A stretch of DNA of 64,000 bases from Auanema rhodensis (Eukaryota; Animalia; Nematoda). The position numbers and the translations under genes were made by a program. This document shows, piece after piece, positions 1 through 64,000 of the stretch. The notes under the pieces are model-generated. The model was given only the letters and a program-made list of their open reading frames with translations, did not search any database and was not told the origin of the DNA. The stretch covers positions 26,288,001-26,352,000 of the forward strand of contig OZ059900.1 of NCBI GenBank assembly GCA_964057225.1, given 5' to 3'. Every line of letters begins with the position of its first letter. Within the stretch, counting starts at the first letter, position 1.

Positions 1-3000
1 TAATATAAAACAGTTTTTGTTTTCATATATCTATAATAATCATGTTTTGCGGCGGGCTAAAGTTGCTATTACGTTCCATTTTTATGAAAAATTAAATATT
101 CTGAAATTTTTATTTTTGGTCCTAGAATAACGTGCTTCACTCTGTTCAACTCGGAATAAACAGTTTAGTAATATAAAATACTATTTGTATTCATATATCC
201 ATATTAATCATGTTTTGCGGCGGGCTAAAGTTGCTATTACGTTCCATTTTTATGAAAAATTAAATATTCTAATATTTTATTTTTAGTCCTAGAATAACGT
301 GCTACATCTTATTTAACTCAGAATAAACAGTTTAGTAATATGAAATAGTTTTCGTATTCATATATCCATATTAATCATGTTTTGCGGCGGGCTAAACTTG
401 CTATTTCGTTTGATTTCTATGAAAAATTAAATATTCTAAAATTTTTATTTTTGGTCCTAGAATAACGTTCTTTATTCTGTTCAACTCGGAATAAACAGTT
501 TAGTAATATAAAAAAGTTTTCGTAAGCATATATCCATAATAATCATGTTTTGCGGCGGGCTAAAGTTGCTATTTCGTATGATTTCTATGAAAAATTTAAA
601 ATTTTAAAATTTTAATTTTTGGTCCTAGAATAACGTTCTTTATTCTGTTCAACTCGGAATAAACAGTTTAGTAATATAAAATACTATTTGTATTCATATA
701 TCCATATTAATCATGTTTTGCGGCGGGCTAAAGTTGCTATTACGTTCCATTTTTATGAAAAATTAAATATTCTATTATTTTATTTTTAGTCGTAGAATAA
801 CGTGCTACATCTTATTTAACTCAGAATAAACAGGTTAGGAATATAAAAAAGTTTTCGTAAGCATATATCCATATTAATCATGTTTTGCGGCGGGCTAAAG
901 TTGCTATTACGTTCCATTTTTATGAAAAATTAAATATTCTAAAATTTTCATTTTTGGTCCTAGAATAACGTGCTACATTTTATTTAACTCAGAATAAACA
1001 GTTTAGTAATATGAAATAGTTTTCGTATTCATATATCCATAATAATCATGTTTTGCGGCGGGCTAAAGTTGCTATTTCGTTTGATTTCTATGAAAAATTT
1101 AAAATTTTAAAATTTTAATTTTTGGTCCTAGAATAACGTTCTTTATTCTGTTCAACTCGGAATAAACAGTTTAGTAATATAAAAAAGTTTTCGTAAGCAT
1201 ATATCCATATTAATCATGTTTTGCGGCGGGCTAAAGTTGCTATTACGTTCCATTTTTATGAAAAATTAAATATTCTAATATTTTATTTTCAGTCCTAGAA
1301 TAACGTGCTACATCTTATTTAACTCAGAATAAACAGTTTAGTAATATAAAACAGTTTTTGTTTTCATATATCTATAATAATCATGTTTTGCGGCGGGCTA
1401 AAGTTGCTATTACGTTCCATTTTTATGAAAAATTAAATATTCTGAAATTTTTATTTTTGGTCCTAGAATAACGTGCTTTATTTTGTTCAACTCGGAATAA
1501 ACAGTTTAGTAATATAAAATACTATTTGTATTCATATATCCATATTAATCATGTTTTGCGGCGGGCTAAAGTTGCTATTACGTTCCATTTTTATGAAAAA
1601 TTAAATATTCTAATATTTTATTTTTAGTCCTAGAATAACGTGCTACATCTTATTTAACTCAGAATAAACAGTTTAGTAATATGAAATAGTTTTCGTATTC
1701 ATATATCCATATTAATCATGTTTTGCGGCGGGCTAAACTTGCTATTTCGTTTGATTTCTATGAAAAATTAAATATTCTAATATTTTATTTTTATTCCTAG
1801 AATAACGTGCTACATCTTATTTAACTCAGAATAAACAGTTTAGTAATATGAAATAGTTTTCGTATTCATATATCCATATTAATCATGTTTTGCGGCGGGC
1901 TAAACTTGCTATTTCGTTTGATTTCTATGAAAAATTAAATATTCTAATATTTTATTTTTATTCCTAGAATAACGTGCTACATCTTATTTAACTCAGAATA
2001 AACAGTTTAGTAATATGAAATAGTTTTCGTATTCATATATCCATATTAATCATGTTTTGCGGCGGGCTAAACTTGCTATTTCGTTTGATTTCTATGAAAA
2101 ATTAAATATTCTAATATTTTATTTTTATTCCTAGAATAACGTGCTTTATTCTGTTCAACTCGGAATAAACAGTTTAGTAATATAAAATACTATTTGTATT
2201 CATATATCCATATTAATCATGTTTTGCGGCGGGCTAAAGTTGCTATTACGTTCCATTTTTATGAAAAATTAAATATTCTAATATTTTATTTTTAGTCCTA
2301 GAATAACGTGCTACATCTTATTTAACTCAGAATAAACAGTTTAGTAATATGAAATAGTTTTCGTATTCATATATCCATATTAATCATGTTTTGCGGCGGG
2401 CTAAACTTGCTATTTCGTTTGATTTCTATGAAAATTTAAATATTCTAATATTTTATTTTTATTCCTAGAAAAACGTGCTACATCTTATTTAACTCAGAAT
2501 AAACAGTTTAGTAATATGAAATAGTTTTCGTATTCATATATCCATATTAATCATGTTTTGCGGCGGGCTAAACTTGCTATTTCGTTTGATTTCTATGAAA
2601 AATTAAATATTCTAATATTTTATTTTTATTCCTAGAATAACGTGCTACATCTTATTTAACTCAGAATAAACAGTTTAGTAATATGAAATAGTTTTCGTAT
2701 TCATATATCCATATTAATCATGTTTTGCGGCGGGCTAAACTTGCTATTTCGTTTGATTTCTATGAAAAATTAAATATTCTAATATTTTATTTTTATTCCT
2801 AGAATAACGTGCTACATCTTATTTAACTCAGAATAAACAGTTTAGTAATATGAAATAGTTTTTGTCTTCATATATCTATAATAATCATGTTTTGCGGCGG
2901 GCTAAAGTTGCTATTACGTTCCATTTTTATGAAAAATTAAATATTCTATTATTTTATTTTTAGTCGTAGAATAACGTGCTACATCTTATTTAACTCAGAA

Positions 3001-4990
3001 TAAACAGGTTAGGAATATAAAAAAGTTTTCGTAAGCATATATCCATATTAATCATGTTTTGCGGCGGGCTAAAGTTGCTATTACGTTCCATTTTTATGAA
3101 AAATTAAATATTCTGAATTTTTTATTTTTGGTCCTAGAATAACGTGCTTTATTCTGTTCAACTCGGAATAAACAGTTTAGTAAGATAAAATACTATTTGT
3201 ATTCATATATCCATATTAATCATGTTTTGCGGCGGGCTAAAGTTGCTATTACGTTCCATTTTTATGAAAAATTAAATATTCTAATATTTTATTTTTAGTC
3301 CTAGAATAACGTGCTACATCTTATTTAACTCGGATTAAACAGTTTAGTAATATGAAATAGTTTTTGTTTTCATATATCTATAATAATCATGTTTTGCGGC
3401 GGGCTAAAGTTGCTATTACGTTCCATTTTTATGAAAAATTAAATATTCGAAAAATTTTTTTTTGTCCTAGAATAACGTGCTTTGTTCTGTTCAACTCGGA
3501 ATAAACAGTTTAGTAATATAAAAAAGTTTTCGTAAGCATATATCCATATTAATCATGTTTTGCGGCGGGCTAAAGTTGCTATTACGTTCAATTTTTATGA
3601 AAAATTAAATATTCTAATATTTTATTTTTAGTCCTAGAATAACGTGCTACATTTTATTTAACTCAGAATAAACAGTTTAGTAATATGAAATAGTTTTCGT
3701 ATTCATATATCCATAATAATCATGTTTTGCGGCGGGCTAAAGTTGCTATTTCGTTTGATTTCTATGAAAAATTTAAAATTTTAAAATTTTAATTTTTGGT
3801 CCTAGAATAACGTTCTTTATTCTGTTCAACTCGGAATAAACAGTTTAGTAATATAAAAAAGTTTTCGTAAGCATATATCCATATTAATCATGTTTTGCGG
3901 CGGGCTAAAGTTGCTATTACGTTCCATTTTTATGAAAAATTAAATATTCTAATATTTTATTTTCAGTCCTAGAATAACGTGCTACATCTTATTTAACTCA
4001 GAATAAACAGTTTAGTAATATAAAACAGTTTTTGTTTTCATATATCTATAATAATCATGTTTTGCGGCGGGCTAAAGTTGCTATTACGTTCCATTTTTAT
4101 GAAAAATTTAAAATTTTAAAATTTTAATTTTTGGTCCTAGAATAACGTTCTTTATTCTGTTCAACTCGGAATAAACAGTTTAGTAATATAAAAAAGTTTT
4201 CGTAAGCATATATCCATATTAATCATGTTTTGCGGCGGGCTAAAGTTGCTATTACGTTCCATTTTTATGAAAAATTAAATATTCTAATATTTTATTTTCA
4301 GTCCTAGAATAACGTGCTACATCTTATTTAACTCAGAATAAACAGTTTAGTAATATAAAACAGTTTTTGTTTTCATATATCTATAATAATCATGTTTTGC
4401 GGCGGGCTAAAGTTGCTATTACGTTCCATTTTTATGAAAAATTAAATATTCTGAAGTTTTTATTTTTGGTCCTAGAATAACGTGCTTTATTCTGTTCAAC
4501 TCGGAATAAACAGTTTAGTAATATAAAATACTATTTGTATTCATATATCCATATTAATCATGTTTTGCGGCGGGCTAAAGTTGCTATTACGTTCCATTTT
4601 TATGAAAAATTAAATATTCTAATATTTTATTTTTAGTCCTAGAATAACGTGCTACATCTTATTTAACTCAGAATAAACAGTTTAGTAATATGAAATAGTT
4701 TTCGTATTCATATATCCATATTAATCATGTTTTGCGGCGGGCTAAACTTGCTATTTCGTTTGATTTCTATGAAAAATTAAATATTCTAAAATTTTTATTT
4801 TTGGTCCTAGAATAACGTGCTTTATTCTGTTCAACTCGGAATAAACAGTTTAGAAATATAAAATACTATTTGTATTCATATATCCATATTAATCATGTTT
4901 TGCGGCGGGCTAAACTTGCTATTTCGTTTGATTTCTATGAAAAATTGAATATTCTACAATTTTTATTTTTGGCCCTAAAATAACGTGGCC
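1..4990. repeat. Tandem satellite, 167-168 bp monomer, ~30 copies, continues past window start
   Basis: CATGTTTTGCGGCGGGCTAA recurs at 41, 209, 376, 544, 712, 879... (spacing 167-168); mosaic of a few monomer variants. Confidence 0.98.
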
Positions 4991-5013
4991 AAAATTTCGC
5001 AATATATGTACTT

Positions 5014-5017
<4 letters not shown>

Positions 5018-5075
<58 letters not shown>
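5018..5075. repeat. (TA)n microsatellite
   Basis: Pure TA run; a similar run at ~7325-7367. Confidence 0.95.
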
Positions 5076-5078
<3 letters not shown>

Positions 5079-5211
5079 CTTATAGAGCGATATAAACTAT
5101 ATATATATTTTTCAAAAATCTATAGACATGTTTTTTTTTGGCTCCATAAAAAAACATGTTTATAGATTTTAAAAATATATATATATATAGTTTATATCGC
5201 TCTAGAAGTAA
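5076..5211. repeat. Small palindromic (MITE-like/foldback) repeat
   Basis: TTACTTATAGAGCGATATAAACT...AGTTTATATCGCTCTAGAAGTAA forms an imperfect ~135 bp hairpin; its left half recurs at 7301-7401. Confidence 0.6.
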
Positions 5212-5221
5212 TATATATATA

Positions 5222-6496
5222 TTAGGTTGGAAAGAATGTTCTTGCGCATATAACAAAAAAAATTCAAATTTATTTTTTTTCAAATTACAATCACAAATTA
5301 ATTAAAAGTATTCACCGTTAGCTTCAATACATTGTTCCCAACGATTGAGCAGAGAATAAATACCTTTTTTATAAAAGTCAGGTTTTTTAGTGTTTATGAA
5401 GTCACAAAACATTTTTTTGACCTCATCAACATTTTTAAATACCATACCTTCAATATAACTTGATAAATGTTTAAATAAATGGAAATCGGCAGGGGACAAA
5501 TCGGGTGAATAAGGAGGGTGGGGTAAACATTCATAACCTAAATCAAAAAATTTTTTCATCGTCGGTCTTGAGACATGGGGTCTTGCATTATCCTGTAGTA
5601 TGATGGCCCGTCTCCTATTGATCAGTCTTGGCTTCAAACTCAATAATTTTTGGTGCATTTCATCAATTTCTTGGCAGTACGATTCCGTATTGATTGTATC
5701 ATTAGGCTGTAGAAACTTATAATGAATGATTTCTGTTGAACACCACCAAACAGTTAACATAAATTTCGAATATGTCAAAGCTAGTTTGGAAAAGTGTTTA
5801 GGAGTTTCATTTTTGTCCATCCAGTGAGCTGATCTTTTCTTATTGTTGTAAAGGACCCATTTCTCGTCACAAGTAATGATATTGTCGAGAAATGGATCAT
5901 TCATGTTTCTCAGCCTGAATCCTAAGCATGCCATGTATCGAACATTCTTCTGCGCTTCCGAAAGTTCATGGGGCACCCATTTATCCAATTTTTTCACTTT
6001 TCCGAGTTTTTTCAAATAAGTTAATACAGTTGTATGACTCACTGAAAGTTCGTCGGCAAGGTTTCTTGAGCTGATACTCTTATCCTTTTCCAAAAATTCA
6101 TCTAATGCTGAATCATCCAACGTCGTAGTTCTTCCTTTTTCGGCTTGATCTTCTATGTTCTCGTCACCGTTACGGAATTTCTTGAACCAAAATTGAACAG
6201 TCCTTAAGTTGGTTGTTCCAATTCCAGAAGCACTGTTGATGTTGTTGCTTGCTTCAGAAGTTGTGTGCCCTAACTTAACTTCGTACAAAAAAAAGGGTTC
6301 TCAATTGGGATTTTTGCATCATTGATCTATAATCTTTAAATTAGTAATTATATTGTCATTTCATGAAAATAAGTGAAAAACTATCTGCTTTATCATATAA
6401 AACTTATATATTTAATATTTTTGTATTTAGCGCCCAGATAATTCAAATTGTTCAGATGAGTTTGAAAAATGCGCAAGAACATTCTTTCCAACCTAA
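5222..6496 (-). mobile_element. Full-length mariner (DD34D, Hsmar1/cecropia-like) transposon, 1275 bp
   Basis: Perfect 28-bp TIRs TTAGGTTGGAAAGAATGTTCTTGCGCAT (5222-5249 / 6469-6496), TA on both sides, transposase inside. Confidence 0.97.
5302..6322 (-). CDS. Mariner transposase with one frameshift in an A8 run at 6287-6294
   Basis: WVPHEL, TCDEKW, QDNARPH, YSPDLSPADFHLF motifs; upstream MMQKSQLRTLF (ATG 6322) is out of frame by one base. Confidence 0.93.
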
Positions 6497-6577
6497 TATA
6501 TATATATGTATATACAATAAGTATATACATTGCAAAATCTTGGCGCCACCATTTTAATAAGAGGGGTAGAGAGTGTT

Positions 6578-7294
6578 GTAAACATAGACTGGAAAAAGCA
6601 AAAAAAATTACTAGTTTTCTTAAGCAAGGCCGCGTTTCAGACGTATTTTTTACAGATGAAATAATTTTCACTTTTCAGCCTCTCCCGAACAGACAGAATT
6701 ATCGACAACTGATGAGAATAGATGGAAGAACAAATCAGAAAAGAATCATTGCTGAGAGATCTCTCTTCACCAAATCTTTGATGGTTTGGGGAGGAATCAC
6801 AGCAAAATTGAAGACACCGCTTGTTTTCATTGAAAGGAACGTCAAAATCAATGCGACCGTGTATCAAAAAACCATATTAGAAGACGTTTTAGGACCATGG
6901 ATAAGGTGCAACTTCAAAAATCAGGAAATGATTCTTCAACAGGATTGGGCACCTGCTCATAGTGCCAAAACGACGATGGACTACTGTAAAACCCATTTTC
7001 CAGGGTTCTGGGGCAAAGATGTATGGCCTTCCTGTTCACCTGACCTCAACCCAATGAACTATTCAGTATGGGGACTACTTCAATCCAAAATAGAGAAGCA
7101 ACATTTTACTAGTTTGGATTCGCTGAAGCTAGCTTTAATCAAAGCATGGGACGAAATAGATGAGGATTACCTGTGGTCAACGGTGAACAATTTCGAAAAG
7201 AGGATAGCAGCGGTAACTAAAGCAAAAGGAGCCCATTGTTTTGTTTTTGAAATAATGAGATTTAAAGAGCGACACATACTTCTCACCCACCCTG
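6578..7294 (+). mobile_element. 5'-truncated maT/DD37D transposon remnant, third catalytic D changed to N
   Basis: FTDE, MVWGGIT, QQDWAPAH, then 37 aa to SPDLNPMN(D)YSVW; 3' terminus ...CACCCACCCTG followed by TA at 7295-7296. Confidence 0.85.
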
Positions 7295-7320
7295 TATATA
7301 TTACTTATAGAGCGATATAA

Positions 7321-7370
<50 letters not shown>

Positions 7371-7406
7371 AAAAATCTAAAAACATGTTTTTTTTTGGCT
7401 CAAGGG

Positions 7407-7635
7407 GCGCCACCATTTTGATAAAAAAGAGAGCTAGTATCAGAGAACTATTACAAAATCTTGGCGCCACCATTTTGATATTAGAAAGAGGTAGTGTCAA
7501 TAACATAGTACAGTGATACTCTCTCCCCCTCTTATTGAAATGGTGGCGCCAAGATTTCGCAATACCACTACAACACTCTCTCCCCCTCTTATTAAAATGG
7601 TGGCGCCAAGATTTCGCAATAGATATACTTATTGT
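7407..7635. repeat. Palindromic dispersed repeat built on the motif TTGCGAAATCTTGGCGCCACCATTTT
   Basis: Forward then reverse copies of the motif; related copies at ~4985-5020, 6505-6577, 9180-9305 and 11113-11306 (7441-7585 is close to 11165-11306). Confidence 0.8.
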
Positions 7636-7781
7636 ATATACATATATATGTATCTTAATCATGCAAAATCATGCCACTGTTTTGGAAAAAGGAAAGTAAA
7701 ACACCCACCAATTCCTAAAAATTACTGTCAGTATTTTTCACAATTTTTTCTTAACCAAATAACTTTATAGTTAGAAATGGG

Positions 7782-7982
7782 GTGAATTTGACCCCAGTCG
7801 GTCGTGAAGACTTAGATAGACTTTTATTACAAAAAACTATTTGTTTATATAGGCGTGCTGACAGATGCGTTTTTGGTCAGCTGAAACAGTTTACTGAAAC
7901 TCACCATAATCCGCAGTTTGTAGAAGTCACAGTAAGTTGTTCAGAAACTAAACACAAAACTATAAATTCGAAATTGAGATAA
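7782..7982 (+). other. Unknown exon-like ORF with a diverged paralog at 9682-9924 (-)
   Basis: LTPVGRE..L..QKTICLY.R....VFG..KQFT..HHNPQF aligns with LTPVSRE..L..QNTICLF.R....VFG..KKFT..YHNPQF. Confidence 0.5.
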
Positions 7983-8534
7983 GCGACATTGAATCTTGCT
8001 TTGGAAGTTCACCAAGATGGGAAAAATACCTGGCGGAACCTCGCTGTAAAAAAGAACGCCAACAACTTTACACCATAGTCTATCAGAGAATTGAGTTACA
8101 TTGCTTTGAACTTCAGAATGATCAATAATAAAATAAACAGTTTTTCATAAGCATGTTATTATTCAACAGCAGAATAAAGAAAGTTTGATAGAATATGAAA
8201 TATTCTTGAATTCTTCTTTTTAATATGTAGTACATAGCAAACAATATTGTAATTGTGAAGACAGAAACATAAAAAATAACAATTTATTTTAAATTTCTTA
8301 AAAAACAAAAAACGTTCTGAAAAAAATCATTCATTGATAGAAACATGAAATTTGATTCAGAAACTGAAAGCTCATTTAGAAAAACAAAATAAGTATTTAG
8401 TTTAAAAACGAACGTTCAAATTCTTAAGACAAAACAATATTTCAACAGCTCAGTATGTAAACCTCTCCAGAATAACAAAAGGACATTTGTACAAGATAGG
8501 GATTGTTAAAGACATGTAAACGACAAATAAACCA

Positions 8535-9175
8535 AACCAAAAGGAACGGTGCTTTTAGCATTTTAGAACGTCTGATATTCTCAGCTTCCTCTAACACTTT
8601 CCGGATGGTCCATCGTGAGACGTTGAGATTCAGAATTCGTCCAATTTCGGTGCAGCTTCGCTCACTATTGGACGCAAGACGGATTATACTGCGTCTGTCA
8701 CGTTCAGTGAGGAGTCGTTTCCTACCAGATTCGTTTTTCCTACTTTCAGTCGTACCACGTAACAGATATCTAGTTATCGTGGATCGCGCTCTTCCGAGTT
8801 CTTGAGCAATTTGTTCATGACTCATACCGAATCGGCGATAAGAGTCAATTTGGGTTTTTTCCACAACAGATAAATCTACCTTAGGGGGCATTCTGTAGTC
8901 AAAACATGAGGCTTTCAAAAAAATAAGAAAAAAAATCTAACCTTGATTCACAGCAAAAGTTATGAAGTTATGTTTTAGAAACAATAATCAAGGATTTTTT
9001 CGAAAAAGCATCATTTAGCCAAAAAAATTTTACAATCATGTTTTACAATTGTTTTTATTATTATTATGTGTATATTTTATGATACTATTTATGGTTATTA
9101 TATGAAAAAATTTACTTTAAAAATAACAAAATTATTATGAAATTTTTCAATGTTACATTATTTTGCACCAGAGTG
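8535..9175 (-). mobile_element. Tc3/Tc1-like transposon 5' remnant (TIR plus paired HTH domain, catalytic domain lost)
   Basis: ATG at 8891: MPPKVDLSVVEKTQID...IAQELGRARSTITRYL...GRKRLLTERDRRSIIRLASN resembles the Tc3 transposase N-terminus; TIR-like CACTCTGGTGCAAAATAATGTAACA starts at 9175 (-). Confidence 0.8.
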
Positions 9176-9681
9176 TCAATATGTATATACAATAAGTATA
9201 TATATTGCGAAATCTTGGCGCCACCATTTTAATAAGAGGGGAAGAGAGTGTTGTAGTGGTATTGCGAAATGTTGGCGCCACCATTTCAATAAGAGGGGGG
9301 GAGAGAATGAATATACTCGAGGTTTACTCTAAATGTACTTAAAAATCTAGTTTGTGATTTACTTGAGATTCACTTGTTGTTAACATGAGATCTTGTTCGA
9401 GATTTACTTGAAGTTTATTCGAGATTTACTTAAAATGTTCTTAACTAACAAATTTATTTCACTTGGCTTTAAAACATGACATAAGTTTTATCTTTGGTCG
9501 CTCAAACAAAGTCTTTCTTTTTCAACTTGAACTTTGAGGCAATGTGAGTCAACTTCTTTACAAATCAGAGTGAAAAGTTGCTTGTGTTCTTTTAAACAAA
9601 TGCGTGGTTTTGCGATAAATTCTTTCCGTTTGGAAGAACGTCCGAATCGGGTTTCTATTTCATTCAACTTGAATTATAAAC

Positions 9682-9924
9682 TCAGAGTTTGTGCATAATT
9701 TGTTTGAACAATCGTACTGAGATGTTAGCAAATTGGGGATTATGATAGTTATCAGTAAATTTTTTTATAATACCGAACACCCATTTATTGATTCGCCAAA
9801 ACAAGCAGATGGTATTTTGATTATAAAGGTTACCGCACTCTTCACGACTGACAGGTGTCAAGTACACACCTTCACAAACTGTAATAGCTTTTTTATTGAA
9901 AAAATATGAAATGATACTCAACAA
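9682..9924 (-). other. Unknown exon-like ORF, paralog of 7782-7982
   Basis: Peptide similarity to 7782-7982, convergent orientation. Confidence 0.5.
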
Positions 9925-10640
9925 TAGTTTTTCAAGTCATGCGGTAGTTTGACTTTACTTTTCTCAAAACATTTGCAATTTGTTGGAGGACAATCTGTTC
10001 TTAATCTTACTTTGGAATGGTTAAGAAATTCATTCAACAATTTAAAAAGGATTGAAACGATAAAGATATTTCAACCGCTTATAACTGTTTAACGGGTTTA
10101 ACAAAAGATTTCAGAAAGAAAAGCTTTTTTATTGACTCATGTTCACATAGGGAGTAGGTTCTGTTTCAAGGTTTTGTGATTGATGTCTACGAACTTAATT
10201 CATAGCTGGACCTTCGATCCATTGAGGTTGTTCTTTTTGTGCATGGGCTCTACCAATCCAATGGATTCTATTTCAAAATGCAGATTCCTGTTTCGGACGA
10301 GAGTTAAATAAACTCTCTAAAACTACCAAATAAATTATATAAAAAATTTTAAGTTTATTTAAACAGAATATAAAATGAATTAAAATCTAAATAAACTAAC
10401 TTCTTCTTGGAAGGCGAGAAGATGTTGTTGCTGATTCTGCTACATGTTAAAGATCCAGTTATCGGGAACAATGAGTTTTTTTTCTGAACCCCTCTCTTAT
10501 ATACCTTTACCGTAAGAATTTCTGGAAAACTATCGAATGTTCTAAAATTTTCAGAAATTTCGAAAAAGAACATGACTATTGATTTACTTGAGATTCACTT
10601 TTGATAAACAACTACAAAGTTTTGATAAACAACTACAAAT

Positions 10641-10854
10641 AAAACATTCTAGAACATTCTAGAACAATCTAAAACATTCTAGAACATTCTAGAACATTCT
10701 AAAACATTCTAAAACATTCTAGAACATTCTAGAACAATCTAAAACATTCTAGAACATTCTAGAACATTCTAAAACATTCTAAAACATTCTAAAACATTCT
10801 AGAACAATCTAAAACATTCTAGAACATTCTAGAACATTCTAAAACATTCTAGAA
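10641..10854. repeat. 10-bp minisatellite (ARAACATTCT)n, ~21 copies
   Basis: Direct inspection. Confidence 0.95.
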
Positions 10855-10864
10855 AGCTTGTGTT

Positions 10865-11100
10865 TAATAATTAAGCTTAAGCTCGATATACCTAAACCAA
10901 AGTTCGATAGTTAAGCCCATGTTCGATACACCTAAGCCAAAGTTTGATAGTTAAGCCTAAGCTCGAAATACCTAAGCCAGAATTTTTATAGTCAAGAACA
11001 AGTCTGATGTACATAAACCAGAGTTCGAAAGTTAAGCCTTAGCTGGATGTAACCTGAACCTAAACTATAGTTTGATAGTCAATCCTTAGCTTGATAAATC
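10865..11100. repeat. Degenerate ~20-bp repeats containing CCTAAGC/TTAAGCC (telomere-variant-like)
   Basis: GTTCGATAGTTAAGCC / GTTCGATACACCTAAGCC units; AGCTGGATGTAACCTGAAC is shared with ~30135. Confidence 0.5.
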
Positions 11101-11306
11101 GAAAAAATAAAGACTATTACGAAATCTTAGCGCCACCATTTTGATATTAGAGAGAGGTAGTATCAAAGTACTATTACGAAATCTTGGCGCCCCCATTTTG
11201 ATATTAGAGAGAGGTAGTGTCAATAACATAGTACAGTGATACTCTCTCCCCCTCTTATTGAAATGGTGGCGCCAAGATTTTGCAATACCACTACAACACT
11301 CTCTCT

Positions 11307-14016
11307 TTGATAATAGTGCATGGTAACCATGACTTTGAAATTTACGTGAACTTTAATTTATGCTAATCAAATGTACACGTGATGTGCACTTGGTATGTAA
11401 CTCGCTTCCCGTGAAAGATAAAGAGATGCGGTTTTCAAAATTAGATTCCCCATGTCCATTTAGTCTAAAAACAAATTTCTATTGATAATGGTGCATGGTA
11501 ACAATGACTTTAAAATTTACGTGAAATTTAATTTATGCTAATTAAATGTCCACGTGATGTGCACTTGGTATGTAACTCGCTTCCCGTAAAAGATAAAGAG
11601 ATGCGGTTTTCAAAATTAGATTTCCTATGTCCTTATTAGTCTAAAAACAAATTTTTATTGATATTGGTGCATGGTAACCATGACTTTAAAATTTACGTGA
11701 ACTTTAATTTATGCTAATTAAATGTACACGTGATGTGCACTTGGTATGTAACTCGCTTCCCGTGAAAGATAAAGAGATGCGGTTTTCAAAATTAGATTCC
11801 CCATGTCCATTTAGTCTAAAAACAAATTTCTATTGATATTGGTGCATGGTAACAATGACTTTAAAATTTACGTGAACTTTAATTTATGCTAATTAAATGT
11901 ACACGTGATGTGCACTTGGTATGTAACTCGCTTCCCGTATAAGATAAAGAGATGCGGTTTTCAAAATTAGATTCATCGTATCCATATTAGTCTAAAAACA
12001 AATTTTTATCGATATTGGTGCATGGTAACCATGACTTTAAAATTTACGTGAACTTTAATTTATGCTAATTAAATGTACACGTGATGTGCACTTGGTATGT
12101 AACTCGCTTCACGTGAAAGATAAAGAGATGCGGTTTTCGAAATGAGATTCCCCATGTCCATATTAGTCTAAAAACAAATTTTTATTGATATTGGTGCATG
12201 GTAACCATGACTTTAAAATTTACGTGAACTTTAATTTATGCTAATTAAATGTACACGTGATGTGCACTTGGTATGTAACTCGCTTCACGTGAAAGATAAA
12301 GAGATGCGGTTTTCGAAATGAGATTCCCCATGTCCATATTAGTCTAAAAACAAATTTCTATTGATATTGGTGCATGGTAACAATGACTTTAAAATTTACG
12401 TGAACTTTAATTTATGCTAATTAAATGTACACGTGATGTGCACTTGGTATATAACTCGCTTCCCGTATAAGATAAAGAGATGCGGTTTTCGAAATGAGAT
12501 TCCCCATGTCCATATTAGTCTAAAAACAAATTTCTATTGATATTGGTGCATGGTAACAATGACTTTAAAATTCACGTGAACTTTAATTTATGCTAATTAA
12601 ATGTACACGTGATGTGCACTTGGTATGTAACTCGCTTCCCGTATAAGATAAAGAGATGCGGTTTTCAAAATTAGATTCATCGTATCCATATTAGTCTAAA
12701 AACAAATTTTTATCGATATTGGTGCATGGTAACCATGACTTTGAAATTTACGTGAACTTTAATTTATGCTAATTAAATGTACACGTGATGTGCACTTGGT
12801 ATGTAACTCGCTTCACGTGAAAGATAAAGAGATGCGGTTTTCGAAATGAGATTCCCCATGTCCATATTAGTCTAAAAACAAATTTTTATTGATATTGGTG
12901 CATGGTAACCATGACTTTGAAATTTACGTGAACTTTAATTTATGCTAATTAAATATACACGTGATGTGCCCTTGGTATGTAACTCGCTTCACGTGAAAGA
13001 TAAAGAGATGCGGTTTTTGAAAATAGATTCCCCATGTTCATTTAGTCTAAAAACAAATTTCTATTGATATTGGTGCATGGTAACAATGACTTTAAAATTT
13101 ACGTGAACTTTAATTTATGCTAATTAAATGTACACGTGATGTGCACTTGGTATGTAACTCGCTTCACGTGAAAGATAAAGAGATGCGGTTTTCGAAATGA
13201 GATTCCCCATGTCCATATTAGTCTAAAAACAAATTTTTATTGATATTGGTGCATGGTAACCATGACTTTGAAATTTACGTGAACTTTAATTTATGCTAAT
13301 TAAATATACACGTGATGTGCCCTTGGTATGTAACTCGCTTCACGTGAAAGATAAAGAGATGCGGTTTTTGAAAATAGATTCCCCATGTTCATTTAGTCTA
13401 AAAACAAATTTCTATTGATATTGGTGCATGGTAACAATGACTTTAAAATTTACGTGCACTTTAATTTATGCTAATTAAATGTACACGTGATGTGCACTTG
13501 GTATATAACTCGCTTCCCGTATAAGATAAAGAGATGCGGTTTTCAAAATTAGATTCATCGTATCCATATTAGTCTAAAAACAAATTTTTATCGATATTGG
13601 TGCATGGTAACCATGACTTTAAAATTTACGTGAACTTTAATTTATGCTAATCAAATGTACACGTGATGTGCACTTGGTATGTAACTCGCTTCACGTGAAA
13701 GATAAAGAGATGCGGTTTTCGAAATGAGATTCCCCATGTCCATATTAGTCTAAAAACAAATTTCTATTGATATTGGTGCATGGTAACAATGACTTTAAAA
13801 TTTACGTGAACTTTAATTTATGCTAATTAAATGTACACGTGATGTGCACTTGGTATGTAACTCGCTTCACGTGAAAGATAAAGAGATGCGGTTTTCGAAA
13901 TGAGATTCCCCATGTCCATATTAGTCTAAAAACAAATTTTTATTGATATTGGTGCATGGTAAGCATGACTTTGAAATTTACGTGAACTTTAATTTATGCT
14001 AATGAAATGTACACGT
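11307..14016. repeat. Tandem satellite, 175-176 bp monomer, ~15 copies; resumes at 16362-16512
   Basis: GTGCATGGTA at 11316, 11491, 11667, 11842... Confidence 0.98.
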
Positions 14017-16361
14017 TTAATGTTTATTGTTCAATATCACAGGTTAAGACAAGTAGCTGTTAAGTAATTGAGAGAAAAAATTAAGAACCATTCAATAAGA
14101 ACATGAAAAAAGATAAGAGCTCGCTTATTTAAGATCAATAGTGAACAGTCCGCCAAATAAAATTCTTGCTGTATGCATGGGGTTTGTTCAGCACAATGGC
14201 TGACCTCACTAATGTGGTTGTTAGGTACGGTGGTACTCGTGATCTGAGGCAAGCCCGTTCTAGCAATTTGGAGGTAACTAGCGCCCGATCCGTATGACTA
14301 ATGTCTATAGGAATAGTGACGAAGTAACAAGAGTTCAGAAGGGACGAAGAAAAATAAATGGTGGACTGTTGCCATGTGGTCGTAAACAAGTGTAGAAGAG
14401 TACGAACTACAAATAAAAAAAAGCCTGATAAAAGAAAACAAAAAAGATTTTTGAGGGGTGAGAACATTATCTACAGTATTTGGTTTACAAATCTATTGGA
14501 GCAGAGAGAAAGTGTTTCTTGAAATTATGAACATTAGTAAGGTTGACAAGGTTTTCAGGTGAATCGTTCCAAGTTTTGATGCCTCTGTACTCGATACCAT
14601 TCCTTGTCGCATTTTTCCGAAGATCAGGATAGTCGATATTCCATTGGTGTCTGCGAAGAGAGTGTCTGAAATGTTTAGCTTGAAAAATTCTTGAAATACT
14701 GTCAGTTGATACGTTTTTAATTTGAGAAAAATAAAAACCTAGATCAGTTACCTGTCTTCTGGTTGATAGTTCTTGAGCATTCAAAAAAGTGAGCTGACTT
14801 TTGTAGTCTGAAAAAATTCCTGCTCTTGAGAAGACTGCTCGTAGGAATTTTTTCTGAACCATCTCAATACGAGATATTTTTTTGGATACTTGAGGAGACC
14901 ATATCACGGATGCATATTCAAGGATTGGTCGGACGTAGCTGCAGAAAAGGTTAAACATGAATGAAGGTGACCTAGAGTGAAAGCAGCGTAGAAGGATGCG
15001 ACATTTAAGGGCTGCGCGGCGCAACTGATGGCGTTTATGTGACTATCGAATGTCAGATTGTAATCAGTTAGAACACCAAGATCTCTATAATGGGGTACAA
15101 AATTCAAAGGAAACTCACCAAAGGTAAATGGCTCAGTGGTATTAAGGGTTGAGCTATTGTTGCAAACTATCATAATTTTGGATTTGGTGGTGTTGACCAT
15201 CATTCCATTATTTTTGCACCAAGCGTTGATTGTGTTTAAGGCAATCTGTAGACTTACCGGATTAGTACTGTATAACTTGAGATCATCGGCAAAAAGTGTA
15301 GGATGAACATCTTCAGGGAGAGAAGACGTAATGTCATTAATGTAGAAGAGGAATAGGAGAGGACCCAAAACAGTGCCTTGTGGAACACCACAAGATAAGT
15401 TAACAGAAGTGGAGAAAGAACCATTGACAAGAACTGAGTAAGATCTACCAGTGATAAAGTTTTTAAGGAAGGTTCGAAGAGAACCGCAGATACCAATAGT
15501 TTTAAATTTGTGAAAAAGAACCGAGTGATCAATTAGATCAAAAGCTTTAGAGAAGTCTATGAAAGCAGTATAGACTGGTATGTTTTTATCTAAACATGAT
15601 CTCCAAGCAATATGATTGTTAATGATTGCTGATATGGTATTACGTTTAGGAAGAAAAGCGTGTTGGTGAGCAGATATAGATCCAGTTGAAATGCCAAAGT
15701 GGAGAAGTGGAGGTGAGATGAGTCGCTCAAAAACTTTAGAAAGACTTGGTGTTAATGAGATAGGTCGATAATTTGAAGGATTAGAGCGATTTCCGGATTT
15801 GAAAACAGGACGGATCCAAGCTTTCTTCCAGTCCGGAGGGCATGAAGAAGAAACAAGTAGATTATGAAAAATAAAGGCAAGTGGGTAGCAAAGAGTAGAG
15901 GCGCACTGATTGAGAAAGTAGTAGGGAATGCCGTCAGAAAAAGTAGAGACTCTAAGAGGAAGATGAGAAAGAACTTTATAGACTTTTTCGGGAGAAATGT
16001 CTATAAAATCAATGATAGAAGAAGGGCAAGAGGAGGTGTTGATTAAATCAGATGAAGTACTTGGTTTGACAGAGAAGGAGCCTGCAAAGATGGAAGCTTT
16101 GTCTGTGTCTGTGGACTATACTTCTTTGCCACATCTGATCGTGGGGATATCTGAAGAGCATCCACCGAGACGAGTTCTACAGAAGCGATAAAAAAGTTTG
16201 GGGTTATTGGTTGAAGCAATGTGTTCTTCTTCCAAAATAGACTTTTGTTTAATAAGTCTGTCCAGTTTAATAGTTAGTTTTTTTGCGGAGGAGCTCGTCA
16301 CGGTGGCAGATGGATGAACTAAGTCTTTTGATGTAACAGTAGAGATCTGCGATATTGCGGT
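14017..16361 (-). mobile_element. 5'-truncated, decayed CR1/L2-like LINE inserted in the 175-bp satellite
   Basis: Minus strand encodes PSNYRPISLT, FIDFSKAFD, GVPQGTVLGPLLF, LFADDLKLY, YVRPILEYASVIWSP; frameshift near 15020; AATAAA at the 3' end; satellite on both sides. Confidence 0.9.
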
Positions 16362-16512
16362 CATGACTTTGAAATTTACGTGAACTTTAATTTATGCTAA
16401 TTAAATGTACACGTGATGTGCTCTTGGTATGTAACTCGCTTCACGTGAAAGATAAAGAGATGCGGTTTTCAAAATTAGATTCCTTCATGCCCATATTAGT
16501 CTAAAAACAAAT
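16362..16512. repeat. Final partial monomer of the 175-bp satellite
   Basis: Matches the monomer sequence. Confidence 0.95.
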
Positions 16513-16532
16513 TACAATTACAAATTTAAACA

Positions 16533-18410
16533 TCCATTGTGGATATGGCACCGAGTTGCCTCTTTAACAAGGTTGTATTGGTTTTTAAAACCAATTTTTC
16601 TCCATCCATAACGAGTCCGCGAACCAGTCGCTCTATACTTTCAAAGTTTACCACTGACGCTGCCGTGTGGTCCAACGTCTGAAAATTATAAAATTATTTG
16701 AAAAGTTAAAGCTCGTACTTACCACTCCCTTTGCCTTTGTTACATATTTTACATCACCAGCTGCATTTACAAGTTTATAACTATAAACTTTTGCCGCTGG
16801 TGACACAAACTTGGTCATTGGATATATTTCACGGTTTATCAGCCTAGACACCAAGAAATGTTTGACAAAGCGTGAACCATTATGCGCTATCAAAATTGCA
16901 TTATCATTCTCAACAGAGTTGAGTAACCAATCAAGGAAACGATCTGTTACAGACCATTCACTATCACCTTGTTGATACCCAAAATGGCCCTCCTTGGTTG
17001 TGCATTTTTCGCATGAATTGGCATCTATACAACTTTTACAAAATTTGTTATACACAACGATATTGGGCCATTGTTCATCTGCATATTCATGAACATTTGT
17101 ACCGTTTTTTAACACAACCGTTTCAAAGTCATAAAATATAATCTTAAACAAGTAAGTATTACACTTGTAAAGATGTTAAATACAAACCTTGTATTTTTCT
17201 TGCCTCTTTTTTAACTGATCCTTCTTCTTGTCGTTAGGTGGTACCCAACAACAAGAATAATCTTCAGGCTTTGTTTGCCCACACTTTTTGCAAAATTTCT
17301 CATTGCAATTGTGTGGTCTATCAGCACGTACTCTGTGATAACGATCACAGTTTTCACATGTCTGAATTTAGTCTTGTATAATTTTATATATATTTTTTAA
17401 ATTACCTTAAACATTTGACATGTTTTTCTAATATGCCTGTCAAAGCATTGACGAGTTTTAAACAAAACTCTACAACTATCACATCTTATGCTACTTTCAA
17501 CCACATTTTCCATCGAATTACATTTTAAGGTGTGGCATTTCTTACACTTGGCTTTACATCTATGCAACACTGTTTTGTAAGAAAAGTTGCAGTGTTGGCA
17601 TATAATACCATCAAAAAGCTGTGATCTACTACAAGTTGTAATACAGTCATAATGATTATTTCGGTAGCTTAGTGTTACCACTTTGCTAGCCGTTTCATTA
17701 AAGATACGGTGAATAGCGTACATACGCTGTCCAGGTGGCCTAGCGTATACTACAAACTTATAGTCTGTATTACAACTTGCAATAATATTTAAATGGTTCA
17801 AATTATAATTTGGTAAATGTACAGAAATACCACACCTATTTAATAAATTGATATGATGTGGTTGATTTGGCAACAAGATGTAGTTGCGACGAAGATTTTG
17901 AATCCTCCGCTTCTCAATTACATCTTCTGCTGCCTCTTCATCGGCTTTCCACATTCCCACAACTGCTGCTCTAGCCAGGCAATGTGTATCAGTGTTCTCA
18001 ATTGTGCCAGGTATTTTGAGTTCGGCATCAAAATAGAAACCAACTCTACCTTCACCAGTCATCAGGCTTGGCTGCACTGGTCTCTCATCAAACACATACA
18101 TTTCAATATTCATTGCCTGGCTAATTACAGCCTCTCGCTTTGATTGCTGCACCTTGCTGATGGCATTCATAATGGCAACGCCATCCAAATGCTCCCTTCT
18201 ACGGAAATCCATAAATATGGATCCCTTTTCGAAGGATGGGTGCTCTATTGATAAACAAAATAGTGCTTTTTGTTTATCTGGCACACCACTTTCAGCAAGG
18301 CACCGATCAAGGAACTCATTAAATAGCCGCGGCATGACAACATGCATTGGCTCATTAATATTTTCCAAATGTGGGAATGTGAGCGATCTAACGACCACGC
18401 TGGGTGGTTC
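16533..18410 (-). pseudogene. Maverick/Polinton protein-primed DNA polymerase B, internally deleted copy
   Basis: Cys-rich N-terminal region, YDFETV (ExoI) and IAHNGSRF (ExoII) joined directly to FVSPAAKVYSY/KAKG; ~940 bp of the right-arm copy is missing. Confidence 0.85.
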
Positions 18411-19675
18411 TCGAGGAGTGTTAAGTCTACTTTTATTCTCTATTCTTTCATTTTGTCTTTTAAAACATACGTTTGCCGTATGTCCTTTTTTATTACAGTA
18501 CACACAATTAATTTCATTATTATTGGTGTTTCTCACTCTTCTCTCATCGGAGATATGTGGATAATGTTTCCGGCTCAAGTTTTGTTTCTGCTCGGATTCA
18601 ATGGATTGATTGATTGAACGAGTTAACTTATTTCGTTCACATCTGAGGGCGATTTGTTTTACTTTTTCGTAAATTTCTTCGTCCTCCTCATCCTTTATTT
18701 TTTCAAGGATGGAAACTCCACAAGAACAGTTACAAAGTTCTTGGTACAGTTTAATAGCTCTTTCGAACAATAATAAACCAGGAATCAAATCTGGATTAGC
18801 CAGTTGAGTTAGTTTTTCTAACTCATCGCAGTAATTTACCAACGACTGGGATCTATTCCATTTTAAACTTTTCAAGTTTTCAGTAGCCTGCATCTTCCTT
18901 GTCTTTGTGAAACGGTTGACTCTCTACGTAAACTGTTCACTATGACATCTAAGGAACTTTGCTTTATGGCTTCAGGTAACTCTCTGTAGCGGTTTCTGAT
19001 CTCGCCTTGGAGTTTATTGAGGAATAAAAGTTTTTTTTCACGTTGAGAAAAAACATCATCTGGGTATTTATAGTTAAATCGTTTTGTGAAATCAACGAAT
19101 TCACTATACGATCCACCCATATAAGCCGCAACCTCAGGTAATAACTGGGCTTTTATGAGTTTTGCAACATCATTGAAGGACTCACCTTGATAACTGCACT
19201 CTTGGCTGAAGTTTTCTTTTTTTCTTTTTAAGCTTTCTAGCTGTAAAGAAGAAAAAGATTTATTAAGTTTAAAATCCGTTAACGAACCTTTTTGACTATC
19301 TGTAATTGACAGATTCATAATTTTTTCATCGGTTACTTGTTCAACCTGTAAAAAATTATGTTTAACATTATGATTAATCAAATTTTCAATTTTAATCAAA
19401 ACATTATCTTTGTTAGAATCACAGATTTTGTGGATCTGATTTAACAAATCAATCTCTTTTTGAAAACTTTTTATTTCAGAACTAGAAATTTTTAAACTCT
19501 TAGCTATTTTAGCTAGATTTTTCTCGGCATCGACTCTTGGTCTACAACCGGTTTTAGTATGATTTAAAATCGAACTTTGAGCAAAAGATAAAATGTTTTC
19601 TATATTACTCTTAAATTTATCAAAATTAAAAGGTAGTCTTACCTCGTTTATCTCGTTATCCAGTTCCTCACTCAT
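18411..19675 (-). pseudogene. LTR-retrotransposon gag (Gypsy/Cer-like) with CCHC knuckle, fused in frame to the pPolB N-terminus
   Basis: ORFs 18872..19675 and 17397..18893 are split by a 1-nt loss (right arm GGAAGAATGCAG, left GGAAGATGCAG); CVYCNKKGHTANVC zinc knuckle; PBS upstream. Confidence 0.75.
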
Positions 19676-20072
19676 GATGGAGTTATAGGCAATGACTGTT
19701 TGTCAACTGGAAACAAAATTATTAGTTTTCTATACGAAAAAATAATTTAAATTATTGTCAAAAACAATTCTATACGAACAATGACAAAAAATTTTGATTT
19801 CTTCTCGCAATCAAAGGTGAAAGTTTCAACTCTCTCAAGTTTCTCCGAAAAAAAATTTTGTTAACACCTAATCAGTGTTTAGCAAAATTTTTTTTGTTTT
19901 TTCTCTTTTTTTTTTCACCAAAAATTTTATGAAAAAAAAAATTCAGAAAAAAATCGGAAAAACCCTATACGGGAGAGTTGTGACTAAATCACCAAGAGCT
20001 ATACGCTCAAAAATCGGTTAAGAAACTATACGTTTCCCTATTTAACAAAAAAACAATCAATCGAGCAGAGAA

Positions 20073-20087
20073 CCGGTTCGGCCCCCA
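20073..20087 (-). promoter_or_regulatory. tRNA-Pro primer binding site (copy 1)
   Basis: Reverse complement is TGGGGGCCGAACCGG, complementary to the nematode tRNA-Pro 3' end (...CCGGTTCGGCCC-CCA). Confidence 0.8.
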
Positions 20088-20364
20088 AGTCAAAAGACTG
20101 TATTGAAAAATCCAGATATGCATAAATCTATGCCAATTAACCTCTTAGTTAAATCTTCATGCATCTTTGAAATTATCTTGCTGCTTGTTAGCACTTCAAC
20201 ACCATTACTGTATACCCTAATCTAATCAGCACTCTCGACAATGCGGTTCTGATACTGTGAGAATATAACACTCTTCCGCTTAAACAAGAGTGCTGTATAT
20301 GAGATATGTGAATAAAGGTTTACTTTATCACCAAGCGCATGACATGAATCAATTTTTTCATACC

Positions 20365-21045
20365 TTTCGAAAGGGGGGTCCGGGGGTCACCCCCGGATCT
20401 CAAAGCTTATTTATATCGAGAAAACCTACGATATATAGGATCTATAACATGTTTTCAGTACTTTCGGAATGTACGAGAGAATAATAAGGTATATATTGTT
20501 ATGTGTAAAATATAATATTGTATATCTCAGCCTTTTTGGTAGTAATTAAAATATTCTGATTTGAGTATCTCTCTTTTATTATCGCATACGATTCCTGAAA
20601 TGAATGAATTGTGATAATCATACCACTCTTGAGATGATATATAGATTGTGGCCATACGAGTTTTGATGTATAACATTCTGATAATCATACCACTCTTAAG
20701 ATGATATATACATTGTGGCCATACGAGTTTTGATGTACAACATTCTGATAATCATACCACTCTTAAGATGATATATACATTGTGGCCATACCGCGTAACC
20801 ATGTGAACAGTAAATTGACTTTATAGTATTTGAATCAGAAGAAAGCGGGGGTGTGGGGGCGGCCAGCCCCCAATCTTAATTAAAGCATACGATTCCTGAA
20901 ATGAATGAATTGTGATACTAGAACCACACTTAAGATGATATACACATTGTGGCCATAGCGCGTAACCATGTGAACACTACATTTTCGTGATAGTATCTGA
21001 ACCAGAAGCAAGCGGGAGTGTGGGGGCGGCGAGCCACCACCATGT
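20365..21045. repeat. Repeat patch with 68-bp tandem units and GGGGGTGTGGGGGCGG...CCCCC hairpin motifs
   Basis: GATAATCATACCACTCTT at ~20612, 20680, 20748; duplicated block 20584/20885; G/C hairpin motifs at ~20372, 20846, 21012. Confidence 0.6.
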
Positions 21046-21060
21046 TTCTGAATCTCGCTT

Positions 21061-21098
21061 GCCTAAGCCTAAGCCTAAGCCTAAGCCTAAGCCTAAGC
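21061..21098 (-). repeat. Interstitial telomeric repeat (TTAGGC)6
   Basis: GCCTAA x6 joined to a truncated copy of the retrotransposon leader. Confidence 0.95.
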
Positions 21099-21207
21099 CC
21101 TATACGGGATAGTTGTGACTAAATCACCAAGAGCTATACGCTCAAAAATAGGTTAAGAAACTATACGTTTCCCTATTTAACAAAAAAACAATCAATCGAG
21201 CAGAGAA

Positions 21208-21222
21208 CCGGTTCGGCCCCCA
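21208..21222 (-). promoter_or_regulatory. tRNA-Pro primer binding site (copy 2)
   Basis: Same 15-mer; 19963-20217 is duplicated at 21098-21357. Confidence 0.8.
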
Positions 21223-21224
21223 AG

Positions 21225-22446
21225 TCAAAAGACTGTATTGAAAAATCCAGATATGCATAAATCTATGCCAATTAACCACTTAGTTAAATCTTCATGCATC
21301 TTTGAATTTATCTTGCTGCTTGTTAGCATTTCAACACCATTACTGTATACCCTATTTAAGAAAGTACTGCTCCTCCAACTTATGAGTGTCTTAGTTTTAT
21401 CAGTCATAAATCCTAAATCACCATAGACCCTGCACAGAAAATCAAAAAGTGTTCACTTTTATTAAGCAGTGTCTGGATTGTACCATCTCCCTTAGTGTGT
21501 AATTCTAGAGTAGCATCATCTATCATCACATTGACTTTGCATATATCAGATCCACTACTGATTTTAGCTCTCCTAGCACATCTAGATGTATATGCACATA
21601 TACATGAATGGATAATAGTGTCTAGTGAGCCAAACCATCCCTGTATTCCACCATTATTAAGTGTAGATATCATCCTTATACCCCTTCTATTGGTTACCAT
21701 CATTATCTTCTTGAAGAAATAACTAATTTCTCGGAATGGAGAGTACTCAAAAAGATCTAATATGATTTCTCTGGTTACATCATCACCAGACCAAGTCTCA
21801 CGAACTTTATTACCATATTTGCTGTTTTCACCTTAGGCGCTATATCTGATATTATTACCCATTCCCCTTCTGGCCTTATTAATCCATTACTAGTGAGTTC
21901 CTTAATGTCTCATCTGACTTGCTTCATAAATTTTTCATTAGACATAATAGGCCCTCTCACTATGGTATCCAGAAGTTCATTATTCCTGTGTCTGTGGGTT
22001 GGATCTATCTCCCTTGTAGCTTCTTCTATATTACTACTTATACGGGTAACATCATGTGCATCTAGATATGCAGTATCTGCATAATCTACCCACCTCAGAA
22101 GCTTCTTGAGGCTACATTCACCTAAGTCTTCATCAGGTATAGACACCTCAAGCCCTTGTAATAGTCTTTTCATCCAGGTCTTCTTCTTAACCTTATTATA
22201 GTTCTCAATATGAGGTGTAATGTCCCTGTCGTGGTATCCTTTGGTCTTTAAATGTCTTACCACAGCAACTAATAGATGCTCTTTCATGAACTTTATAAAT
22301 TCATCTCTAGTTTCCTGTTTAAATGGATTTCGAGAATTCATCTTAATATATGTGTTGACATGTAGGTCTTGTATACTACAGTCAGCTGTAGGTAATAAAT
22401 GGTATAGGTAACTAATACCGATCCTATGTCTCTCAGGAAATCCCAG
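21225..22446 (-). pseudogene. Endogenous RNA-virus RdRp fragment (left-arm copy)
   Basis: Reverse copy of ~33003-34320 with its own deletions; keeps a segment (DVTRISSN...NEKFM) missing from the right arm. Confidence 0.85.
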
Positions 22447-23009
22447 TATATTCTTAACAACAAATACTGGATGATTATCAACTACTTTTTGAATAATCAG
22501 AAATATTCTTCCAAAGTCATTTCTCAAAATACTCGAAACACAAAAAGATTTCCATTCTATGAAAATACATATGATATTTCTTAAAACTCCTCAGGTTGAT
22601 CACCATTATGAATTGACTTCAATTCTTCAACTTTTCGACAATATAATGGTAATTTGTTGTTGAATTCTAAGTAAACATTATAACAGTCATAGTTTTATTG
22701 AATTATCGCAAATTTAAACGAGTATTTTGTACTTCCTTGATGAACATCAATTTTTATAAACATCGCTCATTTGAAGACATATCAAAAACAACCAACTACA
22801 ATTTTCTCAATCGAGCAAGTGAAAAAAACGCTGAATATGTCACTCTTCCGGTAAGAATTTCACATATCATCACTTAATAACTAATTTGTGAATGTGATGT
22901 ATTCATTTGACCCACTCTTTTACAAAATTGAATCTATTATTTTGTATGAATATGTGATGTAGTCATTTGATTTCTTGAATAATCTCTAACGTATTTGAAA
23001 GTTATAGCC

Positions 23010-23276
23010 ATGAGATCTATGACTAAGCATAGGACTAAGTCTAAGCATGAGATCTATGACTGAGTATATGACTAATTCAAAGCATGAGATCTATGACTAA
23101 GCATATGACTAAGTCTAAGCATGAGATCTATGACTAAGCATATGACTTAGTCTAAGCATGAGATCTATGACTAAGCATATGACTAAGTCTAAGCATGTGA
23201 TCTATGACTAAGCATATGACTAAGTCTAAGAATGAGATGTATGACTAAGCATATGACTAAGCCTAAGCCTAAGCCT
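23010..23276 (-). repeat. 37-bp telomere-variant repeat ending in (GCCTAA)2-3
   Basis: Unit GACTAAGCATATGACTAAGTCTAAGCATGAGATCTAT; mirrored at 30731-30955. Confidence 0.92.
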
Positions 23277-24177
23277 GCAATGATTCCCTACAAGTTTTGC
23301 AGAGACGAATTGGTCTCATTAATACACTCTTTGGTGGAGTGCTCTCTCTCAGAATCTCCATCTGCTTCATTGGTGAATCTAAATTAAAGATTTAAAAAAT
23401 ACAAGTTAAGGTTCATACCAAAACTTGTAAAATTTGGAGCTGGTGTGGGTGGTCGTGGTACTTCAGGTTCTAGCGATTTGCGTGTAACAGTTGTCACATC
23501 AGCAAGTACAGCACGCTTCATTTCAGCTAAAAATCCAACTTTCTGAAAATCAAGACAAACTTGCAGAGAGGAGCAGTCTATGGCAATTGGCGAAGAGTGG
23601 CAAAAGATGGTGGAACGTCGGATCCTCGAATAGTTGGAGCTGAAATGTAAATGTAGCAAAATTGCCAACCTTTTATACGAAGACTTTTGTAAAGTACAAC
23701 CCATTGTGTTACAATCAAGTTTGCTGATGAAATTCTTTTATTAATTAGATTTTACAGCATATTTATGCAGATATACTCATCTCATCGACAGTTGCCAGCA
23801 GTTATCGCACTCTGAACCTGTAAACAATCTGCATATTAATTAGTTTTTACATCTCTTTAAACATTATTGTTTACCGTTTTTGCCATAAACAACAGTCATC
23901 TCTGTAAAACATTTAGGCTTTTTAAACTTTGCTTAATAGCTCATGTTTTTTTCATAGTTTATTAACCCTCGATATGCGTGGCGTTAAGTTCAGCGCAACT
24001 GTTCGTTAATCTTATTGTATTTACCTTCAATGTGTGCTCTATTTAGTTATTGTATTGTTATATTAGTAAAATAAAGTTTGAAACTATTCCATCTTTTATT
24101 ATAATTTGAAACTTTTACTTGTTACAATAAATATAATTAATAACAAATCGTAATTTCAAAAAATAATAATTTAATGT

Positions 24178-24325
24178 CGTTCTTATCGAATTAACCTTCG
24201 ATATGTGTTCCATTAAATTTTGTATTTCATATCGTTCTTATCGAATTAACCTTCGATATGTGTTCCATTGAATTTTGTATTTCATATGGTTCTTATCAAA
24301 TTAACTTTTGTGTTCCATTGAATTA
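24178..24325. repeat. ~55-bp tandem repeat, ~2.7 copies
   Basis: CGTTCTTATCGAATTAACCTTCGATATGTGTTCCATT repeated. Confidence 0.8.
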
Positions 24326-24932
24326 CCCATAACAAGTACAGTGAACAAAACGATATACATGCAAAAATTTTATTGTTCTTTGAAATTAAAGTAAAATAGA
24401 ACAAACACAATATAATAAAGTAATAAACAAAATGAGTGAACAAACATAATAAATAAACAAATATAATTAATAAATATAATAAATGAAAGAAGAATTATAT
24501 AAAATGTAAAATCAACTTTAAATATTTCAAATTTAAATAAAATTTAAATATTTTTAAATTTATATATTTTTTTCACTTGATATATTTAAAAATTAATTAA
24601 AATATATGCATACATTTGAAAAAGCATATTTGAATTTGATTTGAAAAAAAAGTACGGTGAACAAAACGATATACATGCAAAAATTTCTTGTTCTATTGTT
24701 CTTTAAAATTAAAATAAGATCGAACAAACACAATATAATAAAGTAATAAAGATGAGTTCGCCGAAGTCGGTGGTCGTCGGGGCCGAGGACCTCTCAAAGC
24801 CTTGGGGTGCCATGGCGTGGTACGCGGCGGAGCAGGCCGGGCCGGATGGGAGGGCCGAGGGGTCGCACTGAGTACCAGTGGTCGCGTGGGGAGGGGGGGG
24901 GTAACAAAGTAACTGCCCAGCGGATGAACGTT

Positions 24933-24986
24933 CGCGAAAAGAGCGTGAGCCCCTCACCTGCTTGCGGGGCTCACGCTCTTTTCGCG
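24933..24986. other. Perfect 21-bp-stem hairpin with 12-nt loop inside a GC-rich island (~24757-25035)
   Basis: CGCGAAAAGAGCGTGAGCCCC-tcacctgcttgc-GGGGCTCACGCTCTTTTCGCG. Confidence 0.9.
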
Positions 24987-27429
24987 GGGCGTTAGGAAGA
25001 CGGGTGAGGAGAGTTGGAAACCCCCGGCGCCGTAGAAATACTCCACATCTATGGATCTGAATAACTATGTAATCATATATAAAAAAATTACTTATTTCCC
25101 CATAGAAATGCAGAATTAGCCACGGTTATGTCATTCTGAATTTTTTTTTGAGTTCATCCAATGATCCATCAAGGCCCTATCAATATCGTTCTCATGTTTC
25201 ATAACGTAACACCTAACGAGACGACATTCAGAACTTGAATTAAAAATAATTAAAAGTAAGATAAATTAAAAACAAACAGTATCCATGTTCCACATAGCCC
25301 ATGAAATGTGTTGTTGAAGCTTGTTTAGTATATATTATATTTTTAGATGGCTAATGCAGAGAGTGGTGAGCTTTTAGAAGATCAGATAAAATCTCTGATT
25401 AATTCTTTGTCTGATGAGACAGTGTCGAGGAAACGCATATGGAGCATGGCTAACAAATGGCTGGAAGGATCACACACGAAGGTAAGTGAAACGAAAAAGA
25501 GAAAAAATGAAACAGATATGTTTTTCTGAGCCACCAGTGGGAGCAGCGGCTCTGGCCAGGAAGGATTCAAAAGGTAAATGCACTTCATTGTGTGAGCAAA
25601 GCGGTTATGTTGGATTCTGGATCTATAGTAAGTTTTTGGTTTTGGTCTGAGAAATTATTTGATTTTAGGATTATGTGTTCAGCTGCCTGCATTATTTCAT
25701 GGTGATAATTAGGTTTTTTCCCCGACTAGTGCCGTGTTGCTCCACGTTCTGGTACAATCCGTTACGATCGAATTAAAACGTAAGGAAATCTATGGCTACT
25801 AGACTTAGGAATGTTTTGGGTTTAGGAGAAAAAGGCAGGATCGTGGTAGGTGTCTCATGAAGTATTTAATGTGACGTATTTGTCATAGAGGACCAATTAT
25901 TTCAATGGAGTTATAACCACTACCTGTAACAGAGGGAAGTCCATGATTGATTTATCATAATTGATTAGATTCCTGTATCAGAGCTCCATATTCTGAAATG
26001 ACAACATATGTTAGAAAAATATATTTTACCTACCCTCCATTAGCTCTATTTTCTGTAGACTTTCATGGAACATATCCTTCGTAATGTTCTTCATGATTAA
26101 TACCAAATCCACGAGTTTCAGGATTGACGCAGAATGTTCAACGACACTCCAAGAAGAAGATAAGATAAATAGTTACCTACTTGCATGTTCCCTTTTTTTT
26201 TTTGCCTCCTTCGGAGCATCAACAGCCACAATTGTACCCTTATCCCTTTCAGTTTCCGCTTCAACATTGACGACTACAGCGTCTTGCAATTCCTGGCCCC
26301 CAGTATCGCTTCCTAAACTGGGTACACCAATATCCTGAAAAGAAAAAAATTTATGAAAAATGGGAATGAAAACAAAAAAACCTCCACAATGTGCTTAGGC
26401 ATCTTATTTTTGGTACAGCTTGGTTCAGCGGCCCTTTTACGGGTTGATGGGGGGCAACTGGAAGCAAACAATCTGTCTCATTAATAACTTGCGTACCGAA
26501 AAAATTCAGGAATTCCGTGTACGCGTCTTCCTGAGACTCAGGAAGCCGGTAGGTTTGCTCTAACAGCGCTTCCCATTTAGCCTCATCTAGAAAACAAAAA
26601 TAGCATAGTAAATGTTGGCGCCAAGATTGTGATGTGTTCATCAACAACAATTCAGCAATTAACAATTAAAAGTTGAAAGTTTATTTGAAATGATTTATTG
26701 AAACAAAAAATGGATGAAACTCTGTACGATACACAAATTTTTTAAAATTAGTTAAAGAATTAAAAATAAGTTAACCTTTTTTTTATTAATACGCCTTTTG
26801 ACTTTGAACTCCTCACAAAGATTAGCTAAAATATTCTCCGGTACCTTTCCGAAACAGAGATGCTCGTTTTGAACAAGATATGTTTTTTTATCTTTAGGAC
26901 ACTTTATAAAACAGCCTTTGGCATCCAATGTGAAACTTATGACCCTTTCGGGACACATAAACCAATTTTTTAGTGGACCGGAGACTATGTACACTTAACA
27001 TTCAATTTAACAAGGAGCATTCTCCTGATAGCGGGAGGATTTACGAAGAAAATTTTTTTCAATTACTTACAACATTGGTTGTTGTATCAAATTCTCTTGT
27101 CGAGTTGTCCACTTTATCCCTCTCTGTACCAGGAGTACACTGCAAAACTTTGAAATATGTCACAACATATATTTAATTATTACCTTAGCAACAGTTAAAA
27201 AACTTCGCGTAGTAGATCTTGAAGACGTCGTTTTCGTTTCAGATGAGCTGGAGTATGAATCGTTCTCCTCCTCTTCCAAACAAAACCTTTTGGGCATAAC
27301 GCCATTCGGTGAGAAATTGGATTTTATTCTCTATAAATAGATCAATGATCATAACATCAACGTTAATTTTATTATACCTTTTTTTCTAAAGGAATTAGCG
27401 GATGAGGAAGAAACGGCAGAAGCAGCCGG

Positions 27430-27520
27430 AAGTGGATACACCGTCAGGAGTGGATACATCGTCAGGAGTGGATATATCGTCAGGAGTGGATACATCGGCA
27501 GGAGTGGATACATCGTCAGA
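27430..27520. repeat. 18-bp minisatellite (CGTCAGGAGTGGATACAT) x~5
   Basis: Direct inspection; reads as D(D/V)STP repeats in ORF 27395..27658. Confidence 0.85.
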
Positions 27521-29355
27521 AACCGACCGAGTACTATCAGAAGCTAGCTGGGTAAACGAGTCTTCTACCTTGGGCAATTTGATGAACGATTCCATATTCA
27601 ACTTAAAACCTGTATGAGACCAATATAATTTTTTAAAAACATACCAGGGATTCGTCAATTTTTAGGAGCTTCAACACTAATAGCTCACTTTCATGGGTCT
27701 AATAGTTATAAATTGCAATATTATTGAATATGAATAAAAATCAAACGGATGTCTTGTTTAATCTTATTATCATAAATAATGATTGAGCGAGATGAAGAAA
27801 CTGGACGAAAAATGATTCTTTCCGAACATCTTTTTCTATCATGATGCTGAATTTTGAGTCACGTATAATGAAATTGCTGATCTTAAAAAATATATACAAT
27901 ATGTTATTTATCTATTAATGTTTAAAGTATGAACAACATCATACAACTATTTTGATTGCAGAAAACGAGACGGTTGGATTGTGTGATTGTAAACAATTTT
28001 GAAAAAATGTAATTGCATCTCGCTCATATGTTTATTTTTGGCAAAACCAGCAACATTTTTCATCATGAAAATCTGAAGTAAAATAAAATATAGTATAATA
28101 GTAACATATGTTCTCACACCGATGTACGTGTGCAAAAGATGCTGTTGTGCATGAATTGAGAAAACAATCTTGACGTATAACTCGAGTCATTTCTGTAAAA
28201 TTTTAAGAAGTAAAAACATATTAATAGAACATCTAGATATGAGTAAAGAGATATCTCGGTTTTTTTTCTCAAAATTGAAACATGTTGAAACATGAACATA
28301 AATTATTTTATTTTATATTAAATAAAAATAATTTTTGTTACACATGTTCATGGAATGGCTATAATCTTGATGTATAATGTAAAATACAAGATATGTGACA
28401 ATTACTACCTCATAAATTTATGGTTACTTTCTACATGCCGACAAACACTGCTGCCTTTTTTCGAATACATATATATGTTTATATATGTTCATGTATATTT
28501 ATGATAGACATGAAATATGACTACCTCATAAATAAGCGTTTTTTATGTGCCTACAAAGATTGCCATTCTTTGTTCGAATCATCATTTTTTTATTTATTTG
28601 TGCACAGTTACCCTATTTATTGTTTCTTTGAGTTATATAGTGATACTTTTATTGTTTAAAGCATTTGGATCGATTTTTTGTTGTGTGTCGTCATACAAAA
28701 TTTTGAATATTCTGTTTTTTCAAACTGTCATATTTTTTCCTTTATTTTTTGAGCATTCATGGCATTTTTTAAGTTTCAGATCAGTTTATGGTTTGTAAAA
28801 CTTAAAAATATCTAAATATAGTGGCAGGAAAATTAATGAAGTTCCACAGGCAATTGAACATGAATTCATAGAACACGCTAGTAATTTTCCATTGGTTTAC
28901 ATCAATGATCAAACGGTAAATTAATAAATTAATATATAGTTCTTATTTATATTTTTATTTGACGTTAATGAATCATATCAATTTAGATTGAAGAAATAGA
29001 TTCACAACCATTGTCTACTCAAAGTATCGAAAACAATAGTGATGGAGAAGAGAAATAAGTGGGTTCCACGTTATTATTTCGTGAAAATATAGTTTTTTTG
29101 AAAATTTATTTTTCTATTTATTCAGCTGATTCTTTTTTTCCATAATATTGTAATTGAAAAGGATGTTTTCGATTTTTTTCACAAAGTGTTGGAAACAAGA
29201 AGCGATTGCGGTGCATATAGTTGCGTTTTTAATCGAATAACCACCAACATGGAATTGCACAAACTACGTTCAAAACTAGATAAAAAGTCACATCTTATAA
29301 AAGGTTAGTAATTTGTTTTTATTCTCTCCGATATTGAGTATTGTTTACACTTAGG

Positions 29356-30007
29356 CAGACATGTCGCAGACTTGAGCCGTTGTTATGTCAATGCGTTGCT
29401 TTTTAACATACAGAACAACGGTTGGACAGTTGAAGACTGTAAAGATCTAATTAAATATGATGTTGCTTTGCGTCATATAGCTGAGCTGAGAAGTGCTTTT
29501 CAACGGGTCATTCCAAAAAAAGCAAGACGCAAAAATGTGCGTGCTTACGTTTTATACGGAGATACTCGTACAGGCAAATCATATTTTGCCAACTCATTCT
29601 TAGTTATAAAAAGTTTTTGATCAATAACATTTATTATTCGATTTGTTTTTCAGGAGATGATTGTTATACAGTTGCAGCGGATAATTCTGCATATTTTGAG
29701 AGTGAGTTATCCTGCATGTTTGAAGAGTAATAAATTCGTAATTGTCGTTTCAGAATATAATGATGAAGACTCAATTGTGATAGAAGAAGTAGTTCAATTC
29801 GGACAACGTGGTTATATGTCATCACGACCACACTTACTTCTATGTTATGATGGAGTATGTCGGTATGTGTTTTTTGTGAGATGCTCAATAAAACTAATTT
29901 TTTTAAGCTTGAATGTGAAATTCTCAAGTTGCACTATATATGCAACCAAAATTTTTTTACTTTCGAACTTTCATCCAAGAGAATGGTTTCCGGGAGATCC
30001 AGAGACG
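29356..30007 (+). pseudogene. Intron-containing CRESS-DNA-virus Rep-like SF3 helicase domain
   Basis: Walker A YVLYGDTRTGKS; after splicing 29702-29753 (GTGAGT..TTTCAG) AYFEKYNDEDSIVIEE (Walker B); after splicing 29863-29907 RLNVKFSS...KIFLLSNFHPREWF (motif C). No clear HUH domain seen. Confidence 0.7.
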
Positions 30008-30730
30008 GTGATAGATTTTTATTATTTAAGCATTGCATTCAATTCCTCTTGTTGAAATAACAGACTTCTATAATTTCAACTTCTAGAGATCACTTCTATC
30101 GTTCTCTCGTTCTTGATTTTTTGAGTTTTTGATAAGCTGGATGTAACCTGAACTTGTGTTCGTTAGTTACGAATAAGTTCTATATACTTGAGCTTGGGTT
30201 TAATAGTTACGAAAAAGTTTGATATACCTAAACTAGAGTTTGATAGTTGGGTTTTTGTTTTTCAGTGATTTTCTGATTGGTTATACTACTTATATTCCAC
30301 ATCTCATTCGTTTGTCAACTTTTTTTCGCGAGATACAATGAAAAAACACCAACATTTACATTTCAGCTCCAACTATCCGAGGATCCGACGTTCCACCATC
30401 TTTTGCCACTCTTCGCCAATTGCCATAGACTGCTCCTCTCTGCAAGTTTGTCTTGATTTTCAGAAAGTTGGATTTTTAGCGGAAATGAAGCGTGCTGTAC
30501 TTGCTGATGTGACAACTGTTACACGCAAATTGTTAGAACCTGAAGTACCACGACCACCCACACCAGCTCCAAATTTCACAAGTTTTGGTATGAACCTTAA
30601 CTTGTATTTTTTAAATCTTTAATTTAGATTCACCAATAAAGCAGATGGAGATTCTGAGAGAGAGCACTCCACCAAAGAGTGTATTAATGAGACCAATTTG
30701 TCTCTGCAAAACTTGTAGGGAATCATTGCA

Positions 30731-30955
30731 GGCTTAGGCTTAGTCATATGCTTAGTCATACATCTCATTCTTGGACTTAGTCATATGCTTAGTCATAGAT
30801 CACATGCTTAGACTTAGTCATATGCTTAGTCATAGATCTCATGCTTAGACTAAGTCATATGCTTAGTCATAGATCTCATGCTTAGACTTAGTCATATGCT
30901 TAGTCATAGATCTCATGCTTTGAATTAGTCATATGCTTAGTCATAGATCTCATGG
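30731..30955 (+). repeat. (TTAGGC) seed followed by 37-bp telomere-variant repeat
   Basis: GCAGGCTTAGGCTTAG then TCATATGCTTAG... Confidence 0.92.
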
Positions 30956-31840
30956 CTATAACTTTCAAATACGTTAGAGATCATTCAAGAAATCAAATGA
31001 CTACATCACATATTCTTACAAAATAATAGATTCAATTTTGTAAAAGAGTGGGTCAAATGAATACATCACATTCACAAATTAGTTATTAAGTGATGATATG
31101 TGAAATTCTTACCGGAAGAGTGACATATTCAGCGTTTTTTTCACTTGCTCGATTGAGAAAATTGTAGTTGGTTGTTTTTGATATGTCTTCAAATGAGCGA
31201 TGTTTATAAAAATTGATGTTCATCAAGGAAGTACAAAATACCCGTTTAAATTTGCGATAATTCAATAAAACTATGACTGTTATAATGTTTACTTAGAATT
31301 CAACAACAAATTACCATTATATTGTCAAAAAGTTAAAGAATTGAAGTCAATTCATAATGGTGATCAACCTGAGGAGTTTTAAAAAATATCATATGTATTT
31401 TCATAGAATGGAAATCTTTTTGTGTTTCGAGTATTTTGAGAAATGACTTTGGAAGAATATTTCTGATCATTCAAAAAGTAGTTGATAATCATCCACTATT
31501 TGTTGTTAAGAATAAAGCATTCGATAATACTATAAGCAAACATTTTTTTTAAACTTTTCTGTTTATTCAAAAAATAGTTATTATTGAACTACTAATAGTT
31601 GTCAAAAATGAAGTACTCGATCATTAAATCTTGTTGCTCATATGTTGGGATATCATCAATACGTGACATTTCGCAAAAGGAATGGTAATTAAACCAAAGA
31701 TTTTTAAACTCTTAGCTATTTTATGCTACTCTAGAATTACACACTAAGGGAGATGGTACAATCCAGACACTGCTTAATAAAAGTGAACACTTTTTGATTT
31801 TCTAAAAAATCTCTGGTTTAATTACCATTCCTTTTGCGAG

Positions 31841-34320
31841 ATGTCACGTATTGATGATATCCCAACATATGAGCAACAAGATTTGATGATCATGCTCAGT
31901 TCTTTTTTGCTTTGCAATGATAAGAAAGGTTTTGATAAGGTTCAATCATTGTTATCTAACATTAATGGGAACAAACTTAAATGGGATAAAGAACCTTATT
32001 ATCTTGGCCTAACGGGTGAGAAGCTACAACTAATAGAGGTAGGCGATGGGTTTAAAGAGGATGTATCAGATATACACTGGGAAGGCTTCCTCAATTCAAT
32101 GGGCTACTTAGATTCAAAACATGACAATGGTAGATATGAATCATCTAAATTTGTATCATTCTTGACTAAGGAAATTATTCGCAAACATAAAATCAAAGAG
32201 ATATATAGTGATGAAGATGCTAGGTACAGGTTACTATATAGATCATATTTCTCTAAGGATTTTGAATCAGAAATCAATACAGATCAGGGAGGAAAAGCTA
32301 AGGGAAGTTTCATGACATCTCTCATACAGTTGCCTATGTGTAACTTAAGTATGCCAGGTATAAGTAAATGGATTGATGAATTCTTGACAAACCCATTGTT
32401 AGATGATGATAATAGACGCTTATACTCAGTTACAACTATGTGGAAGAAAATCCATAACTGTGGTTTAAGTGCTAATCAACGAGAGGTGCTTAAGAACAGC
32501 TATTTATTTGATCCCTCAGTGGAATTTGACAAGCTAGTTGACCTAATGGAAGTTACTGGAAAACTTAGATTACCTAAAAGTCTTAAGTTATATAAGAGTG
32601 GGAAAGTGATGTTACTTGTAGATGTTACAGGACATGAAATGTTTATAATAACACAATCCTCAGGAAATATATTATATAACTATACAACCTCTGCTTTTAA
32701 TTGGAGATTCTATTCAAGAATGGACAGGGGGATAGGCCTTTGTGGAAGAATTAGAGATCCTATTGAAAACTACCATGACATTGGCTTTGAGTGGATTAAG
32801 TCTGCAATGGAATATTGCAAGATATTCAACAGAAGGGTTTGTGTTATTACGAAGTGCATGAAAATTTCCAGCTCTGTTGCTCAGCTAACAATAAACAAAG
32901 GAAGTGAACTAGCTGAAACTGGCTCTGAGGCTAAGAAAAGAGTTTTAGAACAAGAAATCTTTGAGTTAATGCCTGACTTTACTCCATGGCACTGCATACT
33001 TCAGGGATTTCCTGAGAGGAATAGGATCGGTATTAGTTACCTATACCATTTATTACCTACAGCTGACTGTAGTATACAAGACCTACATGTCAACACATAT
33101 ATTAAGATGAATTCTCAAAACCCATTTAAACAGGAAACTAAAGATGAATTTATAAAGTTCATGAAAGGGCATCTATTAGTTGCTGTGGTAAGACATTTAA
33201 AGACCAAAGGATACCACGACAGGGACATTACACCTCATATTGAGAACTATAATAAGGTTAAGAAGAAGACCTGGATGAAAAGACTATTACAAGGGCTTGA
33301 GGTGTCTATACCTGATGAAGACTTAGGTGAATGTAGCCTCAAGAAGCTTCTGAGGTGGGTAGATTATGCAGATACTGCATATCTAGATGCACATGAAGTC
33401 AAGCAAGTCAGATTAGACATTAAGGAACTCACTAGTAATGGATTAATAAGGCCAGAAGGGGAATGGGTAGTAATATCAGAGATAGCGGCCAAAGCTGAAA
33501 ACAGCAAATATGGTAATAAAGTTCGTGAGACTTGGTCTGGTGATGATGTAACCAGAGAAATCTTGTCTGAAATTGACAGGAATGTTTCATTCCTTATGCC
33601 AATAATTCCAGGTGCAGCTATGAAAAGACCAGTTCCTTCGATTTCACAAGCATTAAGATCATCATCTAGAGAAGGATTTCTAGGGAATAAAGATGGGAAA
33701 GTTATTTTATTCAGTAGCCAAGATGTATCTTCGTGGTCACCTTCCCAGGACAGGAAATACATGTGCCAGTTATATCAAATCATATTAGATCTTTTTGAGT
33801 ACTCTCCATTCCAAGAAATTAGTTATTTCTTCAAGAAGATAATGATGGTGACCAATAGAAGGGGTATAAGGATGATATCTACACTTAATAATGGTGGAAT
33901 ACAGGGATGGTTTGGCTCACTAGACACTATTATCCATTCATGTATATGTGCATATACATCTAGATGTGCTAGGAGAGCTAAAATCAGTAGTGGATCTGAT
34001 ATATGCAAAGTCAATGTGATGATAGATGATGCTACTCTAGAATTACACACTAAGGGAGATGGTACAATCCAGACACTGCTTAATAAAAGTGAACACTTTT
34101 TGATTTTCTGTGCAGGGTCTATGGTGATTTAGGATTTATGACTGATAAAACTAAGACACTCATAAGTTGGAGGAGCAGTACTTTCTTAAATAGGGTATAC
34201 AGTAATGGTGTTGAAATGCTAACAAGCAGCAAGATAATTTCAAAGATGCATGAAGATTCAACTAAGAGGTTAATTGGCATAGATTTATGCATATCTGGAT
34301 TTTTCAATACAGTCTTTTGA
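31841..34320 (+). pseudogene. Endogenous negative-strand RNA virus RdRp (qinvirus/Muvirales-like), 763-aa ORF plus a frameshifted tail
   Basis: AKAENSK..KVRETWS (motif F), QDVSSWSP (A), GGIQGW...DT..HS (B), MIDD (C), frameshifted YGDLGFMTDKTKT (D), TFLN (E); intronless; 3'-truncated. Confidence 0.82.
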
Positions 34321-34322
34321 CT

Positions 34323-34337
34323 TGGGGGCCGAACCGG
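34323..34337 (+). promoter_or_regulatory. tRNA-Pro primer binding site (copy 3)
   Basis: TGGGGGCCGAACCGG, followed by a ~400 bp leader and the gag ATG at 34734. Confidence 0.8.
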
Positions 34338-34733
34338 TTCTCTGCTCGATTGATTGTTTTTTTGTTAAATAGGGAAACGTATAGTTTCTTAACCTATTTT
34401 TGAGCGTATAGCTCTTGGTGATTTAGTCACAACTCTCCCGTATAGGGTTTTTCCGATTTTTTTCTGAATTTTTTTTTTCATAAAATTTTTTGTGAAAAAA
34501 AAAGAGGAAAAACAAAAAAAATTTTGCTAAACACTGATTAGGTGTTAACAAAATTTTTTTTCGGAGAAACTTGAGAGAGTTGAAACTTTCACCTTTGATT
34601 TCGAGAAGAAATCAAAATTTTTTGTCATTGTTCGTATAGAATTTTTTTTGACAATAATTTAAATTATTTTTTCGTATAGAAAACTAATAATTTTATTTCC
34701 AGTTGACAAACAGTCATTGCCTATATCTCCATC

Positions 34734-35530
34734 ATGAGTGAGGAACTGGATATCGAAATGAACGAAGAACGAAATTTTGATTCTTTTAATTTTAATTATT
34801 ACCTGAGGTTGCGGCTTATAAGGGTGGATCGTATAGTGAATTCGTTGATTTCACAGAACGATTTAACTATAAATACCCAGATGATGTTTTTTCTCAACGT
34901 GAGAAAAAACTTTTATTCATCAATAAACTCTAAGGCGAGATCAGAAACCGCTATAGAGAGTTACCTGAAGCCATAAAGCAAAGTTCCTCAGATGTCATAG
35001 TGAACAGTTTACGTATAGAGTCAACCGTTTCACAAAGGCAGGGAAGAATGCAGGCTACTGAAAACTTGAGAAGTTTGAAATGGAATAGATCCCAGTCGTT
35101 AGTAAATTACTGCGATGAGTTAGAAAAACTAACTCAACTGGCTAATCCAGATTAAATTCTTAGTTTATTATCGTTTGAAAGAGCTAATAAACTGTACCAA
35201 GAACTTTGTAACTGTTCTTGTGGAGTTTCCATCCTTGAAAAAATAAAAGATGAGGAGGACGAAGAAATTTACGAAAAAGTAAAACAAATCGCCCTCAGAT
35301 GTGAACGAAATAAGTTAACTCGTTCAATCAATCAATCCAATGAATCCGAGCAGAAACAAAACTTGAGCCGGAAACATTATCCACATATCTCCGATGAAAG
35401 AAAAGTGAGAAACACCAATAATAATGAAATTAATTGTGTGTACTGTAATAAAAAAGGACATACGGCAAACGTATGTTTTAAAAGACAAAATAAAAGAATA
35501 GAGAATAAAAGTAGACTTAACACTCCTCGA
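34734..35530 (+). pseudogene. gag remnant (right arm; large deletion, stop codons)
   Basis: MSEELD start, CVYCNKKGHTANVC; mirrors 18411-19675. Confidence 0.75.
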
Positions 35531-38335
35531 GAACCACCCAGCGTGGTCGTTAGATCGCTCACATTCCCACATTTGGAAAATATTAATGAGCCAATGCATG
35601 TTGTCATGCCGCGGCTATTTAATGAGTTCCTTGATCGGTGCCTTGCTGAAAGTGGTGTGCCCGATAAACAAAAAGCACTATTTTGTTTATCAATAGAGCA
35701 CCCATCCTTTGAAAAGGGATCCATATTTATGGATTTCCGTAGAAGGGAGCATTTGGATGGCGTTGTCATCATGAATGCTATCAGCAAGGTGCAGCAATCA
35801 AAGCGAGAGGCTGTAATTAGCCAGGCAATGAATATTGAAATGTATGTGTTTGATGAGAGACCAGTGATACACATTGCCTGGCTAGAGCAGCAGTTGTGGG
35901 AATGTGGAAAGCCGATGAAGAGGCAGCAGAAGATGTAATTGAGAAGCGGAGGATTCAAAATCTTCGTCGCAACTACATCTTGTTGCCAAATCAACCACAT
36001 CATATCAATTTATTAAATAGGTGTGGTGTTTCTGTACATTTACCAAATTATAATTTGAACCATTTAAATATTATTGCAAGTTGTAATACAGACTATAAGT
36101 TTGTAGTATACGCTAGGCCACCTGGACAGCGTATCTTTAATGAAACGGCTAGCAAAGTGGTAACACTAGGCTACCGAAATAATCATTATGACTGTATTAC
36201 AACTTGTAGTAGATCACAGCTTTTCGATTGTATTATATGCCAACACTGCAAATTATCTTACAAAACAGTGTTGCATAGATGTAAAGCCAAGTGTAAGAAA
36301 TGCCACACCTTAAAATGTAATTCGATGGAAAATGTGGTTGAAAATAGCATAAGATGTGATAGTTGTAGAGTTTTGTTTAAAACTTGTCATTGCTTTGACA
36401 GGCATATTAGAAAAACATGTCAAATGTTTAAGGTAATTTAAAAAATATATATAAAATTTAACAAGACTAAATTCAGACATGTGAAAACTGTGATCATTAT
36501 CACAGAGTACGTGCTGATAGACCACACAATTGCAATGAGAAATTTTGCAAAAAGTGTGAGCAAACTAAGCCTGAAGATCATTCTTGTTGTTGGGTACCAC
36601 CTAACGACAAGAAGAAGGATCAGATAAAAAAGAGGCAAGAAAAATACAAGGTTTGTAATTAACATCTTTACAAGTGTAATACTTACTTGTTTAAGATTAT
36701 ATTTTATGATTTTGAAACGGTTGTGTTAAAAAACGGTACAAATGTTCATGAATATGCAGATGAACAATGGCCCAATATGGTTGTGTATAACAAATTTTGT
36801 GAAAGTTGTATAGATGCCAATTCAAGCGAAAAATGCACAACCAAGGAGGGCCATTTTGGGTATCAACAAGGTGATAGTGAATGGTCTGTAACAGATCGTT
36901 TTCTTGATTGGTTACTCAACTCTGTTGAGAATGATAATGCAATTTTGATAGCGCATAATGGTTCACGCTTTGACATACATTTCTTGGTGTCTAGGCTGAT
37001 AAACCATGGAATATATCCTGATCCAATTTTAAATGGGACCAAGATTATAAGCATGGTTGGCAGTAAACTATTTTTTACAAATTGCCGCACTTGTGCAGTC
37101 AAAAGTAAAAATGTAGCATGTGAGCACCAAAATGATGTAAATGCTCGAAAGCTGCATCTAACCGTGACACATGTTGAGCTCGAGTGTGCCATACAACATG
37201 GCTATAAAGTGCTTCATGTGCATGAGGTGTGGCACTGGGAAGAATGGCAGCAAGGCGGCCTGTTTAAAGAGTTTGTACAAAAGTACATAAAAATTAAACA
37301 AGAGGCGTCGGGCTGGCCAAAGATGACAGAGGAAGAAAAGGTATGTTTTCATAAAAGTATCACATTAAATAGAATTTTACAGATGATATATCTCCAAGAA
37401 CACGAGGTGAACACTGGTGTTGCTCTGGAGAGCAATAAAATTGAAAAAAATGCTGCCATGCGTAGCATTGCCAAACTGCAGCTAAATAGGTTTGTAAACT
37501 TTTTAAAACAATACATTACGAATTTGCTTATAGTGTCTGTGGTAAAATGGGTCAAAGACCTGATAAAGCCCAAACCAAGATTATTGGTGTTGAGGACCCA
37601 GAAATTCGTAGGATCATTACTGATCCTGCAAGGGAACTCACTGGGTTCAAAATTGTGGATAATGTTTCGTACTGCACAACAGTACCAGAGTATTCACATT
37701 TGGCACCACCGCATTTTACAAATGTAGCTATTGCGGCCTATACAACCGCTCATGCAAGGCTACTATTGTATAAGGCAATGGAGAAAAATGGAAAGAATTT
37801 AGTGTATACAGGTAATTTCATACTTTGTATACAATTTAAACATACATCATTTAGACACGGATTCACTAATTTATCAAAGATGCCTAGATGAGCCTGATTC
37901 AATTGAGGATATGAAGGGTGAATGGTTAGGTAAACTAACCTCTGAAATACCCGATGGTTGGTCAATGACCAAGTTTGTGTCACCAGCGGCAAAAGTTTAT
38001 AGTTATAAACTTGTAAATGCAGCTGGTGATGTAAAATATGTAACAAAGGCAAAGAGAGTGGTAAGTACGAGCTTTGACTTTTCAAATAATTTTATAATTT
38101 TCAGACGTTGTACCACACGGCAGCGTCAGTGGTAAACTTTGAAAGTATGGAGCGACTGGTTCGCGGACTCGTTATGGATGGAGAAAAATTGGTTTTAAAA
38201 ACCAATACAACCTTGTTAAAGAGGCAACTCGGTGCCACATCCACAATGGATATGACAAAAAGTACTAAAGTCGTAATGGATAAACTTTGTTATCTACAAG
38301 ATTATAGTACTTTACCCTACGGTTATTGTGTTTAA
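35531..38335 (+). pseudogene. Maverick pPolB with spliceosomal introns, internally deleted
   Basis: YDFETV, IAHNGSRFD, KIKQEASGWP; splicing 37490-37533 restores KLQLNSVCGKMGQR and splicing 37812-37854 restores YTDTDS; TLPYGY at the end; ExoIII/motif A region missing. Confidence 0.9.
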
Positions 38336-38475
38336 TATATTTGAATTTAATAATTTTTATCATCTTGTATATATTTGTATTTATAAAATTTTATCATTGT
38401 ACATGTATTTATTTTTAAAAATAGTTGTATTAGTAAATTTTATTCTTATATCTTTTAAAGAATTTATTACATACA

Positions 38476-39190
38476 TTACAAACTGGTATCAATATATGGA
38501 GCACGATTGTTGTCAATGGAAAGAATAGAGTCATACTCTGCATAAACAATTGCATCTTGATTGAGCAAATGTACATCGCTGATATCTACTTTCAAATTTG
38601 GAAACTCCTCCTTTAATGTAGTATCCTTGTTTTCATTATTCCAGCCTAGAGTGTCAATTAAAATATTATCACGGTTTGGATATGCAGTTAGCTCCATTTT
38701 TGAATAGTTTACAAACAGTCGCTCTTGATTAAATAGGTCGATACTGACGGGAGCAGCCATCTCACACAATATGCCATTTTTTACAAGCGCTTGACGCGTT
38801 CTAAATCCAGCACTGGATGCATTATCTATATATCTATCAGCATAATAGCCTGATATGGCAAGTTTGCTCTCTTTAACATCGTTGCTATACATTAAAATAT
38901 TCTCGATATATGTTTTATAGGCATGATTCACGGTAGAGTCATACACGCTAACATCGCCAATTTTCAAATGATAAGAATGTATTAAACTGGCAGCAAATTG
39001 TTGACATGGTGCAAAAACAAGGTTGTCTGGTACTGGATCACCGTTTGTGGTTACAATTTTAAATTTTACATTCAACCAACATCTTCTCAGATTGAGGAAT
39101 GATTTGGAATTTTGAGCTATAACAAATTCCCATGGTCCTTGAGGAAAAAACGTTTTTTTCAAAGGGACTTGTACAGTACGAGTAGACTCT
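38476..39190 (-). pseudogene. Maverick major capsid protein, internally deleted
   Basis: GPWEFVI, AYKTYIENILMYS, GYYAD, SIDLFNQERL and C-terminal IVYAEYDSILSID, as in Polinton MCPs; too short for a double jelly-roll. Confidence 0.75.
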
Positions 39191-39194
39191 ACAC

Positions 39195-39433
39195 CTAATG
39201 CCGACGCTGGTATATCACCTCATCGACAATTTCATTACCAGTTTTCAGCAACTGTCCGCCAAGAGGTGAATTTACAACTGGACTATTGCTTACAGCACTG
39301 GATAAGGCGTTTCTTCTGGCATTGATGAGATTTTGGGCTATAGGTGATTGAATGATGCGTGGAAGAAATGATGCCAAAGTTGCCAAAATACCACCCAAAC
39401 CATGACCCCTCTGCATTCCACGTTGAAACATCA
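39195..39433 (-). CDS. Small Polinton/adintovirus-type protein with QRGxGLGG amphipathic motif
   Basis: FQRGMQRGHGLGGILATLASFLP, located just upstream of the MCP gene. Confidence 0.6.
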
Positions 39434-39761
39434 TTCCGCTAAATATGGACATTTGGATGGTGTTCGTAGACGTTTGTGCCCTCATTGTAGTGAAACTTGT
39501 GGAACAAGATTCAATTGTGAGCGTCATATTCGGCGTATTCATAATAATAATGGAACGAATGGTGAAGATGGTGATGGAAATGATACCAGCAAACCCTTTA
39601 AAAAAGCTGAGGAGTTTGTACATTCAACCCAATCAAAAAGATGCCGCAGCAATATTGACGGAGAACATTCACAACACGAGCCGAGCGACAAACAAAACTG
39701 CCCTAAACTATCTTTTAAACCTTCGAAAATAAAAATGTGGTATTGTATAACTGTTGAATAA
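39402..39761 (+). CDS. Possible small C2H2 zinc-finger ORF
   Basis: CPHC-x12-HIRRIH exactly fits C-x2-C-x12-H-x4-H; overlapped by an alternative-frame ORF 39445..39732. Confidence 0.45.
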   Translation: MTPLHSTLKHHSAKYGHLDGVRRRLCPHCSETCGTRFNCERHIRRIHNNNGTNGEDGDGNDTSKPFKKAEEFVHSTQSKRCRSNIDGEHSQHEPSDKQNCPKLSFKPSKIKMWYCITVE

Positions 39762-39766
39762 AACGT

Positions 39767-40621
39767 TTATTTCATACTTTTAACATGCGATGTAACAACT
39801 GTAGAACCATAATTAAATTGCATAGGACGACCAAATTCATCTAAAATGTCAATACGTATAGTATCGAGTGTTTGTCTAGTGATTGGTACATAACGAATAG
39901 GATTAAATGTTTTGGCAATCATTTTACCAAATTCAGTAGGAGGTGGTACAGGTAAACATGCAAGTAAATTAGCTTTCACATTACCAAGAATGGAATATTC
40001 TACAATATCAATATATATACATTGTATTAATGTTATTTGAAAAATTAATGGGACGCCTGGCTATTATTGTATCGTTGATGTTTTTATTTTCAAAACCAAG
40101 AAAATATGCAAAATCATCACCAAGCGTTGCATTCATTAATAGTCGCTTGCTTGTTACAAACTCTATGCGCTGCAATGTTTTGTTAAACTGAAATGTGGCA
40201 TCTGCGAGCATTTCCTCCACTAGCTTAGCCTCAGCCTGGCAATTATTATACCAATTTTTTACATCTTCATCTTTATCTATTAAACGCTTAATACGTGCTT
40301 CTTCCTCAGCTCCAAGAGGCTTTGTATTGTTGGCGATAAATGATTCTCTTCCAGCATTGATTCCGCGTATTATTTCATCACCATTTGCATAGTTGCCTTT
40401 AGGCAAGTGCAGAATAAATTTTCTATTGGAAAAACGTAGTGTATAAGATAAATCTTTTTGAACATTCAATATAGAACAAGGAAAAATGATGTCTGTCAGC
40501 CCAATGCAATATCTATTATTGCGTAGCCTTAGTGTTTCAGGTAATCTGGTAAGAAACACTGATGATGTATTACTTTTTTCAGAGTCAACTGATGATGGAA
40601 GAGTAATGTAAAATCATCCAT
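39767..40621 (-). pseudogene. Maverick minor capsid (penton) protein, two frameshifts
   Basis: YITLPSS...NTSSVFLTRLP...YCIGLTDIIFP, MYIY/DIVEYSILGN..ANLL, PIRYVP, IRIDILDEFGRP.QF. Confidence 0.8.
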
Positions 40622-40698
40622 GACAAACCACCACTTGATACGTGTACACTATTGCAAATGAAATCATGCATTTTAGGTACATTTACGAGTGGTTGATT

Positions 40699-41346
40699 AT
40701 GGTTTTCAGCTTCAAACTACCCAGTCAGACAACTGTAATAGGTGCTACCCAATGCGGTAAAACAACCCTCATAAAGCACATATGCGAAAATACTGAGAAG
40801 TTTTTCAACGTCCCCATTGATAGAATATTCTGGTTCAGTCAATGTGGGTCATCGTCAGGTGTACCAATAAATGATGAGCGTTTAATAATTATTCAAGGGC
40901 CTCCTGATTCTGATTTGATAAAAGAACAAAATGGAGTAAATACTATACTAGTGCTGGATGATTTGATGAACTTTTTTTCATCGAATAAAGCAGCAAAGGA
41001 GATACTCAACAACATTTTTACAGTATGGGCTCATCACTGGAATTTGGCAGTGTTTAATCTTGTGCAAGCGGCATTTCAACTGGACAGGACCAGTCGAATC
41101 AATAGTACATATATGATACTGATGAAAAGTCATTCAGATATATTACAAATACGTAATTGTCTGCAGCAATTATTTGGGCCACGTTTCAAAAATGCTCTAG
41201 AGGCGTATGATGATGCAATGTCTACTCCCTATAGTCATTTACTGATTGACAATCATCCTTTAACAAGTGAGAAGCAGCGTATACTATCTGATCTAACAGC
41301 GGAAAACCCTATTGTTTATGTTGCCAGAAATGTGTTTAGTGTTTAA
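40699..41346 (+). CDS. A32/FtsK-like DNA packaging ATPase (Maverick)
   Basis: Walker A GATQCGKTT, Walker B LVLDDLM, FT..AHHWN....LVQ, RINSTY, PYSHLLID; ORF intact. Confidence 0.92.
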   Translation: MVFSFKLPSQTTVIGATQCGKTTLIKHICENTEKFFNVPIDRIFWFSQCGSSSGVPINDERLIIIQGPPDSDLIKEQNGVNTILVLDDLMNFFSSNKAAKEILNNIFTVWAHHWNLAVFNLVQAAFQLDRTSRINSTYMILMKSHSDILQIRNCLQQLFGPRFKNALEAYDDAMSTPYSHLLIDNHPLTSEKQRILSDLTAENPIVYVARNVFSV

Positions 41347-41358
41347 AGTGCTTGTTCA

Positions 41359-41667
41359 ATGAGTGGTCGTATTTTGTCAAATTTCAACTTTTTGTCTTCT
41401 TGCGCCAAAACTCCTTGTTCTGTTTCCTCATTTTCTTTTGCACAAATTGAAATTATTGTTGAAATTGTATGTAATATTGTGAAAAATAATAATTTTCTTT
41501 TAACTAACAAGGAATATAAAACCCTCTTGCCCATATCTTCATTATTACGTCAAATAGCTTTGATACGCACACCGGAAAAAGCTAAATCATTATTGGCAAC
41601 GCTTTCACACAAACAATTGAAAACAATAGTTACATGTGGTATTGCCTATTTTGGTTTTGAATCATGA
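41359..41667 (+). CDS. Conserved Polinton small hypothetical protein
   Basis: IVEIVCNIVKNN..L...EYK.L.....LLRQIA pattern; directly after the ATPase. Confidence 0.5.
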   Translation: MSGRILSNFNFLSSCAKTPCSVSSFSFAQIEIIVEIVCNIVKNNNFLLTNKEYKTLLPISSLLRQIALIRTPEKAKSLLATLSHKQLKTIVTCGIAYFGFES

Positions 41668-42341
41668 AGTTCCCCCCTGTCGACGAGGAAACAATTAATA
41701 TAGACAAGTTTGATGCAGAGCTCAAGCTTTTACGAGACAATAGAGCTATACCCGACTATAAAAAGGCTGAACTATACGAAGACTTGATTGCTCGTCTCAA
41801 AAACTATAGATAAAGTATAGATGCGCCCATATCAGTACAAATGGAAAATGCTGATCCACCTCTATTGCCAGAATACAAGTTGCCAAGAAAGTATAACAAT
41901 TTATGGAAGAAATTTCCAGAGGTGCGCACAAACAAGAGTAATCAACTTGTGATTAATAATGAGGCTGTACCAAACACGAATATTACAAAAATTTTAGGAT
42001 AAAACAAAAACGGAGCCCAATGGATTTTCAGTCTTGTCAAAGTTTTTAGCAAGTAAAGGCGCATCTAGTTCTAACAAGAAACAAACTAGAAGAGAGTCGG
42101 CTGACAATGATTCAGTTGACGTTGTAACTAGAGCTGAACCGGCTGTTACAGACTTGGACTCTACTATATTACCTAGAACGCCTCGTCATCGTAAAGCTGT
42201 TATTCGATATTCACCATCACCGGTTCGTACACTCGAAAGTAAAAGGTCAAAGACTTTTGATACTGCCGCCGAATCATATTACACACTACAAAAAGGAGAC
42301 TCACAGAATGGCCAAGGTCGTAAAAGGTTCTACATTAGATT

Positions 42342-42417
42342 ATGGAAATGATATTTTGGCGAGCATTTTTTACGATATAAAACATCCAGCTTCATATACA
42401 TCAGCCGAGAATTTAGA
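42342..42417 (+). pseudogene. N-terminal stub of the Maverick integrase
   Basis: ILASIFYDIKHPASYTSAENL resembles the L..YYDP.HP.S(F/Y) start of Polinton integrases; truncated. Confidence 0.55.
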
Positions 42418-42429
42418 AGCCATTACCCA

Positions 42430-42493
42430 CAGAGCATAATGGTGTGGGGAGGAATAACATCGACAGGGAAAACACCACTCGTCTTTGTCGAAT
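42430..42493 (+). mobile_element. Tiny maT/Tc1 transposase fragment
   Basis: Encodes IMVWGGITSTGKTPLVFVE, similar to LMVWGGITAKLKTPLVFIE at ~6780. Confidence 0.7.
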
Positions 42494-44018
42494 AAGTTGC
42501 AGGGATTTAAACCACACGGACTTTGTGGATGACGCAGCGTTTCTTCATTGGAACAGGGCGAGAACGCAGATGTGTGGAAAGGGTGGGTTGCAGCTGATTC
42601 ACGCAGCAGCCGCAGGAGGACAAGTTGCAGATAGGCAGTAAGTTTAATATTCTTCATTTTTTATATTTTATTCTCTTACATATTAATTTTGTTTTAGGTG
42701 TTCGTTATCGGAGAACAGGCAGGACCGGTTGGAATTAGGTGGTAGGCAGCAGAATAACGCAGATGCAGGTAGAAGGTAAGTGTTATTAATGATAAAGATT
42801 TTTAAATTAACATTTTTTTAAGGAGTATTTTTCCTCCGAGTTGGGCTTAGGAGATTGTGAGCACTCATCCAAATAAAAAAAAGAGAGAAAACATGCAGCT
42901 TGAAATGGAGATTAATAGTACGCTCGGCCGATTCGTAAGTTATAATTATTCTTGACTAGTTTATTCTTTTTATAGAGTTTGGCGGATTTATCCTCCATAT
43001 TACAATTCGTAAAGCGGTTGCGGGAGAATTTCCCGTCTTGGTCGTCTTTCTTAATATCGCAGATAACACCTGGCTTTGGCCGTTTTAGAAGCAGGATCCG
43101 AGAAATAGACCATACTATCGCAGGACTTAACAAAAGCTTGGAATGCTTGTTGCAGTACATGTATTGCGATTGCTGTGGGTGGTTTAATAGTGAGGAGGTT
43201 AGTTCAATATCCCTTTTTTTAATACGATTTTTTTAGGAGAGCAAGGTGTATTGCCATTTTATAAAAATGGAGATTAAGCCGTTTATATTTGGAGAATGTG
43301 AGTTAGATGACTGTTTATTTTTTATTTATTTTCTTTTTTCAGGTTCTGTCTATTCGCAATGGAAATGCTGTATTGTCGCATGCATCTCCATGATGTTGCA
43401 ACGCAGCTACGGGCGGCATAAGGCTTTGTGGCATGCCTTCATGTCTGTCAGGTTGAGGATACAGGCCACTTCGCAGGACGAGGACTATGAGGAGGAGGAG
43501 CAGAGTAAGAAGAAGCTGGAGGAGGAGGAGCAGAAGAAGAAGAAGCTGGAGGAGGAGGAGCTAGCCAGGAAGAAGAAGCAGGAGGAGGATCAGCAGAAAA
43601 AGGAGATCATGCAGGAGGAGCGTTTCTAAGTACCTCAACACGTGAGGAGAAAGTAAGGGTATGTTTTAATATATATTTTCTTGTTTAACCTATAGAAATT
43701 TCAGGAAATTTTAGCCGAAATGTCGGTTCTTCTTTGTTACTACTTGATATTCTACACAGGTGTAAGATCAGAGGTGTATTATAAGGCCGAGAGGTCAATT
43801 TATATCCAGGTAAATTAGTTTAATTTCATTCAGTTTTCAGTCATTTCTAATTACAGGAGCGAAAAAAAGAAAGACATTCGAAAGACCCAATTTTATTTTG
43901 TTTTGAATCTAGCAAGAATGGTTCTTGCATTTTTACGGCAATTGATTATTGGTTAATTCCGTTTTTCGATACCCTTCTCAGGTAATAACATTTTTTTTTC
44001 ATTATACTTTTTCTTCAG

Positions 44019-44911
44019 TTGGGGACAAAGAATATTGCCTGATCAGAAGGAACTGTTCATCTCTGTTAAGGCTGCAAAGCCCTCGAACATGAACGTGGCT
44101 ATGCGAAGGCATTCATGCCTACAACTTGTAGACTCAGATTTGCTACAAACTATGAATGTGCGAAGAGCGTTTTCGCTAGCAAGCGATATGCTTATTGATG
44201 TCGCATCGAATTGTGACGCCATGAGACGTCTCCAGGCCCGCTCGCAGGGGCATTCTACAGCGGTACAGGTTATATCTTTGTAACAGTTAACAGTTCAATA
44301 ATTCAGGTTAGATTCAAAGAGTATGTATATTACAACCGTGATACCGCTCTTGTTGGGTTTAAGAACGCTCTCATCATGATGAGCAGAGATGTCCAGCTGG
44401 ACACATACAATGATGTTATAGATTTCATAAGAAATCGCAATACTCTCCCTGAGGAGAAAGAAGAAGTTGTCCCTCTTGAAGGTCAAGCGGACACTGACAT
44501 GTGCACTATTTGCACCCTACTAACCACCGACCGAGTCATGTAACAACACTTATCACTACTATTCAATTAAATAAATTTCCAGAGTATCACCATGTTTCCA
44601 TGGTTTCTGTAACGACTGCTTCCTGAGACATTATGACATATCGTATGTCAAGAAAAATGCTCGAAATCTTTTGTGCATGATAGTGAGAACCTATTTTATA
44701 TTTGAATTTAAAACAAATTATTTAGTGCCGAACAGTTGTCACATGCATTGGTAAGGATTTCAACTATGAATCCAGAATCCTTTTGTACAAAAATAATAAA
44801 AATAGAAATATTAACCCGAGCACACCTATTAACATTCCTGAAATTAACCAGTCTCTCTCAACCAAAAGAAGAAATAATGTTACAATGGATGATTTTGTTA
44901 CCATCTCATGA
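44019..44911 (+). CDS. 3' exons of a C3HC4 RING-finger gene (upstream exons probably in 42494-44018)
   Basis: Splicing 44540-44582 and 44683-44725 gives CTIC...PCFHGFCNDC...LCMICRT; stop TGA at 44909-44911. Confidence 0.72.
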
Positions 44912-45457
44912 GAAGAATATTTTTGTTTTAATATTTTTATCTTTTTTTTATATTTTTGAATGTGCATAGCATATATGAATGAATGAATGTTTTTTTGTGA
45001 AGAAGAGATGAAAATGTTTTATTTAAAATGTTGTTACACTATGTTTAAGCATTATTCAGTGATTCGAAGTGTCCCCGGGACAGTTTGTTCAGTGATTCGA
45101 AGTGTCCCCGGGACAGTTTGTTCAGTGACGCCGGGACGATTCACCATCACAAAACTATTAAAAGTGATGGATTCGAATATGAAGTAAGATATGGTTAAGC
45201 CTAAGCCCGATATAACCAATTATGAAGAAGAGTGGAACGATTGAATCCATCACATATTCATTAAATGTGATGGATTCGATTATATATATTAATATGGGAA
45301 TATATATATATATATAATATAATATAATAAATATAATATATATATATACTATATATATATAATATAATATAATATAATATACTTTTTATTATTATATACA
45401 TATATACAATAAAAAATACTAATCATTATATATAGAAGGTTATACAATGCATTACAT

Positions 45458-45494
<37 letters not shown>

Positions 45495-46671
45495 CTATGA
45501 CGTCTATTGAATAGAAAGTAGGTCAATTGAATATATCACATATTTGTAAAATGTGATGGATGATATCTTAGGTATATCGGGCTTAGGCTTAGTTATATCG
45601 GGCTTAGGCTTAGTTATATCGAGCTAAGGCTTAGTTATATCGGGCTTAGGCTTAGTTATATCGAGCTAAGGCTTAGTTATATCGGGCTTAGGCTTAGTTA
45701 TATCGAGCTAAAGTATAGTTATATCGGGCTTAGGCTTAGTTATATCGGGCTTAGGCTTAGTTATATCGGGCTTAGGCTTAACCATATCTTACTTCATATT
45801 CGAATCCATCACTTTTAATAATTTTGTGATGGTGAATCGTCCCGGCGTCACTGAACAAACTGTCCCGGGGACACTTCGAATCACTGAATAATGCTTAAAC
45901 ATAGTGTAACTACATTTTAAATAAAACATTTTCATCTCTTCTTCACAAAAAAACATTAATTCATTCATATATGCTATGCACATTCAAAAATATAAAAAAA
46001 GATAAAAAATATTAAAACAAAAATATTCTTCTCATGAGATGGTAACAAAATCATCCATTGTAACATTATTTCTTCTTTTGGTTGAGAGAGACTGGTTAAT
46101 TTCAGGAATGTTAATAGGTGTGCTCGGGTTAATATTTCTATTTTTATTATTTTTGTACAAAAGGATTCTGGATTCATAGTTGAAATCCTTACCAATGCAT
46201 GTGACAACTGTTCGGCACTAAATAATTTGTTTTAAATTCAAATATAAAATAGGTTCTCACTATCATGCACAAAAGATTTCGAGCATTTTTCTTGACATAC
46301 GATATGTCATAATGTCTCAGGAAGCAGTCGTTACAGAAACCATGGAAACATGGTGATACTCTGGAAATTTATTTGATTGAATAGTAGTGATAAGTGTTGT
46401 TACATGACTCGGTCGGTGGTTAGTAGGGTGCAAATAGTGCACATGTCAGTCTCCGCTTGACCTTCAAGAGGGACAACTTCTTCTTTCTCCTCAGGGAGAG
46501 TATTGCGATTTCTTATGAAATCTATAACATCATTGTATGTGTCCAGCTGGACATCTCTGCTCATCATGATGAGAGCGTTCTTAAACCCAACAAGAGCGGT
46601 ATCACGGTTGTAATATACATACTCTTTGAATCGAACCTGAATTATTGAACTGTTAACTGTTACAAAGATAT
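44272..46671. repeat. Inverted repeat, ~0.93 kb arms (44272-45216 / 45760-46671)
   Basis: Mirror ORFs 44736..44969 and 45974..46207 etc.; AT-rich spacer. Confidence 0.95.
45568..45780 (+). repeat. 21-bp telomere-variant repeat (GGGCTTAGGCTTAGTTATATC) x~10
   Basis: Direct inspection. Confidence 0.92.
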
Positions 46672-48133
46672 GCTGGTCGTTTGTACCTACCCCCTGAAGA
46701 TTTGGGTCTTGGTTTGAAATCACTCGAGGAGATGGTGGAAAATGCCTTTATATATGCTTATGCGTATGTCGCCACTACCCCCTCACTGCAGTTTTCCTAT
46801 AGTCTATTCGAGAGACACAGCAAACGTGGCAAAAAGACTATTGTTTCAGCTTTCAATAAAGTTATAGAGCGTTATGTGATAACAGTTGAAAGACACTGTG
46901 AAAGAGCGATACCATCACTTATTATTAATGGGAACACGTTCGAAGGTCCCAGGGATGCGGCTCGAGCCATGATATCAGTACTGTGTGATCAAAGGAGAAC
47001 GCAGAGGCTTGAAAACTGGTTAAGTAAAAGCGCAGCATCGATGGTATATGGCGTAGCAAATATTAATATTAGTATGTCAGGCTTATGGTTGGAAAAAGGA
47101 TTGGTAAATAGCAAGACGGTGCGTAACATACTTGCTTTGCAGGAGTTCCAGCTCATTACTCGGTCCCATGTGGCGTCCAGGACTTGTGCGGGATGTAGAC
47201 TTTGTTCTGCTCCTAGAGAAACTCCGGAACATGTTGTTTCATGCTGTCCGCAATTTCGCCCAACCTTAATGTTAGACAGACATAATAGCGCGGCTCGAAA
47301 TATCTATTATTGGCTCTGTAAAAAGTTTGGTTTCCAAACGATACATCATACTCAGAAAGTTCCGGTAGTGCAAACGAACGGTGACAAGACGATATGGTGG
47401 GACAGGTACTTCGATACCCCAAATAAGCTGGATCATTATAGACCAGATATTGTTTACCATGATTCTTCGAGGAAAGCAATATATATTATTGAGATTGGCA
47501 TATCTTGGATTACCAGGATAGATGAAAACATCAGTCGTAAGTATAATAAATACGCGGTAAATTCGTGCTTATCTGACACACATGTGCTACCGTATCCACC
47601 AGGGTTATCTTTGGCTCGGGAGTTACAGAACATGTATGGTTCAACTGTGCATGTGGTACCTGTTGTGGTAGGGTGTGGTGGTGAAGTAACTGAGAGCTCT
47701 CTTGAGCACTTGAAAAGACTTCCTACTATAAGTCATGATGAAACTATCTACCTCTTGGAGAGAATCCAACGTAGTGCTGTATTAGGTACTGATAGAGTAA
47801 TTAAAGCCCACTTAAGTTCCTTCGGGAAAAATTAACTTCGATGAATCTCCACCAGGAAGATCGGTGGATGTGTCTTTGCGAGACTATTCTATTTGAGTTT
47901 ACTCTTATAGTAGATAATTCTGAATCAGCTGAATGGATGTGGCGAACATCTGGGTAAGAACAGTAAGCTGGTAACTTGAAGTAGAAAGACCTCCGGGAAA
48001 CAACAGGGTAATATCATAGGTTATTAACTCGTCGTACTGTGAACATGCACTGTCCCAGGTTCCATTCGGGTAACGCTAACATTTCTACGGATGGTTGTGC
48101 ACTCCTGTAACAAGGGTGCTTCAGTCGATAGTC
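46670..48133 (+). mobile_element. R4-like non-LTR retrotransposon, family A, 5'-truncated copy with intact RLE domain
   Basis: Near-identical to 57095-58273; CRLC...ETPEHVVSCC, RHN, RPDIV...IIEIG; followed by the 28S target AGTGACGCGCATG. Confidence 0.9.

Positions 48134-64000: not shown

Follow-up and report, generated by a model that had tools for sequence, protein, structure and literature searches.

Does the large palindrome in this repeat-rich region of the Auanema rhodensis genome store fragments of past invaders as a source of small RNAs, as the initial annotation proposed, or is it the scar of a rearrangement, which that annotation gave as the neutral alternative? The palindrome, which is imperfect and spans 21.7 kb, is real in the assembly, and the evidence appears to favor the second answer over an invader-memory library. 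We think it reasonably probable that the palindrome goes back to one inverted segmental duplication, by fold-back or by template switching, a young, one-off event in a transposon graveyard, that it has since decayed neutrally, and that it is not a dedicated small-RNA locus.

The window (the whole stretch of 64,000 nucleotides that was analyzed) holds a mariner, a DDE_3/Tc1-like piece, a Tc3-like HTH, a LINE-like RT, an R2-like LINE, a Maverick, a gag-like piece, and a qinvirus-like fragment. About eight invader classes can thus be named, roughly the nine or so first counted. Two further palindromes reported for the window are also confirmed, at 44272-46671 and 59375-63276.

Structure of the palindrome

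The description of a palindrome at 16533..38251, with two arms of 7-8 kb around a 6.7-kb spacer, is upheld by inverted blocks that are 96-99% identical (16532 to 23654 against 38251 to 30352; Table 1). About 5.3 kb can be aligned between the arms, in nine colinear blocks with 5,170 matches, 108 mismatches, and 24 gap columns, a substitution level of 2.05%, and there are seven large indels, each private to one arm. Perfect arm-arm runs of at least 23 bp number 68 and cover 4,731 nt (the longest is 387 bp), and the inverted repeat is therefore predicted to be capable of forming long dsRNA. Divergence is roughly uniform across the nine blocks (p 0.18, chi-square), as a single duplication event predicts. 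The outer, multi-copy part is nonetheless more diverged than the inner part (2.45% vs 1.47%; post hoc p 0.014), so that on a one-event reading something further must be assumed, for instance ectopic conversion by other copies of the family.

Table 1. Features of the palindrome and its flanks (window coordinates)
Feature	Position	Strand	Remarks
Filler, 18 bases	16514..16531		between last satellite monomer (16362-16513) and left arm
Left arm	16532..23654	-	7,123 bp; derived inverted copy
Maverick-type protein-primed DNA polymerase B (pPolB), left-arm copy	16678..18383	-	further 930 bp missing relative to right arm
Gag-like open frames (P0004 and first ~170 residues of P0002)	18400..19702	-	one CCHC knuckle
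Left-arm-private insert, 875 bp	20220..21099	+	multi-copy; ends in (GCCTAA)x6.5
RdRp fragment, left-arm copy	21264..22443	-	residues ~384-850 (tblastn); N-terminal part missing, frame broken
37-bp minisatellite	23009..23268		near left arm's inner end; mirror at 30732-30954
Spacer	23655..30351		6,697 bp; matches no family; tandem repeats of 55 bp and 18 bp
Right arm	30352..38251	+	7,900 bp; continuous with flanking Maverick remnant
Qinvirus-like RdRp fragment, right arm	31841..34300	+	residues 1 to ~850 of ~1,880 (HMMER, tblastn map)
Gag-like, right-arm counterpart	~34707-35570	+	500 bp missing
pPolB, right arm	35573..38072	+	residues ~60-613, then ~966-1304 of 1,323
Right flank	38476..41346		likely remainder of degraded Maverick; leads only
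Capsid-like frame	38476-39219	-	Atlas lead
P-loop ATPase-like frame	40639-41346	+	weak Walker-A Pfam matches, E 0.002-0.005

The inner boundary is sharp: the spacer ends, aligned locally, score 11 where shuffles give 11.3 +/- 1.7, and inverted microhomology at the exact ends, judged by eye, amounts to 0 bp. One contig of run X5 begins 18 nt inside the arm end, a lead only to a pre-existing short inverted repeat. Within the spacer we found no internal inverted repeats and no Pfam match at E 0.01 or better except a weak PPV_E1_C (E 0.0088), and public contigs of three studies match it with 0 differences. Its contig depth, which is the summed depth of public-run contigs and not a copy number, is the minimum of the stretch (24380-28400; 6-9 in most bins of run X1, with one bin at 87), compared with 20-57 and 400-1400 in most bins of the arms; this suggests that the spacer is single-copy. 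None of the public contigs listed bridges an arm-spacer junction, and the assembly is thus the sole basis for the large-scale inverted arrangement.

The outer junctions differ from each other. At the left, the 18 filler bases have no match in the satellite array or in the arm, and this junction looks like a repair scar beside satellite DNA. Public contigs reaching 16532 and 16820 continue like 38252-38267 and 37944-37962, respectively; hence the arrangement usual for the family is that of the right arm and its flank, and the boundaries on the left are private. The outer palindrome ends show neither a target-site duplication nor a shared terminus. A direct duplication of 260 bp borders the 875-bp insert of the left arm; its two copies (19960-20219 and 21095-21354) form a near-star pattern with the right arm (2, 4, and 1 private sites), making the duplication roughly as old as the palindrome. 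The 37-bp minisatellite recurs at 59.9-64 kb of the window.

Viral and transposon fragments in the arms

Each arm had been said to string an RNA-virus RdRp, a PBS, a gag, and a DNA-virus pPolB in one orientation pointing away from the spacer. Both polymerases are present in both arms, the gag assignment is tentative, and the PBS was not recovered. All three fragments do point away from the spacer; this agreement of 3/3 is not significant, as its chance is at least 1 in 4, rising to 1 in 2 should virus and gag have come in together.

The RdRp assignment is carried by 127 HMMER matches at E 1e-3 or better (the best 4.3e-56) and by the tblastn map. Named relatives include Xinzhou nematode virus 3 (E 7e-49) and Hubei qinvirus-like virus 1; the fragment is colinear from residue 1 with qin-like virus polymerases at 24-26% identity, and its translation contains the I-D-D triplet, which we take to be a qinvirus hallmark. 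Host repeats lie on both sides, the fragment ends at residue ~850, and DNA contigs of three studies cover it; it qualifies as an endogenous viral element, apparently of Qinviridae-like origin. The libraries searched held no close exogenous relative. The right-arm region includes a 781-codon open frame (31787-34129), which is long for a pseudogene, although by our rough estimate the probability of its chance survival since the duplication is about one third. The arms differ here by 3 synonymous and 8 non-synonymous changes and 2 stops, both stop-creating differences being in the left-arm copy. Colinear RdRp homology links the fragment to the nematode qin-like viruses of the Xinzhou nematode virus 3 clade, as described in PMC12770441, whereas what we see here are truncated, frame-broken genomic copies.

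Support for the gag-like stretch comes from a C-X2-C-X4-H-X4-C knuckle in the translation and from its best PDB match, the Arc zinc knuckle (E 0.31, knuckle only); neither a Pfam family, Gag/capsid or other, nor a database relative was found, and the predicted model is all-helical at low confidence (pLDDT 41.5). Further copies exist elsewhere, and their contigs diverge from the window at 18399. ARAGORN found no tRNA genes in the 64-kb window. A degenerate tRNA-3'-end pattern had 0 matches in the arms and 5 in the window, vs 3.7 expected by chance; this pattern detects a long PBS, and a short one lies outside its reach without a host tRNA set.

The pPolB matches Pfam PF03175 (E 1.2e-10), is internally deleted according to the tblastn map, and has relatives from Caenorhabditis (E 1e-28, 38% identity). 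Its alignment with Caenorhabditis pPolB proteins links it to the Maverick/Polinton elements of nematodes, whereas the copies here are truncated and frame-broken. Contigs that are at least 95% alike cover 16704-18319 at a summed depth of 400-1400, which suggests that this part belongs to a highly multi-copy family. The pPolB frames of the two arms differ by 3 synonymous and 18 non-synonymous changes. A retroviral-type integrase (rve family) was not found among the 81 window frames of at least 90 aa, nor were Maverick terminal inverted repeats identified in this copy, a degraded one cut off at pPolB residue ~60. The frames of the right flank score 0.98 in the Atlas to clusters that partly carry PF21738 DJR-like_dom (11%-39% of members) and whose commonest phylum is Nematoda or Mollusca; as capsid and ATPase they had no PDB match, and a single-sequence model was unusable (pLDDT 28.9). 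The right arm is likely the end of a resident degraded Maverick and would run on into the Maverick remainder.

Over all coding parts, the arms differ by 6 synonymous and 26 non-synonymous changes and 2 stops. These differences look neutral, and neutral coding decay says nothing about use as a source of RNA.

Origin of the inverted copy

On alignment, the arms are sister copies of a segment made up of the minisatellite region, the qinvirus-like RdRp, the gag-like piece, and the internally deleted pPolB. A depth step at ~18320, together with contigs that part from the window sequence at 18399, 20103, and 20224, indicates that the pieces of an arm belong to different families. Among 40 listed variant sites (92 more exist), the two arms share a state that differs from the public contigs at 22, the left arm alone differs at 17, and one is unaligned; the shared states make the arms sisters within larger repeat families and not independent insertions. 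The inferred history would have begun with a break or stalled fork left of the present spacer; by fold-back priming or by a switch of template, synthesis would have moved to the opposite strand at 30352, and copying would have run outward for ~8 kb. End joining would then have linked the new end to satellite DNA, the 18 filler bases marking this second junction, between the left arm and a satellite monomer; the 875-bp templated insertion and the 260-bp back-step may have occurred at about that time. The arms have since been eroded by large deletions and an insertion that are private to one arm or the other.

Comparable structures are described in human DNA. PMC3907307 gives fold-back inverted duplications with spacers of 766-70,466 bp (median 3,428), a range that includes the 6.7-kb spacer, and these likewise have inverted copies around an unduplicated spacer of a few kilobases, an outer junction to unrelated DNA with inserted bases, and a templated insertion within the copy. 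The same text reports inverted microhomology of 2-8 bp at 13/21 junctions; the Auanema structure differs from the human cases described there in having none at the spacer ends, in duplicating ~8 kb and not megabases, and in being fixed in a nematode assembly.

Two other origins have to be weighed against a fold-back duplication. An assembler may have joined diverged haplotypes, homeologues, or family copies in inverted orientation; alleles or homeologues would also show 2% divergence and private indels, none of the listed contigs bridges the inner junctions, and the maximum share of sampled words in any public run is 0.63. The two forms of a 128-bp indel, whose occurrence in public runs counts in favor of the duplication, are nevertheless listed in different runs (the left form in a 362-nt X6 contig with 0 differences, the right form at X1 and X5 joints that skip 127 bp) and could thus be alleles or strain variants. 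Such an artefact is improbable, given that the arms are separated by a unique 6.7-kb spacer and that the left arm has its own filler junction to satellite, whereas a fold-back read error would give near-identical arms and no spacer. Depth over the RdRp part is also ~2-3 times that of the spacer (X1, X5), which fits at least two copies per spacer copy, with the caveat that depth is not copy number. It seems very improbable that a composite mobile element inserted twice independently, or that one giant element bearing terminal inverted repeats of 7 kb (e.g., a Maverick-like one whose repeats carry pPolB) inserted once. Protein-primed elements do have terminal inverted repeats, pPolB does lie at both outer ends, and the depth of the RdRp-gag region in X1 exceeds two copies' worth. 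Yet depth varies by one to two orders of magnitude within an arm, and the spacer looks single-copy, so that the 21.7 kb cannot be a single family; no element ends at the right boundary, the outer ends lack the duplication or common terminus sought there, and the arms share 22 of the 40 listed states against other copies.

The palindrome as a possible source of small RNA

A fold-back origin leaves the question of function. The palindrome might be transcribed as a long hairpin whose RdRP-amplified Dicer products silence the Maverick family, the gag-bearing element, and qin-like viruses, which would make it a selected or exapted memory of invaders working, by analogy, like maize Mu killer or the Drosophila hpRNA genes. 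The arms could pair as long duplexes along their perfect runs, and silencing targets exist in that a highly multi-copy family resembles the pPolB part to at least 95%. Precedents can be cited from three reports: transcribed palindromic repeats of C. elegans are Dicer substrates unless ADAR-edited (PMC7084138), nematodes that lack piRNAs show few 22-23-nt two-strand transposon siRNAs, the dsRNA source being left open (PMC4323106), and Mu killer, an inverted duplication of a transposon piece that occurs naturally, is read as a hairpin of ~4 kb (PMC3440606). We nonetheless consider an invader memory unlikely. The arms lose kilobases asymmetrically, the loop is 6.7 kb long and full pairing needs a transcript of >20 kb through satellite-flanked repeats, the shared orientation of the fragments is not significant, and the structure is fully explained without function. 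C. elegans, moreover, treats such hairpins as self to be masked and not as a library (PMC7084138). Double-stranded RNA is predicted only where a single transcript runs through both arms and the loop, while divergent transcription from the spacer would yield two sense RNAs and no duplex. Any dsRNA from the palindrome would be a Dicer substrate, its match to the multi-copy Maverick family being a by-product.

Known systems show how far the resemblance goes. Mu killer (PMC3440606) likewise arose naturally as an inverted duplication of part of a transposon gene, and ~2.7 kb of multi-copy pPolB lies in the arms of the Auanema palindrome. For Mu killer the hairpin transcript, siRNAs, and heritable silencing are documented, whereas the Auanema palindrome, with its 6.7-kb loop, is described here at the DNA level. 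The C. elegans ADAR-edited palindromes and the viral genes silenced through ERI-6/7, including viral DNA polymerases (PMC7084138), offer a parallel to a nematode inverted repeat with viral-type DNA polymerase fragments; the palindromes described there are mostly short, non-coding transposon hairpins inside genes, however, and their siRNAs appear mainly upon loss of editing, as masked self and not as an immune library. The siRNA master loci of house dust mites (PMC5805368) and piRNA clusters are, like the Auanema palindrome, compact catalogues of several invader classes; master loci are defined by their small-RNA output from both strands. A young fold-back might act as a Mu-killer-like master hairpin, its read-through dsRNA, matching the Maverick family, the retroelement, and a qin-like virus, feeding Dicer and RdRP as the missing primary trigger, although we hold this to be a long shot. 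Master loci appear to be absent in piRNA-less nematodes, according to PMC5805368, and such a hairpin would be a master locus in a lineage where these loci are thought not to occur.

Structure and divergence of the palindrome

The initial annotation had described a large palindrome here, and the structure is real: an inverted-repeat search, together with blastn between the halves, recovered colinear inverted blocks, from the outermost (16532-16820/38251-37963) to the innermost (23037-23654/30964-30352), at 96%–99% identity and with a gap of 6,697 bp between the arms. Aligned globally, the nine blocks have 5,170 matches and differ by 108 substitutions (67 transitions and 41 transversions), with 24 gap columns, or 2.05% divergence, and there are 68 perfect arm-to-arm runs of at least 23 bp, the longest of 387 bp. 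Divergence does not differ significantly from block to block (p 0.18); the outer multi-copy part stands at 2.45% versus 1.47% for the inner part (post hoc p 0.014). At 23654/30352 the homology of the arms stops abruptly, and the two ends of the spacer are not similar (score 11; null 11.3 ± 1.7). Frames of an equal 117 codons that cross each inner boundary had hinted at hidden spacer-end homology, a candidate rejected because no similarity is found there.

Features of the palindrome and of the rest of the window (window positions; depth, summed contig depth in public run X1, a ranking of regions and not copy number)
Feature	Position	Extent or depth	Remarks
Left arm	16532-23654
Spacer	23655-30351
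Right arm	30352-38251
Spacer part	24380-28400	depth mostly 6-9 per bin, 87 in one	exact matches in three studies
Left-arm part	18320-22763	depth 20-57	one bin, with telomere-like repeat, far higher
pPolB part	16704-18319	depth 400-1400
Satellite monomer	16362-16513	depth about 700,000
RdRp-like open frame (P0001)	31787-34129	781 codons	right arm
pPolB, right arm	35573-38072	residues ~60-613 and ~966-1304	left arm covers less
Gag-like CCHC-knuckle frame			between RdRp and pPolB pieces
Right-arm-private segment	37030-37963	930 bp	absent from left arm
Right-arm-private segment		215 bp	absent from left arm
Right-arm-private segment	31514-33004	1,490 bp	absent from left arm
Left-arm-private segment	19144-19644	500 bp	absent from right arm
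Left-arm-private segment	21924-22052	128 bp	absent from right arm
Left-arm-private insertion	20220-21099	875 bp	multi-copy, non-coding
R2-like frame	54442-59469 (also 49550-53266, 46670-48146)	region holding a frame of 1,177 codons
28S rRNA fragment	58361-58975	model positions 2392-3002
18S match	58907-59469		gapped
Satellite array	1-4987	period about 167 bp
Satellite array	11328-14016 (and monomer 16362-16513)	period about 176 bp
LINE-like RT	14138-16115		minus strand
Second palindrome	44272-46671	824-bp arms, 752-bp spacer	arms 99% identical
Third palindrome	59375-63276
37-bp minisatellite	22999-23276, 30729-30964, 59375-64000
Mariner/Tc3-type region	5305-8936		between satellite arrays

Viral and transposon fragments in the arms

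The annotation of the arm contents proved largely right. RNA-virus polymerase (RdRp) sequence is present in both arms, as had been claimed: a HMMER scan of the right-arm frame P0001 against 1.84 billion representatives returned 127 proteins at E 1e-3 or better (best 4.3e-56), mostly of 1,600–2,000 residues and matched over their N-terminal ~800, and tblastn aligns right-arm 31841-34300 with viral residues 1 to ~850 and left-arm 22443-21264 with residues ~384-850. Two of the ten best relatives carry names, as RdRps of Xinzhou nematode virus 3 and Hubei qinvirus-like virus 1 (eight are nameless), and three of the ten relatives scanned match Mononeg_RNA_pol weakly. Searches of P0001 against Pfam and PDB gave no match, and a word-index search for longer proteins found nothing. 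Its translation holds an I-D-D triplet close to the end of the frame, which we take to fit the qinvirus motif C. The open stretch of this virus-derived frame is long by the standard of a pseudogene and suggests recent integration. A clade of qin-like viruses that infect nematodes, centred on Xinzhou nematode virus 3, has been published (PMC12770441). The frame begins upstream of the residue aligned with viral residue 1, and its left-arm copy is broken.

The pPolB (protein-primed DNA polymerase B of Maverick type) was borne out by Pfam PF03175 and by 40 longer relatives, the best of them Caenorhabditis proteins of about 1,320–1,400 residues. The annotated "gag" is plausible but unproven, since its frame has a CCHC knuckle while the region has no family match and no relatives in a 5.8-billion-protein set; a PBS was not found in our search, and that element of the annotation stands unconfirmed. 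The RdRp, gag-like, and pPolB pieces do all point outward from the spacer, as described. A right-flank frame is placed by the Atlas with double-jelly-roll-like clusters (0.98), of whose members only 11%–39% carry the corresponding Pfam family; the capsid-like cluster is Nematoda-rich, and a P-loop frame is also present in this flank. PDB searches with the capsid-like and ATPase-like frames gave no match, and a single-sequence model of the capsid-like frame (pLDDT 28.9) was too poor for a fold search, so these identities are leads only, with which the flank fits the remainder of a degraded Maverick. The model of P0004, the left-arm gag-like frame, was of similarly low quality (pLDDT 41.5). Among 95 short frames (50–89 aa) of the locus, Pfam yielded one weak match, BDV_G (E 0.0039).

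Origin, decay, and possible small-RNA role

Eleven public DNA runs from three studies contain part of the stretch, and contigs from four runs were compared over 16300-28400 (left arm and most of the spacer). Summed depth in X1, used here solely to rank regions and not as copy number, differs so widely along the arm that the arm is a patchwork of families that vary greatly in abundance. Other copies have contigs that part from the window at 18399, where gag and pPolB meet, and at 20103 and 20224. Among 40 listed variant sites (92 more fall outside the list), the two arms share a state that the contigs lack at 22, the left arm alone differs at 17, and one is unaligned, which makes the two arms mutual closest relatives within larger families. 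Contigs reaching the left outer end (16532) continue identically to the right flank (38252-38267), and those reaching the 930-bp deletion point (16820) continue identically to the right arm (37944-37962), indicating that the right boundary is no family discontinuity and that the left boundaries are private. Depth and this continuity of the right boundary led us to reject giant terminal repeats of a single element. For the 128-bp indel, the left form is present in run X6 (0 differences over 362 nt), and a joint in runs X1 and X5 omits 127 bp, resembling the right form; both versions therefore occur outside this assembly, though listed in different runs. Run X12 (presumed RNA, possibly DNA) holds three short contigs, not assignable to this locus, that touch the satellite monomer, the outer pPolB end, and 23292-23339; a 44-nt skip indicates that the pPolB-end contig derives from another family copy.

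The left arm adjoins a lone monomer of the 176-bp satellite, an array of which lies at 11328-14016. The 18 bases that separate monomer and arm match neither side, and the junction has the appearance of a filler insertion, typical of end joining. Also in the left arm, a multi-copy repeat is represented by an 875-bp piece with (GCCTAA)x6.5 at its end, and a 260-bp arm segment lies on either side of this piece; these two copies and the right-arm original form a near-star pattern (2, 4, and 1 private sites), which dates the back-step duplication to about the age of the palindrome. The unduplicated 6.7-kb spacer, canonical right side, filler outer junction, and templated back-step insertion together suggest a single event, either break-induced or based on replication. 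At 30352, fold-back priming or a template switch onto the opposite strand would have been followed by copying of about 8 kb, with at least one excursion, and by capture of the new end by satellite DNA. The spacer lies inside the range given for sequenced human fold-back duplications (766–70,466 bp, median 3,428, 20 of 21 under 15 kb) in the data drawn from PMC3907307. Inverted microhomology at the spacer ends, expected for fold-back, was not seen, which counts against the simple fold-back version. On balance, the best explanation is that the palindrome is probably an inverted duplication, young and neutral, within a graveyard of transposons and satellites. An assembly mis-join as its source is unlikely, and a mobile composite is very improbable.

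Differences between the arms number 3 synonymous, 8 non-synonymous, and 2 stop-creating in the RdRp frame, 3 synonymous and 18 non-synonymous in the pPolB frames, and 7 synonymous and 8 non-synonymous in the gag/pPolB frame; with the kilobase-scale private deletions, this is the pattern expected of unconstrained DNA. An editing trace, sought as an A-to-G excess between the arms, was not found (A>G 14, G>A 13, T>C 18, C>T 22).

The initial annotation read the palindrome as a candidate hairpin small-RNA locus holding a memory of invaders, and any transcript spanning both arms would indeed form long dsRNA. This idea seems reasonable but generic in light of several precedents. Transcribed palindromic repeats of C. 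elegans are ADAR-edited and give rise to siRNAs chiefly upon loss of editing and of ERI-6/7, and ERI-6/7 has viral DNA polymerase genes among its targets, according to PMC7084138. It has also been reported that piRNA-less nematodes have low-level two-strand 22–23-nt siRNAs on transposons, with the dsRNA source treated as an open question in the pertinent passage of PMC4323106, and master loci are apparently absent from such nematodes in the portion of PMC5805368 bearing on this point. In maize, Mu killer is presented in PMC3440606 as a chance inverted duplication of a transposon piece turned silencer. No sequence feature marks the present palindrome as selected, and the outward orientation of the fragments carries no special meaning, since transcripts diverging from the spacer would be two sense RNAs that form no duplex. 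A functional hairpin siRNA source is unlikely. Should the locus be nothing but a scar, it cleanly illustrates how spacer-bearing inverted duplications arise and decay in the repeat-rich DNA of a probable nematode, and it documents a qinvirus-like polymerase fragment joined to debris of a retroelement and a Maverick. Its transcription, if it occurs, would be relevant to the primary dsRNA source for siRNA/RdRP transposon silencing in piRNA-less nematodes, as framed in PMC4323106, and the 108 arm-distinguishing substitutions make an RNA-based test of the arms straightforward.

Other repeats in the window

Only in run X5, a contig of depth 170 matches 23637-23958, starting 18 nt inside the left arm's inner end and running into the spacer; in X1 and X6 the depth of this interval is single-copy. 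The repeat end in X5 may represent a pre-existing short inverted homology at the fold-back point. The 875-bp repeat has hairpin motifs rich in G/C and, internally, a 67-bp tandem repeat, and its telomere-like tract is oriented as a 3' tail. GCCTAA/TTAGGC is the nematode telomere unit, and the repeat may be a telomere-primed retroelement or else mark a healed break. This tract, the Caenorhabditis proteins closest to the pPolB, the Nematoda-rich capsid cluster, the Tc3-type HTH, and the RdRp fragment's relative from a nematode virus all suggest that the host is a nematode.

The R2-like frame has R2 retrotransposon proteins as its best PDB relatives (E 1.8e-21), with one alignment extending to residue 1091. 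It lies just upstream of the 28S fragment and the 18S match, and the whole resembles a LINE specific to rDNA within a stray rDNA fragment. The copy at 46670-48146 is a 99%–100% identical repeat of the frame's 3' end, and this truncated fragment adjoins the right end of the second palindrome, whose spacer holds a 42-bp tandem repeat and whose arms each contain the same ~110-codon frame, of no family. The third palindrome contains oppositely oriented arrays of the 37-bp minisatellite that also occurs towards the inner end of each arm of the large palindrome, and looks like a foldback-type repeat. The second satellite array is interrupted by the LINE-like RT, and in three runs the summed contig depth of its monomer (a ranking measure) exceeds that of the spacer about 100,000-fold. 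The interval from one satellite array to the other holds a mariner transposase frame (Transposase_1, HTH_48), a DDE_3 piece, and a Tc3-type HTH frame.

Follow-up and report, generated by a model that had tools for sequence, protein, structure and literature searches.

How a fragment of an RNA-virus polymerase gene came to lie where the 5' long terminal repeat (LTR) of a retrotransposon should be is the question raised by a locus in the nematode Auanema rhodensis (contig OZ059900.1; the window analyzed is 64,000 nt long, and positions are counted from its first base). For the germline entry of non-retroviral RNA viruses, most of what is inferred comes from their position close to LTR elements. 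The original prediction was that a Gypsy reverse transcriptase (RT), primed with tRNA-Pro at its primer binding site (PBS), had switched straight onto viral plus-sense RNA.

The window carries part of a qinvirus-like L gene (31841 to ~34306, plus strand), roughly its first 45%, starting at Met1 and broken by a frameshift. Homology and motifs define a first part, 31841 to 34063, which extends from Met1 through RdRp motifs A to C, with IDD in motif C. The frameshift is located between 34064 and 34104; motifs D and E and the next helix follow in a second frame, and virus-only sequence ends at 34306. The long ORF stops at 34132, and the final 75 codons, in the different frame, matched a profile (68 of 72 in-register rows, out of 83 full-length proteins) with an E value of 1e-21 over residues 2 to 72. 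Within the gene, 4 nt at 33396 to 33400 stand in place of 127 nt present in the left copy described below, with the frame preserved. The best named match was the L protein of Xinzhou nematode virus 3 (P0001; E=1.9e-48), which aligns colinearly with the EVE from Met1 as far as residue ~850 and shares the IDD of motif C, at 24% identity. We take this virus to be a member of the Qinviridae. Colinear homology to qinvirid L proteins and the presence of motifs A to E support the qinvirus-like identity that had been predicted. Searches of PDB and Pfam left the viral ORF unrecognized, and a 208-aa core gave a single unrelated match (E=0.16). There were 127 homologs at E≤0.001, 83 of them stored at 1,500 aa or longer, and an RdRp tree was built from the first 44 of these 83. 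The endogenous viral element (EVE) forms a long separate branch in this tree (length 2.39; weak support, 77/73; no outgroup and one named tip only), with none of the 44 homologs close to it. The EVE thus appears to document the arrival, in what is likely the nematode germline, of a qinvirus-like lineage that is deep and unsampled.

The 15-mer taken as the PBS lies at 34323 to 34337 (plus strand) and again at 20073 to 20087 and 21208 to 21222 (both minus strand); these are three exact matches in the window, where 0.01 would be expected with up to two mismatches. Its first 14 nt are identical to the sequence printed as the PBS of the Gypsy/Ty3 element Cer1 (PMC3315495), and it is from the Cer1 papers that its predicted tRNA-Pro identity follows. 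Pattern scans for tRNA-Pro genes yielded 17 loci in viral contigs, none of them a tRNA by ARAGORN, and no matches in metagenomes; a text search of the literature found the full 15-mer in no paper. A scan for the PBS with a T-run returned 44 metagenome loci, none with a downstream knuckle or similarity to gag or L, and these were discarded as chance matches. Downstream of the PBS, as predicted, are an AT-rich leader (34338 to 34734, plus strand) and a decayed gag-like gene (34735 to 35542, plus strand), in which ~500 nt near the start are replaced by 30 nt and two in-frame stops occur. The gag-like ORF carries one CX2CX4HX4C knuckle. Its atlas matches scored 0.83 to 0.88, below 0.9, and the best named ones (10 of 10) fall in one gag family or clan; no Pfam gag match was obtained, and a homolog search was empty. 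The label "Gypsy" is based on the Cer1-type PBS and a weak gag match, pol being absent from the element. A 5-nt overlap (35538 to 35542, plus strand), with loose contig ends at 35538 and 35542, joins gag to a Maverick/Polinton-type DNA polymerase region (PF03175 at 36663 to 37724). The element's pol, 3' LTR, and target-site duplication do not survive at the locus.

The virus was originally thought to abut the PBS directly. This proved incorrect, as 16 nt of the element, 34307 to 34322 (plus strand), intervene. In public DNA runs, element copies without the virus diverge from the window sequence at exactly 34307, seen as loose contig ends in runs X1 and X2 and as the start of a contig in X9. 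Since other element copies share 34307 to 34322, these 16 nt, apparently the 3' end of the LTR plus a spacer, belong to the element, and so does the "viral" stop codon. The TGA at 34318 to 34320 does close the virus-homologous frame two bases before the 15-mer, but that frame is reached through the frameshift, and the TGA and the last four codons fall in element-shared sequence. The four codons match the homolog columns more closely than expected at random (P of 0.02 to 0.08, a weak signal), and the 16 nt may partly be microhomology between virus and element; with the closest proteins 24 to 26% identical to the EVE, such microhomology is conjectural. When the last viral residues were compared with qinvirus L proteins, as had been proposed, they matched in register up to the F at 34303 to 34305, so that viral homology reaches to ~17 nt from the PBS rather than ending far upstream. 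We therefore reject the idea that 34200 to 34306 is LTR, as this stretch encodes L residues in register; only 16 of the 123 nt from 34200 to 34322 are common to element copies, which refines the predicted model without overturning it. The prediction that no LTR is visible was borne out, with no additional copy of the pre-PBS bases, and thus no LTR pair, in the window. The intact LTR can be seen only as 30 loose, T-rich letters, without a repeat, and it is from their position upstream of 34307 to 34322 that we infer these to be LTR. The sequence leading into the PBS lacks a terminal CA, the closest such dinucleotide being 11 nt upstream. Since the nonviral copies leave at 34307, the joint falls within the initial 16 nt to be copied once RT is primed.

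On balance we think it probable that the element's RT primed on tRNA-Pro, copied at most 16 nt of its own template, and then switched too early to a viral mRNA packaged along with it. This premature first-strand transfer would have landed near codon 860 of the plus-sense viral RNA, and RT would then have copied toward the viral 5' end, halting 37 nt before the start codon. A template switch alone gives no downstream leader and gag, so a second-strand transfer is required: plus-strand synthesis would have crossed the 16 nt and then the PBS derived from the tRNA, and normal transfer onto element minus-strand DNA would have supplied both. The virus end, without an LTR for integrase, would have been joined to the chromosome by end-joining, with three templated inserts; here the junction is observed and the enzyme is putative. 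Later deletions, fusion to the Maverick, and an inverted duplication are evident at the locus and led to three copies of the junction. The intervening 16 nt contradict a switch straight from the primer, and priming directly on the virus without copying element bases is rejected on the same ground. The virus mRNA sense is that of the element, in keeping with the predicted copying of plus-sense RNA. This shared polarity is what copy choice entails, and it is reported for 543 of 614 LTR-EVE pairs in Aedes (bioRxiv 10.1101/127498); the classical form, an insert between two LTRs, is not seen, as templated inserts and no LTR lie left of the virus. For HIV-1, U5 junctions left by premature first-strand transfer are described in 7 of 395 deleted proviruses (PMC12657518). 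A LINE-mediated retrocopy does not account for the locus: there is no poly(A), the viral 3' half is missing, and the 5' end is kept.

On the far side, 37 nt (31804 to 31840, plus strand) separate the end of the virus from its start codon, which places that end near the natural RNA end; from their sequence we presume these 37 nt to be the retained part of the viral 5' untranslated region (UTR). Relatives have 5' UTRs of 24 to 332 nt (median, 132; 13 contigs with an intact N-terminus), and since the retained part is shorter than in 12 of the 13, run-off at the true 5' end is a possibility only. Beyond it lie an inverted viral copy (31619 to 31705, minus strand), a 24-nt exact copy of gag in the orientation opposite to the element (31700 to 31723, minus strand), which overlaps the inverted copy by 6 nt, and an 81-nt exact direct copy of viral 34029 to 34109 that includes the frameshift (31723 to 31803, plus strand). 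The source of the gag piece survives only in the left arm, at 19488 to 19511, and the longest chance match in 1,000 shuffles was at most 16 nt. An exact piece of gag at this end implies that virus and element were already together when the end formed. The 81-nt insert bears its source's frameshift, so its template, whether DNA or RNA, must already have carried the error; this fits host repair at integration and also a later rearrangement. Templated inserts, direct and inverted and drawn also from the opposite junction, are the mark of polymerase-theta integration (PMC5508229).

The locus is contained in an inverted duplication, 16532 to 23654 against 30352 to 38251, whose arms are 94 to 99% identical. 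One left-arm duplicate (21095 to 22444, minus strand) consists of viral 33004 to 34306 with one internal deletion, the 16 nt, the PBS, the leader to the equivalent of 34450, and six TTAGGC repeats; the other (18075 to 20219, minus strand) has 116 nt of virus, the 16 nt, the PBS, the leader, gag without the 500-nt deletion, and the same Maverick joint. The original prediction, that the junction occurs twice more in the left arm, was right as to presence, but these are duplicates of one event. Three independent captures are rejected, as the left-arm junctions sit in the inverted duplication and show 3 and 5 differences in 260 nt relative to the right copy. The arms are further distinguished by six or more secondary indels, each exceeding 70 nt, several of which have short inserts at their joints. 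Over 884 nt, 3 synonymous and 9 nonsynonymous codon differences were counted between the arms, an approximately neutral ratio on small numbers, and selection on the viral protein was rejected. The locus is a fossil, and nothing in it suggests function at the protein level.

Other routes to this junction have to be weighed. An assembly chimera, in which a viral transcript present as a contaminant was joined to a repeat of the host, might be suspected in a repeat-rich region where no single listed contig covers the whole stretch, yet we regard it as highly improbable. The sequence is present in nine runs guessed to be DNA, from three studies with three organism labels; an X1 contig covers 34080 to 34336 without differences, and the arm-specific deletions are visible as joints in X1, X2, and X5. 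(The runs listed as carrying the sequence include no RNA and are uninformative on expression.) Presence in host DNA, host flanks, and diverged copies with a frameshift and deletions, the marks of chromosomal aging, are all found, and they confirm the predicted endogenous origin.

Given the secondary indels, a deletion could plausibly have come later and stopped close to the PBS. RT could have captured the virus by an ordinary jump of a longer strong-stop DNA or elsewhere in the LTR, after which a chromosomal deletion took away the 3' portion of the virus together with most of the LTR and by chance halted 16 nt before the PBS. This locus is rich in such deletions; one contig of run X5 has a possible joint from 34101 to 34316, 7 nt from the PBS (its short side is only 22 letters), and the reported HIV-1 junctions favor the R region over U5 by 50 to 7 (PMC12657518). 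We nonetheless consider this unlikely, because all three window copies share the junction, no longer form occurs among the listed loose contig ends, a random deletion end would seldom fall within these 16 nt, and the joint at 34306/34307 lacks filler bases, unlike several later deletions here. A separate viral cDNA, made by any RT, could instead have been patched by host break repair into the 5' LTR of a resident element, or inserted nearby with a deletion, the gag insert being templated from the broken end. The templated inserts at the 5' end indicate DNA repair, gag lies ~600 nt from the joint and was available as a template, and the surrounding region is a repeat-rich transposon graveyard; but since this route requires several separate coincidences (shared polarity, a break no more than 16 nt away from the PBS, disappearance of the remaining LTR, and priming of the viral cDNA at an internal site for which there is no explanation), we hold it to be quite unlikely.

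Within premature transfer, the primer itself may have chosen the site, the tRNA with its short nascent DNA hopping to a site in the viral mRNA that acted as a cryptic PBS; we find this doubtful. About nine codons past the breakpoint is a conserved Gly-Ala-Asp-Pro motif, whose codons resemble the tRNA-Pro PBS in some related viruses, and the PBS core itself reads Gly-Ala-Glu-Pro. The site is among the best 1.5% of positions for pairing in two relatives of named length nearest the top of the match list. Its median rank across 15 contigs is 10%, with 5% reached in 3 of them (15 of 20 contigs were kept, 1 being too short and 4 without a match; 2 of the 15 alignments were gapped). PBS mimicry just past the breakpoint in some related viruses is thus a hint only. 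If true, Cer1-type elements would capture qinviruses at a predictable hotspot, a tRNA-guided acquisition of viral sequence.

Capture of RNA viruses by LTR elements is already known, a nematode case included; junction anatomy of this kind was not found in the literature searched. The locus, a single decayed event, retains both ends at base resolution. It points to transfer at most 16 nt after priming and to a two-enzyme route, element RT followed by host end-joining, with integrase not used at the virus end. It also predicts a searchable class of EVEs that stop just short of a PBS, a few bases on its upstream side, and that LTR finders miss.

Among the systems we compared, Cer1 of Caenorhabditis has a tRNA-Pro PBS identical over the 14 nt printed (PMC3315495, PMC10309623), whereas the A. 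rhodensis element is without a significant gag homolog or pol and its PBS is not flush with a CA end. In the recombinant of lymphocytic choriomeningitis virus (LCMV) with IAP (Geuking 2009, as reviewed in PMC3205384) and in mosquito virus-LTR hybrids (PMC6797480; bioRxiv 10.1101/127498), an LTR-element RT likewise joins non-retroviral RNA in the same polarity. In these accounts the evidence comes from cell culture, from somatic products, or from genome statistics in bulk, with little positional bias and no mention of the PBS, and the LCMV-IAP junctions may include positions similar to this one. LTR-mediated retrocopies of host mRNAs share template switching at short microsimilarity (median, 6 bp), but in the cases presented internal ORFs are replaced through two switches and both LTRs are retained (PMC5131818); here a single switch would have occurred before strong-stop DNA was completed, giving a product without a left LTR. 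The HIV-1 products share the U5 junction and the incomplete LTR, but the acceptor described is the same viral RNA (PMC12657518), whereas here it would be the mRNA of a foreign virus. Closest in host is eBxnv-1 of Bursaphelenchus xylophilus, also a nematode, in which an RNA-virus polymerase was caught by an LTR element (Bel/Pao) and copy choice was proposed (PMC5177903). That report describes a plus-strand nodavirus RdRp, open and expressed, between two intact LTRs; the A. rhodensis locus, in contrast, has a broken gene of a negative-strand virus in place of the 5' LTR, with the putative switch point mapped 16 nt from the PBS.

The ORF that begins at ATG 31841 matched the RdRp of Xinzhou nematode virus 3 (E=1.9e-48, 24% identity) and aligned colinearly from residue 1, bearing out the original prediction of a qinvirus-like RNA-virus polymerase; we take this virus to be a qinvirid. 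In a library search, 127 relatives scored E<=0.001, mostly of 1600-2000 aa, a length that fits the 5.6- to 6.6-kb L segment of the Qinviridae (PMC10721934). A frameshift somewhere in 34064-34104 ends the ORF at 34132, and the sequence for motifs D and E continues in a second frame, closing at TGA 34318-34320. The viral frame had been expected to run to this TGA; a frame does close there, but the long ORF ends earlier and the TGA lies within element-shared bases. The 75-residue second-frame piece matched a profile of 72 homolog segments (E=1e-21, residues 2-72), and the hydrophobic pattern is kept up to an F at 34303-34305 that is identical in 40% of 68 rows; thus, ∼45% of L is present, with homology extending to the junction. 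In a 45-row tree without an outgroup (the endogenous viral element, EVE, and the first 44 of 83 homologs), the EVE stood alone on a long branch, with no near relative. Its codons differ between the two arms of an inverted duplication (16532-23654 and 30352-38251) by 9 nonsynonymous and 3 synonymous changes in 884 nt, with no sign of protein-level selection. The viral ORF also matched P0109 (E=6e-6; 326 aa), a protein catalogued under the fluke Echinostoma caproni, which may be a qinvirus-like sequence or an EVE in a trematode data set.

The 15-mer primer binding site (PBS; 34323-34337) occurs three times in the window, against 0.01 expected. Its first 14 nt are the Cer1 PBS printed in PMC3315495, which is complementary to C. 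elegans tRNA-Pro(TGG), in agreement with the predicted nematode tRNA-Pro match; PMC10309623 treats the Cer1-type tRNA-Pro PBS as a family mark. Directly downstream are a 397-nt leader (34338-34734) and, from 34735, a gag-like ORF that encodes a single CCHC knuckle; its best named atlas matches were all retrotransposon-gag clusters (scores 0.83-0.88; a lead only), and it gave no Pfam match and no homolog in the homolog search. Gag is joined to a Maverick-type polymerase region at 35538-35542 over a 5-nt overlap, beyond which native copies of each, seen in run contigs, continue differently; the element's pol and 3' LTR are missing at the locus.

The window stretch is present in nine public sequencing runs (guessed to be DNA) from three studies with three organism labels, and contigs of four (X1, X2, X5, and X9) were compared with it. 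An X1 contig with at least 255 unlike, T-rich letters enters the window sequence at 34307, X2 has the identical last nine letters before that position, and one X9 contig begins there. We conclude that 34307-34322, stop codon included, is the element's own, the first 16 bases copied by reverse transcriptase (RT) after priming. The virus therefore does not abut the PBS as had been proposed; of 34200-34322, asked about as a stretch shared by other element copies, this piece is shared but the viral-homologous remainder, up to the F codon, is not. The four codons over these 16 bases agree with the homolog columns somewhat more than chance would give (P 0.02-0.08), a weak hint that part of the piece is virus-element microhomology. 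Depth over gag relative to the single viral copy (∼3x in X1, ∼15x in X2, ∼4x in X5; not a copy number) fits further virus-free element copies.

The two further junctions once counted as repeats are indeed present, but they lie in the left arm and, with 3 and 5 differences in 260 nt, are copies of the same event. Left flank, frameshift, and Maverick joint are common to both arms, between which there are at least six indels of >70 nt. Contigs of X1, X2, and X5 all show the joint of a left-arm deletion from 31514 to 33004, so the duplication is older than the split of those samples. Between two direct 260-nt copies that include the PBS junction lies an 875-nt insert (20220-21096) starting with six copies of TTAGGC, the nematode telomere repeat; it resembles either a healed break or a telomere-linked insertion.

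The left end of the virus carries templated sequence, a feature absent from the original prediction. To its left stand, in order, an inverted copy of the first 87 nt of the virus (84 identical), an inverted, exact 24-nt piece of gag, and a direct, exact 81-nt copy of 34029-34109; one X2 contig (31438-31655) runs from the flank into the insert. The 24-nt match exceeded all 1000 shuffles (maximum, 16), and its source lies within ∼500 nt of gag later lost from the right arm, so the insert predates that loss. The frameshift is identical in the 81-nt piece and its source; the piece was therefore most likely copied from DNA. The inverted viral copy stops where the virus starts and overlaps the gag piece by 6 nt, a pattern that a free DNA end at 31804 would produce. 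Polymerase-theta integration is described with direct and inverted templated inserts, some from the opposite junction (PMC5508229). Of the UTR, 37 nt are retained, less than 12 of 13 relatives have; RT may thus have ended its copy before reaching the cap.

From this observed anatomy we infer the enzymatic steps. Priming on tRNA-Pro would be followed by the copying of at most 16 nt, a premature jump onto viral mRNA, and copying in the direction of its 5' end; the plus strand would then be synthesized through the PBS, second-strand transfer would supply leader and gag, and host end-joining would attach the LTR-less end. We consider this course of events probable. The proposed RT switch from the PBS onto viral RNA is thus favored, with the short element copy, second-strand transfer, and end-joining added. 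In HIV-1, premature transfer with a U5 junction lies behind 7 of 395 deleted proviruses (PMC12657518). Against the favored course, deletions are frequent at the locus, and an X5 contig has a joint (34101-34316) ending 7 nt from the PBS, with 22 letters on its short side; both points speak for RT capture with later trimming, which we consider unlikely, and for capture by repair alone, which seems slightly less likely. That the element's own RT captured the virus, in whatever form, is highly probable. In X5 (organism C), one contig appears to have lost more sequence to either side of the PBS (34101-34316 and 34337-34555); the run also has a loose end inside the viral ORF at 32183 and barely any cover over 31534-32024. 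This may be decay specific to the lineage.

Premature transfer onto viral mRNA might have met a cryptic PBS past the breakpoint, although this is a post hoc hint. About 9 codons beyond it, a motif is conserved among relatives, reading Gly-Ala-Asp-Pro in 19 of 68 rows and in the three best matches; the PBS core in frame reads Gly-Ala-Glu-Pro. In natural L contigs the motif codons are often among the ORF's best PBS mimics, and by pairing energy the zone past the breakpoint reaches the top 1.5%, 1.4%, and 0.4% of positions, respectively, in the viral contigs L062, L063, and L070. Over 15 contigs the median rank is 10% (<=5% in three), the most AT-rich contig shows no pairing signal past the breakpoint, and the motif and the 16-nt piece would be offset in register by 8 nt.

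The window is AT-rich and repeat-dense, with satellites, mariner and Tc1 transposases, three non-LTR reverse transcriptases, and a DNA polymerase B fragment. Its TTAGGC runs, the Cer1-type PBS, and the best match to a nematode virus together point to a nematode as the likely host. Maverick/Polinton remains (35538-41346 and 16532-18420, minus strand; DNA polymerase B, PF03175) include an ATPase-like ORF (40639-41346); ORFs 38476-39219 and 40008-40613 resemble capsid genes and gave no Pfam match. Between runs, contig depth over 35542-36200 ranges from ∼40 to >1000 times that of the single viral copy, which suggests a very abundant family. A 508-codon open frame (17397-18923, minus strand) fuses the gag C terminus, with its CCHC knuckle, to the Maverick polymerase N-terminal region, whose part matched unnamed nematode and arthropod clusters (0.91-0.92); that the fusion is in frame, a one-in-three outcome, is probably accidental. 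At 29312-30060 (plus strand), broken ORFs that may be split by introns carry a Walker A motif and resemble a superfamily-3 helicase of the type seen in Rep proteins of small DNA viruses (PF00519, E=0.009, below cut-off); they may be a second EVE, 1.6 kb away from the viral one. Two satellite arrays (1-5100 and 11307-14016) have units of ∼167 and ∼176 nt, and a 37-nt minisatellite (∼23000-23270, 30729-30954, and 60000-64000) adjoins TTAGGC runs. Two long non-LTR retrotransposon ORFs are open (49550-53269 and 54442-57975, plus strand; 1239 and 1177 codons, RVT_1), the latter with a near-identical partial copy at 46670-48146.

Titles and abstract openings in the openly readable literature, which does not extend to the LCMV-IAP junction data, yielded neither an EVE whose junction lies a short way upstream of a PBS nor a qinvirus EVE in a nematode. 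The locus records one genuine capture, now decayed, whose ends are unusually easy to read, a variation on a known process; its weight is lowered by the precedents for its class, the nonindependence of the junction copies, and possible later deletion. Further nematode EVEs are on record (PMC12548735), and LTR elements likewise capture host mRNAs (PMC5131818). Capture of RNA viruses by LTR elements is reported for LCMV-IAP in mouse (via the review PMC3205384), in mosquitoes (PMC6797480; 10.1101/127498), and, for an RNA-virus polymerase, in a nematode (PMC5177903).

Follow-up and report, generated by a model that had tools for sequence, protein, structure and literature searches.

A long reading frame with polymerase motifs, lying among the repeats of a host genome, raises the question of whether it is a copy of an RNA virus gene, which virus it came from, and whether it still has a function. 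We addressed this in a stretch of 64,000 nt, referred to here as the window. Positions 31805-34306 very probably hold, in DNA form, the 5′-most ~2.5 kb of the L (polymerase) gene of a qinvirus-like negative-strand RNA virus, likely made by reverse transcription in the germline and likely surviving as a young, non-functional fossil.

Reading Frame and Polymerase Motifs

The core of the locus is an uninterrupted frame with its ATG at 31841 and its stop codon at 34130-34132:

31841..34132, + strand: 763-codon ORF and stop codon (BLASTP, hhalign, hmmsearch, phmmer, invariant columns, fold model)

Counted stop-to-stop from 31787, the same 763-residue ORF spans 781 codons. It ranks third in length among the six-frame open frames of the window, where runs without a stop average 14.6 codons. 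Up to residue ~740, the protein corresponds to a qinvirus-like L, from its N-terminal domain through motifs F, A, B, and C of the RdRp; the final ~23 residues are read in the wrong frame. Along the ORF, the motifs read KAENSKYGNKVRETWS, SQDVSSWSP, GGIQGW, and MIDDA, the latter being motif C at residues 727-731. The initial annotation had described a 763-residue frame with these four motifs in order, and all of them are found, on invariant columns. The polymerase residues that are invariant over 60 aligned sequences are all present in the ORF, IDD of motif C included; the columns hit by its motifs are K551, E553, K556, R562, D628, W632, S633, G689, D729, and D730. At columns conserved in at least 90% of 28 viral rows, the element scores 38 of 42, with exogenous rows ranging from 36 of 43 to 41 of 45. 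The N-terminus of the ORF, MSRIDDIPTY, fits the MARVFxxPRY conserved in its clade, and the signature MxRVxxxPxY is common to the element and its relatives. The ORF begins at the authentic L start codon.

Homology and Predicted Fold

BLASTP aligned residues 1-741 of the ORF with residues 1-781 of the Xinzhou nematode virus 3 L (202 bits, E 1e-57, 24% identity). With hhalign, the ORF matched a profile built from six qin-like L sequences over 673 columns from residue 1 (probability 99.95%, E 1.9e-38), and hmmsearch with the same profile against the six-frame window reached E 3.6e-72. Against 1.84 billion representatives, phmmer returned 127 matches at E <= 1e-3 (best E 3.9e-56), the majority of which are L-sized and many of which derive from 5.6-6.3-kb contigs. 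The best matches in these BLASTP and profile comparisons, which the initial annotation had proposed, are the negative-strand L proteins of named qinviruses. Named matches comprise Xinzhou nematode virus 3, Hubei qinvirus-like virus 1, Beihai sesarmid crab virus 4, Wenzhou qinvirus-like virus 2, and Zootermopsis nevadensis qinvirus 1. Identity to any relative is just 24-26% over the full aligned length, indicating that the source virus is unsampled. A search for homologues at protein lengths near that of the ORF found none, a word-based search among longer proteins returned P0002 alone and missed Xinzhou nematode virus 3, and a PDB sequence search with the single ORF gave no match.

At motif C, IDD is carried by 89 of the 95 relatives that are ungapped there (131 aligned rows). 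This agrees with the earlier claim that IDD marks the Qinviridae, and the accessible text of PMC9927876 likewise states it as a qinvirus trait.

Predicted structure offers a comparison at greater evolutionary distance. The single-sequence AlphaFold model of the ORF was unusable (pLDDT 33.7), and the model made with a 60-row alignment reached pLDDT 85 and pTM 0.87, with residues 741-763 below pLDDT 50. In the PDB, this model matches L proteins of Mononegavirales best (E ~1e-10, TMq 0.5-0.59), and the predicted fold of residues 1-740 corresponds to the N-terminal and RdRp domains in the L structures of bornavirus (9n0u), hPIV3 (8kdb), measles (9dus), RSV (8sny), and VSV (5a22). The qin-like profile also matches Mononegavirales L by sequence (E 3.9e-8). 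In contrast, the identity between these proteins and the element is 9-13%, and the element is devoid of the capping, connector, and methyltransferase parts. The motif C of mononegaviruses is GDN, whereas that of the element is IDD.

Phylogenetic Placement

In the phylogeny proposed with the initial annotation, the element nests among named qinviruses. In the careful tree of 29 rows, it groups with Xinzhou nematode virus 3 and the unnamed P0016, P0017, and P0018 in a clade of five rows (support 99/98). The enclosing clade (100/100) adds Beihai sesarmid crab virus 4, Wuhan insect virus 15, Hubei qinvirus-like virus 1, and Wenzhou qinvirus-like virus 1. In a careful tree of 25 rows, the element is sister to Xinzhou nematode virus 3 (88/93). 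The trees are midpoint-rooted, without Yueviridae, Aspiviridae, or Mononegavirales as outgroup, so the probable position inside Qinviridae rests on the nesting among named qinviruses and on the midpoint root. No terminal branch is longer than that of the element (2.4-3.4 changes per column), and its amino-acid composition is odd; treekit warned that two long branches meet, those of the element and P0018.

The source virus was likely nearest to Xinzhou nematode virus 3, and its host was likely a nematode. The L of this virus (YP_009345119; Qinviridae) is collinear with the element from residue 1 through the RdRp motifs, and SQDVSSWSP and MIDDA are identical in the element, Xinzhou nematode virus 3, P0016, P0017, and P0018. 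The element differs from this group in its 24-26% identity, in covering ~800 of ~1,880 codons with one frameshift, and, unlike Xinzhou nematode virus 3, in being DNA within host repeats. A nematode host is backed only indirectly, through the (TTAGGC)n arrays of the window, a 12-nt SL1 match, and the nematode association of the nearest relatives.

Frameshift and 3′ End

Viral-L homology is carried by frame 2 to ~34061 and taken over by frame 1 from ~34096 (tblastn, hmmsearch, alignment), which places the break in the T-runs at ~34090-34105. The continuation in frame 1, DFLCRVYGDLGF...FLNRVY, aligns with FLCSIYDSLGF...FLNRVF of Xinzhou nematode virus 3.

34090..34105, + strand: frameshift in T-runs, common to both arms of the inverted duplication (tblastn, hmmsearch, alignment, ungapped arm alignment)
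34096..34306, + strand: L continuation in the other frame, after motif C, profile columns 737-798, up to the viral end (hmmsearch E 4.6e-15, tblastn, alignment)
34307..34706, no strand assigned: multi-copy host repeat adjoining the viral 3′ end (read-contig depth rise, loose ends)

Positions 33777-34450 and 21768-21095 align without gaps at 99%, with the frameshift in both arms, and Logan contigs show 0 differences from the window across it. The frameshift had been placed near 34115 and described as shared by the arms; the sharing holds, and the break itself lies ~10-25 nt earlier. Viral homology ends somewhere in 34282-34306, short of the end coordinate of 34320 given before, and the repeat occupies the sequence from 34307. 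At this position, depth rises and loose contig ends appear in runs X1, X2, X6, and X9; the repeat at 34307..34706 has a copy in the left arm only.

The element thus stops at about residue 800 of an L of ~1,850-1,880 residues, i.e., at 43% of its length. The remaining ~1,000 codons were not found in the window, in which hmmsearch detected no ORF matching profile columns >798 at E < 1. According to the ICTV profile (PMC10721934), the L of qinvirids also bears a PRNTase capping domain downstream of the RdRp; the element ends at profile column ~798.

5′ Leader and Palindrome

A discontinuity at 31804/31805 delimits a short leader upstream of the start codon, and it is adjoined by both an inverted and a direct copy of parts of the element:

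31805..31840, + strand: 36-nt leader 5′ of the L start codon (discontinuity at 31804/31805)
31619..31705, − strand: inverted copy of 31805-31891 (leader and first 17 codons), 84/87 identical
31723..31803, + strand: exact 81-nt direct copy of 34029-34109 (downstream of motif C, frameshift site included)

The direct copy sits in the loop of the 5′ palindrome and is also identical to 21436-21516 of the left arm. The initial annotation had regarded the ~35 nt before the ATG as a possible viral UTR; the discontinuity is real and gives a leader of 36 nt, the whole of which need not be viral. Most exogenous relatives have much longer 5′ UTRs, of 80-330 nt, and that of Xinzhou nematode virus 3 measures 132 nt.

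Within the leader, GGTTTAATTACC at 31815-31826 equals the first 12 nt of nematode SL1. This 12-mer is confined to the leader and its inverted duplicate; none of the 47 exogenous contigs contains it. An Rfam search yielded rRNA fragments alone, with no SL RNA gene, and a tRNA search found none. It is unlikely that the leader preserves the start of a viral L mRNA bearing the first 12 nt of SL1. In such a case, a qinvirus transcript would have gained host spliced-leader sequence in a worm cell, through leader capture or through template switching by the polymerase or a reverse transcriptase. If true, the SL1 leader would document, at the molecular level, that the nematode itself was infected, along with a 5′-end strategy not described for qinviruses.

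Two other sources of the 12-mer were set aside. Cap-snatching is at odds with the 10 further bases that precede the 12-mer in the direct and inverted copies, and with the PRNTase assigned to qinvirids (PMC10721934). A retrocopy of a trans-spliced transcript is at odds with the presence of just 12 of 22 SL1 bases, which are not terminal.

Genomic Integration and Inverted Duplication

The locus is found in nine runs from three studies, in which the run type "DNA" is a guessed label; five of the nine were compared to the window as Logan contigs. Contigs of X1 and X2 bridge 31618/31619 and 34306/34307 with 0 differences, and in both window and contigs the viral sequence is continuous with host DNA at its two ends. 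With host repeats joined to the locus and its recurrence across the runs, the earlier claim of an endogenous element stands: the viral element is real, endogenous, and likely young, and its kind is already known. Compared to the virus it is incomplete, with its 3′ truncation, its one frameshift, and a degraded paralogue.

The surroundings consist of satellites, transposons, and telomere-type repeats. The window holds (TTAGGC)n arrays (20 18-mer matches, against 0 in shuffles), Tc3-type HTH and mariner ORFs, and three RT ORFs; a search with the 1,239-aa RT ORF gave generic RVT_1 clusters only. The downstream neighbor of the element is a DNA-polymerase-B element rather than a retroelement, and PHROGs returned DNA-polymerase matches only for the neighboring ORFs.

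Within a large inverted duplication, the element occupies the right arm; a spacer (23655-30351) separates this from the left arm (16532-23654), which carries a second, badly degraded L copy in inverted orientation at 19960-22444:

30352..38251, no strand assigned: right arm of the large inverted duplication (blocks 95-99% identical to the left arm)
21095..22444, − strand: degraded second copy, left arm (arm alignments, tblastn, hmmsearch)
19960..20219, − strand: extra copy of 34191-34450, i.e., the last ~115 nt of viral sequence plus repeat (arm alignment; hmmsearch 20093-20221, E 0.0031)

The left copy is without the counterparts of 31515-33003 (a 1,489-nt deletion) and 33563-33776 (a 214-nt deletion), and it displays a 124-nt insert at 21925-22048 together with a 1-nt deletion. 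An 875-nt insert at 20220-21094, ending in (TTAGGC)6.5, parts the extra copy from the rest. Logan contigs contain both the full form and the deleted left-arm form, the latter (joint 31514 to 33004) in runs X1, X5, and X6. In ungapped blocks, 3 synonymous and 9 non-synonymous changes separate the arms. After its formation, the locus was copied by inverted duplication, followed by decay of the left copy through two deletions and two inserts.

Origin and Fate of the Element

The proposed origin is that viral RNA was reverse-transcribed in the germline, presumably by the reverse transcriptase of a host retroelement. The 5′ palindrome and its central 81-nt templated insert may then be scars of fold-back and end-joining. 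Several observations speak against an RT-mediated origin: neither a poly(A) nor a target-site duplication was seen at the element, the downstream neighbor is no retroelement, and LINE-made retrocopies are usually truncated the other way round, whereas this copy is 5′-complete and 3′-truncated.

We infer that the element encodes no working polymerase, since the frame is lost before motifs D and E and the larger part of L is absent. It also appears to evolve neutrally, as suggested by the 3:9 ratio of synonymous to non-synonymous arm differences, which is a small count. Under simulated random substitution, the ORF stayed open in 27% of the runs at 1% divergence, in 8% at 2%, and in 0.25% at 5%. 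Selection, too, would predict an intact 763-codon frame.

Alternative Explanations

One alternative, an exogenous RNA virus or its cDNA mis-assembled into host DNA, draws on the presence of qin-like viruses in nematode transcriptomes, as given in the accessible parts of PMC12770441 and PMC11445058. It is close to refuted: the locus holds only 43% of L, with a frameshift, and exists as two diverged copies with differing deletions. Contigs of four independent runs join the element to host repeats on both sides, and the X1 depth of 13.8 in the single-copy part is about half of the 20-30 in the two-copy part. A second alternative is a viral source outside Qinviridae proper, in some other mononega-like lineage of Haploviricotina, whether yue-like, aspi-like, or unclassified. 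The lack of outgroups in the trees and the very long terminal branch leave room for this, as do the Pfam results (no family for the ORF, a weak match of its relatives to PF00946) and a "yue-like" virus also reported with IDD in the accessible text of PMC9927876. We nevertheless consider such an origin highly improbable. The virus-named relatives are all qinviruses, qinvirus-like, or placed with them by the trees (Xinzhou nematode virus 3, Beihai sesarmid crab virus 4, Wuhan insect virus 15), the remaining looked-up rows being unnamed or "hypothetical protein". The well-supported Xinzhou nematode virus 3 clade lies within the fully supported clade of classified qinviruses, and the N-terminal signature is shared.

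The two other alternatives grant the viral origin and differ in the fate of the copy. A domesticated host gene, in which a truncated L is selected, e.g., as a dominant-negative inhibitor of viral polymerase, would account for a frame of 763 codons amid far shorter stop-free runs, for the complete set of invariant catalytic residues, and for the retention of 38 of 42 conserved columns. However, a frame evolving neutrally would still be open with a likelihood of 8-27% at 1-2% divergence, and the arm differences are compatible with neutrality. The protein would moreover end in 23 out-of-frame residues and be encoded amid satellites, transposons, and telomere-type repeats, making domestication very unlikely. 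Alternatively, the inverted copies could form a hairpin locus, in which read-through transcription would yield ~1.2 kb of dsRNA of L and feed the RNAi of the worm as a heritable defense against related qinviruses. The viral segments 33004-34306 and 22444-21095 are indeed inverted, 96-99% identical in blocks, and ~10.5 kb apart. Neither a transcript nor small RNA of the locus was seen. The runs listed with the locus include no RNA run, and three small runs guessed to be RNA yielded no contig of it, blanks that give no evidence on expression either way. However, the left copy is decaying, though selection on a hairpin should slow decay, and the duplication covers ~7-8 kb of mostly non-viral repeats and therefore looks like a by-product of rearrangement. 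We regard a defensive hairpin as unlikely. Such a role would be compatible with the protein itself being a fossil.

Significance for Qinviruses and Their Hosts

An RNA-virus polymerase in a nematode genome and in a transposon context has a parallel in the nodavirus-like RdRp element of Bursaphelenchus xylophilus (PMC5177903). According to the accessible text of that report, the element there derives from a positive-strand family, and expression and retrotransposon capture are reported for it, which are not shown here. Our literature search turned up no nematode genome reported to carry an element derived from a qinvirus L; the supplements of PMC12770441, PMC11445058, PMC11512250, and the preprint 10.64898/2025.12.02.691819 may list such elements.

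The initial annotation had expected germline integration to be direct evidence that such viruses infect this nematode lineage. The element does provide direct genomic evidence, and the host link as such is not new. Nematodes are already listed in the ICTV profile of the qinviruses (PMC10721934). The accessible text of PMC12770441 also links qin-like viruses to nematodes and groups Xinzhou nematode virus 3 with those of Ditylenchus and Globodera. Globodera is also reported to contain virus-derived small RNAs directed against a related virus. The fossil copy of L thus adds no new host range.

Because nearly all known qinviruses come from metatranscriptomes, their real hosts are mostly a matter of guesswork. 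Here, the L of such a virus persists in germline DNA as a long and barely decayed copy, which constitutes physical evidence of a host link and points to viral RNA of the Xinzhou nematode virus 3 lineage having once been present in host germline cells. With a best identity of just 26%, the element can serve as a probe for the still unsampled exogenous virus. Orthologous loci in related species, if they exist, would set a minimum age for the association.

Identification of a qinvirus-like L protein

The 763-aa ORF claimed in the initial annotation was confirmed, running from an ATG at 31841 to a stop at 34130-34132 and spanning 781 codons from stop to stop. With stop-free runs averaging 14.6 codons over the six frames of the window, it ranks third in length, exceeded only by two retrotransposon ORFs. 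The RdRp motifs follow each other in the order claimed, and their residues are invariant columns across 60 aligned sequences, with K551, E553, K556, R562, D628, W632, S633, G689, D729 and D730 kept by the element. At motif C, 95 of the 131 relatives aligned to the core are ungapped (36 are gapped or partial), displaying IDD in 89 cases, MDD in 2 and VDD in 1, with 3 misaligned. Together with the portion of PMC9927876 that presents IDD as a qinvirus trait, this count upholds the earlier view of IDD as a hallmark of Qinviridae.

As a single sequence, the ORF found no match in Pfam or the PDB, nor in an initial word-based homologue search. Extension of the word-based search to longer proteins yielded one match, P0002 (1,671 aa, on a 5.6-kb contig; E 9.8e-17), which has named qinviruses among its relatives. 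Alignment by hhalign to a profile of six L proteins, P0002 and its relatives, covers ORF residues 1-736 (probability 99.95%, E 1.9e-38), and the same profile recovers the ORF from the six-frame window at E 3.6e-72. A phmmer search run exhaustively over 1.84 billion representatives returned 127 matches at E <= 1e-3, of which 86 reach 1e-10 or lower and 8 reach 1e-30 or lower, mostly L-sized and headed by the proteins P0016 (E 3.9e-56), P0017 and P0008, the last being the L protein of Xinzhou nematode virus 3. By BLASTP, ORF residues 1-741 align end to end with residues 1-781 of the latter at 24% identity (E 1e-57), and both share SQDVSSWSP and MIDDA. The best matches in the BLASTP and HMM comparison with viral RdRps, proposed at the outset, are hence L proteins of qinviruses.

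AlphaFold, supplied with a 60-row alignment, models the ORF product at pLDDT 85 and pTM 0.87, with values below 50 restricted to the linker 532-539 and residues 741-763, the 23-residue out-of-frame tail. Foldseek ranks Mononegavirales L proteins on top (E ~1e-10, TMq 0.5-0.59), and this ranking of the predicted fold agrees with the ICTV description of the qinvirid L as mononega-like (PMC10721934).

Phylogenetic placement

Three midpoint-rooted trees without outgroup were built from the first 1,000-1,050 residues. The quick tree contains 38 rows (the element, the relatives P0002, P0004, P0005 and P0006, and 33 of 47 exogenous qin-like loci), omitting 14 fragmentary loci as well as P0003 and P0007, duplicates of loci L004 and L031. 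It places Xinzhou nematode virus 3 as sister of the element (SH-aLRT 97), as does a careful 25-row tree with 13 near-duplicate or short rows removed (88/93). In a careful 29-row tree, with 18 rows removed, nine top phmmer matches added and P0021 omitted, the element, Xinzhou nematode virus 3, P0016, P0017 and P0018 form a five-row clade (99/98). The element is the longest branch of the tree and has an odd composition, and according to a treekit warning it meets the long branch of P0018. The five-row clade is nested in a 100/100 clade with Beihai sesarmid crab virus 4, Wuhan insect virus 15, Hubei qinvirus-like virus 1 and Wenzhou qinvirus-like virus 1. The phylogeny called for initially thus groups the element with Xinzhou nematode virus 3 among named qinviruses, under a midpoint root without outgroup. 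A passage of PMC12770441 assigns this virus and qin-like viruses of Ditylenchus and Globodera to a "nematode-infecting clade".

Extent of the viral sequence and its 5' end

Among the 47 exogenous qin-like contigs (IMG/VR), 33 have an N-terminus in which the conserved MARVFxxPRY or a variant of it can be recognised. That of the element reads MSRIDDIPTY, and by this resemblance the ORF starts at the authentic L start codon. The frame breaks after motif C; the break is shared by both arms as annotated but lies in T-runs at ~34090-34105 rather than near 34115. Past it, a different frame carries L homology over profile columns 737-798 (E 4.6e-15), with a clear alignment to Xinzhou nematode virus 3. 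The viral match stops between 34282 and 34306, short of the 34320 first proposed. A multi-copy host repeat begins at 34307, the point where Logan depth jumps and where contigs start that differ in their left flank. No ORF of the window matches profile columns past 798 at E < 1, and the window yielded nothing of L beyond residue ~800. The element holds ~43% of L, which according to the ICTV profile also bears a PRNTase capping domain (PMC10721934); its product cannot be a working polymerase.

The 5' end comprises:
31805-31840 (+), leader before the L start codon
31619-31891, small palindrome with 87-nt arms, 84/87 identical

Here, 31619-31705 is an inverted copy of 31805-31891, and the 99-nt loop consists of 17 nt, an exact 81-nt copy of 34029-34109 and 1 nt. 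The frameshift site lies within this 81-nt copy, which was therefore made after the frameshift or from the same defective template. The palindrome would have arisen by fold-back duplication, followed by insertion of templated sequence at its centre, which fits the setting of satellites, rDNA fragments, transposons and (TTAGGC)n arrays. The ~35 nt before the ATG, suggested as a possible viral UTR, do form a discrete 36-nt leader. In most exogenous contigs the 5' UTR is much longer, at 80-330 nt.

The leader contains GGTTTAATTACC at 31815-31826 (+), repeated at 31684-31695 (-) in the inverted duplicate and at no other window site. It is identical to the initial 12 nt of SL1, the nematode spliced leader, a 22-mer that occurs in 45 nematode papers. 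The 12-mer may stem from a template switch onto SL1-bearing host RNA or may have arisen by chance. By shuffling, ~3e-6 exact matches are expected per 36-nt stretch. The 12-mer occurs in 0 of the 47 exogenous contigs and, within two mismatches, nowhere in the L segment of Xinzhou nematode virus 3. Cap-snatching is an unlikely source, because ten bases precede the 12-mer in both the direct and inverted copies and qinvirids probably make their mRNA caps themselves (PMC10721934).

Integration, second copy and age

The element lies in one arm of a large inverted duplication:
30352-38251, right arm, holding the ORF
16532-23654, left arm

The left viral copy lacks 31515-33003 (the N-terminal half) and 33563-33776, and carries a 124-nt insert, a 1-nt deletion and an 875-nt insert flanked by duplicated 260 bp. 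A (TTAGGC)n array at 21061-21099 closes the 875-nt insert. The frameshift is common to both copies and is therefore older than the duplication. In four runs, Logan contigs show 0 differences from the right copy; three of these runs also contain the left-arm deletion joint, and both outer junctions of the element are bridged. The part found only in the right arm has roughly half the depth of the shared part. The locus is present in nine runs from three studies, presumably of DNA.

At columns at least 90% conserved among 28 viral rows, the element keeps 38/42, within the exogenous range (36/43 to 41/45). Within ungapped blocks, 12 coding differences separate the arms. Of these, 3 are synonymous and 9 non-synonymous, the pattern expected in the absence of selection. 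In simulations of random substitution, the share of runs that retain the open ORF falls from 53% at 0.5% divergence to 27% at 1%, 8% at 2% and 0.25% at 5%; given these survival rates, youth alone would explain the open frame.

Surrounding DNA

Transposon remains fill the whole window, and no host gene stands out among them:
1-5100, satellite of 167-168-bp units, at least 29 copies, two alternating subfamilies
5305-6300 (-), mariner/Mos1-type transposase
6466-7317 (+), DDE_3 fragment
8445-8936 (-), Tc3-type HTH ORF
14907-16115 (-), non-LTR reverse transcriptase
16651-19702 (-) and 34707-37888 (+), frameshifted ORFs of protein-primed DNA polymerase B (PF03175, E 1.2e-10)
44272-45095 / 45848-46671, 824-nt inverted repeat, 99% complementary, 752 nt between arms
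49550-53266 (+), long reverse-transcriptase ORF, 1,239 aa
54442-57972 (+), long reverse-transcriptase ORF, 1,177 aa
58361-58975 (+), 28S rRNA fragment (Rfam LSU 2392-3002), after the 1,177-aa ORF
60468-63860, (TTAGGC)n arrays with a 37-bp tandem repeat interspersed, towards the window end

A Cys-rich and CCHC-like region precedes the DNA polymerase B ORFs, which are multi-copy by Logan depth and likely represent a Maverick/Polinton-like element adjoining the viral fossil in both arms. The 1,177-aa ORF and the 28S rRNA fragment are, by analogy, reminiscent of rDNA-specific R2-type elements. An unassigned 392-aa ORF (46657-47832) adjoins the 824-nt inverted repeat.

Origin and implications

The (TTAGGC)n arrays (20 18-mer matches against 0 in shuffles) consist of the nematode telomere hexamer and suggest a subtelomeric or healed-break region. 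Along with the SL1 12-mer and the nematode-associated nearest relatives, they lend indirect support to a nematode host. The likely route is that L RNA was reverse-transcribed by a host retroelement enzyme and then end-joined. Three RT ORFs lie in the window, and neither poly(A) nor a target-site duplication was seen at the element. LINE-made copies are not usually complete at the 5' end and truncated at the 3' end, a shape that could here reflect template switch or later loss. By their arrangement, the inverted viral copies might possibly serve as an RNAi trigger.

Polymerase fossils of RNA viruses are known from nematodes, such as the nodavirus-like element of Bursaphelenchus covered in part of PMC5177903, and so are nematode-associated qinviruses (PMC10721934; PMC11445058; a section of PMC12770441). 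In the literature passages covered, we found no report of a qinvirus L-derived element in a nematode genome. In a table row of PMC12770441, the best match of a qin-like RNA2 is a genome protein of Nippostrongylus brasiliensis. The row hints at N-gene fossils elsewhere, and this protein may itself be one, derived from a qinvirus and so far unrecognised in another nematode.
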